NCBI GenBank assembly: GCA_002269645.1
Contig: NIVC01000754.1
Span: 62,001-126,000, forward strand
DNA from: Macrostomum lignano
Lineage: Eukaryota
Reading direction: 5' to 3'
DNA length: 64,000 bases
The notes beneath the pieces were generated by a model. That model was not told the DNA's origin, ran no database searches, and saw only the letters and a list, made by a program, of their open reading frames with translations. The position numbers were made by a program, and so were the translations under genes. This document shows, piece by piece, positions 1 through 64,000 of the stretch. Each line of letters opens with the position of its first letter. Position 1 is the first letter of the stretch.

Positions 1-729
1 ATCTTTGAGCTAAGCAAGACATCCGTTCGCCTCGACCGGCCAGTGTACATCGGCCAGTGTGTTCTGGACGATTCAAAGCTTATTATGTACACACTTTTCT
101 ACACTAAGTTGAAGTCCTGGTTCACGTCAACTCGCTGTGCTGCCAAGATTCAACTATGTGGTGGCGACACAGATTCTCTTTTTCTGTGCGTCAAGAACAT
201 CGACGTTCCCAACAACATGCTGCCCGAAATGATTGACAGAGGACTGTTGGATACATCCAACTATCCAAGCCAGCACCCACTACGCTCCGACTCTTTAAAG
301 GCTCGATTGGGTTGCGTCAAAGACGAGTCTGCAGGCTGCATCTACAAAGAGTGGATTCTCTTGAAGCCGAAGCTATACTCCTTTAAGAGTGCTCAGCAGT
401 CCTTGCCTGACAAGAAGACAGCCAAAGGCGTACAGAAGGCTGTTGTGAAGCGCACCATTACTCACGAAGACTTTAAAGCCGCTTTTGAAAGCCTAAAGCA
501 GCTAAATGTGACCGTTCGACGTATCACTAGTGCGAGGCATCAGCTGTTCACGGTGGAACAGGAGAAGAAGGCTCTGACTGTTTGGGAGGACAAGAGAGCG
601 TGGATTTCAGCCAATGTCAGCCTCCCGTTTGGCCATGTCAGTCTCAAGACGCATGCGGGCTCTCGCAGACGGAGAAGGCCGACGTCTTCAATCTCGGGCG
701 ATGAAAACGCGAAGCATTCGAAGACTTGA
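1..729 (+). CDS. polB: Protein-primed family B DNA polymerase, C-terminal part (open from position 1)
   Basis: RPVYIGQCVLDDSKLIMY, GDTDS, LGCVKDE, LKPKLYS, KTAKGV and WEDKR are Polinton pPolB motifs. Confidence 0.93.
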   Translation: MFELSKTSVRLDRPVYIGQCVLDDSKLIMYTLFYTKLKSWFTSTRCAAKIQLCGGDTDSLFLCVKNIDVPNNMLPEMIDRGLLDTSNYPSQHPLRSDSLKARLGCVKDESAGCIYKEWILLKPKLYSFKSAQQSLPDKKTAKGVQKAVVKRTITHEDFKAAFESLKQLNVTVRRITSARHQLFTVEQEKKALTVWEDKRAWISANVSLPFGHVSLKTHAGSRRRRRPTSSISGDENAKHSKT

Positions 730-959
730 AAATCTGTTTACTTTATCTGTTTCTTATTTGTGTGACGCTGAATTGCATCCGATGCTAATGTTTTTGTGAA
801 ATTAGCCTCCATTATGCTCTGGTGAAATACGCTTGTATTTTGATTTTTCCTTAATCAAATCAAGGTTCTAAACAGCGCTATTTTACGTCCCTGTTGTCTT
901 TATTTATATTTTTAAACTTTAAACTTTTTCCTTTTTTCAATGATTTACTTAATGTATTT

Positions 960-1060
960 TTGTGTCAGGTGGAAATTGGTTGGTTGTTTGAGCATAAACG
1001 AAATAAAAAAAGCGAGTTAAACAGTTTTTATTCACATTATTCGTGAAAATAACATTTCTT
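960..1060. terminator. AT-rich convergent 3'-end region with polyadenylation signals on both strands
   Basis: AATAAA near 1002 (+, after polB) and TTTATT near 1026 (AATAAA on -, after the TBP-like gene), between convergent genes. Confidence 0.5.
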
Positions 1061-1096
1061 GTCGTTGAGTTTTTGTATTTTGAGCTTGTTTGAAAG

Positions 1097-1678
1097 TTAA
1101 GTTTTCAAGGAAGAAAAAACAACATTTCTCAAGCGCATGTAGTCGGTATGTAACTGGTTAATTGATTGTGCACCACTTAAAACAAATGAGCCACTATGAA
1201 ACAACAGACATTTACAAAAGTTAAGCTTGAAAACCAACGCAGAAAACGATTCAGGTTCATACTCAGATTTCGGGATTTTCCTAGACAAATCCGACAGAGA
1301 CAGTGCAGAGCAAAGGGAAAGCTGTCCATTAGCAGTAATAGTTTTAATTCGAACACAAATAGTTTGATGAGGCAGCAGTTGAACCGGCACTCTCCGATGC
1401 AGCATAGCCACGAAGCGACGGGCAGCCCTTTTGGCGTCTGCGTGGGTCTTGGCACCGCAGATGCTCAGTTGTCCAGTAGGGTAGAGTAGCAGAGTCACTC
1501 TGGGACTCCGCATCCGCTTGATGAGCACCCGGGGCCAGACGGGCCGGTAGATCACATGAGCCATGCTGAGAGCCAGTTCCCGTAGAGGCAACTGGGCGCC
1601 CCTGCCACCATCCAGTCTCAGATCCACTCCGCCAACCAGATTGGTCACTCTTAGGGCTGTAGCTGCAGGTGGACTCAT
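1097..1678 (-). CDS. TATA-binding protein (TBP)-like protein encoded by the Maverick
   Basis: Two TBP half-repeats: VTNLVGG..L..YRPVWPRVLIKRMRSPRVTLLLYPTGQLSICGAK and IKTITAN..YEPESFSALVFK..CLLFHSGSFVLSGAQ. ATG at 1678. Confidence 0.88.
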   Translation of the reverse strand: MSPPAATALRVTNLVGGVDLRLDGGRGAQLPLRELALSMAHVIYRPVWPRVLIKRMRSPRVTLLLYPTGQLSICGAKTHADAKRAARRFVAMLHRRVPVQLLPHQTICVRIKTITANGQLSLCSALSLSDLSRKIPKSEYEPESFSALVFKLNFCKCLLFHSGSFVLSGAQSINQLHTDYMRLRNVVFSSLKT

Positions 1679-2195
1679 TTCGATCCTTGACTTCTTCACC
1701 AAATCTTCTGCCAAATTCACTGCCCCTGTGCCACGGACACTGCTCGCTTCTTAAGTTGATGCAGAACTTTGGCTTAAGCCAACTGTAGTGCAGCAACGAA
1801 TTTCTCACTGCGCAGCCAGTATCTGAATCTTCAATCGAGGGTGCTCCCAAATCTTCTAGGTTATAAACCTGTCTACCAAGCAGCTCAGTCAGGAAAATAG
1901 ACTTCCTTTCCCCATTTGTCCAGATTGGACCACTGGCAATCCTCAGAATGTCTTCCGCCAGTTCCATGTACGGACGGGTTCCATCATTCCACTTAAACTG
2001 GTGCAGACTCTTTGATAACTGTCTGTAGCAAACTCGCATGTCAGGTGAGACTCTCTCCCATGGATACGGAGGTGCGTACACATGGTGAGCAATTCGGTAG
2101 CTTCCCGCTCTGATTTGAACAACTGCCAACTCCTTCACAACAAATTTTTTGCTTGTGCTGTTGCACGGGAATCCTTGGAAGTCAATGTAGTTCAT
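1344..2195 (-). CDS. Putative DEDD/DnaQ-like exonuclease-fold Polinton accessory protein; C-terminal half probably spurious read-through overlapping the TBP gene
   Basis: N-terminal IDFQGF..FVVKELAV, HQFKWNDG and NLEDLGAPS..C resemble a recurrent Polinton ORF. Low-complexity-like tail after about aa 145. Confidence 0.5.
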   Translation of the reverse strand: MNYIDFQGFPCNSTSKKFVVKELAVVQIRAGSYRIAHHVYAPPYPWERVSPDMRVCYRQLSKSLHQFKWNDGTRPYMELAEDILRIASGPIWTNGERKSIFLTELLGRQVYNLEDLGAPSIEDSDTGCAVRNSLLHYSWLKPKFCINLRSEQCPWHRGSEFGRRFGEEVKDRNESTCSYSPKSDQSGWRSGSETGWWQGRPVASTGTGSQHGSCDLPARLAPGAHQADAESQSDSATLPYWTTEHLRCQDPRRRQKGCPSLRGYAASESAGSTAASSNYLCSN

Positions 2196-2223
2196 GGTGC
2201 AGCTTTCCGGAGAAATTTCGGAG

Positions 2224-2908
2224 TCAGTCCACCTTCTTATATACTTTTCTGCCAGGCAGTTTCAGCCAGGCTGTGTTGCTCCCGTACCCCTTGACTAGAC
2301 TCGCCTGTTCTTTCTCCAGTTCACCCCCTCTGCTGGTTGCCATTTTCTTCTTAACTGATTTACCAACAGCAGAAAGCGGAACATTAAGCTTTTTCTGCTG
2401 CAGCAAATCGATGAACTCGTTCCAGCCAACTGGTTCACGCTCACATGACGAATCCCTCACTGCGTGCTGAATCAAGTCCAGTATGTTTGAGGAAGGGATT
2501 GACGTGCCTGCGATTTCCACCTCCCCGTTTTCACAAACTCGAATCAGCTCTGGATTGGTGGACAGGATCGTCCATAGCCCTGGTTTTGAATTTCTGTGGC
2601 ACCGACTTGCTGATCTTCTCTTCCCAGGTGCTCATCTGGGGTGTCTCTGTTTTCATCAACTTGGCTTCAGCATTGCGTGCTCCTTCTTTTCCAGCGTGCT
2701 TGCGCTTGGCCAGCAAACTTTGCATTGCACTTTGGTACATGGCGGTTTTCACATCTTCTGGACAATCCTCGGCATACAAGATGTCATCGCATTTCTTCTG
2801 AGCCTGCTTCAAGTCAGCTTCAGTGGTAGTCTCATTTGGCTTCAAATTCTGCATCAACATCTCATACTCTGCTTTAGGAATCAGAACCATTTCTGAAAAT
2901 TTGTTCAT
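2224..2908 (-). pseudogene. Conserved Polinton hypothetical protein split by one frameshift near 2570
   Basis: ORFs 2531-2908 and 2224-2520 join as ..KTRA/ILSTNPELIRVCENGEVEIAGTSIPSSNILDLI..PVGW..F, similar to the GE..I.GSNI.DL motif of Mavericks. Confidence 0.6.
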
Positions 2909-3212
2909 TTTGCTTCTTCTTCTTTACCAGCTTAAGCAGAATCGGGAGTATTTTAATGAAGCCAGCCTTCAACAAGTCTATCTTTCTTCTCTGCTGAGTA
3001 ATTTTTCGAATTATCTCTTTTGACTTTGCAAGAACAGCTTTTTCATCGAGCGAAAACGATAGATTGTTTTGTAAGAGATTATGGCAGGCCTCGACAAGAA
3101 AATAACGCACTTCTTTTGGACAATTTTTTATCAACAGCCGCTTGAAGCGCACGGTATATTTAGGTGACGCAAGAACCGCAAAAATACTTGCATGTGAATC
3201 AAGCACTTCCAT
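2874..3212 (-). CDS. Small conserved Polinton virion-associated protein (PW/cupiennin-like)
   Basis: 112 aa with EACHNLL..N motif and C-terminal amphipathic GFIKILPILLKLV; located next to the ATPase. Confidence 0.55.
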   Translation of the reverse strand: MEVLDSHASIFAVLASPKYTVRFKRLLIKNCPKEVRYFLVEACHNLLQNNLSFSLDEKAVLAKSKEIIRKITQQRRKIDLLKAGFIKILPILLKLVKKKKQNEQIFRNGSDS

Positions 3213-3254
3213 AGCGATGAAAACAATAGCTGATAAAAAACAAGCTTCACTTTC

Positions 3255-3902
3255 TTAAGCAAATACAAGATGGGGTCGCTGGTTGGGTAGAATTCTGGCC
3301 CGCACTCGCAGCTCATCGGGAGTTGATGGGTGAAAGTCTAGGAACAGGTAGGCTCCCCTGTTCTGCGCGGTCACGTGCTTGAACACTGACAGCAGAAAGC
3401 CGGGCTTCTCTGTAAAGCACTGCCTGCCCAGTGCTGCAATCTGCAGCTGGTCTCTGGGGTTTTTCAAGATAGCTAAATACATTACATTCAAGCTCATTGT
3501 TCGCGACTCTTTTCCCTTGAAAAATATATTCTGAGTCAGCATCACCAAAAAGCACGGCAAGTGATGTGCGATTCCTGTGAAAAAAATTCGCATTGAAGCA
3601 GAGTTAGAAGTTTCCTCTATTAAGTCATCGAAAACAACCAGGTCATTGGGCCTAAGTGCTGCCTCGATGTTGGTGGGAAATCCCTGGCGCAGCTGCACAC
3701 CTAGGTTGCTCAATTCTGTATGGCCTGCCTGTGAGATCCCATAGTACCACAGAACTCTGCCAGGCTTCACATCAAACATGACGTCTCTGTACTGGATCAG
3801 GTGTTTGACAAAGGTTGTTTTTCCTGCATTGGTGGGCCCGCAGACAATCATGCAGCTTCCCTGCCTAAGGCGGATATCGTAGCAAACTCGCTTTTCTTCC
3901 AT
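3255..3902 (-). CDS. A32/FtsK-like DNA packaging ATPase
   Basis: Walker A GPTNAGKT, Walker B LVVFDDL, HH and LTQN motifs, KNPRD. Confidence 0.93.
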   Translation of the reverse strand: MEEKRVCYDIRLRQGSCMIVCGPTNAGKTTFVKHLIQYRDVMFDVKPGRVLWYYGISQAGHTELSNLGVQLRQGFPTNIEAALRPNDLVVFDDLIEETSNSASMRIFFTGIAHHLPCFLVMLTQNIFFKGKESRTMSLNVMYLAILKNPRDQLQIAALGRQCFTEKPGFLLSVFKHVTAQNRGAYLFLDFHPSTPDELRVRARILPNQRPHLVFA

Positions 3903-3931
3903 GTCTAATGCATAAATATAGTTCTAGAAAA

Positions 3932-4444
3932 TCACGGAAATCTTTTTCTTAAGTTGGCTTCAAACCTCTGTAAGATTCTATCATTCAAATAATTATTTTC
4001 ATTAGCATGCAAATGCTTCAAAATCCCCTCAAATGACCGATTGAACAGAAACTTTTGATAAGCAAAATAGATGCAAAACACTCCGCATTTATTAGAGTTA
4101 GCACATTGAAATCTGTTTATATTGCTTCGGAGCCAAAAGCCAGTTGTTTTAATCTCTCGAAACAAATTATAAACCACAGATAAAATTTCAGGTTCCCAGC
4201 CGAGGGAGTTGAACAACTCAATGCGATTTCCTTGCCCAACATAGCACACCACCCAGTGACCAAATGAGCCATTGTGCTGAAGTAGAACAAAAACAAACTT
4301 GTTTTCAAGGGAAATTGATGATAGAAATTTTCTTTTTACATTCAAGGGCAGAGAATTTTTATAGCGCAAATGTAAAGTAACTATGAGAAATTTTTGGCAA
4401 GGTAAAATTTTTTTGCCCAGATTGAATAGTTGAATTGCGTCCAT
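3932..4444 (-). CDS. Adenain-like cysteine protease (virion maturation)
   Basis: GHWVVC, ELFNSLG, Q..S..CG.FCIYF. Confidence 0.88.
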   Translation of the reverse strand: MDAIQLFNLGKKILPCQKFLIVTLHLRYKNSLPLNVKRKFLSSISLENKFVFVLLQHNGSFGHWVVCYVGQGNRIELFNSLGWEPEILSVVYNLFREIKTTGFWLRSNINRFQCANSNKCGVFCIYFAYQKFLFNRSFEGILKHLHANENNYLNDRILQRFEANLRKRFP

Positions 4445-4449
4445 GCCAG

Positions 4450-5733
4450 TTAAGAGGAATAGTCCAGCAAAAGCTCCCGGTGCTTGGTAACCTCAATTAG
4501 TGAGTCATACAGGCACATAGCAATCAAGGACACCGCTTCATTCAGTGCCTGTTGGAAGCGAATCTCCAGCCGCAGGTTGCCCTCCTTCTGTCCGTACCAC
4601 AGAGCCGCTCCCTCTGGTGTGAGATCGAATGCAAACACCGTGCTGTTGTTGGAGAAGAGCTGGTAGGGGATCCACGGGACCGAATTTGTGGGGCTTGCAG
4701 ATTGACAGCTTTTCAGGTAGTGCAAGTATTCTCTTACAAAGGAATTGTTTTCAGGTGTGAAGGCGCCGTGACACACGGTTTCCCCACCTTTCTTTAGAGC
4801 CAACCGGCTAAGGTTGAAGCTCTGGAACTGGAACGGGCTCGCGTGATGATGACCGTTGAATGCACGGTGGCTCACGAAGGCCAGCATGATGAACTTCGGC
4901 AATTTTCCATGAGTGAATCCTTCAATGTTTTTTGACTGAATACCCTGGGGTAGGATGAAGTTCTGCATTTCAGTTCGCTCGATGGGATACAGTGCATTTT
5001 GGTTTGTCAGCCCCTGCTCATGGGCCAGGCTGATGTGGGGCACCACTTTGACTCGGCGAAGATGCAGAATGCTGTGAGAGATTTCCATTCGGTATGCCGC
5101 GTTGTTTGCATTCGGGCTTCTGATGGCAAAGGCCCCATCGCTGGGCACCAGTTTGATGTGCAGGTGCAGATTGTTTAGCAGAAACACTGGGCACTGGAAA
5201 ACATCGCTGAAGAGCGGCCCCGCATACTCCATCCATTGGGATTCCCTGTGACTCTCCGTGTGCTCTTCAGGTGCCGAGTCCGGCTCCAGGAAGCCAGCAG
5301 GGTAAAGTTTTAGTTGCTGGGCATCGGATGAGCTCATTAGTGCTTTGAAGTACGCATGGTAGGGATAGAGCTGGTCTCCACCAGACAGCACTCGCTGGTT
5401 AATGCTCACAATTACATCTGAGAAGACTGTAGACAGAACAAAGTTTTCTGGGTGCACATCACTGTCTCTGCGCTCGGTGATGATGCCATCTCCATCTCGA
5501 ACATCCTCCCTCAGCAAACCCCCATCCAGTCTCACAAGGCGGCAGCGAATATAAAGAAAAGAATTAAGCAGATCTGTGTATTCATCGGCAGATTGGTGGC
5601 AGTCAAATTCAATGGGGGAGTTTGCAGTAATGGAATTTACTGGGTGAATATCAACATAAGTAGCTTTTTCAATGCAGGTTTGTAGAACAGGCGTCTTAAA
5701 TAAATCAAGTCTGGGATTGAATCCGTAAGCCAT
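4450..5733 (-). CDS. Major capsid protein (double jelly roll, PY/hexon-like)
   Basis: 427 aa with LDLF..P..QT.IE...Y, SPIEF, YTDL.NS.LY..C, LPK.I...FV...AFNG and F.FDLTP; adjacent to the protease. Confidence 0.9.
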   Translation of the reverse strand: MAYGFNPRLDLFKTPVLQTCIEKATYVDIHPVNSITANSPIEFDCHQSADEYTDLLNSFLYIRCRLVRLDGGLLREDVRDGDGIITERRDSDVHPENFVLSTVFSDVIVSINQRVLSGGDQLYPYHAYFKALMSSSDAQQLKLYPAGFLEPDSAPEEHTESHRESQWMEYAGPLFSDVFQCPVFLLNNLHLHIKLVPSDGAFAIRSPNANNAAYRMEISHSILHLRRVKVVPHISLAHEQGLTNQNALYPIERTEMQNFILPQGIQSKNIEGFTHGKLPKFIMLAFVSHRAFNGHHHASPFQFQSFNLSRLALKKGGETVCHGAFTPENNSFVREYLHYLKSCQSASPTNSVPWIPYQLFSNNSTVFAFDLTPEGAALWYGQKEGNLRLEIRFQQALNEAVSLIAMCLYDSLIEVTKHRELLLDYSS

Positions 5734-5735
5734 GT

Positions 5736-6107
5736 CTATGAAAGAGAGTCGAGCACGCGTTTCACAGTTTTCTTGCTGACTTTTCGCTTTCGCTTTCCTC
5801 CGCTTGCTGCATTCTTCTTTGCTTTCGTCTTCCTATTCTTAAGCTTTTTCCCACTAGCCTTGCTCGACCTCTTATTGCGATTTCCACCAGTTGCCTTTCG
5901 GGTGCCCTTCTTCTTCTTCAATCGTTTCGGACTTGCTACAGTATTTCTTTTGCGCCTGACGTTGCCACGCGTTGAAGATGATGATGTAGCCGCTGGCGGA
6001 GGCTGGTATGTCATGATCCCTGGGAAGCTCCCACAGCCATAGAGTGCAGGCTTTTCGTGTGCTGTCCTCACCCCCGAATATTGCTGGATCAGCTGCTGGT
6101 AGTTCAT
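5736..6107 (-). CDS. Highly basic putative core/DNA-condensing protein
   Basis: ATG at 6107 (MNYQQLIQQY..LYGCGSFPG..Q), followed by a long K/R-rich tract; lies between mCP and MCP. Confidence 0.6.
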   Translation of the reverse strand: MNYQQLIQQYSGVRTAHEKPALYGCGSFPGIMTYQPPPAATSSSSTRGNVRRKRNTVASPKRLKKKKGTRKATGGNRNKRSSKASGKKLKNRKTKAKKNAASGGKRKRKVSKKTVKRVLDSLS

Positions 6108-6922
6108 TGAATGCGTTTCTCCCGAATCTGAACTGTGAGCAGAACAGGGCTGTGAGTCTGTGCAATCAGTGGGCAACCATAGAAGTCCCGCAGCTGAACT
6201 CGAATGCTGTGAAGAAGACTGATTCGTTGAATCGGGAAGAATATTGTTTTCTTAAATATTTTTGACAGGTAGTTGCCCCATTCAATGTTGGCGTTCACTC
6301 CGACTGTTCTCAACAGGGAGCCCCAGTTGCAATTAGTTGACTCAACGATACTGCAGTGTACATTGATTAAGCTGGTGCGCGGGCAGCCAATGCAATGCTC
6401 GGATACGCGGCTCCCTGGCTGGATTTTCACAGCCTGGTTTCCAAATCCCAGCCAATGCAGAATTTTGCTGGATGGAAGAAACAGCTCTGCTCTCGCAGTG
6501 TTGTTGTGCACCACAGTTCGTGAGTTGCGGATTTCGAACTTCATACCGAATTCCCTGTTGCCACTACGCCCCATCAGGCCGGACTCATCAGCCTCCATCT
6601 CAGACTCCCTGTCACTCATTGCATCAAAGAACAGCGAATCAGAGTTGGCCAGCAGCTCATTCAGGCGCTCCACCAGCTCCTCCACTCTAGCAAAGCGTCC
6701 GGGTTGAAGAACCAGGGCCTCATGCTCTCTTCCATCTGAGACAGTGAAGCAGTAAGGCTCGTCAACATTGAACCATGCAGCAGGCAGATGGATTTCAGCC
6801 AGACCTGCCTCATAGTCCACATTTCGATCCAAGTAAATAGGTGAAGACAGGTAAAAATTAAAGTCACTAGGAGTACCTTCAGCATGCTCACTGTTAATCA
6901 AAATAGTTCGCATTATAATCAT
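6104..6922 (-). CDS. Minor capsid (penton-like) protein
   Basis: PSDF..YL..PI.L...YE.GL.EI..P..W.NV N-terminus and SIRVQLRD..G C-terminus. Confidence 0.8.
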   Translation of the reverse strand: MIIMRTILINSEHAEGTPSDFNFYLSSPIYLDRNVDYEAGLAEIHLPAAWFNVDEPYCFTVSDGREHEALVLQPGRFARVEELVERLNELLANSDSLFFDAMSDRESEMEADESGLMGRSGNREFGMKFEIRNSRTVVHNNTARAELFLPSSKILHWLGFGNQAVKIQPGSRVSEHCIGCPRTSLINVHCSIVESTNCNWGSLLRTVGVNANIEWGNYLSKIFKKTIFFPIQRISLLHSIRVQLRDFYGCPLIAQTHSPVLLTVQIREKRIQ

Positions 6923-6950
6923 AAACTACATGATGAGGGATGTGTCAAAG

Positions 6951-8018
6951 CTAAACCTTTCTTAAGTCTTTTTCATCCACCCAGCCTGTCGAACCGTAGC
7001 CGGCCCACTTGACAAGATAGCGAATTTTCCCTCTTTGCTTTTGTGTCTTCAACACTTTCTCAATCACGTATAGTCGCTGTGAGTCCGGCACTGCCTGCAG
7101 CTCGTGCTCGTGAAAGAGGCCTTGAATCTCTTCTCCCTTCATGTCTCGTATCTTGTACATGTAAGGATAATGTTTCGGAGCTTTTGCAACTACAGTGTAC
7201 ACTTCCTCACTCCAGTTTGCTTTGTACCCTTTTTTGAATAGCCGGGGCGCGTTAGAAATTCTTACAGTTTGATTTTCACTGAACTTTGGTTTCCTGACTT
7301 TATCCAAAGTTTCTATTGCCTTGCCATCATACAGGTTCATCCACACTTCCGACTCATTTTGCTTGCAAACATTTCTTGGCGCCATTCTGATGCTTCTGTG
7401 AAAAGTAGCATTGTACGACTTCACTAACTTTGGCAGCACATCTACCCAGTGCAGAGTGCTGTTGTGAGTGAAGTATCGCCACATTTTATTCTTCAAAGTT
7501 CGGTTCCATCTTTCTACAATCGCTGCTTTCTGCTCGCTGTTTGTTTTAAATGCTAAAATGCCATTCTCTATGCAGCTCTGTCGAAAGCTTGAGTTGACAA
7601 ATTCTTTCCCCTGATCTGAGCGAACTGTTCGCGGCCTGCGCTTCGTTCTCTTCAAAATTGCCTCGAAAGCAGACCGCACTTCTCCTGCTGATTTATTCTT
7701 TAGTGGCTTGGCCCAAGCAAACTTTGACAGCACATCGATGCATGTGAGGATATACTTGTATCCGTGATTGTACTTTGCGAACGGAATCATTTCTACCAGA
7801 TCCAGTTCCCACTGACCATCCATAGCTCGAACTACAATGGGTGCTCGGGGATAGTTTCTTCTTGATGGCTTATGTAAAGTGTAAACTGCCTGTTCGTTAG
7901 GCCAATTCTTAACAGATTTTTCTCCCACTTTGATACCTTGTTTTCGAGCCTCATTCAGAAGTTTGTTGCAACCAGAAAAACTGGCAGGCTGCTCGGGATT
8001 AAAGAATATCTTTTCCAT
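6951..8018 (-). CDS. int: RVE retroviral-type integrase with C-terminal chromodomain-like region
   Basis: DDE triad (WELD, RSDQGKEF, VERWNRTLK), WSEEVY, YLVKWAGY. Confidence 0.94.
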   Translation of the reverse strand: MEKIFFNPEQPASFSGCNKLLNEARKQGIKVGEKSVKNWPNEQAVYTLHKPSRRNYPRAPIVVRAMDGQWELDLVEMIPFAKYNHGYKYILTCIDVLSKFAWAKPLKNKSAGEVRSAFEAILKRTKRRPRTVRSDQGKEFVNSSFRQSCIENGILAFKTNSEQKAAIVERWNRTLKNKMWRYFTHNSTLHWVDVLPKLVKSYNATFHRSIRMAPRNVCKQNESEVWMNLYDGKAIETLDKVRKPKFSENQTVRISNAPRLFKKGYKANWSEEVYTVVAKAPKHYPYMYKIRDMKGEEIQGLFHEHELQAVPDSQRLYVIEKVLKTQKQRGKIRYLVKWAGYGSTGWVDEKDLRKV

Positions 8019-8379
8019 TTGCTAAAAAAATCAACTGAGACAGCTTTCTTTCTTAAATGCTTAAGGGCCTGCGATGAATAAAGTTTGATAGAACAACAGT
8101 GTATTTTACATGCAGTAACATATTATACGCTAAAGCAAGCATTCAGCGGAGCACAACACAGTGAGCATTTACTTCAGTGATTCGATTCAGAACAGTTACA
8201 AACAAAAGGAAACTGAGTAAAGCTTAAATGAAATCAAGTTGTTAGTCAAATTGTTGAAAATGAAGTCACGCGAACTGCTGAATAAATTTTGATTTTTTCT
8301 CGATTACTATAATTTTTATATGCGCATGGTAATCAAAGAAATACAAAATGCGAACTATCGCTGTCATTTAAAAACAAGT

Positions 8380-9126
8380 TCACTCATCATCTTCGTCCGA
8401 GTACGGCAGCTCGTCACGGGGTATCCACCTCGGCCTCTTGACCGCATCCTGCCTGCGCAGAGCCCACGGTTGCTTGCGCTTTCTGCTGTTGTTCACCGCA
8501 GCCGCATGAGCCCGGAATTGATACCATACCGGATCTTCTTGCAAGTTTGTGTCCTCTGACGGGATGTTCCCAGCGCCAGCTCGGGGCAGAGGCGTTGAAG
8601 TCACCGGCTCAGTAACGATCGTCAGGTCTGTTGGTGAGCGGGCCTCTTCTTCACCCTCATTCGGCTCAGTCTTGATGGGAAGCTTCACGGTGACCTCTTC
8701 ATCGTCGTCAGATGAGCTCAGCTCATAGTTCATTCGCATGCTTTGAGAGAGCTCTGCCAGCTGCTTGTCAATCCAACCGGAAGCGTGCCACAGTTTTTGC
8801 CACAAGAGCGGAGACAGAGGCACTGTGTTGCGTCTCAGAAACTCCTCACAACAGTCCTCGGGCAGTCGCTTCAACCAAATTGTTCCTTTTCTAACCTCAA
8901 TAAACTTGTCAAAGCCCAATTTCACAACCTTGGTTTCACCGCTTAGAGCAGCCTTCACGAGCGAGCGCTTTACCTCATTCAGTTTCACCCACTGATGCGT
9001 ATTCAGATTGAAGCCGGGAACTCCAGGCTTGAGGCTGGCGCTGCTGCCATGCCGAAAAAACTTCCTTATGGCGATGAATTTTTGCCCTTCAAATTCCTGC
9101 ACCTTGTAGCCTTCGCCGATGTCCAT
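8380..9126 (-). CDS. PC4/Sub1-like ssDNA-binding protein (two PC4-like repeats, acidic tail)
   Basis: VQEFEGQKFIAIRKFF..PG..GFNLNTHQW resembles the PC4 V..FKG....DIR.YY..P..KGI.L..EQW motif. A second degenerate repeat follows. Confidence 0.72.
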   Translation of the reverse strand: MDIGEGYKVQEFEGQKFIAIRKFFRHGSSASLKPGVPGFNLNTHQWVKLNEVKRSLVKAALSGETKVVKLGFDKFIEVRKGTIWLKRLPEDCCEEFLRRNTVPLSPLLWQKLWHASGWIDKQLAELSQSMRMNYELSSSDDDEEVTVKLPIKTEPNEGEEEARSPTDLTIVTEPVTSTPLPRAGAGNIPSEDTNLQEDPVWYQFRAHAAAVNNSRKRKQPWALRRQDAVKRPRWIPRDELPYSDEDDE

Positions 9127-9198
9127 GATTCACGTTAAGTCGTCTTCAGAGATTAAAAAGTGAAGTATGATCTTAAAAATGCTTTTCAAAGCTGGCCC

Positions 9199-9250
9199 TT
9201 TTATATCCCCATGGCGGAGTGGGGTGGGTGCCGGAGGGTGGGTGGATGCT
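9199..9250 (-). promoter_or_regulatory. TATA box (ATATAAAA) with upstream GC/CACCC boxes ahead of the PC4-like gene
   Basis: TTTTATAT at 9199-9206, about 75 nt upstream of ATG 9126; GGGTGGG repeats at 9216-9250. Confidence 0.55.
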
Positions 9251-9867
9251 AGGAAAGGGTTGGCCAGTATACATTAGCCTCCCCCACTCCAGTTGTACAG
9301 CACTTCACACTGCAGGCACAGTGCTGGGCTGATTTCAATTCAAGCAAGCATATTACAAACATAAAACAGCAGCGGCTCCACCCAATTTCAGTGGCTTTCC
9401 CTGCGACAGAGTGCACCAACGCATTTAAATAGGCACTGTTTTCACACACTAGACAGCGATAGTTTGCATTTTTTGCAAAAAAGAAGCTCCAGACCGAGAG
9501 AGTAAGCAAACAAAAACCTGCGAATTGGCAAATTTTTAAAAGCATACGAGCCTATTATAATTTCAGTATCTTCTACTATGCATAAATGATTAAAAAACAG
9601 TTGCATTTCTATACCATCTCAAAAGTCAGACACAGCCATTTACATGCACAGTATACGCACAGCACCCACTATTTATTTTATTCATACGCGCTTCTCGTTT
9701 TCTGCTCCTACTGCTGCTTTATGCTTACATGAAATCCTATACATGTAGTTGCAATGCTCATCCTTCCCCCATACCTGCTACTCAGCGAAGGCTTGTAAGT
9801 TTTAGGCGATCAGGGCTCTAGGAGCCATCTCTCCAGTACGTAAACCAGTGAGATTGGCCACCCCTCT

Positions 9868-10075
9868 TATCTCCGCAGTGCTTAGCCGTCCCCAATGCAC
9901 AGAGATAGGGCTCATATCTCTGCAGTGTTAACCATCCCCATGTAAAGAGATAGGCCGCCTCTCCTCATATCTCTGCAGTGTTAACCATCCCAATGTAAAG
10001 AGATAGGGCGCCTCTCCTCCTATCTCTGCAGTGTTAACCATCCCCCAGTGTAAAGAGATAGGCCGTCCCTCCTAT
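9868..10075. repeat. Subterminal tandem repeats of the Maverick TIR (about 53 bp, 3 near-identical plus 1 degenerate copy)
   Basis: TATCTCTGCAGTGTTAACCATCCC..TGTAAAGAGATAGG at 9915, 9968 and 10021; degenerate copy at 9868. Confidence 0.9.
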
Positions 10076-10140
10076 CCCAATGCATTACCCCCTCCTCCTA
10101 TCTCCGCCCTGTCGGCCGTGTTCTGCTAACCCCTACTACT

Positions 10141-11355
10141 GATATGGTGTTGTTTTTTCGTTTTTTGCGCTTAGGGATCCTTTCCAGGCCTCTGTACCAC
10201 CCTAATACGGCTTGCTTTATTTGTCTGTCGTCTTCCATCCGTAGGACGTGGCCAATCCTTTTTAGGTGACTTTTCTCAATCTTTGTCCTTAATGACACAA
10301 CACCTAGTTCGTTGCGGATATCTTGCATATTTACTCCCAGGCTTTCCATTTCGCGCAGCGGTTCTATTCTCTTGCTGGACCAAATGTTGCGGTATGTTTT
10401 GTCGATGAACTGTTGCATTTTCTTGATTTCGCCGAGCAGGAACGGGCGGGTGTTCGCATGGAACAGGAGTACACTTTCCACGCACGCCTCGACCACTTTA
10501 GCTTGTGTGGTCTTTTTCAGGCGGCATCGATGGAACCTTTTCCTGATCGCATTCCACGCTTTGGCGGCTCTCTGTATTCTTTGCTGTGTGTCGTATCTCC
10601 TATCCATCCACGACCCTAGGATGCGAGTTTTACCTCCAACGGATGTTCCTAGGGCCATCTCCTCCTGTTTTTCGTCATTTGTCAGTTCTTCGAACTTCTT
10701 CATATTCTCTTTGGTCGTTGTTAGGCTTCTCGTCAGTTCTCTGTCATTGCCTAGGATGGTGGTGTCGTCTGCAAAGAGCGATGAGGTCCACTTGACCGTT
10801 CGAATCTCCGAGTTGTACTGGTTGATTCTCTGAGGTGGCAAGGAGTGGCCGGGTAAGTACGTCCATTCCACCCCGCAGCTTAATCCTCTGCTGGCCGCTT
10901 CTGTCTCTCGAGTTTCTTCCGCTTTCCTGATGCTCGCCTGGTGGTAAATGTGAAATAATATCGGGGAAGTTGGGCATCCCTCGCGTAAGCCTCGCTCGGG
11001 TAGCCATGTTTCGCTTGATTTCTCCTTGCCTTGCACTTTATACGCGGTATGTTCATGCAGGTCCTTCAGTTTTTCGATCGTCTCTTACGGCATCTTGTAC
11101 GCTTGGAGGATTCCCCACAGGATCGGCTTGCACACTCTCGGATATGCCTTACGGAGGTCTAGGAGGATTGCCGTTTCTGTATCTTCGATGTTGCAGTCTC
11201 CTGATGCTCTTTTTGCTTCGAGGTACTCGGCAATGTCCTCGTGCATCCTGGTGAATATCTGTGCGTTGTCCGCCGTCGATCTTCCACTTCGGAATCCGTT
11301 CTGGTTGTCATCTAACGCTCCTATCACTTCTGCCCAATTCCGGATTCTGGTAGCC
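10141..11355 (-). pseudogene. LINE reverse transcriptase (in-frame stop at 11085)
   Basis: QNGFRSGRST, LDLRKAYPRV, GLREGCPTSPILF, LFADDT, RILGSW, IGHVLRM. Confidence 0.92.
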
Positions 11356-11364
11356 TGGTGAAAT

Positions 11365-11442
11365 ACTGGCCGATTGTTCCCCCACCTTCACGAGGTGGCC
11401 AGTGGACAAGACCCGAAAAAGTCTTGGCAAAGAAGGGAGCAA
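11365..11442 (+). ncRNA. HDV-like self-cleaving ribozyme candidate at the LINE 5' end
   Basis: P1 ACTGGCC/GGCCAGT, P3 ACC/GGT, L3 TTCACGA (CPEB3 has UUCACGU), P4 CAAGAC/GTCTTG, J4/2 with C (GCAAA), P2 TTGTTCCC/GGGAGCAA. P2 register is slightly imperfect. Confidence 0.65.
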
Positions 11443-13320
11443 ACGAAAGGGACCATGGATCGAAGCCACTGGCGGAAGCCAGTACGACGACACCGGCCCT
11501 TTTCACTCGTGGTACCCAGAAGTAGCCGACCTGGGTACCGAGATTAACCAGGCAAAAACCAGTGGACAGCACAAAGGTAGAGAGCTAGAGGAACAGCAGA
11601 ACCGCACAAGACCAAGCCGAAAACAAAGGTCTGCGGAAGTGAAAGCACAGCTGACGACAGTAGAGAAGAACCCAGGACCAAACAGGAGGGAAAGACCAAA
11701 GAAAGAATCCGAAAACCCAAGAAAAAGCACAAAACGACCGAAACCTAAAAAGAGAAGAAAAGCAGACTAATCAGAAGAACCCGACGCCGTGGAACAAGAA
11801 GAACGAAGAAGATTAACAAACGCAGAGAAACATTAAACAACGAGCTAAGAATAACAACATGGAACGTCCAGCGGGCGAATGTGTTCGGCACGCGTTTTGG
11901 GGAGATCGCAAAAAAGATTATGAGAGAGAATCGGGAGGTAGCCCTCATCTCGGAGTTATCGGCACCGTCAGACGGAATAAGAAGTTACCACCAACCGAAA
12001 CAAAATTCGTTCCTGATTCACGGCAAGAAAACAGGCATCATCCTAAACCAGGAATTGTACCAGACGTGGAAGGACAGCGGATCAAAAAAGAAGATTACGA
12101 ACAGAGCGATCATGATAGAAATATATGACGCGACATTGATCAGCGTGTACTGCCCAGTCAGAGGCACTCCGGACTACGAAACGGAACTAGCGGAGCTCAG
12201 AAACACCCTGGAACGTTATATTCATAATGAAAGAAAGAACAAGCCAATCATCATTGGCGGTGACATGAACGCACAGATTGGCAAATTTTAAAGCACAGAC
12301 GCGCAACATCGGGGAAAGTTTGGCTTAGCACTGACCAACCAGCAGGGCGAAGACCTCGCAAACTGGTTAGTGACAAATGATCTAGCCTGGATCAACTCGT
12401 TCCACAAGTCAAAAAACCGGGGAACCTGGAGAAATCCAAGCACCGGCACGTGGTATGAGATAGACGGCTTCATAACTCGCGCGCAGGACAGACACCGCCT
12501 GGTCAAAACGATAAAGAACCACAACAAGTGCAACTTGTCGGACCACCTGCCCAAAACCGTCATAATCCGGGGCTGGACACGGAACAAGTACGTCAAGGAC
12601 CAGACGAGACGCAGGCGGAAGAACATCGACTGGAGGAAACTCCACGACGAGAACAAGGCATCTGAGTTAAAAAAAAGAAATACTAACAAGATTCGAAGGA
12701 CTAAGAGAGAAGCAGGACAGGAACCTCACAGACATGAAATGGACAGACGTTCAAAACTCAATCTGCATCGACAGCGCACGGCACGTATGCGGCACGGTGA
12801 CACGAGTAACGAACCCGTGGATGGCCCCCCACCTGTACGAACACGAGGCACAACAAAGAGAGCTGGCAGAAACGCTGGCCTATCGCAACGCATGCGTCAG
12901 AGAAGACCCCACCTCGGCGGCGACGACCCTAGCCCGCCTAGCGACTACAACTATCCGAAAAAAGATAAAAAAGAAGCTCGCGGAATGGGAGGAAAACTGG
13001 TGGGACGCAATCGCTGAGGAATGCAGAAATGCCGCGGATAGAGGCCAGATCGCAGTGGTCTATGAGAAATTAAGGATGTTGGACAAGCGAGGAAAGTGGA
13101 ACAACAGCGGAACAGACACCAACTTTGACGAAGATGACTTTAAGAACCATTTGGAAAGAATCCAAGGGACTAGATTGGAAAACCCGGAAACCGAAACAGC
13201 CGAACTGATCAGATCAATCAAAACCATGAAGGAACCGGAAGACACGGAAAAGACAAGAACACAACTGACGACAGTCCCAACGGACCTTGAAATAGAAGCA
13301 GCCATTAAAGAAATGAAAGA
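11402..13320 (+). pseudogene. LINE N-terminal region: 2A-like motif, APE endonuclease and linker (frameshifted)
   Basis: VEKNPGP (11651-11680), ITTWNV, LISEL, ISVYCP, GGDMNAQIG, GTWRNP..WYEIDG, LSDH, ..EIEAAIKEMK. Confidence 0.9.
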
Positions 13321-13713
13321 CCGTCTTTCATTTCAGGACTTCTGCGTCTTCTGCGTCTTCTTCGTCATCGCCGTCACCCGTCCGCCCAGAATGTTCGACC
13401 AGATTCTCCAAGAACTCGAAATTGCCGGCAACGCCAGACCAGCTGAAAGAATGGCCATGTGCCCGGACGTCCCCATCATCCGGGCTGTTCTTGTTCCAGA
13501 CGGGCATCCTGCTAGTTGCCTAAGAACAGCTCTCTGCCCTTGTTTAGCCAGAGCCAGCTCGCACAGTGGCAGAACGTCAAATAGAGTCCGAATTTTTCGT
13601 TGGAGAAAATTCGGCTCTGTATTTCCGTCCAGGAGATCGCTGTGCTCTCTTCGTGCATGGCCTGCCAGGAAACACGCAGCAGCGCGTAGAAAGAATCCGG
13701 CAACAATTGCTTG

Positions 13714-13790
13714 CACCGGCAGACGTGCAAAACGGCCCGCCACCGGCAGACGTGCAAAACGGCCCTCCACCGGCAGACGTACCGGCAGAA
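13714..13790 (+). repeat. 27-bp tandem repeat (about 2.5 copies, PADVQNGPP)
   Basis: CACCGGCAGACGTGCAAAACGGCCC at 13714 and 13741; partial copy at 13768. Confidence 0.85.
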
Positions 13791-13799
13791 TCGGTTGGT

Positions 13800-14354
13800 A
13801 GGCATTGATACAATCGGCTATTTACCGGTAGACGCCAGAAAAAAGCTGACAAGCAAGTTGGATATGACTGTCGAGTGCTGCGGTGTCTTCTGCTCTGTTG
13901 GAGGCTTCCCGTACTTTGAAGAGCAAGACAGGACAGAATTATATTGGACAAAATAAACTGCCTCAACCTGTATCTTGTATAAACATTAAAACGGCCTCTG
14001 CATTCAGAAAACTTATTCGCTTTAGAACGGTAGATTTATGCATTGACATAAATACGAATACTTTGTTCTGCTGTCATAATTAATTTTATACCAGAGCGGA
14101 GCTGCTTCAAGCAGTCGCAGATGCCCAGCCTCATGGTCTCGTCGACTCTGCCGACCTCCTGGAGCATCGCCGCCCAAACAGCTCTGGACTGCCTGATCCC
14201 GTGCGAGGCCTCAGCTGACTGCCAGGCTGTGATTTTCTCTGGCCAGCAGCGCCTGTGCCACCTGCTGAGGTTCGCCTACCCGCCTGCCAGTCTGAGCAAC
14301 ACCGATGGAGACTTTTTGTGCGCGGCTGAGTCTGCTCGAAGTAAGAAAGTTTAA
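13800..14354 (+). pseudogene. WSC-PAN copy A: truncated exon 1 (13800-13919) plus exon 2 (14095-14354)
   Basis: GIDTIG..VDARKKLTSK.DMTVE.C..FC..GGFPYF fragment lacking start and splice donor. PAN exon after TACCAG acceptor, with a 1-nt deletion near the stop. Confidence 0.85.
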
Positions 14355-15560
14355 AAAACTGCAAATACTTCGTAAAATATATTTTACTGCTCATCTAACG
14401 CCAAAAAAATAAATCCCTATACTTTTGGAGAATAAGCTAAGTAGTACACTTGTATCGGAGCATTTGATGACCACTAGACTCCAAATTGACAGCCGAGAAA
14501 GGGTCACACGTAGGGCAGAGGCAAGGCAAAAATTCACGGCAGAGGCGGGTCATGACTTGAGCAAGTCGCAACTGGCGTTGGCGCGCATGTAAGATGTCAT
14601 CTTTTTGAGTGGTGAAGCTGCTTTGCCCCGACAAATTACACCTGCTTGTCACTGCTAGTTCGAGGGCAAGTGCTAGTGCTGGGAACTGCCTTAGGCATAG
14701 ACTCGATCAAATCCTCTAACACCAAAATAACCTAGAGTAGAGCCCTTATTTGCTACCATCAGTCAGCAAAAATTTTTTTGAGTTCAATTTTTAGTGCACT
14801 TTGATGAGAGCTTTGCCAGCTGTTCAGCTTTATTGTTCGCTGAGTCTGGTGAAGCCCTGACAACTGATAGATGAGAGTGCAAGGATGCGATGCAAACAGC
14901 GCATTGTCTCCGGTTTAAAGCAGCTCTGAATAGAAATATACTGACTGTAAGAAGAGTTTAACATCTTTTTCGAATCTTATAGTCAAGTGAGCACAGAATT
15001 AAAGCCTTAACGCATCTTAAAAGCTTCGCTGAATGATTGACAGGAAGTAGTGAAGTAGTTTTATGGCCATAATTTTCTTTTTGCAAAGTAGCAAAAAACT
15101 CAAGCAAACTAACTTTCATAGATGCGGCGGTTTGTCCACTAATTTCCATTCGTTTTGGTGGAGTTCGGTTTAAGCCTGGATTTAAATAGACGATGAAAAT
15201 CACATCAGATTATCTACTGCCATGCTAGATAAAAGGCTAGTACAACTAATTCTGTCTCTTATCAGGGCTAGGAAAACTGTGAAAATTCAAATAAAGAGCA
15301 CTTCGAAGGCTATTCAAAATTGAAAGCATTTCTTTTGTCTTGCCTTCTTTCTAGCTTCTTTGATGAACGTCTGGATTGAGGGCCGCACCCAGTTATTATT
15401 CGCAAATTTGTCACAATTGATGATGAAATATAGATGCACTTTTTCATGAACTTTAAAACATGACTCTTCTCTGTTGTTTTCAAGTTTAAAATATATTTTC
15501 AGATTCTCTATAAAAATCTAGTTTAAATAACCGATGCCAATCGGTCAATCAGTCAGAAAA

Positions 15561-16501
15561 TCATCCACGCAGGAAAAAGTCTCCGTCGGTGCTGCTCAGA
15601 CTGGCAGGCGGGTAGGCGAACCTCAGCAGGTGGCACAGGCGCTGCTGGCCAGAGAAAATCACAGCCTGGCAGTCAGCTGAGGCCTCGCACGGGATCAGGC
15701 AGTCCAGAGCTGTTTGGGCGGCGAGGCTCCAGGAGGTCGGTAGAGCCGACGAGACCGTGAGGCTGGGCATCTGCGACTGCTTGAAGCAGCTCCGCTCTGA
15801 AGCAAACAAACAGGGCTAGTTTTAGTGCAGAAAGCATCTCACTTGAACAGTAACATCCCGAATCTTGAGTTCGGTTTCTTAAAGCTGCTCAAGTATAATC
15901 CAAGTATAGGCTTCACAACATCAATCATAAACTCGGACTCAGATAGACTGCAGGTTTCTTGCAATCGCCATTGAAGTCTTGTTGTCATGTACTCGCATCT
16001 CCAATTCATCACTTGACTGCTTGAGCGTCTACCAGAAATAGACAATCAATTCTGATTGAGTGCAATCTGAGTGCAAGAAAACTCACTCGGGTAGGTCAGA
16101 GCGAACACCGAATTTCGCCAAGAGCCTCCACAGATCTGGCTGGAGTTTCCGTTGCAAGGTCTATCGCAGTCGCTTTCCTTGGCAGTTCCGACCGAGCCGA
16201 AGTCCCAGCTGCAGAAACAGGCCCATGCGTTCTGCAACCCGAAGTACAGGAAGCCTCCAAGTGCGCAAAAGCTGCTGCAGAAGTCCTGAGTCATGCTGCC
16301 GCTTTTCACCCTTAGTTCCGAAACGGAGATTTCGCCAATCCTCTTAATTCCCGATAAGCCTCTCATGTCCCTGGCGCTGTTGTCCATGAAGCAGCCAATG
16401 TAGGAGACTTGACTGACTCGACCAGCGGTGACGCCAATGACAAGCAGGAGAGAGCAGCAGGCAGCTGCCAAGACTGCTGGGCGATTGCCAAGAGGAGACA
16501 T
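15561..16501 (-). CDS. WSC-PAN copy B, secreted 216-aa protein; exons 16087-16501 and 15561-15796
   Basis: Signal peptide; WSC motif YIGCF.D..R..MT..FC..FC....Y.GLQ...CFC..DC...C.GN..Q.CGG.W. GTGAGT donor and TTCAG acceptor, phase 1. PAN-like C-x3-C-x5-C..C exon. TATA near 16545. Confidence 0.9.
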
Positions 16502-17246
16502 CTTGGTGTCTTCTTCTAGAGCTGAGAACTCTTGTCCCTGATTTATATACTACGAGCGTACAGCCTCATAGGCTGCATTTTTTCTTCGCCTCTTTTATCT
16601 ACTCCTGCTCTGAGTAGAGCTTATTCCGTGTCCAAATTGAAACGGGCATTGCCTGTATTCAAACTACGCGGCTCAACCAGAAATGTTTGATGAATAAGTA
16701 TTCGTTTAGTATTTATATTTTTGCACTCGAATGGAAGTTAGGGTTATTGACGCAGTTGATTATATTCAATACAGTGCATGTACAGTTTACATTGCTACTG
16801 CGCTGATCTGACAAGTTTTTAAGGTTGAAATTTGCAAGGTTTAATATTATAATATTCAAGCAAAGCTTTGGCCTAAGTTTGGCATAAAGCTTTAGGCATC
16901 CATTCTTAGCCCCAACAATTCAAAGCAGAAACTTATCTACTTCTGCTACTATTGTCTTCATATCTTCATGAGGCCAGTCGTACATGTTTTTCTCCTTTAC
17001 AGCCATTTTGTCACCCTGCTGACTTGCTTTAGCTGAAATATACTGAATTAAAAAAGTTTTTAACATCTTCTCGAGTCAAAAATAGTCAAGTGAGCACAGA
17101 AGTAAAGCTTTAACTCGAATTAAAGAGGTTGGCTGAATGATTGACAGTAGGGAGTGAAGTAAGTAGTTTTACGGCCATAATTTTCGTTTTGAAGTAGTAA
17201 AACAGTCAAGCAAATTAAATTAGATGCGGTGGTTTAGCTAATAATT

Positions 17247-18232
17247 TGTGGCGGCCCAATCAGCACGCAGCCAGCGATTGCGAGTACATCTGCACTGAAA
17301 CCCCCTGCCCGCCAGGCTGGGGGGTGGGTGTACTCGGACAGACAGTGAGTATGCTAAGTCGGGGGGTTGGCCTTCAATCGTGCCACCTTTTTGGCGCACC
17401 TCCCCATGTGATCGCGTGCTTATTTATACTTACCGCGTAAAGCAAATAAACTTTCACTTTTCTCGCTTGCAACTTACTTCGTTTTCGCAAGCCGCTAAAT
17501 TGGTGAGCCCGACATAGCTATTTCGTGCAATGGCTTCCAACACAGAGGCAGCTGTCTCTCTAAAACTGCGCAGCTCAACCCCGCGCATGGTTCATTCAAG
17601 CCGAAGCCCAGTTTTCTCTGCGCGGAATCACGCAAGATGCGACCAAGTACAACTACTTGGTGGCAGCGCTCGACCAGCAAACGGCTGAACGCCTCCTCGA
17701 CATTTTAGAGGCTCCCCCAGCAGAGGGCAAGTACGAGACGCTGAAGCAACGTCTCAAAGGCACCTTCGACTTGACGAGGCAGCAGAGGGCCAGTCGCCTG
17801 CTCAACATGACCGGCCTCGGTGATCGGCGGCCATCAGAACTCATGGATGAGATGCTCGCCCTGCTGGGAGACCACCCACCGTGCCTGCTCTTCGAAGAGT
17901 TGTTCCGCCAGCAGCTGCCGCCGGACGTGCGCATGGCCATGGCAACCGCCGACTTCGCGGAGCCTCTGCAAGCAGCGCAGCTCGCCGACAGGCTGTGGGC
18001 CAGCAGGCCGCAGTTCACCGCTGCCTCCGTCCAGCAGCCAGCGGTGGCGACCTCCCCACCGCCTGACCAGCCGGCGGTGGCTTCGGCCAGCAGGAGCAGC
18101 CGCCCGGCCCGGCAGCATCGGCCCCCACAGCGCGGTCAGGACAGCGGGCTGTGCTTTTATCATCGCCGGTTCGGCACGAAGGCCCATCGCTGCGAGGCAC
18201 CCTGCAACTTCCGGGGAAACGGGCAGGCCGTC
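17247..18232 (+). mobile_element. gag: Truncated Gypsy-type element: 5' LTR (17247-17499), PBS and gag
   Basis: TGTGGCGGC...GCCGCTA(A)A LTR, TGGTGAGCCC PBS. Frameshifted gag from ATG 17530: AVSLKL/PRAWFIQAEAQF..TKYNYLVAAL..LGDRRPSELMDEM..CFYHRRFG..A..C..PC. Confidence 0.85.
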
Positions 18233-18357
18233 TATTTTTTGGTGGAGTTCGGCTCGAACCTGGATACTATTGCAATAAAAAGCCGATGAAAGACATCTCA
18301 GATTACTCTGCTGCAATGCACTGTGTCAGGTTAGTAAAGCTAACTTTGTTTCTATAT

Positions 18358-18685
18358 CAGTGGTTCGCAAACATGCGGCCAACGAAGCCTCTCTATTCGA
18401 CCCTCGGGTCCTTTGAAAATTCACAATGGCCATCCGGGCCTGCAGAAGGCTTCCGTCCCTTCTTAGCTCTCTTCTCTCCTCTCCCCTCTTTTCTCCCCTT
18501 TTCTGTACTTTCATCTCTCATCTTATCTTTCATCTCTCCTCTCTTCTCTCCTCTGTCGCTCTCATCTTTTTTTCTTCTTTTTCTTATCTCGGATCTCTTC
18601 CTCTCTCCTTTCTTTCTCATTTGGCCCGCAGCCGTGAGCTTGATTCTTTGCCTGACCCTTGGAGTAAAAACGTTGCCGACCCCTG
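18358..18685 (+). mobile_element. hAT/Charlie-like MITE
   Basis: Ends CAGTGGTTCGCAAAC and GTTGCCGACCCCTG; flanks ttCTATAT/aaCTATAT (degenerate 8-bp TSD); CT-rich interior. Confidence 0.65.
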
Positions 18686-19357
18686 AACTATATGGAAAAG
18701 TAAAGAGAAGAAGCAAGATAAAATGCAAAAAAATCCAAAAATCTAAATGCCATGCGGTCATTCTTTATTTTTGTAATATCAAGAAAACAGTAAATTACCA
18801 TTTCGTAATATTTAAATCTATATATTTTAAATTTTAGTCGCAAAATTTGTCGATAAATGCAAGCAAAAAATCCGAGCTAAAACCTCAACTCGGAGCAGCC
18901 TCAAAGCAGGCTCAGAAGAGCTTGAGACTTAACCAGAACCACCACTGAAAAGAAGATACATCTCCGAGGGAGAAGTAAACCAATTGGTAAGCCTTTGTTA
19001 GAGTCTTTGTTAGTTGATTATTGAGAGCTTTGTTATTGCCGGCCGTAACTGATCAGTTGATTTCTACTGAGTTTATTGAATTTGAGGCCTCCCTATTCCT
19101 AAGGGATTTGATAGCATCTGCGGACCCATTCCGATACTCTTAGAGAATTATTGTTTTGATTGATTTTGGTACCCTAGAGTAACCAATAGGGGCACACAAA
19201 TCCAATTCCGTTATTTCTAGAAGCAGACGCCCTTTCTGGAGGACCTCGTCTTAGAGTTTACTTTGATATTAGGGCGCATCTCTGATACTGATTTCTGCAC
19301 TCGAGAAATATATTGAGTTCTGCACTCGATGAATACGTCGACGGACTAAATTGTTAT

Positions 19358-19531
19358 GCTCTCATATTCGGCCGACTTTTAGAATTCAAGAAGACTACTA
19401 CGAAGGAAAACAACAAGCTCAACGAACATGCCCAATAAATAGGAGGAGCCCGCACCAGTAAGTGATCACTGAATTTCGTTCCCAAGATTGAGGTCTGGAA
19501 GTGGGAGCTCGTGCATTTAGACACTAGACTT

Positions 19532-19600
<69 letters not shown>

Positions 19601-19631
19601 CCTTCTCTCTAGTGCGCTAAAGCGAACTCTT
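19358..19631 (+). repeat. Interspersed repeat with internal (TC)n tract; inverted homolog at about 21850-22090
   Basis: GGAGCCCGC..AGTAAGTGATCACT..GGTCTGGAAGTGGGAG..TTAGACACT..AATTCTCTCTC is shared in opposite orientations; (TC)n at about 19535-19597. Confidence 0.75.
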
Positions 19632-19740
19632 CATTCCGTCGCCTCGATCGTCTGTTCCTTGGAACAAAATTGCTGGTTCGGACTGGCTGCGGCTCGAAGC
19701 GGCAGTGCTTCTGCAGCAGATACTACGGTCGTTTGAGAAT

Positions 19741-20221
19741 AACCAATGAAACAGCTTGCAATTATCCTTGCTCAGGAAACTCGAGTCAGGTGTGCGAAGG
19801 TTATTGGCGCAACTCGGTGTTCGCTCTGACCTAGCCCAGTGAGTGTTTAATGTCGTCTTGAGTTGCTAAAGGTTGAAAACCCTTTTAAATAATTTAATAC
19901 GAACTACTATATTGGTCTACGCATTGAAAAATCGAAAACTGTTTTGTTGTCACGTGTCCTGCTGTCGCCATACATTTTATTCCAGAGCGGAGCTGCTTCA
20001 AGCAGTTGCAGATGCCCAGCCTCAACGTCTCGTTGACCCTGTCGACCTCCTGGAGCCTCGCCGCCCAAACAGCTCTGGACTGCCTGATTCCGTGCGAGGC
20101 CTCAGCTGACTGTCAGGCTGTGATTTTCTCTGGCCAGCAGCGCCTGTGCCACCTGCTGAGGTTCGCCTACCCGCCTGCCAGTCTGAGCAGCACCGATGGA
20201 GACTTCTTCGTTCGCAGCTGA
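19741..20221 (+). pseudogene. WSC-PAN copy C: 3' remnant of exon 1 (with TAG) plus exon 2 (19986-20221)
   Basis: NETAC..C.GNSSQVCEGYWRNSVFALT*; GTGAGT donor; PAN exon intact; promoter and 5' exon deleted relative to copy I. Confidence 0.85.
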
Positions 20222-23200
20222 TGTGCCATTAGAAACTCGTGGGTAAAGGTTGAAATGTTTAGCAAGCTTATAAATATTATTGTTTTCTAGTATAGCACGC
20301 TTGAAAGTCAAGGACTACTTAAAACTTAAGTATATATAGATTTATATATTATATATTATGTATTATATATTTTATATTATATTATATAATATGTTATATA
20401 ATATATATTATATTATATATTATATATTAATAAATTAACATTATTTGAGCTCACATTAGTACCAAGATGCTCGTATTATCTGGTTTATTTAAATTTTCCT
20501 GCTTTAATAGCTTCTCTAAAATTACTTAATTCACCAAGAATTAATAACTTGAGTCTGTCTAATTCGAACTTCAAATTGACAATGGAAAGGAATTAACAGT
20601 TTCGAAGTTATTCACAGCAGGCATTCTGCGTCCGGCTATATAGAGTTTCGGACTAGTTCACAATTCGGCACACAAGGATTACTGGGCAAGGGCATATCAC
20701 ATGTCACGCGATCTTTGCAACTTGCTTAAACAGAGTGAGACTGTGCTGGAGTATCTCAATAAATGTGAACAGATTTTAAGCTATCATACGTCCTGTAGCT
20801 ATCAGCTCCTGTACGTGTACTTTGCATCTTGTCTGTAACAGGCCTACTATTTTGCAAGACGCCCAGCAGCTTCTAGACTTTAGTATGTTTGCGCAGCTCA
20901 CATCTGAATTTTGATTGCTAATGAGAAAAGCCCGTGAAGAAGGAACAAGTGCTTGTCATTTATATGACTAGGAGCTGTCTGAGCTCCACGTTTGTTTGAG
21001 AAACCTGGGGTAGGCAGACTTCCAGCTTGTATTGAAACGTATACTTTTCTGCTGCAGTCACTCTGCAGTCACTCTGGTACACTACTGCAGCAAGAGATGC
21101 CAGTTCAACCTAGCTGTAGAAGTGCTACTAAAATGTCATTTTCATCTAATCCTAGCTCTCAAACTAATCATCTGCATACATCTTTATTCTCATCTGAAAC
21201 CAATTTTGCAATTCTTGTACTGCAAGCTGATGAATTACCTCGCTAACTCGTGCATGTAGGAAGTGTCTAAGGTGTAGCATGTTATTAATTAAAAACGTTT
21301 ACTAAAAGTAGTATAAAAGAATTTTCTATTTCGTTTTAAAAACCCAAATCCATTATTATCTCGTGGCGAATCAGTAAAAAATATTAGTACCTTCCTCTTC
21401 TAGATATTTCTCTGCAGAATCAAACTCAATCGAAAGTTTCTGTTCGCCCATTCCACTTTCCCTTACAAAGAAAACTGTTTTGCAGGCTTGCATCATGAAA
21501 ACAACTGGCAGTAACAGAGTTCGTCAGGCGACAGTAAAACAAACAAAGGACTACTCAATTAAGACGCAACAGTCGAAATATATGGAAAATGTTTTGAAGG
21601 CTACTTTTCTAAGAAATTTCACTTTTTAATGGATGCACTTGGAAATGTCTTTTTTCGCTTTGACCTTTGTTTATTTTTCTTTAAGAGAAAAAGCATTTAC
21701 GGCTTTGGCTTAACAACTTTTTTTTAATTTTAAGGCAACCCACTTTTTCAACAAGGCATGCCTCACTATCTAAACTTAGTTACTTGCCTTAAACTCCATT
21801 TTAACTCTTTGAAGGGTTCGATTAGCCGTGTAGAATCTGTAAAAAATTAAGAGTTCGCTTGAGCACAGTAGAGAGGGAGAGGGAAAGAGAGAGAGAATTA
21901 GTCTGAGTGTCTAAACGCACGAACTCCCACTTCCAGACCGCAAGCCTGGGAACAGAATAGAGTGATCACTTACTGTGGCGGGCTCCTCTTCTTTGTCGGG
22001 CAGGTCGGTAGAACTCGTAGTCTTCCTCAACGCAGGATTCCTCCGGAGTTGTCTTTCTGACTTCTAAAGTCAGCCGAATATGAGAGCCCTTTTAATGAAC
22101 GTGTTGTGCAATCGTCCTCGTGCCCCGTCCTAACAGTTTCAGTCTGCCCCACTCCTCCATTTTTCTCAATAATCAATGCGTACGCTGGTCACGCCACCTC
22201 GCACCAACTCCCCCTACCGTACCATACATTTGCTCTTAAAGTATTTAGTAATTCATGTACTCGTAGGTCAACTAATAAATATAGAATGAATTTGCTGTCT
22301 AGTTGGCAGCCTTTCTCCCTTTCGGACCGATCTTTGACTACCATCAAACCAACTATCTGCCTACAATAAAGAGTGCACGGCGACCCGCATCGGATACGGT
22401 GTGTAAGCTCGCGAGTTCGGTTCTGTGCTTTTCCTGCTTCTCTCTAGGGTGCGGGACGGGAGCTCTAACTGGGGACCTGGGGGTTTCAGCTTCCCAACAG
22501 GGTTCAGCTGTAGGCGTCGCTCCGCCGGACGGGGTTTACAAAAAACGTAACAATTGAATCCGTGGACGTCAATGTATTTATCAGTTATTTAATTTCATTT
22601 GCTTAATTTTTATGAATTTATTAATCTTATTCATACCAAAGCGCAACATTCTGTAACGGTTTCGTATTTTCCATTATCAACTATTCCAAATGTACGAGCG
22701 TATATATGACTTATTTATTGACTGTTTTCTTCTGTTTATGAATCAATTAAGTTAAGATGCATAGATTTTGTTTTATCGGATTCTTCTTAACACAAATTTA
22801 AATGCTGTTATCTATTAAGTTATACCTTGGTGAGACGCAGCCGTGTGGTGTGTGGCTAAGCAGTTGTCGTCCAATTCCAATATATCATTAAAAATAGCCA
22901 TACCTGTACAATCGTTAAATATACTAATCATCGGATATTTCGTTACAGTAAGTTTCTATTTCTCCTCCATCAATTCGAAATGGAGAACCGTTGTTTTTAT
23001 CATTCTAATACGCTCGTATATGGCTCTGAGCTCCGCTAGCCAACAATAGCAGCCCAGCCCATCATCTACGCGAACTCGCTCCGTCAGAACGCTACAATTC
23101 CTAAATATACTCGTAGCTACGTAGAATCTGGGTTGGCAGACAAGAAGTCTTAATGAGAACAGCAGTGCTAAGTTAAACAGCTACCCCCTCCCGATGCAGT

Positions 23201-24048
23201 TTAGGAACTACATGTAGGATTCCTAAGCATATTAAGAACTGGAGCTGCTATTCAGCAGGTAGTTACGAGTAAAGAGCTAGCACGCATCTTCCCACTAGAG
23301 TTTCTACTCAATGGATCTCCCAAATGAAATGAATACCTGTTAAGAGAAGCGGAGGCCTGCCTTTCCAGAGTTTGCTAACGTTGGATGCTGGTACAAAAAA
23401 ACAATGCATGGACAGCTGTTCCGACTGGCAATAAAAAATGATAGCGGGAGTGTCACGCAAACACAGCTGCTGCTTATTCTCTTCAATAATGGCACTCTGA
23501 TACAGACAGGCAAGCTGGCATGCGCTAGAGAGGGAGATGGCTTCTGAAACTACGAGAGCTAAATTTGGTAAATCTCCAGGCGTATCGATAAGCTAAACGC
23601 ACACAATCCCACTCTGCGAATGTCTGTTCAGTCCAACGAATTACGAGCTACATAAGGTATACTGTATACATAAATTAGGAAGTCTTGCGGCTATTCGAAT
23701 TTGAATGCATAGCCTTTATGTAAAGTAGAATTTAAATTTAAACACACGATCGTCTCTACTCAAAGCAGCGGTAGATAAGGAAGTCATCAAAAAAGCATGA
23801 TTCACACCTGTCTAAAGTAAAGTAACTATTTAGACATTTACTGCATATTTAGGTTAAAAAATGTTAAAAGCACAGAAAAATTACTGAATTTGTTATAAAA
23901 TAAAATCTGGACTTTTTTCTTAAAATAAAATATTAAACAAATATATTGTAGCACAGAGCCCCATATAAGTTAAGCCCTGTTGCCACTAAGCTTTAAATAA
24001 ACTTTGAGAGTTTGCTAAATGATTCCAATAGGTTTACCGGTCAGAACT

Positions 24049-25066
24049 TCATCCACGAACGAAGTAGTCTCCATCGGTGCTGCTCAGACTGGCAGGCGGG
24101 TAGGCGAACCTCAACAGGTGGCACAGGCGCTGCTGGCCAGAGAAAATCACAGCCTGGCAGTCAGCTGAGGCCTCGCACGGGATCAGGCAGTCCAGAGCTG
24201 TTTGGGCGGCGATGCTCCAGGAGGTCGGCACAGTCGACGAGACGTTGAGGCTGGGCATCTGCAACTGCTTGAAGCAGCTCCGCTCTGAAGCGAATTAAAC
24301 AGGGCTAATTTTACTTAAAGCATCTACTCAAACAGTAACGTCCTGCATTTTAAGTTCGATTTCTTAAGGCTGCTCAAATATGATCCAAGTATAGACTCCA
24401 AGACAGTAAGCATAAATTCAGACTGGGTTAAACTGAAACTTTTAAGCAATTTTAGCCGAATATTTGTTTTTCGTCATTTTTTAGCGAAAGTCTAAAGGTC
24501 TGATGTAGGATATTTGTCATTTAGTTCTTTAAACGATAAATTGCATATAATATTTCAAGAAGTTTTAATTCATCACAGCGACTGCTTGAGCAGTTACGAA
24601 AAATTGAGCGCCAATTCTGAGTGAGTGCAATCTGAGTGCAAGAAAACTCACTCGGGTAGGTCAGAGCGAACACCGAATTTCGCCAAGGTCCTCCACACGT
24701 CTGGCTTGAGTTTCCGTTGCAAGGCATGTTGCAGTCGCTTTCCTTGGCTGGTCCAATCGAGCCGAAGTCCCAGCTGCAGAAACAGGCCCATGCGTTCTGC
24801 AACCCGAAGTACGGGAAGCCGCCAAGTGCACAGAAGCCGCTGCAGAAGTCCTGAGTCATGCTGCCGCTTATCACTCTTGGTTCCGAAACGGAGATTTCGC
24901 CGACGCTTTTGATTCCCGATAAGCCTCTCATGTCCCTGGCGCTGTTGTCCTTGAAGCAGCCAATGTAGGAGACTTGACTGACTCGAGCAGCGGTGACGCC
25001 AATGACGAGCAGGAGAGAGCAGCAGGCTGCTGCCAAGACTGCTGGGCGATGGACAAAAGGAGACAT
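24049..25066 (-). CDS. WSC-PAN copy E; exons 24652-25066 and 24049-24284
   Basis: Same 415+236 nt exon structure, intact frame, TATA near 25112. Confidence 0.9.
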
Positions 25067-26211
25067 CTTGGTCTTTTCCGATGGAGTTGAGAACTCCTTT
25101 GTCACTGCTTTATATACTAGAGCCTGATAGGCTGCTTTTGGGGTGTGAATCAAGCCTTTTTGTTGACTTCCTTATCTACTGCTGCTTTGAGTAGAGACGA
25201 TCGTGTGTTTAAATTTAAATGCTACTGACTGTGTTGGAAGTAGTCGCACCTTTTAGAAATATCTTATGAATAAGTATTTTTGGTTGAGTATAAACGCAGC
25301 TACTAATAAAGCAACAATGCGCATGCATAGTGTACATTTTTACTGTGCTGAGCTGACGAATTACGTGTACTTTAAGAGCCCTTTGCGAGCCAACTTGTTA
25401 TGAATTTTAAGATAATCCTATCTTAGGTATTCAGCTTTAGGCAACATTCTTAGCCCAACAATTCAAGGCAAAACGTTCAGTGCTATGTATAAGTCGTAAG
25501 TTTCGTCACTAGTCAGTTTCTACTCAATAAGCCTTTTAATAATTAATAATTTCAACAAAAACCGTCGCCTACTTTTGCAGAGTTTGCTAATGTTGGATGA
25601 CAAACACTGTTGGAACTAAAGCTTTTCTTTGCCAAAAGGAGTTCAGAATTGGGCAGAAAATGGCACGCACTGGATGCAATTGTCGTGCTTCCCAGAAATG
25701 AATGCCATTTTTTGTTATGTTTTACTGGAGACGGGAATTTTAAGAGTGGCAATGCAATTTCATCTACTTCTGCTACTTTGTCTTCATGCAGCGGAGCAAA
25801 GTCAGTCAAGCTTTTTCATCATCCAAAACAGCCAGTTTTTCACCCTGCGGACCGCCTTTAGCTGGTTGACTAGGGTGCCTTAAATTGACAATGCCAACTG
25901 AAGAGCAAAGACCGTCTCTCAAGGAAGGCAGGAAACAGAACAATAAAGTCGAGTTCCACACTGTCTACGAGTGTTTTAGACTTTACGCTCGTAGATAGCT
26001 GTAACTATATCTATTTTGCCGTAAATTATTAGAATATGCTACTATAAAGCCAGTCTCAAAAAACTATTTTTTTCAGAATAACGAACAATTTCAAGTTTAT
26101 CTATGCCAGCCCTTTCTTCAGTTTTTGTTGCCTCAGAAATGGCGTAATACGAATACAATCAGAAAATATAGATGAAGTCAACTTAATACGCTCGTAACAC
26201 TCCTAGCATAT

Positions 26212-26807
26212 TGTGACAAATAGGGCGGAACGTTTTGCTGTGTAGCGGTTAATTAGATTACTCTACGATTCAGCAGATCGGCAAGCCGCTTTCACCCTTA
26301 GCGTAAATTGGTACTTTGAATTGTAACGCCCTGCCAAGATGGGGATTCAGTTGATTGGTTGGTGGGCCGAGGTAGGCGGCGGGAGAGTTGAAGGCAAGGA
26401 GGCCGGACAGCTAAGGGGCCCGCGAGTTACAGCGAGGAGAAGCGAAGGGAGAGAGCGGCAGCTGACTGCAAGCGTATATTTATAAATACAAAAATTATAA
26501 TGAATACATACGAGGCTACAAAAAAACTAAGAATTCAGCAGTAGCATAAGTGCAATAATATTACGTATGAAAATGAATGAAAGAATACACGTAGTACGGT
26601 ATGCATGCGAGATAAGGCAATAAGTGCAATAATATTCCGTATGAAAATGAATGAAAGAATACACGTAGTACGGTATGCATGCGAGATAAGGCAATAAGTG
26701 CAATAATATTCCGTATGAAAATGAATGAAAGAATACACGTAGTACGGTATGCATGCGAGATAAGGAAATACGATACCTGTGCTTTCTACTAATTGAACAC
26801 TGTCACA
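26212..26807. mobile_element. Solo LTR (TGTGAC...GTCACA family), 4-bp TSD ATAT
   Basis: TG..CA inverted termini, ATAT on both flanks; homologous to 32329-32952 and 48547-49178. Confidence 0.85.
26546..26765 (+). repeat. 74-bp tandem triplication inside the solo LTR
   Basis: ATAAGTGCAATAATATT..GCGAGATAAGG at 26546, 26620 and 26694. Confidence 0.95.
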
Positions 26808-27390
26808 ATATGGTACCCGAGACCGCTGGAGGCATCTTAAAAACAGACAGACAAGCTGCACAAGGTTACATGCATCGGGGAGAAGAGAGAGCTTCTGAAC
26901 CAAACATACAGCTATTTTTGTGCTAGTCGTGTCTTTTTAAAGCACTTAACCTCCTGGCGTATCGATTGAGCAAGTCGCACACAATTTCACTCTGTCGGTT
27001 CAATCCATAGAAACTTATGGCGGCTCACCAATCATCGCTCAGTATTTTGGGTTGAAACTTGCGAATTAAGGTATACTTTACACGTCAGCCCTCTTAGCTG
27101 CCTTCTAGCTTTTAGATAGACGTCTGGATTGAGATGGAAATGGTAACCACAAAGGCCACTTTGTCTGGCGGTAATAGCTTCGATTGCCACATAAGTGCTC
27201 AATGAGTGTGTATATGATCTTTGGTTAAAACATTACTTTTTAATATAAAACAATTGATTCATTAAACTGATTATCACACAGATAGCCCCATAAAGTGAAG
27301 CCCGTTGTTTTCAAGCCTAAAATATGTTTTCAAATTCTTAGAAAATCTAATTTTAAGAAATGATGCCTAATCGGTTATTCAGTAAGCACT

Positions 27391-28139
27391 TTATCCACGC
27401 AGGAGGAAGTCTCCATCGGTGCTGCTCAGACTGGCAGGTGGGTAGGCGAACCTCAGTAGGTGGCACAGGCGCTGCTGGCCAGAGAAAATCACAGCCTGGC
27501 AGTCAGCTGAGGCCTCGCACGGGATCAGGCAGTCCAGAGCTGTTTGGGCGGCGATGCTCAAGGAGATCGGCAGGGTCAACGAGACCGTGAGGATGGGGAT
27601 ATGCGACTGCTTGGAGCAGCTCCGCTCTGGATTGAAATCGGTGATTACGATTTAGAACGCAGAACTACTAACTCTTAATACAGAGTGGTAGAGCGCAATC
27701 TACGCTCGTAAGTACGTGTGCAAACTTATTGGGGTAGGTCAGAGCAAATGCTGAATTTCGCCAAGGACTTTTGCAGATTTAGATTTGGCTGGAGCTTCCC
27801 TGGCAGTTTTTTGCAGTCGCTTTCATTGGCAGGTCCCAGCGAGACGTAGTCCCAGAATTATGGGTAGCAGGCCTCTCCGCTCTGCATACCCAGATAGGGA
27901 AAGCCGCCAAGAGCGCAGAATCCCATGCAGAACTCGTGGATCAGCTGCTTGTTTATCGTTCTCAAACCCTCCACTCTGATCTCACCGAGCGTATTGATTC
28001 CAAACAAGCCCTTCTGGTCTCTGATGGCATTGTCTCTAAAGCAGCCGACATAGGAGATTTGAGAAACTCTCCCAGTCGCCATACAGGCCAGAATTAGCGC
28101 AGCGAATACAGCAAGCTGAAGAGCAGTTGATGCTGCCAT
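27391..28139 (-). pseudogene. WSC-PAN copy D, divergent WSC; exon 1 about 27733-28139, exon 2 27391-27626
   Basis: Signal peptide plus SYVGCFRD..EFC.GFCALGGFPY. Premature TAA at 27858, a frameshift and a mutated donor; PAN exon intact. Confidence 0.85.
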
Positions 28140-29082
28140 TTCGAGCAGAATGATGTTATAGAGCTGTTTAGTCGGAATGTTTTATAGCTTTGAGAGATAT
28201 GATTGAGTGAATACAACTCCCTGCGCCTCTTATGTAGCAGCTTCCTAAGCTCGATTCCAGTTGCAGTTACATTAACTTCAGCTAAATTCGAATCTCGGCT
28301 TCGAGCAATTAACGCCCTTAAAGGCCAACCCCCAGGAAATAGTAAAGTACATGTAAGGGCCGCTGTACACTCCTGTGTAAGTGTGTGCCGGTGCGTATGC
28401 CTGCGTACGTATCCACGCGCTTGTGTTCCTGCTCAGGGACTTCGCGTAAAGGGCAGTAATGCCTTGTGGCAATGTCGCTTACATTACGCATTACGCATAG
28501 AGTGCACACAGCCCAATTCCAAATGAAAGATTTAAAACGATTTAATCCAGTTAGTTTTCTACCTTTACCTTTGCATTTTTACTTTGCTGTTTGCGTAGCC
28601 TTATGCCCTTCTTTTAATAAATTGGCGCAAATCTGGTCATAATACACCCACCCTAGTGAGGAGAATTCGAATGCATTATGACTTCTTTCATTTTCAGGTT
28701 CCTTCACTCAGCTTGAGAAGGTTTGTTCAGTACTTGTTAAAACTACTTGTTGTGCAGTACAGTGTCGTTATTCTCCCGCTTCCGTGTTTCGTGCTGACGG
28801 CACGAATTCTCATTTAATTTGTTTTGTCAGCTTTTAGTCAATACGAATGGAGACTGACGTTTGATATCAATGCTCTTGCCAAGGACCACTGTATATACTA
28901 TATATACATATATATACAGTGGTCCTTGGATCTTACACAATAGCCTGCGTCAATATTGTAATTGCCCACATCTGTGTACTTGCTTACTTGTTTGCGACTT
29001 AGTTCGGGTACACTGTTTTCTACCCAACACCTCATTGACTGATATATTGGCTTATTGACATTCTGGACTCGAGATTAGTGAC

Positions 29083-29376
29083 CAGGGGCATCGCTATGGT
29101 TTTCATGGTGGGGAGGGACAAAGCCAAGAATTCTACAGGTACATGTACATGACTAAATTCCTAAATGTAGCTCGTACATTGGTTTGTGAATCGGTGTTGC
29201 CAGAGCTAATTTTGCGCTGCAGGAACTCATTTTTCTGCCGCAAGCAAAATTATTGATTTTCAAAACGGGTCACAAGGTGGGCAAGGTGGGGTGAGGGGAA
29301 GAGGATTGGCATGTCCCCCAATAGTTTTACTAGAAAGGGGGAATTTCCCCATGCCCCCCTCGGTGGCGCGCCCCTG
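29083..29376. mobile_element. hAT-type MITE
   Basis: TIR CAGGGGC/GCCCCTG; 8-bp TSD TTAGTGAC/TCAGTGAC. Confidence 0.75.
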
Positions 29377-29916
29377 TCAGTGACTGTTTCTGGATTTGCA
29401 TATAATTCCCACCAAGTACATTCACCAAAACTACGAGTTTGAGAGACAAACTTTCTCTAAAAAACTATATATCTCAGAACTATGAGAAAATATTATGTGT
29501 ATAAATCGTTCTTCAAAAGAAGAAACTGCATATGGAGCTTGCCTAAAGTCACTGCCAGTGCAAATTGAAGTATTTCAATAAAAAAATCGATATTGCATTT
29601 AACGCATTCTCATGCCTATCTGCTCCTCATCAGCTACTCACCATGTTTTTACCGATGTAATTACCTATGCTCCTGTATTATTACGAGTACATGCAGGTGT
29701 ATCTTGAACTTAAAAATGGAAAATTCATTGTGCAGGCAAATGAATCTAAAACTTTTTAGAGCAACCTCTTTCTCTGAATTTTGCGTTGCGTTAAAAAAAC
29801 TTGAAACTGTCTCTATTGGCATGTCATGTGACTTAAATTAAGTGGGAAAAAAGGTAGTTTAAGTTAGCTTGATCGGACTCTAGAATTTTGAGCCCAAGAC
29901 TTTTCGGTATCGACTA

Positions 29917-30185
29917 GGGGGTTGTAGCCTAGAGGTTAGAGGGTCGTACTCACGACTTGAAGGTCAGGGGTTCGATTCCGATCCTACAGGAAAAAATGGT
30001 GTCTCTTGAGCAAGACACTTAACTTTTCATTTCTTCAGTTCAACCAACTGTAAAATGGGTGTCAGCATTAGCTGGGGTAATTGAGGGTGTGTGTGGCGAC
30101 CCTCCATTCCTTGGACTGAACAGCCGTACGCAGCATTCAGACGCACTGCGCAATAGCTGCGTCTGAGCTGTCGGTTGCAATTATT
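29917..30185 (+). mobile_element. tRNA-derived SINE (V/Meta-domain-like body)
   Basis: A box GTAGCCTAGAGGTTAG, B box GGTTCGATTCC, core CTTGAGCAAGACACTTAAC..CTGTAAAATGGGT, AT-rich tail. Confidence 0.7.
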
Positions 30186-30698
30186 TCTGTTATTTGTATT
30201 ATTACTAATATATTGTATTATAATATTATATAAAAGTCGAATAATTTCTGATTCGATAAGCAAATCAAGGTGAATAATTAACTGCTTTAAGGCATTCAGC
30301 GTCAGTTTATAGGTTCTTCATTCGTGTAGCAGATCCTAATACGAACAGTCTAAAACAAACCACCCTTTGTTATTTTGATCCGCCCGATGAAAATACGAGT
30401 AACAAGAGAGCCATCGAGAAGAATTCAGCAAAAGCAGCTCATGGCAGCCGGTCGTCAGCAGTACGACCAGGAGGTCCCAACCTGATAGGCAATACTTTAT
30501 CTAGATATCTTAAAAAATACCATTGGAATTGGAAACCCTTCGAACACAGACAGTGGCAATTTAAAGTTGGACACGCGATCAGCTCTACTGAGCAGCCGTA
30601 GATGAAGGAAGCCAACAAAAAGCAGCCTATCAGGTTGCAGTATATAAATCAGTGACAAAAGATTTATCAGCTCTACGCTCGTAAAAGAAGAGACGAAG

Positions 30699-31422
30699 AT
30701 GTCTCCTTTTGGCCATCGCCCAGCAGTCTTGGCAGCTGCCTGCTGCTCTCTCCTGCTCGTCATTGGCGTCACCGCTGCTCGAGTCATTCAAGTCTCCTAC
30801 ATCGGCTGCTTCAAGGACAACAGCGCCAGGGACATGAGAGGCTTATCGGGAATCAGCAGAGTCGGTGAAATCTCCGTTTCGGATCCAAGGGTGATAAGCG
30901 GCAGCATGACTCAGGACTTCTGCAGCAGCTTCTGTGCACTTGGCGGCTTCCCGTACTTCGGGTTGCAGTACGCAAAGGCCTGTTTCTGCAGCTGGGACTT
31001 CGGCTCGCTGGGACCTGCCAAGGAAATCGACTGCAACATGCCTTGCAACGGAAACTCCAGCCAGATCTGTGGAGGCCCTTGGAAAAATTCGGTGTTCGCT
31101 TTGGAATACCCGAGTGAGTTGATATGAGGCGTTACTGTTCAAGTGAGATGCTTTTACTAAAATTAGCCCCGTTTTGTTTGCTTCAGAGCGGAGCTGCTTC
31201 AAGCAGTCGCAGATGCCCAGCCTCAACGTTTCGTCGGCTCTGCCGACCTCCTGGAGCATCGCCGCCCAAACAGCTCTGGACTGCCTGATCCCGTGCGAGG
31301 CCTCAGCTGACTGCCAGGCTGTGATTTTTTCTGGCAAGCAGCGCCTGTGCCACCTGCTGAGGTTCGCCTACCCGCCTGCCAGTCTGAGCAGCACCGATGG
31401 AGACTACTTCCTGCGCGGCTGA
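30699..31422 (+). CDS. WSC-PAN copy F; exons 30699-31113 and 31187-31422
   Basis: Intact frame, 73-nt GT-AG intron, TATA near 30643. Confidence 0.9.
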
Positions 31423-32328
31423 CTCTGCTGGAAGCAAGAAAGTTTAAGAAAACTTTGAATAACATTTATTGTACTGTTAAATTTCAATACAATAAATGCT
31501 CATCAGATACTAAGAAAAAGGAATCCCTGTACACCTCTTTGAAGATTTTGCTCAGTAGTACGCTTGTATGGAAACATGTGATGCCCAAAAGACTCTGAAC
31601 TGACAGCCAAGAAAGGGTCGCATGTGGGGCAGGGGCAAAGCAGAAATTTAAGCGCAGAGGCGGGTCATGGCTTGAGCAATTCGCAACTAGCGTGGACACG
31701 CATACAAGATGTCAGTCATCTTTTTGTGTAGTAAAGCTGGTTTGCCCCGAAAATCTACACTTGAGCTCGTGGTTGTTCAAGCACCATTGCCAGTGCTGTG
31801 AATTGAGATAGTTATAGAATCAATCAAATTCTCCCACATCAAAAGAATCGGAAATGTTGTATTCCAAGAAAGGCTTAAAACACTACAGCTAATATTTTAT
31901 TCTGTTTAAGAAGTTTCCATTTAAGAGTAAAGCCCTTGTTTCTGCTACATCAAGTCAGCAAAAACCTATTTTTGTGTTCACTTTTCCGTGCGCTTTGATG
32001 AGAGCTATGCCAGCTGCTCAACTTTATTGATCGCTGAGTCTAGTGATGTCCTGACAACTGATAGATAGAGACTGAAAGGATGCGATGCAAATAGCGCAAA
32101 TTTTCATGTTTGAAGCAGAAATATACTGAATTTAAAAAGAACTAACATCCTTTTCGAGTCTAAAATAGTCAAGTGAGCACAGAAGTAAAGCTATAGTAGC
32201 GGATGCCTTAACGCGGCTTAGAAAGCTTCACTAAATGATTGACAGGAGGGAGTGACGCAGTTTTATGGCCATAATTTTTATCTTCAGAAATGAAAAAAGT
32301 CAAGTAAGCTGAATTCCATAGATGCGGC

Positions 32329-32952
32329 TGTGACGAATAAAGGCGGGAAGACGTACGGTTTGTGTAGCGGTTAAATTTGATAATCTAGAGCCAGCAGCCG
32401 ACTTCCCTTAGCGTAAATTGCAGATTTGGTATGTTGAATTGAAGGTTAGGTTTGGATTGGTAGCTGCTTAATTTTAGTGCGACAAAAGCAACTGAAAGTG
32501 ATGGCTAAGCGGCCGCGAGAAACGGAGCGAAAACCCAGGAGCGAAGGGAGAGAGCGGCGGCTGACTGCAAGCGTATACTTAATTGGTAGGTAAACAGATA
32601 ACAAACAACAACAACCCTAATCCAAAACCCAGACAAACCCCCCACGCGGCGCGCAATGTACATGTACAAATTAATCGATAAATTATATCGTGTAAGATTA
32701 ACATACGCCAGTACATGTACATAGGTCCGTGTAGAGCTACTTTACGAGAAATAATAACGATATGAATGAAATACAAATAATAGAATAAATACATACGAGG
32801 CTACAAAAACAAAGCAATTAACTGTAACATTAGCGCAATAATAATGCGTATAGAATATTGTTAAAATAAATTAAAGAATACAAGTAGTACGGTATGCATG
32901 CGAGATAAGGAAATACAGACGGACAGATGATTCTACGAATTACACTGTCACA
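32329..32952. mobile_element. Solo LTR (TGTGAC...GTCACA family), TSD CGGC
   Basis: TG..CA termini, CGGC on both flanks. Confidence 0.85.
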
Positions 32953-33830
32953 CGGCGGTTAAGCCAATGTTTATTTATTCTTTCTGGTGGAGTTCAGTTC
33001 GAACTTGGATACTAAGTAGCCGATGAAAACATCTCAGATTACCTGCTGCCATGCTTGATGTCAGGCTAGTCCAACTTACCTTGTCTGTATGTTAGGGGAC
33101 CGCAAACTCCGGTCTGTGGACCACATGGTCTGTGGACCACATGCTCCTCGCTCACCTGACCCCCAGCCGGGGTCTTTTTATGCCCAATTTTCGATCGCAT
33201 TGGTTATCATCTCGCTCCTATCACCGATCCCGCTTCTCTCCGCCTCGCCCACTCGGCTATCCATACTGCGTTCGTCCGCGAATATCTCACCAAGCACTCG
33301 GCCAACCCGGTTCTTCTTGGCTCGCGTGCGCCAAACATCAGCACCTTCGAGTGCCTCCTTAGCCGCCGCCAGTGCACCACCGTTTCCCAGCTGCGCTTAA
33401 GTCACTGTAAGCTACTCACCTCCTGTCAAGCAAAAGTCGACACGTCGGATGAAATCGTCGCGCAAATTTTCGATCGCTCTTCCTTGCCGAAAGACCAGAT
33501 CCCCCTGGCGCTTTGGATCTACCCCGAGGTCTGCTCGTTTCTCGAGATTGCCTTCTTGGCGCCCGGACCGGACCCGGTGCTTCGCTCTGTTGAGGCTGCC
33601 ACACACACATACAGAAACACCACATTTTTAAAATTTAGAATGACGATTGGTACACAAGAAGTCGAGTAGCTACCCACTCCCGATGCAGTTTGGAAACTGC
33701 CTGTAGGATTTGCTGAGAATATTAAGAGCTAGGGATGCTATACAGTACTCATAGGTATAAATAATAAGCTAGCAGATACTTTGCCGTTAGAGTTTCTACT
33801 CACTGTGCCTCTTGAAATAAAATTAATACC

Positions 33831-34770
33831 TCATAGCTGTAAATAAAAACGGATAGACATGCCTTTCCAGAGTTTGCAAATTCCAGTCGCCAGCTTCTTG
33901 ATCATCGGCAGTGGAACACCGAGCTGCATGGCTGCTGTAGCGCCGCCCCACCGCAGCCCGTGGCCAGTGATGACCTGCCGATGTGCAGAGCGAACGAAGC
34001 CGGCTACATGTATCAAACCTGCTAGCCGTCAGAGGCGACCATGCCGTCGACGACTACGTGGAGAACAGGTGAACCGGACGCGGCGTCTGGTCGACTCGAT
34101 TTGTCCGTAGCTGCCGCTCGAGTGCGCGGAACGGGCACAGGACACCCAAGCTCCCATCAGGCAGTTTCTGAAGAACCACTCGCTGAACTCGGTCACCAAA
34201 TTGGTTGGTCTTTGAAAGCCGCACGGTGAGCTCACAGTCGCACTCCGAAAAGACGATGCTTGATGCCGCCAGGTCGCACCACAGATCGAGCTGCTCCGAT
34301 TGCGTCGTCACATTTGCTTTTCGCAGCATACCCCACCAGGCTGCCAGAACAGCTGCCCAGAACGCGATGTCACTCTTGAGTTGTTGGTCCAGGTGGGCGT
34401 GCAGCTTGAGGAGATCTGCGATTCTGAACGGCTCCCTTGAGCGCTGCTTCCGACAAGGACATCGGCAAAGACCACGAAGCACCAGCTTAACCCTCGGTGA
34501 CCCACACGGGTCCGGCCGGCCGAGAGCTCTGAAGTACAGCGAGACCGCGTTAGCATACGCCTGGCAACTCCGAAAGGCTGACAGCCGGGTGGACAGCTCA
34601 GCCAGGTACTCAGCCACGTGCACAAGCTCTGCCCGCACCGGCGTCAGGTGCCGGGAATGGAAAAACGCAGCCAGGTGCGACCGGTAACTCCGCTTCGTGC
34701 GGGGCGAGTAGGCATTGCTCAGGAGAAATGCGCAACGCTTGCTGAGGCGGTCGGGAGTCTGGCGCGGAGG
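33831..34770 (-). pseudogene. Tyrosine recombinase
   Basis: LLSNAYSPRTKRSYRSHL, AWWGMLRKAN, LSKTNQFG, LCPFRAL, GHGLRWGGAT (H-x-x-R), frameshifted. Confidence 0.9.
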
Positions 34771-34789
34771 GCCTGTAAAATGAGAAAAA

Positions 34790-36160
34790 CGGAGGCAGCA
34801 GGGCAGAAAGCATGGCTAGCGAACTCATTGAAACAGCAGTTAACACAGAGCCATACACTCGAAATAAAAAATCGCGCATTTTGTTCACTGCGTGCAGCCT
34901 AGAGCACGGGTCTACAAAGACGTGGTACCAGCCAGGCACATGAAAAGCGCGCACCTCAACCCCACGCCTAACAGCAATGAGCATGGCAGTCTGGAACAGC
35001 GGCCGCAACTCAGGCTGCCGGCAGCAACCTCTGTTAATCATGCCAACAGCCGAACTTGAGTCGGAGTAGACCACGACCGAACTGTCATTTAAAAAGGAAC
35101 TCCAGCAAACCATAGCCAGTAGCGGAACAATAGCTTCTTTGTACATGATATGCTTATCTTTAAACTTTCCTTAAGCATCCAGCTCCCAATTGACATACAG
35201 CCAATCCACCATTCCGCTACCATTGCGCATATTGGCACCACCACCAAAACTGCTGGCGTCGGTTTCGATGAATCCAGCCGTTTGTGCGACTTCTCCAAAG
35301 CTGAAAATCAGGCAGCTTCAGAAGGGCACCTCGCCACCAGAGTAAAATACGCACAGTGTCAGCGGACACTCACACCTTGTGATGTGGCTTTTCCAGGGCA
35401 TTAAGCAAGTCGAACAGGGGCCTGAGGAAGCTGAGCTTGCCACAAAGCGACGAAAGCTGGCGTTTCGAGAGACGCCTGCGCTGCGAAAAATTAAGCAGTG
35501 TGGTGCGCATTTCCTCACACTTTTCCGCCGGTACACTAAGAACTCCACGGACAGTATCAATCTGCACACCGAGATACACCAAGAATTGCGTAGGTTCAAC
35601 CACTTTGTTCCAATTGACACAAAAACCTAACTGGCGAACCAGCTTCATCCGCTCTTTCAGAGCATCAATACACTTCCTCGCTCTCGGCCGCAACCAGAAA
35701 ATCATCCAGGTAAACCGAAATATTAGCCACGCCGCGTCGCACCATCATCCTCTTGACCGCTTGAGTAAGCCGGTAGAAAATCTCGACCGAGGCGCAGCTA
35801 CCAAAGGGTAGCCGGGTGTCGACAAGCCATGTCAGATCCCGGTTGCCTTTAAAGCGCCAACCAATGCCGGTCGCCTGGTAATCATCTGGATGGATCACCA
35901 CACTTCTGTAAGCTTGCGACAGATCAAGCTTCGCCATGAACCAGCCCTTGCCGATAGAGGCTGCAACCTTCTTGACGGACTCAAACCTGGGGCTCAGCTT
36001 CTTCGTATAATTGTCATTTACCGAGTAGCCCGGAGGCGTGCTGCAGTCATGAATAAGTCGAATCTTCCCGCTATCCTTGGGAATAGCTTCCAGAGGGCTG
36101 ACTATCGTAGGCTTCTTAGTGAAGTACTTCTCCTTCTCGGGTTCTCGAAGATGTTCCTAG
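34790..36160 (-). pseudogene. pol: DIRS reverse transcriptase and RNase H (frameshifted)
   Basis: VSPLEAIPK.SGKIRLIHD, AKLDLSQAYR, LPFG, YLDDFL, YLGVQID, DSSKPT, EAIVPLLA, YSDSSSAV, HVPG. Confidence 0.9.
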
Positions 36161-36529
36161 AAAATAGAACCCGCTGCTCCTGAAGAAGCTAGATAGCACC
36201 GCAGTACTACCTATCGATTTGCCTGAAAATGAACCTAAAACGTTGCCGTTACTTGGTAGCGTTGCTGCCACCTTGGTGTGCGGACTCGACGCGTCGGCAG
36301 AGTTGTCTATCCGTCACCTGAAAGAAAATTAACAAAGTCGCTCGGAGCAAAGGCAAATCTGAAAAATGTCTCGACAGTCGATCGTCTTAGTAAATGCTGC
36401 TCGAACCTGAAAACCTGTAAAACCTGAAATGAGAGAGGAGAGCTCGGAGGCAGAGGCTTCACGAGTTAGCCACAATGCTCCGCGAGACGACGCAGTCTAC
36501 GAACACGGACTGGAGAAAATTGGCTCGCA

Positions 36530-36890
36530 GGTGCTCCGTATTTATAGACGAGCGGACCCCCAAAAGTCACGTGAGTTTCATGCGGTGAGCGCGTGAAACT
36601 TCCTTATTTGGGCATTGAAATCATGCGAACGACGCGTGATTCAAGGCCAACTTCCAAATAAGGCCATCAGTGGCGTGACTCAAGGTCAGTGGCCACGCAC
36701 AGCATGCGTGCACAGTCACGTGCTTTTCTGTGCTAAAAATAGAACTTGGGCGGATGAGTCATCCTGTTTACTCCCTCTGGGCAGCCATTACACTCCGCGC
36801 AGGTGATGAGTCATCCTGCTACGCCTCTCAGCGCGAGTGGGAAGACATTGAGTGTGGCTGCCCGCGCCGGCTCAGGCGATGAGTCATCGG
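36530..36890 (-). promoter_or_regulatory. Promoter-like module inside the DIRS region
   Basis: TATAAATA (- strand, 36539-36546), TCACGTGA at 36567, and AP-1 TGA(G/C)TCA at 36676, 36755, 36807 and 36880. Confidence 0.5.
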
Positions 36891-37503
36891 GCAGTAAACA
36901 CTTAGGCCCAGCACAGGGTAACTCTCTCACTAGCTCAGGTGGACTGAGATACTGTGCAGCGGATCACAGCACTCTTAAGGAAAGCTAGTGAATGCTGCTG
37001 AATAGCCAGTTAGCAGCCAGTCACTACATTAGGCACAACCAAGTACCTGCCATTCTCAATCTCTTCCTTAATTTGCAGCTCAACAGCGCGATGAAAAGCA
37101 GAAGTAGACATGTAATTGGCATTAAAAGTCCCACAAAGCCCTTTGCCATCAGTAATGCGAAAAACCATTTGCGATGCCGTCTAGGATAAAATTCCGATCA
37201 GGGTCATTCTCAAGTTCAGTATTCCACGAAACAAGACGCAGGCGACCCCCTGCACTGCCAACGACGGGATATTTTAAATTCAGAGCAGACTGAGCATTAG
37301 GCAAATATTTAGGATTAAAACAGAGCATTGCAGAGTTCAGTTTTTGTCGAATGGTTGGCCTCAGGGTGGGCCTCGAAACAGATACGGCAGACGTGCCGGA
37401 ATTTGCAGCTCGACCGGAAGCACCCCCGGCGATTAAATTGCAAGCAGATCTCTTCCCCGTCTGGCGTTCTGAGGCTCTTGGGGTCTATTAGTTTTTGAAA
37501 ACG

Positions 37504-38566
37504 CTACTGCCGTGGCTGGGGCAATGACTTGCTGACTCCATGGTTTGCTGGAGTCCCAGTTCTGATTAAGTGCTTAGCAACGAGTTGGAAAGACTCCTTG
37601 CCCCATCGCATGCCAGTTTCAGCTTGCCTAGTGCGGTAGTCCTCGTCAAAACGGTTCACCTGCGCAAGGCCGAAGCCCGCGTCAAACAGCGCGCGAATCT
37701 GCATTGAGTAGCGTAGTTAATTCATCAAATCAGTCGTGTCGACGGTTCTATTTCTACTAGTCACCAGGGCACCATCCTTGATCATCTGCATCATCAACCT
37801 GCTATTGCCTACCAGATACTGTGCTGCTGTGATGCTATTTGGATTCGGTTTTCTGCTCTTATAAGTGATTAGGCCAACAGAACCATTAGCCAGCACCACT
37901 TCCTGCTCAAAGCCGTCAAGGAAATCATGAATCAGGAGAGCCTTACGCCTACCAGAACACTCCATCCGTTCATTGGCCCTGTTCCGTGACAACAATCTAT
38001 CAAGCAGCTCATTGCCATTATCTTCCTGGTCTAATCCAGCATCATCGCACCCATCAGGAAGGGGGGGGGGCCAGCAGGCTTGCCACACTCACCGCGATTC
38101 ATAGGTCGCGTGGACGGACACTCGCGTTGCAGATCTCCGATCTCCCTCTTGAGTTGAGCGGCTTCCTTGCGTAGCTGCCACAGTCTGATCTCCTTCTCCG
38201 TCTTCGCGATGTCCTCGTCCAGGCTCGCCGCCGATTCCCGAGCCGCCTCCGTACTGATGTTGTCGTCTGCATCGGCTTCTTGCTCATATTGCTCCATGTT
38301 CTGCAACAGCGAATCTTTCCACGACTGGTCTGGGGCTGCCAGCAAGGCGCTGAATAGGTCGGACCATTGCTAACGTTAGCGTCGGCACACAAGGCCTGCA
38401 GAGCCACCTTGCTCAGGTGCATGAGTTTGTCGCGGTCAGCCAATGCAAAAAAATCGATACGCGCTTGGCGGGCCAGCGACAGCCCGTTTCGCATTAAAAC
38501 ACCACCCAAACCCACAGGGGGCATGTGACCTACGTCCGGCCCACCCCTCCCCGCTCCAACGCACAA
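37504..38566 (-). pseudogene. gag: DIRS gag-like ORF (disrupted)
   Basis: ITAAQYL.GNSRLM..MI..G..YSMQIRAL....AQVNRFDEDYR..QAE.G..WG resembles DIRS gag. Confidence 0.7.
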
Positions 38567-39841
38567 GAGCCACGCCCCACTGGTTTAACACCTAACCCAA
38601 CCAAGCTGAGCCCGGTCCGACCAGTCAAGTAGATTATTGGATTTTTCAAGACAAGTTTAACTTTAAACATGCCGAAAACAAATTTTTGATTCTTCATTAT
38701 TGACTGTAGAAAATTTCCTATTGCTAACTGCCAACAGCTCTTAATCGTATACTTCAGCCTAAAATACTGATCGACGGCGCGTCAGCCGTCACAAATTTTT
38801 TTGGATTCAAAGGGCATTCCCAGAGTGATTAAGATTGTGCGCAACTAGCTCAATCAATACGCCAGGAGATTAAGTGCTACAATGTGCACAAACAACGCAA
38901 AAACCTTTAGCTGTTGTATATTCAGAAGCTACCTCCCTCTCTACCACGTACATGCACTCGTACTTTGTGCAGCTTGACTGTCTCTATCAGAATGCCAGTA
39001 TTGAATAGTATCAACAGCATCTGTGCTAGAATTTTGATTGCTAGTGAAACTGTGAAACCAGTTAGGACAAAGCATATTTTTATTGTTTTTTTCCAGCAGG
39101 TTTTGCCTTCCAACATGAGCAAACTCTGGAAAGACAGACCTCTGTTTTCTTGACAGGTACTAAATTTGTTTTAAGAGGTGCATTGAGTAGAACTCTAGTT
39201 GGAAGAGATGCACTGGCTCATTGTTGTAACTACCTACTGTATATTATGTGTAGTTCTCAATATGCTCAGAAATGTTGGGAACCAATCAAAAAGGCGACAG
39301 TTAAAAGGACGACAGTCATAGGGGCTTCTACGTACAATTGCATATGTCCTTTGCCTAAAAACCAATAAAATGGCACGGCTCAGCTAATTGATTTTATGAT
39401 TCTATATTACTCGTATCATTTTTAGCTGAATGTGTAACAACATATGTAACAAAGATCTAGCAGCTGTTCTATCTCTAAAAATTTCCCTTTTGCCTAATTA
39501 GATTTGTATTGTCTGACTCTGACTTTAAGCTACGAGTAGGACATTTTCTTGGAAAATTTCTAATTCAGTCGGATTCTTGGAAACCTCGTGGTAGCGGTTA
39601 GTGCCCGAGCGGTAAGACACTGTCTAATTTCCTGTAGTGTACGCCCCTCTACGCCTGTAGGCTTGTATGGGACTATAGCTTGAGTTCTCTCGACCAACGT
39701 GCGCTAGCTCTGCCCCACCCCCCTTAACCATTGCATAACGTGGTAGCCGCACGTCGGCAGTGACTATATATTAACTCAAATATATGGTCCACGAGACCAC
39801 TTTATATTCCGCGCACAAGCGCACTACAATGACGTCGCAAG

Positions 39842-40178
39842 CAGGATGGCGCCGACACCGACGGGCGATGCGTCGACCACCAGCTCAGTCGGCAGCTGCT
39901 TGTCAAAGAAGGCCAGAGTGGAGCTCTCGGAGATGCCGTCTTTGACGGCCTGGAAGGCCTGCTGCTGCTCGCTGTCCCAGACGAATTCCTGGCCCTTTCG
40001 TACCAGCCGCCTGAGGGGCTCCGCCTTGGCTGCCAACTGCGGAATGAACTTCTCGAGGTGGTTGGCCAACCCCAGGAATGACCGGACCTCCTTGACCGAC
40101 TGGGGGTCCTTGAAGGCCTGCAGCGCTGCGATCTTTTCTTCTGACGGCTGAATTCCATACTTCGACAGCGTCATGGCC
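39842..40178 (-). pseudogene. pol: Gypsy RT C-terminus and RNase H start (inverted segment)
   Basis: VRSFLGLAN, WDSEQQQAF, VDASPVGVGAIL. Confidence 0.9.
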
Positions 40179-40192
40179 ATGAATTTGGCCTT

Positions 40193-42516
40193 ACTTACTA
40201 CTACTGACGGGGGGCGCAGGCGCCGCGATTAGGCCGCGAGGCCCCTATCGCAACCCCAAGGTAAAGGAGCACAAGGATTAGCCTTGGGGGTGCGCCCAGT
40301 CCCCGCCAGTAGTCGGCAGGTCCGCAGTGGAGGCATCGGCGACCCTCATCCGGCCGGAGTCCCGGACGAAGGCGCGGAGGTCTCGGATATTGTCCGCGGT
40401 GGTCAGCTCGTCCATCCGCTGGGGGTGGCCGAGGTATTTGTGCCGCGCCTTGTTGAAGTAAGGGCAGAAGGTGACGTGATGCTCCGCGGTCTCCTCTCCT
40501 ATGCCACAGAAGGGACAGGTGGGAGGGCAACCGGTTTGCAACGATATATGTCTCTGGAAGAATCCGTGGCCGGTTAGGACCATGCACATCTCCCTGAGGT
40601 CGGTTCTGTTAAGCGAAATCAGATAATCAGAGACTTTCCTGTTCAGGTTAGGCATGGCAGAGCGGCTCTGCCTGTACTCGGTGCAGCTGTTCCAGTGGAG
40701 CTGGTGCTGCTGATGGAGCCACCTGTTGATATGGCGGGTGACTTGCGACCTGGGGGTGGGTAGCCTCATCAGACGGTGGTTGCCGTCTGGGTTGCTGCCC
40801 TCCTTGGCGAGAGAGTCCGCGAGCTCGTTGCCCAGGATGTTGCTGTGACCAGGTGTCCAGATAATTCTAATCCTGTTAAGGACTGAGAGAGATTGCACAC
40901 TGCGGTGGCATTGAGATACTGTAGCAGCGGAGATATTCTCAGTGGTTAAGGCCTTAATAGCAGCTTGGCTATCAGTGTAGAAATTAATGTCAAAATTATT
41001 AATGTTCGCCTGAAACAGTTGCTGGGCACACTGCTCAATGGCGCAAATTTCAGCTTGGAAAACTGAGGTGTTCTCACCGAGGTGCAGACTTTCCTGGAGA
41101 AGCATCTTACCCTCGTGGAAAATGGCAATACCCGCTCCAGCGCGGCCGTTGAACAGCGAGCCGTCGGTGAAGCAGTGAATGCCCTGGCTGCGCCGGTTCA
41201 CACCGACATCCAGCGGAATGTTGTCTCGGCCAGGGATGGCGGTCTTGAAGCCCCTCCTGATGTTGAGGGCGGGAGGTCGACTATCCACATTGCCCAGGTC
41301 CATGTGGATGTTGTTGAGGTCGCGGCGGACAAAGTCCATATGCGGGATTAATGTTTTCATTGGCATAAAGCCAGAGGGCGCGTTATTTAACGTTTTATCT
41401 CTGATAAGCCGGGAGGCAGACTTCATAGCCTCCGCCCTAATAAATAGGTGAAGCGGAGGCAGGTTAAGGATAGTGTTCAGCCCCTCGTAAGGGGTGGACG
41501 GGTACGCACCTGTGATGGCACGGCAAATGCTGCCCTGAAGCTGGTACAGCCGCTGACGGGCGGCCTTCTGTTCCAGCACGCTAGTCCAGATGAGACTCGC
41601 GTATGTGATACTGGGCCGGATGATGCCGGTATAAATCCAACGGACCGTTCTAGGCGAGAGGCCCCAAGTCGGCCCGATGGCTCTGCGCAGCTGGGCAAAG
41701 CAGCGTTTTGCCCGACCGATGACGTTATCAAGGTGCTTCGTCCAGCGCAGGTCATGCGTTAGCGTCACACCGAGGTATTTGACCTCCTTCTTGAAGGGGA
41801 TGTTTCTGCCATAGACAGTGAGGTTTTTCATCTCCCACTTACGGCGCTTGGTGAAAACGACAGCGACAGTCTTAGTGACGCTGATTTTTAGGCCATGCTG
41901 TGTAGCCCAGTCGGCCGCCTTGTCGGCGAATTGCTGCATCAGGTTGCGCAGAGTGGCGGGGTCGGGTCCGCTGACGACCGCGGCAACGTCATCGGCGTAG
42001 CCCGCCCTGGTGATACTGCTGGGAATGTCAGCGGTTAGAAGTTCGTCCATGACGAGATTCCAGAGAAGTGGAGTTAGCACGCCACCTTGCGGGCCGCCTT
42101 TCATCACCGCCCGGGTGAGGGTAACGCCCATAAGTGTGGATGTCACAAACCTTTTGCGGATCATAAAATAAATCCAGCGAACAATGCTGTGTCTTACATT
42201 CCTGCGGGAAAGAGAATTTCTGAAGGAGCGGAAGAGGACATTGTCAAATGCTCCTTCGAAGTCAACGAACAACCCGCAAGCGAGTTGTTTGCTAAGGATG
42301 GCACTCTCAATTTTGGAGGTAATGGCGTGGAGAGCATGCTCAGTCGTCCTCCCAGGCTGGAAGGCGTACTGGTACTTACTGACAGGGTCGGAGCGCAGGT
42401 CGCACTCTCGAAGCCTCCACAGGATGAGCCTCTCCATCAGCTTAACACAAAAGGAAGTGAGGCTGATGGGCCGGAAGGATTTCACGTTGGTGTAGTCACC
42501 CTTAGCAGGTTTCGGG
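40193..42516 (-). mobile_element. 5'-truncated R1/LOA-like (I-group) LINE with RT, RNase H and C-terminal Cys/His knuckle
   Basis: 14-bp TSD ATGAATTTGGCCTT (40179-40192 and 42517-42530). Motifs [54 protein letters not shown]...CP. (TAG/TAAG)n tail; frame open to 40278. Confidence 0.95.
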
Positions 42517-42530
42517 ATGAATTTGGCCTT

Positions 42531-44382
42531 GCTGATGCCCCAGTGGCACTTGCTGGCGTTCAGGGTGATGCCGTGCTCTCGCAGTCTAGCCAGACAGGCA
42601 GCCACGTGTGCCTGGTGAGACTCCAGGTCCTGACTGTGGATTATGATGTCATCGTGGATCCACTTGACGCCGGTCAGTCCCGCCAGCACTCGCTGCATTA
42701 CGCGTTGGAGTATCTCCGAGGCAGAGGCAAAGCCCATGCTTAGGCGGGTCAGCCGACGCATTCCTCGGGGCGTAGAAAACACAAAGAACCTGCGGCTGTC
42801 CTCGCTGATCTCAATTTGATGAAACGCCTTGAAGATTTCGAGTTTGGAGAAGACCGTCGCTGGTGCCGCTCCCTCAGTGCCGCATTGTTTACGTCCCGAA
42901 GATCCTGTGTGATTCGCACACTCTTGCCGTCCTCCTTCGGCACCACGACGATGCGGCTGACCCACGGCGTTGGACCTTCGACGGGCTGGATGAGGCCGAG
43001 CTGCTCCTGCTCGTCTAGCTCGCGGTCCAGCGCCTCCCGGAGGTGCACTGGGACTCGAGATGGCGGGTGGCAGACAGGCCTGGCGTCGGACTTGATGTTA
43101 ATCTGCACCGAGACGTCTTTGACCTTGCCAAGACCCTTGAAGAGCTCCGGAAATCGCTCGACCACAGCCCGGATAGCTGGATCATCCGTCTCGGAAGACG
43201 CCACTACGTTGACTTGGGGACCCTGGCTCAGAAGGCGCAGCAAGGTTGATGCCTCGCGCCCCAAGATGTTGGTGCCGTCGCCCGGGATGACAATGAAGCG
43301 GACCGCCTGGCTGTCCTGCCCGGCTGACACCTGCAGACTGCATGCTCTCAGGGTGCTGAGCGGTTTGGATGAGCGGTAGGCGAAGACTTTAGTGCGATTC
43401 GGTTGCAGCCGCGGGGGTCCCGGCAGCGTGCGCCAGGCCCGCTCAGTGAGGATATTGCAGTCGGCGCCGCTGTCCACCAGAACCGGCAGCTGCGTTGAAC
43501 CGACGAGCACTGTTGTCTTGGCGCCGACTGCCGCAGTGCCGGTGGCTGCAACGGTCAGGCAAAAGACGCCATCCTCCACCTCTGAGCTATCGCTGTCGGC
43601 CTGCAAGACGCGGACGTCTCCCTTTAGTGCGGACAGGCAGGCTCTTGCCAGGTGGTTTCGTTTGCCGCAGCGGCGGCACGTCTTGCCTTCAGCTGCGTTG
43701 CATGTGCGGTGGCCCGGGGCTCCGCACCTGATGCACTTGAGCTGCTTGCCGCCGGGGGACTGCGTGGTCTGTGGCTGTCGACGGTTTTTAGACGCCCCAC
43801 TGGCCTCCTGCCGACGGAGCCGCTGCACGGACGCCTCGTTGGCCTCCATGACGCTCGCCTGGGCTTCCACCGCCTCCATGGCCCTGGCCACCCGGAGCGC
43901 CTGCTTCAGGTTCACATTGTCCATTGCCAACAGTTTCCGGTGGAGCTGCTCGGAACTGCAGCCAGCGATGAGCTGGTCTCGAATCAGAGAGTCTCTGAGA
44001 CCCTCGAAGCCACAGCAGTCGGCGGCTTCTTGGAGACGCTGAAGCCACTCGTCCGTGGGCTCGCCAGACCGTTGCGTGCAGAGCCTGAATTGATAGCGAG
44101 TGAACGGTAGGTTCAGATTGTGGTTGAAGTGCCTGTCCAAGGCGGCCACGAGCGTGTCGATATCTTTGCCCTCGGCCTCATCGGTGAGGCCCGCGGCGAT
44201 CGTCTGCAAGTCCTCGCCGGCCGAATACAACAGCAGCTGCCGTAGTCTTTTCTTGTCGTCTATTCCAGAGGCGACGGCAAACAGTTGAAACTGGGCTGAC
44301 CATTTTTTCCATTTTGTATGAGCTGCATTTGGGTCCGTGCGCAAGTCCAGTTTGCTGGGGGTCTGTAGACTGACTTGCGACG
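42531..44382 (-). pseudogene. gag-pol: Gypsy gag-protease-RT (inverted segment, frameshift near 42870)
   Basis: IRDQLI.G, two CCHC knuckles, [34 protein letters not shown]. Confidence 0.93.
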
Positions 44383-46080
44383 CCTGCAGCAGCGACATTC
44401 CGGCGGCCTGACTCGCCCGGTGGCCTACGCGAGCCGAACCCTCAGCGACGTCGAGCGGCGGTACAGTCAGATCGAGCGCGAGGCCCTGGGCGTCAAGTTC
44501 GGTTGCCTGAAGTTCGCGTTCTACCTAGAGGGCTGCCCGCACTTTGATGTCTACACTGACCACAAGCCGCTGCTTGGCATCTACGGACTCTAGGCCGCCG
44601 CCCCGGCTCGAGCGTATTGTGCTGCAGACCCATCACTTCTCGTTTACGCTGCACTACCGCAAGGGCGAGGACAATCCGGCAGATCCCCTCAGTCGCAACC
44701 CGCTGCCGAGCGCATCGCCCGGCAAAGGCGAGGCCGTAGAGACTCGACTGCTCAACGCTGTTGTCCAGGCAGCCACGCCGAAGGGCCTGACAGTCGACAA
44801 GGACCGAGCTGCAACCGAGTCGGACCCGACCCTGACGGCCGTCATGCAGGCGCTGGCAACCGGGAACTGGAGCTGTGGTGCGACAGCGCCAGCGCACAGC
44901 TTCCGGTCTCTGAAAGACGAACTCAGCGTCCACGCAGGCCTGCTGCTCCGAGGCAGTAGAATTGTCATCCCAGCAGAACTGCAGCAGTTGACCATCGGCC
45001 TGGCGCATCAGGGTCACCTGGGCCAGAAAAAAACGTGCGATCGACTTCAACGCAAGGTCTGGTGGCCCGGCATGACCAAACAGGTGGAAGCCGTCGTCTC
45101 CCGCTGCCGCCCGTGCCAGGCGGCCCGGCCTGATGGGGCCACCAAGCCGCCGCCGATGCAGCCGACGCCTCTTCCGTCGGGGCCTTGGCAATCGCTAAGC
45201 GTGGATGTCTGCGGGCCATTCCGACCGGCGAGAACATTGTCGTGCTGGTTGACTACTTCAGCCGGTACCCGGATGTCTACGTTGTGCGAAGCCTCACCAG
45301 CTCCAGCGTCATCACCTGCGCCATGGCCTCGTTCAGCCGCTTTGGTGTGCCGCAGCAGATCACCACGGACAACGCCACGTACTTCACGAGTGACGAGTTC
45401 AGAGAGTTTCTCGATGGCCTCGGAGTTCAGCATCGCCGCGTCACCCCGCTCTACCCGGCAGCGAATGGCGAAGTACAGCGCTTCAACCGCAGCCTCAACA
45501 AGGCCGTCAACGCCGCCACAGCCGAAGGCAAAGACTGGCGCCGGGCCATCCACGAGTGGCTTCTCGGCTACCGCAACTCCGTGCACCGCGGCACCGACCG
45601 CTCGCCCAACGACCTCTTGTTCAACACGGCCGTCGGCGACGTCTTGCCTACCATCTCGACGAAGCAGCGCGGCAGCCGCGAGCGGCAACTCCAGAGCCAC
45701 GACCGCAGCTACAAGCAGGCGATGCGGCAGACAGCCGACACGTGACGAGCGGCTGGGCCGCACGGCATTCAGGCGGGAGTCCGCGTGCTGCTCAAGAATC
45801 GCGGCAAAGCCAAGTTGAGGTGTCCGTTTGATCCGCGCCCCTGGATCGTTAAAGCGGTAAACGGCAGCGCCTTGACTCTGGAACGTGACGGGGCCGTCTT
45901 GCGGCGGCACGTGACCGAGACGAAGCGGCTGCGCGAGTGCCCCTGGGAGCCCGAAGTACTGGATGCCGGCGAGACAGCCGAGACTCCGCCCACCACGCTT
46001 GGAGGCGCGAACGAGGGAGCCATTGCGCAGAGGCCCCATCCCAGGAAGGCTAAGCGGCAAATTTGTTACAAACTATAAGT
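44383..46080 (+). pseudogene. pol: Gypsy RNase H C-terminus and integrase (stop and frameshifts)
   Basis: PVAYASRTL, YSQIEREAL, TDHKPL, AHQGH.G..WWPGM..C..C, VDYFSRYP, TDNA, NGEVQRFN. Confidence 0.93.
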
Positions 46081-46574
46081 TGGAGCGCAAGAAAACTTTT
46101 CGTTCATTGCTTTACTACCGTTGCTTCATTTTGTTACAATTCGTTCAACTCTAACGAATCGAAATGCGGCCTCAACCCTCTGCTTGGGGGAGAGATGTAG
46201 TGTACGCCCCTCTACGCCTGTAGGCTTGTATGTGACTATAGCTTGAGTTTTCTCGACCAACGTGCGCTAGCTCTGCCCCACCCCCCTTAACCATTGCATA
46301 ACGTGATAGCCGCACGTCGGCAGTGACTATATATTAACTCAAATATATGGTCCACGAGACCACTTTATATTCCGCGCACAAGCGCACTACATTTCCTAAA
46401 CTAAGTCCGAAAGTATTGCGTTCACCGGGGATCAAGGGTGTCCAGCGGCAGCTATCTAACCTACCAACACCTTTACAGTTTGTAAATCCTAATGCCTAAT
46501 TATCTAATATCACTGTTAGTCTGCACGGCCTTCTTAGTGTCTTCACGACCTCAGTAATTCCCTACTTTCAAGCT

Positions 46575-46660
46575 TCCTATTCTGGGTCTCCACGACCTCA
46601 AGTTTCGCTATTTCAGACTCCTATTCTGGTTCTCCACGACCTCAAGTTTCGCTATTTCAG
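46575..46660 (+). repeat. 44-bp direct repeat, 2 copies
   Basis: TCCTATTCTGG.TCTCCACGACCTCAAGTTTCGCTATTTCAG at 46575 and 46619. Confidence 0.85.
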
Positions 46661-48546
46661 CAAAGAACTGACGATATAAGTGTTTAGCAATGGTTTTTCT
46701 TTTAGGCTAAAGCATGCAAAACAATGTCTTCGAAACAAAAGATGACTATCGAAAAGGTCGCAATGTTGATTTTATTTTCGGCGTTAAATTCGCTGTTTAT
46801 ATAGTAATTTGGGTGAGGCAAGACGCGTTATTATTGGTAGGTACATATTAAAACAAATGATTTGCGAGTATTCTAACAAACCAGATTTAAAACAAACGAT
46901 AATAATTAAACAAAATACCTAGAAAATTGCTGATTGATTGAGATAAAAATGCGTGCATTACACTACTACTAGTTATATAATTGAAAAATATCCTGCCTCA
47001 GATGATAAAATAGATTCATTAAACCAAGGATTCGAGATGTGCCATGCATTTTAATGATTTTAGGTTTTAATGATGAAATGTACGTAGAAAAAAATAACAT
47101 AAAATCCTAATTTTCTGAACGAAGAGCTTTATGAATATCAATAGAGCTACAGAAAGGCACAACATATCAAAGTATAAACATTGGGCCTGCCTCTTATCGC
47201 AGGCAATAACAATTTTTGTGCTGAAAAAATGAAAACCTTTTATCTCCGTAGTGTATTTTTCGGCGAAAAGTGGCCTTTAATATTTTTTCCATGAAAGTTG
47301 AGTGTCGCGTCCTGTATATACGTTGTTTTAGTTGTCCTCGTTTCTTTTGTGACTTTCGTTAAAAGAAAATAGCAGGCTTTTTCCTGGCTTTTAAATTACC
47401 AAAATATTCATACCTGATGTCATGCTGCTGTGTCTTTTCCATAAGTTCCATGCTAAACAGTTTTATAAAATGGTCTTTGCAACTGTTATGGTGGTCGTTC
47501 TAGTGGTCCTTGATTGACCTGCGGATTAAAAAAGTAGAGCATAGGTAATGCTTTGCTAACTATGATGCATGTAGCAGGTTTTTCAACCATAATTAGAATT
47601 TCTTTACCTAGAAGATCGTGTAACAGCTTTTGGAACATTTGTAATAACTTTTGAAAATGCAAAAGGTAAGAACCGACTTCGCAATGTAAGTTTTCGCTTA
47701 ACGTTTAAAGCAAGTTTATTTGCATGCAATGATTCTTGCCACATGATTTTACATGCAACATCCTGTGATTTTAGTAGTCCTTGACTTCGTTCAGACGGCT
47801 CTATACAGGAGAATCTTAACAAGGGTCTCATTCGTTTATGTTAAGATATTGATGTATGCTATACCAAAGCGCAATATTCCTAAATATAGAATCCGGGTTG
47901 GCAGACAAGAAGTCGTAAAGTAAATGAATTCCTCAGATCAGCACAGTAACAAGGTATATAGTTAATATAAATTGTTTCTTAACTTCGGATACGCAACAAT
48001 ATGTACTCAGAGCACAAGTAGATGAAGAAAGTCAAGGAGAGGCTTAAGTTATTCACAGCAGGCATTATGCGCTCGCTTATAGAGTTTCAGACCAGTTTAC
48101 AATTTCGGCAGACTAGGATAATGTGCAAGGATATATCACATGTCATGCAATCTTTGCAACTTATTTAAGCAGAGTAAATGCTAGAGTATTTCAACAGATG
48201 CGGTCATGTTTAAGCTATCATACGTCCTATAGCTATCAGCTCCTGTACGTGTACATTGCAGCTTGTCTGTAACAGGACCTACGAGTTTTTAAGACAATCA
48301 ACAGCTTTATTTTCAGCTGATCCAAGCTCTTAAGCTGCATTTGCAGTGGTTGCGAAGTCCACTCAGTGGCTGTCGACAGAGCTATGCAAACTATAATCAT
48401 TTACATGTATCTAGTTTTTATTCTAATCTGAAAACAATTTTGTAATCCGAGTGTCCGAGATGTAGCTTGTAATTATTAAAAACATTTACGAAAAGTAGTA
48501 CAAGAGAATTTTATATTTCGTTTCAAAAAACCAAACCAATTTCTAT

Positions 48547-49178
48547 TGTGACGAATAAGGCGAATAAGACAGATTTGTGTAGCGGTTAATTTAGATAGTT
48601 AACGATTAGTTAGCAGATCGGCAAGCCGCTTCAACCCTTAGACTTTTGCTAGTGCTACTTAAAATTGCTGGATCACTTAATTAATTAATTGGTGTGCCAA
48701 GTTAGACGGCGGAAGAGTTGGTGTAAGGAGGCCAGACAGCGTCACAGCTAAGGGTTAGCGAGCCTAGGTCGAGAAGCGAAGCAAGGGGAAGGGCGAGAGC
48801 GGCTGCTGACTGTAGTGTAAGCATATATTTAAATGTAAACAGATAACAACAACACCCTTAATCCAAAACCCAGACAAACAACCCCCCACGCGGCGCGCAA
48901 TGTACATGTACAAATTAATCGATAAATATATCATGCAAGAATAACATCGCGTCAGTACATGTACATAGGTAGAACTACTTTACGATAAATAATAACTATA
49001 TGAATGAAATACAAATAATAGAATAAATACATACGAGGCTACAAAAACAAAGCAATTAACAGTAAAAATAGCGCGATAATAATACGTACGAATATTGTTA
49101 AAATAAATGAAAGAATACAGTATGCATATGAAAATAAAGAAATACGATACACGCGATTCTACGAATCACACTGTCACA
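48547..49178. mobile_element. Solo LTR (TGTGAC...GTCACA family), TSD CTAT
   Basis: TG..CA termini, CTAT on both flanks. Confidence 0.85.
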
Positions 49179-49420
49179 CTATCCTGCGGAAAAGTGTCTT
49201 AATTAGTGCAGAATCAAACCCAATCGAAAGTTTCTGGCCGCCCATTCGACTTCTCCATCAAGAGAAATTTTTTTGCAGGCTTGCACCATCAGAATGATCT
49301 TCCAAAAACGGGACAGAGTTCGCATAGCAGTTTCCTGTACGTTTGGGACACTTCTAACAGTTGCTATAACGCTCGTACGAATGAATTTTACCATGAGTAG
49401 TGAAAAATTTTAACGCAAAT

Positions 49421-51034
49421 AATATAGCATTTTGCAAGCTAGTAGAGACTACGAGCAAGCAGTTTAATCCGAGATAGCAAAAACATGCATTTTGAGCTCC
49501 ACTGCTAGTTGTCTATGGTAAAAAGTGTGTCAAACCAACAGCCAATTTAATCCTTGGAGCACCCATTTAAGCACTGAAATCCATAAACAGCGCTGTCTAT
49601 GCCGTTCCACTCTCAGTTTTTTCTGTCACGTTATTGGTGTGGTGACTGTAACCCTCAAAAGGGCCGTTTTGACGAGAATTACTTGTCACGTTAAGTCGTT
49701 GTAGTCCCAAATTAATTGTGAAGTCAAATTCTTGCGGAGCGGATTGTGTAGCGGAGCACTTGGCGTATAAAAGGCAGAGGACTGCCGTAAGCTGGTTTAT
49801 TGTCGTTATTAATATGGTTAATGTCAATACAAAGCTTATAGCGTTCTGGGGCACTGGCGGCTGCAACAACGGGTTGATGTAATTGAAATTATAAAGTCAA
49901 GTAGTTGACGAAGGATGCAGTGGCGACGCAACGTAGTAAGTGATGGCGGTGAGCACAGTGATGGCAGTGAGTAGCAAGTAGACAAGCAGACAAGTAGTGG
50001 CGAGATTGGGCGTTGGCCCGTGGCAGTACAAGGTGGAGCAAGAATGCGAAAAACAAGTCTGGCCCAGACGGAGTGGAGCCGTGGCGAGAGATAAGGAGAG
50101 AGAAGGAAAGGCGAAGCGAGCGACGAGGGAAAGAGGGAACGAGAGACGAGGGGAAGAGCGTGAAAACCCCCAGCCAGCCGCCAGGCGGGGTTAATAAAGT
50201 AGCGCAGGAAGGTTAGCATAATATATGCGGAGAGTTATCATTGGCTGGCGGGGGAAAAACAAGAAACAGAAATTATCGATCGCGCGAGACCCTACAGCCG
50301 TACGCAAAGATTACAAAGTACGCAGTGATTTAGCAAGTGATACAGATTCGCTGGGCGCTACTACAAGTAAACGTGAGAATACAAGACTGGAGAATGTTAA
50401 ATGAGAAATTGTAGAGGAATTGTAGTCCAACGGCCCTTTTGCGGGACCACCTTAAACTGGTAACGTCACATTTCAACATGTCAGACGAAAGTGACCAAGC
50501 CAGCACCCATTTTTGAAGACAGTGAAACATCTAGCAGTCGGAGCGCCACCTGTGCAATATGCTAAGATTAGCGACAAAAAGCATAGATTGATAATCGACG
50601 CTATCGACAGAGATGATAACAACAGAAGCATTGCCAACTTAGCACGCAGGCAAGAATTCGCACAGGCTGCATCGCTGTGGAGTTGATTACGAGTATGTAA
50701 CTTACTGAAGTCCAAACGTACATGCAAAAACTTTTCTGTCGTGTCTTTTTTATATGCAGGTTTCGTTAAGTGAACTTTTTTGCTGAACCTTGTTCTGCGT
50801 CGTAACTTTTCATATGGAGCTTCCTGGTTGGTTTCGTTGGAGGCATGCATGAATTAAATGGAAACCCGAGCATTATAGTGCTTAAATGAGTGCTCCAAGG
50901 ATTAAATTGCCTGCCGGTTTTTACACACTTTTTACCATAGACAACTAGCAGTGAGGCTCAAAATGCATGTGTTTTTGCTATCTCGGATTAAATTGCTTGC
51001 TCGTAGTCTCTACTAGCTTGGAAAATGCTATATT
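49421..51034. mobile_element. Non-autonomous TIR element (about 155-bp TIRs)
   Basis: 49421-~49577 is the reverse complement of ~50877-51034 (AATATAGCATTTT.CAAGCTAGTAGAGACTACGAGC...); no transposase recognised inside. Confidence 0.75.
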
Positions 51035-51288
51035 CGCGAAAGTACGAGCGTCTGTAGCTTTGCTTGCAAGTTGATGCGTATGAGTACAATGAGCCGAAGT
51101 ACAGAATGCAAATGCTTTCCATTTTCATTAATAGTGTATTTGCTCACATGCAAAAGTGCACGAATTTCTTTAAAGCCAATGACTATTTAACAATTAAACA
51201 ATACTCATATTTCATCACATATCCCAACAATTCAGCTTGAGCTAAGGCTTTTAATAAAGCATAGACGATGCATTGCATCTTTCTCATG

Positions 51289-51669
51289 GATGAATGAATA
51301 GAATGGATTGCTATTCTGGCTCTGGCTATTTTCGTTTTTGACTCTTTTGCATCCGGTTCCCCCCGTGCCTTTTCATTGGTTGATGATTGCCATAGACAAT
51401 TTTCGGCCTTCGCCCCTTTCTTTCGATGCACAAGCGCTTTCGCTCGTGTTTTGAAATAAAGGGGGAAGACCTACGAGCGCTCGATATTCTCTGCAAGTAA
51501 CTGACATTCTCAGTTCTTTGCGCTTGTGCTTCGAAAGAAAGGGGCGAAGGCCGAAAATTGTCTATGGCAATCATCAACCAATGAAAAGGCACGGGGGGGA
51601 ACCGGATGCAAAAGAGTCAAAAACGAAAATAGCCAGAGCCAGAATAGCAATCCATTCTATTCATTCATC
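51289..51669. mobile_element. Fold-back MITE with about 150-bp near-perfect TIRs, CATG flanks
   Basis: GATGAATGAATAGAATGG...CCATTCTATTCATTCATC, with CATG on both sides. Confidence 0.8.
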
Positions 51670-52714
51670 CATGGTCTTTTTACACAACCTTGTGATTTTT
51701 TACATGCAACCTAATGTGATTTTAGTAATCCTTGACTTTGTGCAGACGGCTCTATGTAGGAGAATCTTAACGAGGGTCTCATTCGTTAATGTGGTGAAGA
51801 TATTGATGTATGCTATACCAATGCACAACATTCCTCTAGTTGGAATGAGGATTGACAGATAAGAAGTCGTAATGGAAACAGCTGCAGCTGTGTTTGCGCT
51901 AAGTTGAACAGCTCCCTATAGCTCGTACTCCCGATGCAGTTTGAGAGCTGCATGTAGGATTGCTGAGCATATTGAGAACTGGAGATGCGATACAGTGGGT
52001 AGTCAAAATAATTAGCTAGCACACCTCCCACTACAGTTTCTACTCAATGGGTCTCTTAAGTAAATGGATACCTGTCAATAAAATCGGAGGCCTGTCTTTC
52101 CACAGTTTGCTGATACTGGATGCCAAACCCTGTTGGGACTAAAAAAATTGCATACACAGCTGTTCCCACTGGCAATCAAAATGATAGCGGGAGCCGCGCA
52201 AACACATCTGCAACTGATTCTCTTCAATACTGGCATCCTGATACAGACAGTCAAGCTGCACAAAGTACACGCACGAACAAAAGAGGGAGATGGTTTCTGA
52301 ACCTACGATAGAAAAATATTGTTGAATCTCCTTGCGTATCGATTGAGCTAGTTGCACACAATCCAACTCTGCGAATGTCGGTTCAATCCAGCAAATCAAG
52401 GTATTATTCTACACAAATTATTCCTTAACATGCAGCTGTAAGATCAGACATCTCTAATAGTGTGAAATTCTTAGGCTGTTCAAATTCAAATGCATCACTG
52501 AGAGCTAACAATAAAACGACTACAGTCTTTTTCATGTATTAATTAGTTAAAACATTACTTTTCTCTTTAAAACAAATTACTCAATAAATTGATGCTAGCA
52601 CAGATATCTCTATAAAGTGAAGCTCCATTGTTTTCAAGATAAAGATATGTTTTCAGATTCTCTGTAAAAATCCAGTTTTGATAAACGATGCCAATCGGTT
52701 AATAAGTCAGCACT

Positions 52715-53635
52715 TCATCCACGCACGAAGAAGTCTCCATCGGTGCTGCTCAGACTGGCAGGCGGGTAGGCGAACCTCAGCAGGTGGCACAGGCGCTGCT
52801 GGCCAGAGAAAATCACAGCCTGGCAGTCAGCTGAGGCCTCGCACGGGATCAGGCAGTCCAGAGCTGTTTGGGCGGCGATGCTCCAGGAGGTCGGCAGGGT
52901 CGACGAGACCGTGAGGCTGGGCATCTGCGACTGCTTGAAGCAGCTTCGCTCTGAAGCAAACAAAACGGGGCTACTTTAGTTGAAGCCTCTCGCTAAAACA
53001 GAAACGTTCCCATCAGTGAGCTCGTTTTTAAGCTGCTCGTTTATACTGCAAGTATAGGCTTCCAGACATCAGTCATAAACTCAAACTCAAACTGCATGTT
53101 TCTTTGCAAACATCATTGATGTCATTTTGTCCTGAACTCGCGTTTTAATTCATCACTTAACTGCTTAAGCGGCGACAAAAATTGAGCCACCAATTCTTAT
53201 TCAGTGTAAGATAAACTCACTCGGGTATTTCAGAGCGAACACCGAATTTCGAAAAAAGCTTCCGCAGATCTGGCTGGAGTTTCCGTTGCAAGTCATGTTG
53301 CAGTCGCTTTCCTTGGCTGGTCCGATCGAGCCGTAGTCCCAGCTGCAGAAACAGGCCTTTGAGTACTGCAACCCGAAGTACGGGAAGCCGCCAAGTGCGC
53401 AGAAGCTGCTGCAGAAGTCCCAACTCATGCTGCCGCTCGATACCCATGAGGTTGAAACGGAGATTTTGCCTACGCTTTCAATTCCCGATAAGCCTCTCAT
53501 GTCCCTGGCGCTGTTGTCCATGAAGCAGCCAATGTAGGAGACTTGAATGACTCGACCAGCGGTGACGTCAATGACGAGCAGGAGAGAGCAGCAGGCAGCT
53601 GCCAAGATTGCTGGGCGATAGCCAAGAGGAGACAT
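52715..53635 (-). CDS. WSC-PAN copy G; exons 53221-53635 and 52715-52950
   Basis: Intact frame, canonical splice sites, TATA near 53680. Confidence 0.9.
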
Positions 53636-53820
53636 CTTGGTCTCTTCTTCTAGAGCAGAGAACTCTTTCGTCACTGATTTATATACTACAAACTGATACG
53701 CTGCTTTTGGGCGTGAATCAAACCTTTTTCTTGAATTCCTTCATCTACTACTGCTCTGAGTAGTGCTGATCGCGTTTTCAAATAGAAATTGTCATTAGGT
53801 GTATTCGAAGTACGCGCCTA

Positions 53821-53950
53821 CTTACTTACTTACTACTGACGGGGGGCGCAGGCGCCGCGATTAGGCCGCGAGGCCCCTACAGCAACCCAAGGTAAAAGAG
53901 CACAAGGATTAACCTTGGGGGTGCAGCCGGTCCCCGCCAGGTCCCCTGCA
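53821..53950 (-). mobile_element. 130-bp LINE 3'-end stub (same family as 40193-42516) between 217-bp direct repeats
   Basis: Matches 40193-40310; flanked by repeats 53604-53820 and 53951-54167. Confidence 0.9.
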
Positions 53951-56457
53951 AAGATTGCTCGGCGATAGCCAAGAGGAGACATCTTGGTCTCTTCTTCTAG
54001 AGCAGAGAACTCTTTCGTCACTGATTTATATACTACAACCTGATACGCTGCTTTTGGGCGTGAATCAAACCCTTTTCTTAAATTCCTTCATCTACTACTG
54101 CTCTGAGTAGTGCTGATCGCGTGTCCAAATTGAAATTGTCATTGGGTGTATTCGAAGTACGCGCCTAACCAGAAATATTTCATTGATAAATATTTTTGCA
54201 CTTGTTATTAACTTGAAGCTAAACCTAAGCACAAGCATGAAGCATTATATAATAAGCATTACCCCAGCCCACAAATATCTGTCGACTGATAAATACAAAG
54301 ATCTCACGCTAGAAGTTGATCACACCCAAGCTCTTGTGACCAAAGTAAACATGGGAAAATTTCACTGGATGAGTTCTTCAGCTTCTTTTTAGAACGACAA
54401 GCCGGCGTCTCAGCACAATCTTTTCATGTGGCGGAGCAGATCTGACTGGAGAAGACCAAAGCAGCCAGATCCGGTATTATGTCAAATAAAGCGATTGACC
54501 GAGTAATGCTGGAGAGTGCACCTGTGACGACGAGAAAAAAAGACCGATTGGGGCATGACTGTTTTAACGGCGTGACACGAAGTCAAGAAAGCTGCCTGGG
54601 CTCGTAGTGAAGCTTCCGGTTTAATGGTGCTCAGGGACTACGAAGAAATGACGAGAGGCTCCCGGTGATCAGCAGACTGTTCGGGTCGCTATGGTCATTC
54701 AGGAGATGGCTGGTGAACCAAGAGGTAAGAAAATGAGAATTGAAACCGATGGAGCAAGCAACAAAGTTGTGTTTCCTTAACTAAAAAGTTTTAATTTGCC
54801 ATAAAATGTTAAAATTAACTTAACTTTGTGGTTTTGTTGCTGCTATTATAAAACGGTTGTCATCAAAACAAAATAAATTGTCATCTTTTAATTTTGCACC
54901 AAAAAATAATGGCCGGGATAATTAAATAATAAATCTATGGCCCAGTCGATTTAATTTTCGTCTTCTTTTTTTGGCTCGGCCATGCCGTGGATTAAATTTT
55001 AGACATCCATTCTTAGCCCAACAATTCAAATAAAAAACTTTGGTGCTATACAGTACGTCGGGTCGTAAGTTTCGTACTTGTAAAGTTACCACTCAATAAT
55101 ATGCCTCTTAAGATACGGAATTTCAAGAAAAACCGTGGCCTCCCATTCCATAGTGTACTTTGCATTGTACTTATGCAAAACTTTGCATAGCGTAATTCAG
55201 TATTGGGTTCCATTTTTGTGCTTCACATAAGCTCGTACTAAAATGAATGTCTTTATTTTGTTATGCTTCACTGAAGCGGACAAACTTACACAGTGGCAAT
55301 GCAATTTCATCTATTTCGCCGAATATTGTCTATTTTGACTTTAGATAGCCGGCTCACCTATATTGACTTTCAGGTGCCTTTTAACGTATTAAAAATAGCT
55401 ATGAAAATTATTAGAACTATAAAAAAGTATTAAAACTTTTCTCCAAAACAAGTGATTCAATAATCATCAATGATTCCATAATTACCACACAGATAGCCCC
55501 ATAAAGTGAAGCCACGTTGTTTTCAAGCTTAAAACATGTTTTCACATTCTCTAAAAAATCAAATTTTTTAAAAATAATGCCAATCCGTCTATTAGTCAGC
55601 ACTGCATCCGCTTACAAAAACCAGATTTAATGCCGATCTATGATGTGAGATGTCGTCACCTTTAAGTGTCTCAAGACTGATCTGGGACTTCACCGTGAAG
55701 AATTAAGCGCCGAATGAGCCCTCTATGTTGATGTAATCGTCCCCACTGGCACGCAACGGTCGGTTGAATTAAGAGAGAAAAATCTAGTTTAGTCAGCTTG
55801 ATTCTCGCAGGACTCTAGCATATGGAACGCATCGATAGAAATAGACCGATTTCCCATCCGAAAAATATATCAAGGTTATTAATTAAACTTATAGAGGAAG
55901 ACAGCGTCAGGTTAAGGATCCTGGATACAGGTACTTCATTGGTGTAGCAGCTGTCAGATCGGCCAGCCGCCCCTCCCTTGTGGCTGGCGAATATGGCGCG
56001 ACTCTTCCTTTGCCCTAAAAAAGGTCCTCAAAATCCTCACCGGACTAAGTTTTCTCAATATGACGCCCCTCCAGTGTATTATGGTACGCCACTTAATGAT
56101 TAAAATCCCCCAATTTAAATTTCAAAATAAGCTCGCCTGACCAAAGTGCCTTTTCGTATTTTGAACCACCCGCTAACGAAATGCAATGATAGGCCATCAT
56201 CAGACGACTTTCTTCTTAGAAAATACCCTAGAAAATGGAATAGCCTTCGAACACCGGCTGTCGCAATTTAGAGTTGGACACGCAGTCAGCACTACTCAAA
56301 GCAGCAGTAGATGAAGGAAGTCAATAAAAAGTTTGATTCGCGCCCAAAAAGCCTATACGTCTGTAGTATATAAAAGCAGTGACGAAAGATTTCTAGCTCT
56401 AAACTAAGAGACGAACAAACTAATAACAACAACAAACTAAGAGACGAAGAGACCAAA

Positions 56458-58095
56458 ATGTCTTCTTTTAGCAGTCGCCCGGCAGTCTTGGCAGCAGCCT
56501 GCTGCTCTCTCCTGCTGGTCATTGGCGTCACCGCTGCTCGAGTCATTCAAGTCTCCTACATTGGCTGCTTCATGGACAACAGCGCCAGGGACATGAGAGG
56601 CTTATCGGGAATCAAAAGCGTCGGCGAAATCTCCGTTTCGGATCCAAGAGTAATAAGCCGCAGCACGAGTCGGGAGTTCTGCAGCAGCTTCTGCGCACTT
56701 GGCGGCTTCCCGTACTTCGGGTTGCAGAACGCATGGGCCTGTTTCTGCAGCTGGGACTTCGGCTCACTTGGACCTGCCGAAGAAAGCGACTGCAACATGA
56801 CTTGCAACGGAAACTCAAGCCAGATGTGTGGAGGCCCTTGGCGAAATTCGGTGTTCGCTCTGACCTACCGAGTGAGTTTGCATGCACTCAGATTGCACTT
56901 AGTCAGAATTGGTGTCTCATTACTTGTAACCACTCAAGCAGTCAAGTGATGAATTGGAAACATGAGTTCATTAGAAAATACAACAATGATCAGTTACTGT
57001 TTAGGCCTTATTTGAATATTAAATTTGTAGTAAGACACTAGATTAACTGTTAGGTGTCTCCCTCTAGTCAGCAGCTTCCGTTGCCGCTGGGCACGGCTCC
57101 ACTTTTCTGTCTGCCTCCTCCCTGCTTGCCCCATCCGCTCTTTGTTCTGTTTTGCAGCCACTGAGCAGCCTGGCCTGTGTTCGTTTTCTTTTGCTGTTGC
57201 TTTCTTTCTTTTTCTGTTCTCTTCGTTCTGCGTGCAGCGGCTCGCCTTTTCCGTTCTGTTTTCTTGGAGTCCAAAGTGCAGTTAACACCTATACTATACT
57301 GCACAGATTGGTCCATGCTTACGACTAAACTCACTTTCCCGGCACCTTTGCCTCACTAGCAGCTCAGAAAATACCACAGTGGAAAAGACTTAGGTAAAAA
57401 TTGACGTCGCATAGACACCGCATCACGCAATATCTTGTTTGCTCTGGCGCAATGTAGTTATTTAAGTAAGGCTTTAAGTATGGACCCCTCAGCCGTGTTT
57501 CTGTCACAGCTTCAAATTTTCCAAGTCTCCAAACTCTCTCAGTTTCGTAATTTGCCTCAATTTCTGACAATAACATTGTTCTGAATCATTTCTCATCCTA
57601 AACTCACAAGACCATTAAGTCTGCTCTGAGACTAACAATGCAATCCTTAGTCGTCCCACTGAGCCCGCTGATGGATCTGCTGATTAGTTGTTGGAGTCGT
57701 AAATTTGCACGAAGTGCTGTGTCCGCTCGCCTTGCCTATTTTGTTCCAACGGGATCCTCGCTTCACCGAAGACTGAGACCTAATTGAGTAGCTTTAGAAA
57801 CCGACTTCAACGTTCGAGGTAGATTTTTAACTAAATTTAACTACGTTTGTTTGCTTCAGAGCGGAGCTGCTTCAAGCAGTCGCAGATGTCCAGTCTCAAC
57901 GTCTTGTCGACTCTGCCGACCTCCTGGAGCATCGCCGCCCAAACAGCTCTGGACTGCCTGATCCCGTGCGAGGCCTCAGCTGACTGCCAGGCTGTGATTT
58001 TCTCTGGCCAGCAGCGCCTGTGCCACCTGCTGAGGTTCGCCTACCCGCCTGCCAGTCTGAGCAGCACCGATGGAGACTACTTAGTTCGCGGCTGA
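56458..58095 (+). pseudogene. WSC-PAN copy H; exons 56458-56871 and 57860-58095; 1-nt deletion puts PAN out of frame
   Basis: Exon 1 is 414 nt (TACCGA instead of TACCCGA); intron enlarged by insertions. Confidence 0.8.
57048..57287. repeat. Short pyrimidine-rich LTR-like insertion in the intron of copy H
   Basis: TGTTA...TAACA ends; shares CTAGTCAGC and GTCCAAAGTGCA with 61639-62020; no TSD found. Confidence 0.4.
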
Positions 58096-59097
58096 GTCTG
58101 CTGGAAGCACGAATGTTTAAGAAAACTTTCAATAACATTTATTGTACTGCTCATCTGACACTAAGAAAAAAGAATCCCTGTACACCTCTTTGGGGAATTT
58201 GGGACTTTGCGACTTCGTATTGGAGCATTTGATTCCCACTTAACTCCAAACTGACAGCCAAGAAAGGGTCGCATGTGGGGCAGGGCGAGGACAAAAGTTC
58301 AAGCGCAGAGGCGGGTCATGGCTTGAGCAAGTCGCAACTGGCGTTGGCACGCATACAAGATGTCAGTCATCTATTTGAGTAGTAAAACTGGTTTGCCCCG
58401 AAAAACTACACTTTCTCGTGGCTGTTCGAGCACAATTTCTAGTGCTGTGAATTGTGATAGTTATGGACTCAATCAAATTCTCCCACATCAAAAGAATTGA
58501 AAGGCATAAAACACTACAGCAAAGATTTTATTCTGTTTAAGAAGCTGCCATTCAAGAGCAAAGCCCTTGTTTCTGCTACCATCAAGTCAGCAAAAAACTT
58601 TTTTGAGTTCACTTTTGAGTGCGCAGTGCGCTATGATGAGAACCATGCAAGCTGTTCCGCTTTATTTATCACTGAGTCTGGTGAAGCCCTGACAACTGAT
58701 AGATGAGACTGCAAGGATGCGATGCAAATTCGGCGCATTGTTTCAGGTTTGAAGCAGCTCTGAATAGAAATATACTGACTGTAAGAAGAGTTCAACATAT
58801 TTTTCGAATCTTATAGTCATGTGAGCACAGAAGTAAAGCTTTAACGCGGCTTAAAAGCCTTGCTGAATGATTGACAGGAAGGAGTGAAGTAGTTTTCTGG
58901 CCATAATTTTCTTTTTGCAAAGTAGCAAAAAACTCAAGCACTAAATTTCATAGATGCGGTGGTTTGTCCACTATTTTCCATTCGTTTTGGCGGAATTCGG
59001 TTTTAAGCCTGGATTTAAATAGACGATGAACACTATATCAGATTATTTGCTGCCATGCTATAGATGTCAGGCTGGTACAACTAATTTAGTCTCCTAT

Positions 59098-59349
59098 CAG
59101 GGGTGACAAAACTCTGGCCCATGGGATGCATGCGGCACTCGGGTCCTTTGAAACTTCACAATGGCAATCCGGTCTGCTCAAAGTTTTTGTCTCTTCTCAG
59201 CTCTCTTCTTTCCTCTCTCCTCTCATCTTTTTTCTCCTCTTTTCTTTCTCCCTCTTTGATCTCTTCTCTCCTTTCCTCGCTCAACTGACCCGGCAGTATG
59301 AGTTAGATTTTTTATCTGTCCCTTGAAGCAAAAGCATTGCCGAACCCTG
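59098..59349 (+). mobile_element. hAT/Charlie-like MITE, paralogous insertion to 18358-18685
   Basis: CAGGGGTGACAAAAC..ATGCGGC start, ATTGCCGAACCCTG end, same flanking host sequence. Confidence 0.65.
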
Positions 59350-59890
59350 CTCAATATGAAGAAGCAAAGAGAGCCAATACAAATAAAGGCTGATTGCGAG
59401 CGCCGAGAAACAGATTAGAACTGCTGGCCTCGCAAAAGCTCCGTCGCCTCGATCGTCTGTTGTTTTGAACAAAATTGCTGGTTCGGACTGACTGCGGCTC
59501 GAACTGCAGAGCAGACGACCGCGTACTCGGCAACTGCACGATTGCCGCCAAGCACATTGATAAGGGATTAGATGATCAGACCTAGTCGAACTATGATTTG
59601 ACTGCTTATGTGTTGCTTTTGAGCCGTTGAGTTCACCGCCGCCTCCGATGGCAGCCCACAAATCAAGCAGATGCTGACCAACACCATTTAGCTAGCTGAA
59701 TAAGTTATAGAGACCGATGTGATACTGAGATACAAATCCTGTATGCTAACATTGCTACTAACAGTATTAACGCTTTCATCACACTTCTGTTTTATAACTT
59801 TTAAAATCACTTACACGTTGGTCTTTGGAGGCTAAGCGTATAAAAAGAGGGGGAGAACGCAAATTACCTTCTCGATAACCGTCACTCGCA

Positions 59891-60699
59891 ATGCTCCAGA
59901 AGCGCTATTGCTTGCTCATCTCCTGCTCTGCTCTCCTGCTGAGTTGCGCAGTCCGTGCCAGAGTGTTCCGAGTTTCCTACATTGGCTGCTTTGTTGACTT
60001 CTCAGACAGGGATCTGAATGGGCTGGAAGGCATCGATACAATCGGCTCTGTACCGGTAGACGCCAGAAAAAAGCTGACAAGCAGGTCAGACATGACTGTC
60101 GAGTTCTGCGGTGGCTTCTGCTCTCTGGGAGGATTTCCCTACTTTGGAGTGCAGCACAGAAGGCAGTGCTTCTGCGGCAGGTCCTACGGCCATTTCGGAA
60201 AGTCCAATGAAACCGATTGCAAATTTTCTTGCTTGGGAAACTCAAAGCAGGAGTGCGGAGGCCATTGGCGCAACTCGGTGTTCGCTCTGACCTACCCGAG
60301 TGAGTGTTTAATATCGATTTGGGCTGCTATGGGCTGACAACGCTTTAAAAAATTTAATACGAGCCATTATATTGAGCTACAAATCGACATAAATGTTTTG
60401 TTGTCAGGTGTCCTGCCGTCAAATTTCATTTTATTCCAGAGCGGAGCTGCTTCAAGCAGTCGCAGATGCCCAGCCTCAACGTCTCGTCGACTCTGCCGAC
60501 CTCCTGGAGCATCGCCGCCCAAACAGCTCTGGACTGCCTGATCCCGTGCGAGGCCTCAGCTGACTGCCAGGCTGTGATTTTCTCTGGCCAGCAGCGCCTG
60601 TGCCACCTGCTGAGGTTCGCCTACCCGCCTGCCAGTCTGAGCAGCACCGATGGAGACTTTTTGTTCGCGGCTGAGTCTGCTCGAAGCAAGACAGTTTGA
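59891..60699 (+). CDS. WSC-PAN copy I (divergent WSC subtype); exons 59891-60299 and 60440-60699
   Basis: Signal peptide, WSC, canonical splice sites, TATA near 59840. A 1-nt deletion extends the C-terminus (..FLFAAESARSKTV). Confidence 0.88.
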
Positions 60700-61638
60700 A
60701 AAACTGCAAATACTTCGTAAAATATATTGTACAGGTCATCTGACGCCAAAAAATAAATCCCTATACTTTTAAAAAATAAGCCAAGTAGTGCACTCGTATC
60801 GGAGCATTTGATGCCCACTATACTCCAAATTGACAGCCAAGAAAAGGTCGCACGTAGGGCAGAGGCAAGGCAAAAATTCACGGCAGAGGCGGGTCATGAC
60901 TTGAGCAAGTCGCAACTGGCGTTGGCGCGCATGCAAGATGTCATCTTTTTGAGTGGTGAAGCTGCTTTTCCCCGACAAATTACACCTGCTTGTTACTGGT
61001 AGTTCGAGGGCAAGTGCTAGTGCTGGGAACTGCCTTAGGCATAGACTCGATCAAATCCTCTAACACCAAAATAACCTAGAGTAGAGCCCTTATTTGCTAC
61101 CATCAGTCAGCAAAAATTTTTTTTGAGTTCAATTTTTAGTGCACTTTGATGAGAGCTATGCCAGCTGCTCAGCTTTATTGTTCGCTGAGTCTGGTGAAGC
61201 CCTGACAACTGATAGATGAGAGTGCAAGGATGCGATGCAAACAGCGCATTTTCTCCGGTTTGAAGCAGCTCTGACTAGAAATACACTGACTGTAAGAAGA
61301 GTTGAACATATTTTTCGAATCTTATAGTCAAGTGAGCACAGAATTAAATCCTTAACGCATCTTAAAAGCTTCGCTAAATGATTGACAGGAAGGAGTGAAG
61401 TAGTTTTATGGCAATAATTTTCTTTTTGCAAATTAGCAAAAACTCAAGCAAACAAACTTTCGTAGATGCGGCGGTTTGGCCAATATTTTCCAGTCATTTT
61501 GTTGGAGTTCGGAGCCTGGATTTAAATAGACGATGAAAATCTTATCAGATTATCTACTGCCATGCTAAATGTCAGGCTGGTACAACTAATTCTGTCTCTT
61601 ATCAGGGCTAGGAAAACTGTGAAAATTCAAATAGAAAG

Positions 61639-63075
61639 TGTAGTGAGTCGCTAGTTTAGTTAGGCGCCGCACTAGTCAGCTGGTTCCCTCGCCCTCGCCC
61701 CAGGCTTCTGTCTGCCGCTGGGCAGTTGCCTGTCCCCGCCTGTCCTCTGGCCTGTCCCTTGCCCGTTTGCCTGTCTGTCTGTTTGTCCTCGTTTGCCCCC
61801 CCTTTTGTCTTGTGCTCCCGTTTTGCAGTGCCCAGACAGCTTGGTCTGGCCTGCCTCTGTTTCGTTCTCTGTTTGGCATCTCCAAATTTGGAGTGCTGTC
61901 CTGTTCCGGTTCCAAGGTCACGAGTGCCTTCACTTGTGGGCCTTTTCCCCCTTGTCATGTGAGCCAGTCACATGACAGGGCCTTCTTCCTTCTTTAGTCC
62001 AAAGTGCAATGATTTCATCATTGTACGCTGGGCTCGTGTTTATGGGGAGATCACGTGTGCCCGGACCCATGCCTCCTCTGAGCAGAACCCGCTCGCTTGT
62101 TGCTAAAATTAGCATCAGAGTCAGAGGTGACTCTCAGCGGGGGGTCTTTCGTTAAGTGGTGCAATCGATTCTCTCTATAAATGCAGCCCCTCTCATGGCT
62201 TGGCTCAGTCAACCGTTTTCCGCGTTTCCTAGTTCGAAAGACCTTCAAGAATAAACCCGTATGTCGGATTTCCATCCTCCAAATATTTGTACTTTCTGTT
62301 TTGGAAATCAGCCTCTTACTTTTCAGTCAGCCGTCTCCCTTCGTCTACCATGCGCTTCCCCACAGACAACCTCAACCGTTAATTCATGATAGATAATTAT
62401 TCAGCTAACCTGTTCATTATTGTTAGCTCGTAGTATAAATACAACTTCAACCGCGGCTTAGGCCCTTCACTTCTTTTCTGCCCCGCTAATCACATATAGC
62501 TCGTGTTATAAGTTTATTGTGTCTAGTTTCGTTTGGGCCACAAACGATTGCATCGACGGAAATTGTGAACTAAGTAAATTTTTGCGCGCCTTTTAGGCAT
62601 CGAAACAGGAATACAACAGATTGCTTATCTGCGAATAGTCTATGGTCAAGCCGCCCCCATCTTTGGATATTCCCAACGGGTTATATTTGGATATACCCAT
62701 TTGCAGATAAGCAATCTGTATATTCCTGTATCAATGCATTTGCGAGGATATTTTTTATTCAATACAACAAAGCTGAATAAACAGATTGTATACATGCATG
62801 AAAACGGCCGTAACGTGGGTATAATGAAACGTGGACCAATTGTTCCGCAATAATCGAGGAGTAGAGCTAGAATCGACAATAACTACACTCACATCGGCCG
62901 AATTGCATGGTTTGTTCCGCATGGGATCCTCGGGGCAAGCCTCTTCTTCGCTTGGCAGTGGTGGCAGAGCATCATCGTTACCGCATTCAATGAATCGGAT
63001 CAACTCCATCAACTCTTCGTCATCCGCCTCGTCACGTCCACCCATACTCAAGTACACCTGTACACCTATACTTCA
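61639..63075. mobile_element. Composite LTR-like insertion absent from the paralogous site near 15296
   Basis: Paralog reads AAATAAAGAGCACTTCG without a break. Here about 1.4 kb starting TG and ending CA intervenes, including a TATA/AATAAA-bearing LTR-like piece at about 62023-62350. Confidence 0.6.
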
Positions 63076-63341
63076 AGAGCACTTCGACGGCTATTCAAAA
63101 TTGAAAGCATCTCTTTTGTCTTGCCTTCTTTCTAGCTTCTTTGATGAACGTCTGGATTGAGGGCCGCTCACAGTTATTATTCGCAAATTTTTCACAATTG
63201 ATAATGATATATTGACGCACTTTTTCATGAGCTTTAAAACATGACTTTTCTCTGTTGTTTTCAAGTTGAAAATATATTTTCAGATTCTCTTTAAAAATCT
63301 AGTCTTAATAAACGATGCCAATCGGTCAATCAGTCAGAAAA

Positions 63342-64000
63342 TCATCCACGCAGGAAAAAGTCTCCGTCGGTGCTGCTCAGACTGGCAGGCGGGTAGGCGA
63401 ACCTCAGCAGGTGGCACAGGCGCTGCTGGCCAGAGGAAATCACAGCCTGGCACTCAGCTGAGGCCTCGCACGGGATCAGGCAGTCCAGAGCTGTTTGGGC
63501 GGCGATGCTCCAGGAGGTCGGCAGAGTCGACGAGACGTTGAGGCTGGGCATCTGCGACTGCTTGAAGCAGCTCCGCTCTGAAGTAAACAAAAAGGGCTAG
63601 TTTTAGTGCAGGAAGCATCTCACTTGAACAGTAACGTCCCGAATTTTGAGTTCGGTTTCTTAAAGCTGCTCAAGTATAATCCAAGTTTAGGCTTCACAAC
63701 ATCAATCATAAACTCAGACTCAGATAGACTGCAAGTTTCTTGCAATCGCCATTGAAGTCTTGTTGTCATGTACTTGCGTCTCCAATTCATCAGTTCACTG
63801 TTTGAGCGTCTACCAGAAATAGACAATCAATTCTGAGTGAGTGCAATCTGAGTGCAAGAAAACTCACTCGGGTATTTCAGAGCGAACACCGAATTTAGCC
63901 AAAAGCCTCCACAGATTTGGCTGGAGTTTCCGTTGCAAGGCATGTTGCAGTCGCTTTCATTGGCTGGTCCGATCGAGCCGTAGTCCCAGCTGCAGAAACA
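63342..64000 (-). CDS. WSC-PAN copy J (5' end beyond window); exons 63868->64000 and 63342-63577
   Basis: CFCSWDYGSIGPANESDCNMPCNGNSSQICGGFWLNSVFALKYP, donor, PAN exon. Confidence 0.88.

Follow-up and report, generated by a model that had tools for sequence, protein, structure and literature searches.

We describe here a cluster of putative secreted proteins in Macrostomum lignano, each joining a WSC domain to a PAN/Apple domain, and on balance we favor the reading that they form a Macrostomum-specific birth-and-death family of lectin-like proteins that probably acts in male reproduction, a role read from the published labels of their relatives. The window analyzed is a stretch of 64,000 nt (assembly GCA_002269645.1, contig NIVC01000754.1, positions 62,001-126,000), within which the array occupies 13.8–64 kb. 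A tblastn search of the window with WSC and PAN peptide queries recovered exactly 10 loci and no others, and a 59-nt core of exon 2 occurred 10 times at <=2 mismatches, against 0 expected by chance. Each locus follows one two-exon design, in which a signal peptide and WSC exon (415 nt) is joined by a phase-1 GT-AG intron to a 236-nt PAN/Apple exon that carries the stop codon; the exon-2 acceptor and the 236-nt register are common to 10/10 loci, and unlinked paralogues keep the same structure (394 + 236 nt, phase-1 intron). The window genes are two-exon and TATA-driven, and encode predicted secreted proteins of ~20 kDa. An earlier note on this DNA had recognized ten loci of one design, which the search, the core count and the gene model of locus F all bear out.

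Table 1. Coordinates of the WSC–PAN loci and associated features within the window
Feature	Position	Strand	Parts
Locus A (pseudogene, beta-type WSC fragment)	13789..14354	+	WSC fragment 13789-13944; exon 2 14095-14354
Locus B (intact, alpha)	15561..16501	-	exon 1 16087-16501; intron 290 nt; exon 2 15561-15796
Locus C (pseudogene, beta-like)	19685..20221	+	WSC exon remnant 19685-19838; exon 2 19986-20221
Locus D (intact, alpha)	24049..25066	-	exon 1 24652-25066; intron 367 nt; exon 2 24049-24284
Locus E (pseudogene, gamma)	27391..28139	-	WSC exon 27730-28139; exon 2 27391-27626, TAA end
Locus F (intact, alpha)	30699..31422	+	exon 1 30699-31113 (415 nt); intron 73 nt; exon 2 31187-31422 (236 nt including TGA)
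Transposon-filled F–G spacer	32500..52300		DIRS-like element ~34.0-36.2 kb; LTR element 39633-46391
Locus G (intact, most divergent alpha copy)	52715..53635	-	exon 1 53221-53635; intron 270 nt; exon 2 52715-52950
G orphan duplicate (eleventh fragment)	53946..54167	-	promoter, 5'UTR and first 33 nt of exon 1; 95.9% identity to 53599-53820
Locus H (pseudogene, alpha)	56458..58095	+	exon 1 56458-56871; intron 988 nt; exon 2 57860-58095
Locus I (intact, beta)	59891..60699	+	exon 1 59891-60299 (409 nt); intron 140 nt; exon 2 60440-60699
Locus J (alpha, intact as far as visible)	63342..64000	-	exon 2 63342-63577; intron 290 nt; exon 1 63868 to window end

Of the ten loci, B, D, F, G and I are intact, as is J in its visible part, and A, C, E and H are damaged; this division into six and four is the one that the earlier note had drawn, except that it had exchanged the labels of D, which is intact, and E, which is damaged. 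Its statement that the array continues past the window holds only in that J is cut by the window end at 64000. The gene model of locus F opens at an ATG at 30699, uses a CCGA/GTGAGT donor and a TTCAG/AG acceptor in phase 1 and yields a product of 216 aa, with TATATAAA at 30641-30648 and AATAAA at ~31491, 69 nt past the stop codon; in locus B, TATATAA lies at -48 from the ATG. The damage takes several forms. Locus A is truncated at its 5' end, which abuts a LINE-like ORF (LINE fragment) at 12671-13798, and its WSC exon is missing the 3' third; in locus C the WSC exon is reduced to its last third, which contains an in-frame TAG and lies downstream of a (TC)31 tract at 19535-19597. Two in-frame stops and an ATAAGT donor mark locus E, and exon 1 of locus H, having lost 1 nt at a point 4 nt ahead of the donor, is 414 nt long and out of frame. 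Locus I carries a 1-nt deletion near its 3' end that gives an alternative 16-residue C-terminal tail, and the same deletion and tail occur in exon 2 of locus A, while locus G is missing the nearly invariant Trp128. Three UniProt entries correspond to window genes: A0A1I8G9H2 (P0003) is the locus D product, A0A1I8HUC0 (P0015) matches locus I and A0A1I8GA57 (P0002) is close to locus J. The LTR element in the F–G spacer has LTRs of 196 bp, with an RT/RNase H ORF nested within it.

At the protein level, the locus F product scored 59.8 bits for WSC (Pfam PF01822; cut-off 27.8, E = 3e-16) and a marginal 22.2 bits for PAN_1 (PF00024; cut-off 21.4, E 1.3e-4). Across the family, WSC was found in 16/16 members and PAN_1 in 15/16 (E < 0.01, best 7.6e-6), and both domains were matched in diverged subfamilies as well, PAN_1 reaching 99-104 bits in multi-repeat models. 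The AlphaFold model (pLDDT 87.8, pTM 0.82) places the expected helix (162-171) and hairpin in the PAN part at pLDDT above 90, and its WSC part matched the WSC domain of KREMEN1 (rmsd 2.6 Å over 105 columns) and yeast Wsc1 (TM 0.70-0.74). Weaker fold matches, with E = 0.02-1 and probability 0.6-0.98, linked the model to FXI/kallikrein apple domains, the PAN lectins SML-2 and MIC4 and the HGF N domain. The proposal that these are secreted two-domain WSC and PAN/Apple proteins is thus upheld by Pfam, by the AlphaFold model and by fold matches to WSC domains and weaker ones to Apple/PAN. In fungi, beta-glucan, xylan and chitin are ligands of WSC domains, and Apple domains serve in dimerization and ligand docking; the modeled proteins are probably extracellular glycan or protein binders. 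The mature part of exon 1 encodes 8 Cys and the PAN-like domain only 4-5, and in the alpha and beta types an unpaired 13th cysteine may allow covalent dimerization.

Close matches to the window proteins all came from M. lignano. When 1.84 billion cluster representatives were searched with a profile, 7674 WSC matches were returned; the 10 two-domain matches whose source was looked up (~177-487 aa, mostly 205-220 aa) were again all from M. lignano, and matches from outside Macrostomum had WSC only. A second search gave ~45 M. lignano members. Among the cluster representatives searched, the compact architecture of signal peptide, WSC and PAN turned up in Macrostomum alone, and the family would seem to be specific to this genus. 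The earlier note knew of no description of such a family and our literature search found no published one either. The family appears to be separate from the known WSC seminal-fluid candidates of M. lignano and to be spread over several mixed clusters with ~37 or more gene models.

The two exons of these genes have had strikingly different histories. Each of the 45 pairs of loci has 90-98% identity in exon 2, whereas alpha and beta exon 1 share only 65-68%; between alpha and beta, dS is 1.05-1.35 (dN ~0.45) in exon 1 and 0-0.10 in exon 2. Between types, introns and 3' flanks are no more similar than background, blastn HSPs of locus B against locus I cover exon 2 alone, and two types of 3' flank (type 1 in A, F, H and I; type 2 in B, D, E, G and J) occur in mosaic combinations with exon 1 of the alpha, beta and gamma types. 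This discordance of dS between exon 1 and exon 2, together with the mosaic introns and flanks, points to gene conversion or recombination limited to exon 2. When the unlinked delta genes are taken for comparison, dS is ~1 and dN ~0.5 in the 5' part of exon 2, and the last 42 codons show dS 0.22-0.5, dN 0-0.02 and dN/dS ~0.03, estimated from only ~30 synonymous sites; on these values the last 42 codons are under very strong purifying selection, and the PAN domain may have a conserved docking or oligomerization role. An organization into variable and constant exons, as first proposed, is accurate in that exon 1 varies far more than exon 2, but as a designed arrangement it gives way to conversion or recombination confined to the exon plus purifying selection, by which the uniformity is better explained. 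The per-exon dN/dS comparison that the earlier note had suggested gave pairwise values of 0.3-0.77 for the WSC exon, below 1; WSC variation is moderate, pairwise dN/dS gives no firm indication of positive selection (windows with pN/pS>1 rest on very few changes), and windowed pN/pS revealed no robust hypervariable patch. The A/B and I/J gene pairs are 94.5% identical to each other, and the cluster evolves by birth and death: gene pairs have been duplicated as segments and in inverted order, transposons have inserted and some copies have become pseudogenes.

Near-identity of exon 2 could instead be maintained by selection at the nucleotide level, if for example the sequence contained an RNA element, was targeted by small RNAs or gave rise to an antisense product, an explanation to which the abrupt end of the identity block almost exactly at the exon-2 boundaries lends itself, as do an antisense strand open for 76-91 codons in every copy and a last 129 nt that are ~94% identical even in the unlinked delta genes. 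Yet the 5' half of exon 2 reaches dS ~1 between alpha/beta and delta while remaining at 0-0.1 between alpha and beta, which calls for shared ancestry and not constraint; furthermore, the core folds as RNA no better than shuffled sequence (z = +0.66), an Rfam match is absent, and conversion between diverged paralogues gives rise to just such islands of homology bordered by flanks without homology. We therefore consider nucleotide-level selection very unlikely as the keeper of exon 2, and retain exon-limited conversion or recombination with purifying selection.

Expression of close relatives gives the family its probable setting. Orthogroup OG0000005 (Brand et al. 2020, PMC7336406) comprises 92 genes, 37 of them M. 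lignano models and the others from M. spirale and M. hystrix, and its listing includes Mlig011376.g1, Mlig012529.g1 and Mlig003596.g1, which are our relatives P0008, P0011 and P0013; from ~60% identity to these named members, we infer that the window genes belong to it. The orthogroup is labeled 'Testis' and 'germline_FACS' and has no 'Tail' member, although a 'Testis' label requires only one testis-region member and the authors caution against equating 'region' with 'organ' (PMC7336406). Its positional classes are Non-Specific/Other/Testes, most members being 'Non-Specific/Other', and its social and in situ hybridization (ISH) fields are empty (PMC7336406). These testis and germline labels are the only published expression annotation for close relatives. 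Under the favored reading, the proteins would be made in testis or germline and would act in male reproduction rather than immunity, with WSC heads that vary among paralogues and a PAN domain that offers a conserved interaction surface. A more specific and speculative version, which we think unlikely as it stands, would make the cluster a germline-encoded recognition system of the male germ line and have the WSC heads track changing glycans of the partner tract or egg under sexual conflict, while conversion of exon 2 would keep a single PAN handle docking to the same sperm or partner component.

A prostate role is the alternative closest to this one, being in line with the WSC-domain transcripts of M. 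lignano that in situ hybridization limits to the prostate, but we find it rather improbable for the window genes. In the material from Weber et al. 2018 (PMC5977470) drawn on here, WSC proteins dominate the prostate-limited seminal-fluid candidates, and its Table S1 includes at least 20 prostate-limited transcripts that match WSC or 'fungistatic metabolite' proteins and two that match oyster 'plasminogen'; these genes are likewise multi-copy and clustered (e.g., Mlig024181.g1-g10), and RNA815_80.4, with two WSC domains, is prostate-specific. However, none of the 18 published Mlig-pro primer pairs (36 primers, for 18/76 candidates) matched the window at <=3 mismatches, the Mlig gene IDs of the relatives are absent from the published list of seminal-fluid candidates, and the relatives' OG0000005 bears no annotation for tail, social sensitivity or ISH. 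The proposal in the earlier note was a different one, a diversified repertoire of secreted innate-immune lectins resembling FREPs or VCBPs, or a mucus or adhesive family, in which WSC heads would meet microbial glycans and a constant PAN domain would act as effector. The glycan binding of fungal WSC domains agrees with this, and so do the galactose-binding PAN lectins SML-2 and MIC4 among the fold matches, the three divergent WSC subtypes beside a uniform exon 2 and the 'Non-Specific/Other' position of most OG0000005 members. Nevertheless, Pfam detected WSC and PAN_1 only among the members searched, and hence neither the Ig-superfamily V domain nor the fibrinogen-related or chitin-binding domain of FREP/VCBP architecture; the WSC exon has neither dN/dS above 1 nor a robust hypervariable patch, conversion accounts for why exon 2 is constant, no result hints at expression in immune tissue, since such specific labels as exist name testis region and germline only, and our literature search yielded no paper tying the family to immunity or adhesion. 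The FREP/VCBP analogy thus finds no support, and an immune or adhesive repertoire seems to us quite unlikely.

The family is of interest because M. lignano is a model of sexual selection in hermaphrodites in which WSC proteins are the commonest annotated class of seminal-fluid candidate; if the male-reproductive reading is true, the family is a candidate for glycan recognition between sperm and partner. In practical terms, the near-identity of exon 2 misleads both the mapping of reads and the assignment of orthologues, but one RNAi trigger or probe directed at this exon could address every member of the family, with exon 1 available for subtype-specific probes.

The nearest known systems are the prostate-limited WSC candidates of the same species (Mlig-pro4, 5, 11, 23, 28, 38, 46, 49 and 63; Weber 2018; PMC6953679; bioRxiv 10.1101/734301), which are also small secreted WSC proteins in multi-copy clusters and belong to a reproduction-related, fast-evolving class with no known ligand, as the window family probably does. 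They differ in that many apparently have two or three WSC domains, as judged from amplicon and alignment lengths, and in being tail/prostate-expressed and socially sensitive, whereas the orthogroup of the window family's relatives is testis/germline and not socially sensitive. The WSC domains of KREMEN1 (PDB 5FWS) and the yeast Wsc1 sensor (PDB 7PZ2) resemble the WSC half in sequence (E ~1e-8), fold and eight-cysteine pattern, but they sit in membrane receptors with kringle and CUB domains or with a Ser/Thr-rich stalk and transmembrane helix, whereas the window proteins are short, predicted to be soluble and have no transmembrane segment. The PAN/Apple lectins and adaptors (Sarcocystis SML-2, Toxoplasma MIC4, factor XI, prekallikrein and HGF N) share the PAN_1 match, a C-x3-C-x5-C-x11-C core and weak fold matches, but the window PAN domain is short (~78 residues), has 4-5 and not 6 cysteines and scores only just above the Pfam cut-off. 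As a functional analogue, the oyster sperm lectin bindin, whose diversity arises through repeat number, recombination and splicing within one F-lectin gene, likewise pairs a diversifying lectin-type domain with a male-reproductive setting, probable in the window family, but here positive selection is not seen and diversity is spread over many germline WSC genes. In its evolution, the cluster is most like multigene families under exon-limited concerted or birth-and-death evolution, with which it shares tandem and inverted duplicates, pseudogenes, mosaic recombinants and discordant dS in adjacent exons, and, with adjacent-exon dS differing >10-fold, it provides a clean and quantifiable case of exon-limited concerted evolution.

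Ten loci of one design, each with an exon 1 for a signal peptide and a WSC domain and an exon 2 for a PAN domain, lie within 13.8-64 kb of the window, which is eukaryotic DNA of 38-63% G+C, and tblastn with WSC-exon and PAN-exon peptides found none elsewhere in it. Exactly ten matches to a 59-nt stretch of exon 2, with 0-2 mismatches, were counted (chance expectation 0), and the ten-locus array described in the earlier note is thereby confirmed. The loci are lettered A to J in positional order, with ~21 kb of transposons between F and G. The gene model was derived by direct reading of locus F, whose acceptor sets the intron in phase 1 and whose product is 216 aa; the exon-2 acceptor and the 236-nt register are common to 10 of 10 loci, and because independent database gene models of relatives stop at the same '...RG', the gene has no further exons. 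Six intact and four damaged copies had been counted from the sequence, which is correct, but the states of D and E had been reversed, D being the intact copy by position and E the broken one. The type-1 3' flanks of A, F, and I carry AATAAA at +53 to +69, and neither AATAAA nor ATTAAA was found within 400 nt past the stop codon in the type-2 flanks of B, D, G, and J.

Features of the array and of the transposon-rich spacers, with positions in the window
Feature	Position	Strand	Remarks
Long-ORF run	1-9129	mainly -	Pfam matches in only two ORFs (next two rows); apparently part of a large DNA-transposon-like element
rve integrase + chromodomain ORF	6954-8021
PC4-like ORF	8383-9129
LINE RT	10101-11084	-
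LINE endonuclease-like ORF	11749-12288	+	long ORFs then reach 13798
27-bp repeat	13714-13780		x2.5
Locus A		+	damaged: 5' truncation at end of LINE-like ORF; WSC exon without last third
A/B segment	14064-16219		similar to I/J segments
Locus B		-	intact; exon 1 415 nt, canonical splice sites
Type-2 3' flank of B	15161-15560
DUF7041 ORF	17564-18286	+
(TC)31	19535-19597		directly upstream of truncated locus C
Locus C		+	damaged: WSC exon reduced to last third, in-frame TAG
Locus D		-	intact; exon 1 415 nt, canonical splice sites
Type-2 3' flank of D	23649-24048
74-bp tandem repeat	26546-26770		x3, 98% identical, between D and E
Locus E		-	damaged: two in-frame stops, donor ATAAGT
Locus F		+	intact; canonical splice sites; AATAAA 69 nt 3' of stop codon
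F promoter element	51-58 nt 5' of ATG		TATATAAA
F exon 1	30699-31113	+	415 nt
F intron			73 nt, phase 1; donor CCGA/GTGAGT, acceptor TTCAG/AG
F exon 2	31187-31422	+	236 nt, TGA included
Codon of extra cysteine in F	~31192-31194	+	residue 142
Open antisense of PAN exon (example)	31223-31465	-
ORFs with weak Phage_int_SAM_4 (tyrosine-recombinase N-terminal) match and RT match	34057-36156	-	suggesting a DIRS-like retroelement
LTR retroelement	39633-46391		LTRs 196 bp, 98.5% identical; region is the window's GC-rich block, 57-63% GC
Nested RT/RNase H ORF	40281-43097	-	939 aa, uninterrupted; inside LTR element
gag-protease ORF	42752-44524	-	LTR element
Integrase ORFs	44529-45815	+	LTR element; strand opposite to gag-protease
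Type-2 3' flank of G	52315-52714
Locus G		-	intact; exon 1 415 nt, canonical splice sites
Sequence matched by orphan duplicate	53599-53820
Orphan duplicate of G promoter (TATATAAA), 5'UTR, and first ~33 nt of exon 1	53946-54167	-	95.9% identical to preceding row; ~350 bp upstream of G
Locus H		+	damaged: 1-nt deletion directly 5' of donor breaks phase; intron 988 nt
Locus I		+	intact; exon 1 409 nt; 1-nt deletion near 3' end, last residues become FLFAAESARSKTV
I/J segments	60409-61633, 63075-64000
Type-2 3' flank of J	62942-63341
Locus J		-	intact in visible part; exon 1 cut by window end at 64000

Exon 1 falls into three types in the window, alpha (B, D, F, G, H, and J), beta (A, C, and I), and gamma (E), with 88-93% identity among alpha copies versus 65-68% between alpha and beta; intron ends are alignable inside a type and at background level across types. 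Exon 2 is 90-98% identical in all 45 pairs. Identity among the 3' flanks is 72-94% inside the group A, F, H, and I, 79% for B and J, 67% for E and G, and at background level for the remaining pairs. In F and H an alpha exon 1 is combined with a type-1 flank, in B, D, G, and J it comes with a type-2 flank, and the beta exon 1 of A and I goes with type 1. The genes are hence mosaics with breakpoints within exon 2; the sole blastn match between B and I is 226 nt long and lies within exon 2.

Nei-Gojobori estimates show the same discordance at synonymous sites. For exon 1, dS is 0.09-0.19 (dN 0.06-0.12) among alpha copies, 1.05-1.35 (dN about 0.45) between alpha and beta, and 1.2-1.4 (dN about 0.4) between either type and delta, the unlinked genes of the family. 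For exon 2, alpha and beta differ at a dS of 0-0.10 (dN about 0-0.05), whereas against delta the first 35 codons reach 0.7-1.4 (dN about 0.5) and the last 42 codons 0.22-0.5 (dN 0-0.02). In the first half of exon 2, synonymous sites diverge from delta yet are near-identical between alpha and beta, so exchange is required, and not constraint alone; judged from these sequence comparisons, the low alpha/beta exon-2 dS must reflect gene conversion or recombination that stays within the homologous exon. The distinction drawn earlier between a variable and a constant exon thus holds for the identities, but the low exon-2 dS comes from sequence exchange. By the same estimates, the last 42 codons (CEASADCQAVIFSGQQRLCHLLRFAYPPASLSSTDGDYFLRG), which in the structural model run from the end of the PAN helix through the central hairpin to the C-terminal strand, are under very strong purifying selection besides exchange, with a dN/dS of about 0.03. 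Identity in this core averages 98.0% among the ten window copies and 94.1% against delta, compared with 94.4% and 59.5% in the 5' part of exon 2. Read in antisense, the PAN exon has an open frame of 76-91 codons in 10 of 10 copies, probably a by-product of codon composition.

An assembly artefact and haplotype duplicates were considered and rejected, as the copies differ by 2-35%, and their introns, flanks, and transposon insertions differ. RNA structure was rejected as the cause of exon-2-core conservation, as the fold was no better than that of shuffled sequences (z = +0.66), and a scan of the window with Rfam gave no match. Unique changes in pseudogene E, taken as a neutral control, number 6 in the 5' half of exon 2 and 2 in the core, which does not suffice to tell conversion from constraint. 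Among alpha copies, pS is near 0 at codons 16-40, 81-95, and 156-200 and 0.2-0.35 elsewhere, a patchiness that suggests that alpha exon 1, too, contains conversion tracts. The same patchiness makes unreliable the few windows with pN/pS > 1 that might be read as positive selection in the WSC domain; these hold few changes at near-zero pS, and the near-zero-pS stretches beneath them probably reflect conversion. On the per-exon dN/dS check proposed in the earlier note, pairwise alpha-alpha values for exon 1 were 0.3-0.77, below 1, and we do not claim positive selection in WSC. Gene conversion or recombination within exon 2 remains our reading, and the very clean dS discordance between adjoining exons is one of the two most useful features of the family.

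Conservation extends to promoters and splice sites, and purifying selection acts on the coding sequence. Of 16 family members, Pfam recovered WSC in all and PAN_1 in 15, in agreement with the domains first assigned, with the PAN_1 score of F barely exceeding the curated cut-off. WSC domains bind glycans or ligands outside the cell, and PAN/Apple domains serve in dimerization and in the binding of proteins or carbohydrates. An AlphaFold model built with database relatives (alignment of 37 family sequences; pLDDT 87.8, pTM 0.82) best matches the WSC domains of KREMEN1 and yeast Wsc1, which a PDB sequence search also returns, and more weakly the Apple/PAN proteins factor XI and prekallikrein, the lectins SML-2 and MIC4, and the HGF N domain. 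The mature protein, of ~20-22 kDa, follows a signal-peptide-like N-terminus, and the product has no transmembrane segment. Its chain holds 13 cysteines in alpha and beta versus 12 in delta relatives; with eight in WSC and five in PAN (four in delta), one alpha/beta cysteine is left unpaired and could form an intermolecular disulfide. The extra cysteine of the F product lies in 'KRSCFKQ' at the exon junction, and the other alpha/beta copies have it at the same position.

The A/B segment is about 94.5% identical to the I/J segments, indicating that a convergent gene pair was duplicated as one unit, and E/F and G/H form divergent pairs with matching flank types. Four dead copies among ten, together with a promoter stub, fit birth-and-death evolution. 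The spacers between loci are rich in transposons, and a LINE-type element (10.1-13.8 kb) stops precisely at the start of truncated locus A.

All significant protein matches are from Macrostomum lignano, including P0003 (A0A1I8G9H2), identical to locus D at every residue, and P0015 (A0A1I8HUC0), which corresponds to locus I. A look-up of P0002, a protein close to J, yielded no record that would carry the array beyond the window. Queried with database relatives, a profile search over 1.84 billion cluster representatives returned 7674 WSC proteins; the two-domain matches whose source was looked up were M. lignano in 10 of 10 cases (177-487 aa, mostly 205-220 aa), and matches outside Macrostomum (Mytilus, fungi, algae, and metagenomes) were WSC only. 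A second search found ~45 members from M. lignano, spread over many diverged subfamilies. Two delta genes stand in tandem at another locus of assembly GCA_002269645.1 (L001), and delta genes, with exons of 394 and 236 nt and a phase-1 intron, share the structure of the window genes. NIVC01000622.1 (L002) carries at 2131-19552 five WSC(+PAN) loci, mixed in subfamily and orientation, of which one is a fragment containing a stop codon; its delta member alone keeps the invariant C-terminal core, the adjoining subfamilies having diverged PAN sequences. The window is thus one among several clusters. Literature searches for WSC, PAN, and flatworm and for the relatives' Mlig IDs (main texts) found no description of the family, which databases list only under the generic names 'WSC domain-containing protein' or 'Apple domain-containing protein' and as an unnamed orthogroup.

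That orthogroup, OG0000005 of Brand et al. 2020 (PMC7336406), includes the relatives P0008, P0011, and P0013 as Mlig011376.g1, Mlig012529.g1, and Mlig003596.g1, and its 92 genes, as we counted them from the IDs given, are 37 gene models from M. lignano, 42 transcripts from M. spirale, 13 from M. hystrix, and 0 from M. pusillum. Its positional classes 'Non-Specific|Other|Testes' yield the label 'Testis', although the authors caution that a positional label refers to a region of the body rather than to an organ and that a single annotated member is enough for it. The neoblast-dataset label is 'germline_FACS', mean protein divergence is 0.92, and the orthogroup carries neither a social-sensitivity signal nor an ISH annotation (PMC7336406). 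A prostate role would accord with Table S1 of PMC5977470, in which, of the annotated classes among the 76 prostate-limited seminal-fluid candidates of M. lignano, WSC proteins are the most frequent. Two such candidates have RNAi phenotypes; but 0 of 18 published seminal-fluid RNAi primer pairs match the window, which counts against identity with those candidates, and gene IDs showed no overlap with them. Given the testis and germline labels and the absent primer and ID overlap, we infer from the relatives that a male-germline or testis role ranks above a prostate role and above immunity.

The other most useful feature of the family is the practical handle that the invariant exon 2 offers for family-wide knock-down. 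The FREP/VCBP innate receptors, proposed earlier as analogues, differ from the window family in architecture; the kinds it resembles are lineage-specific secreted lectin-type reproductive families and paralogue arrays with exon-limited concerted evolution.
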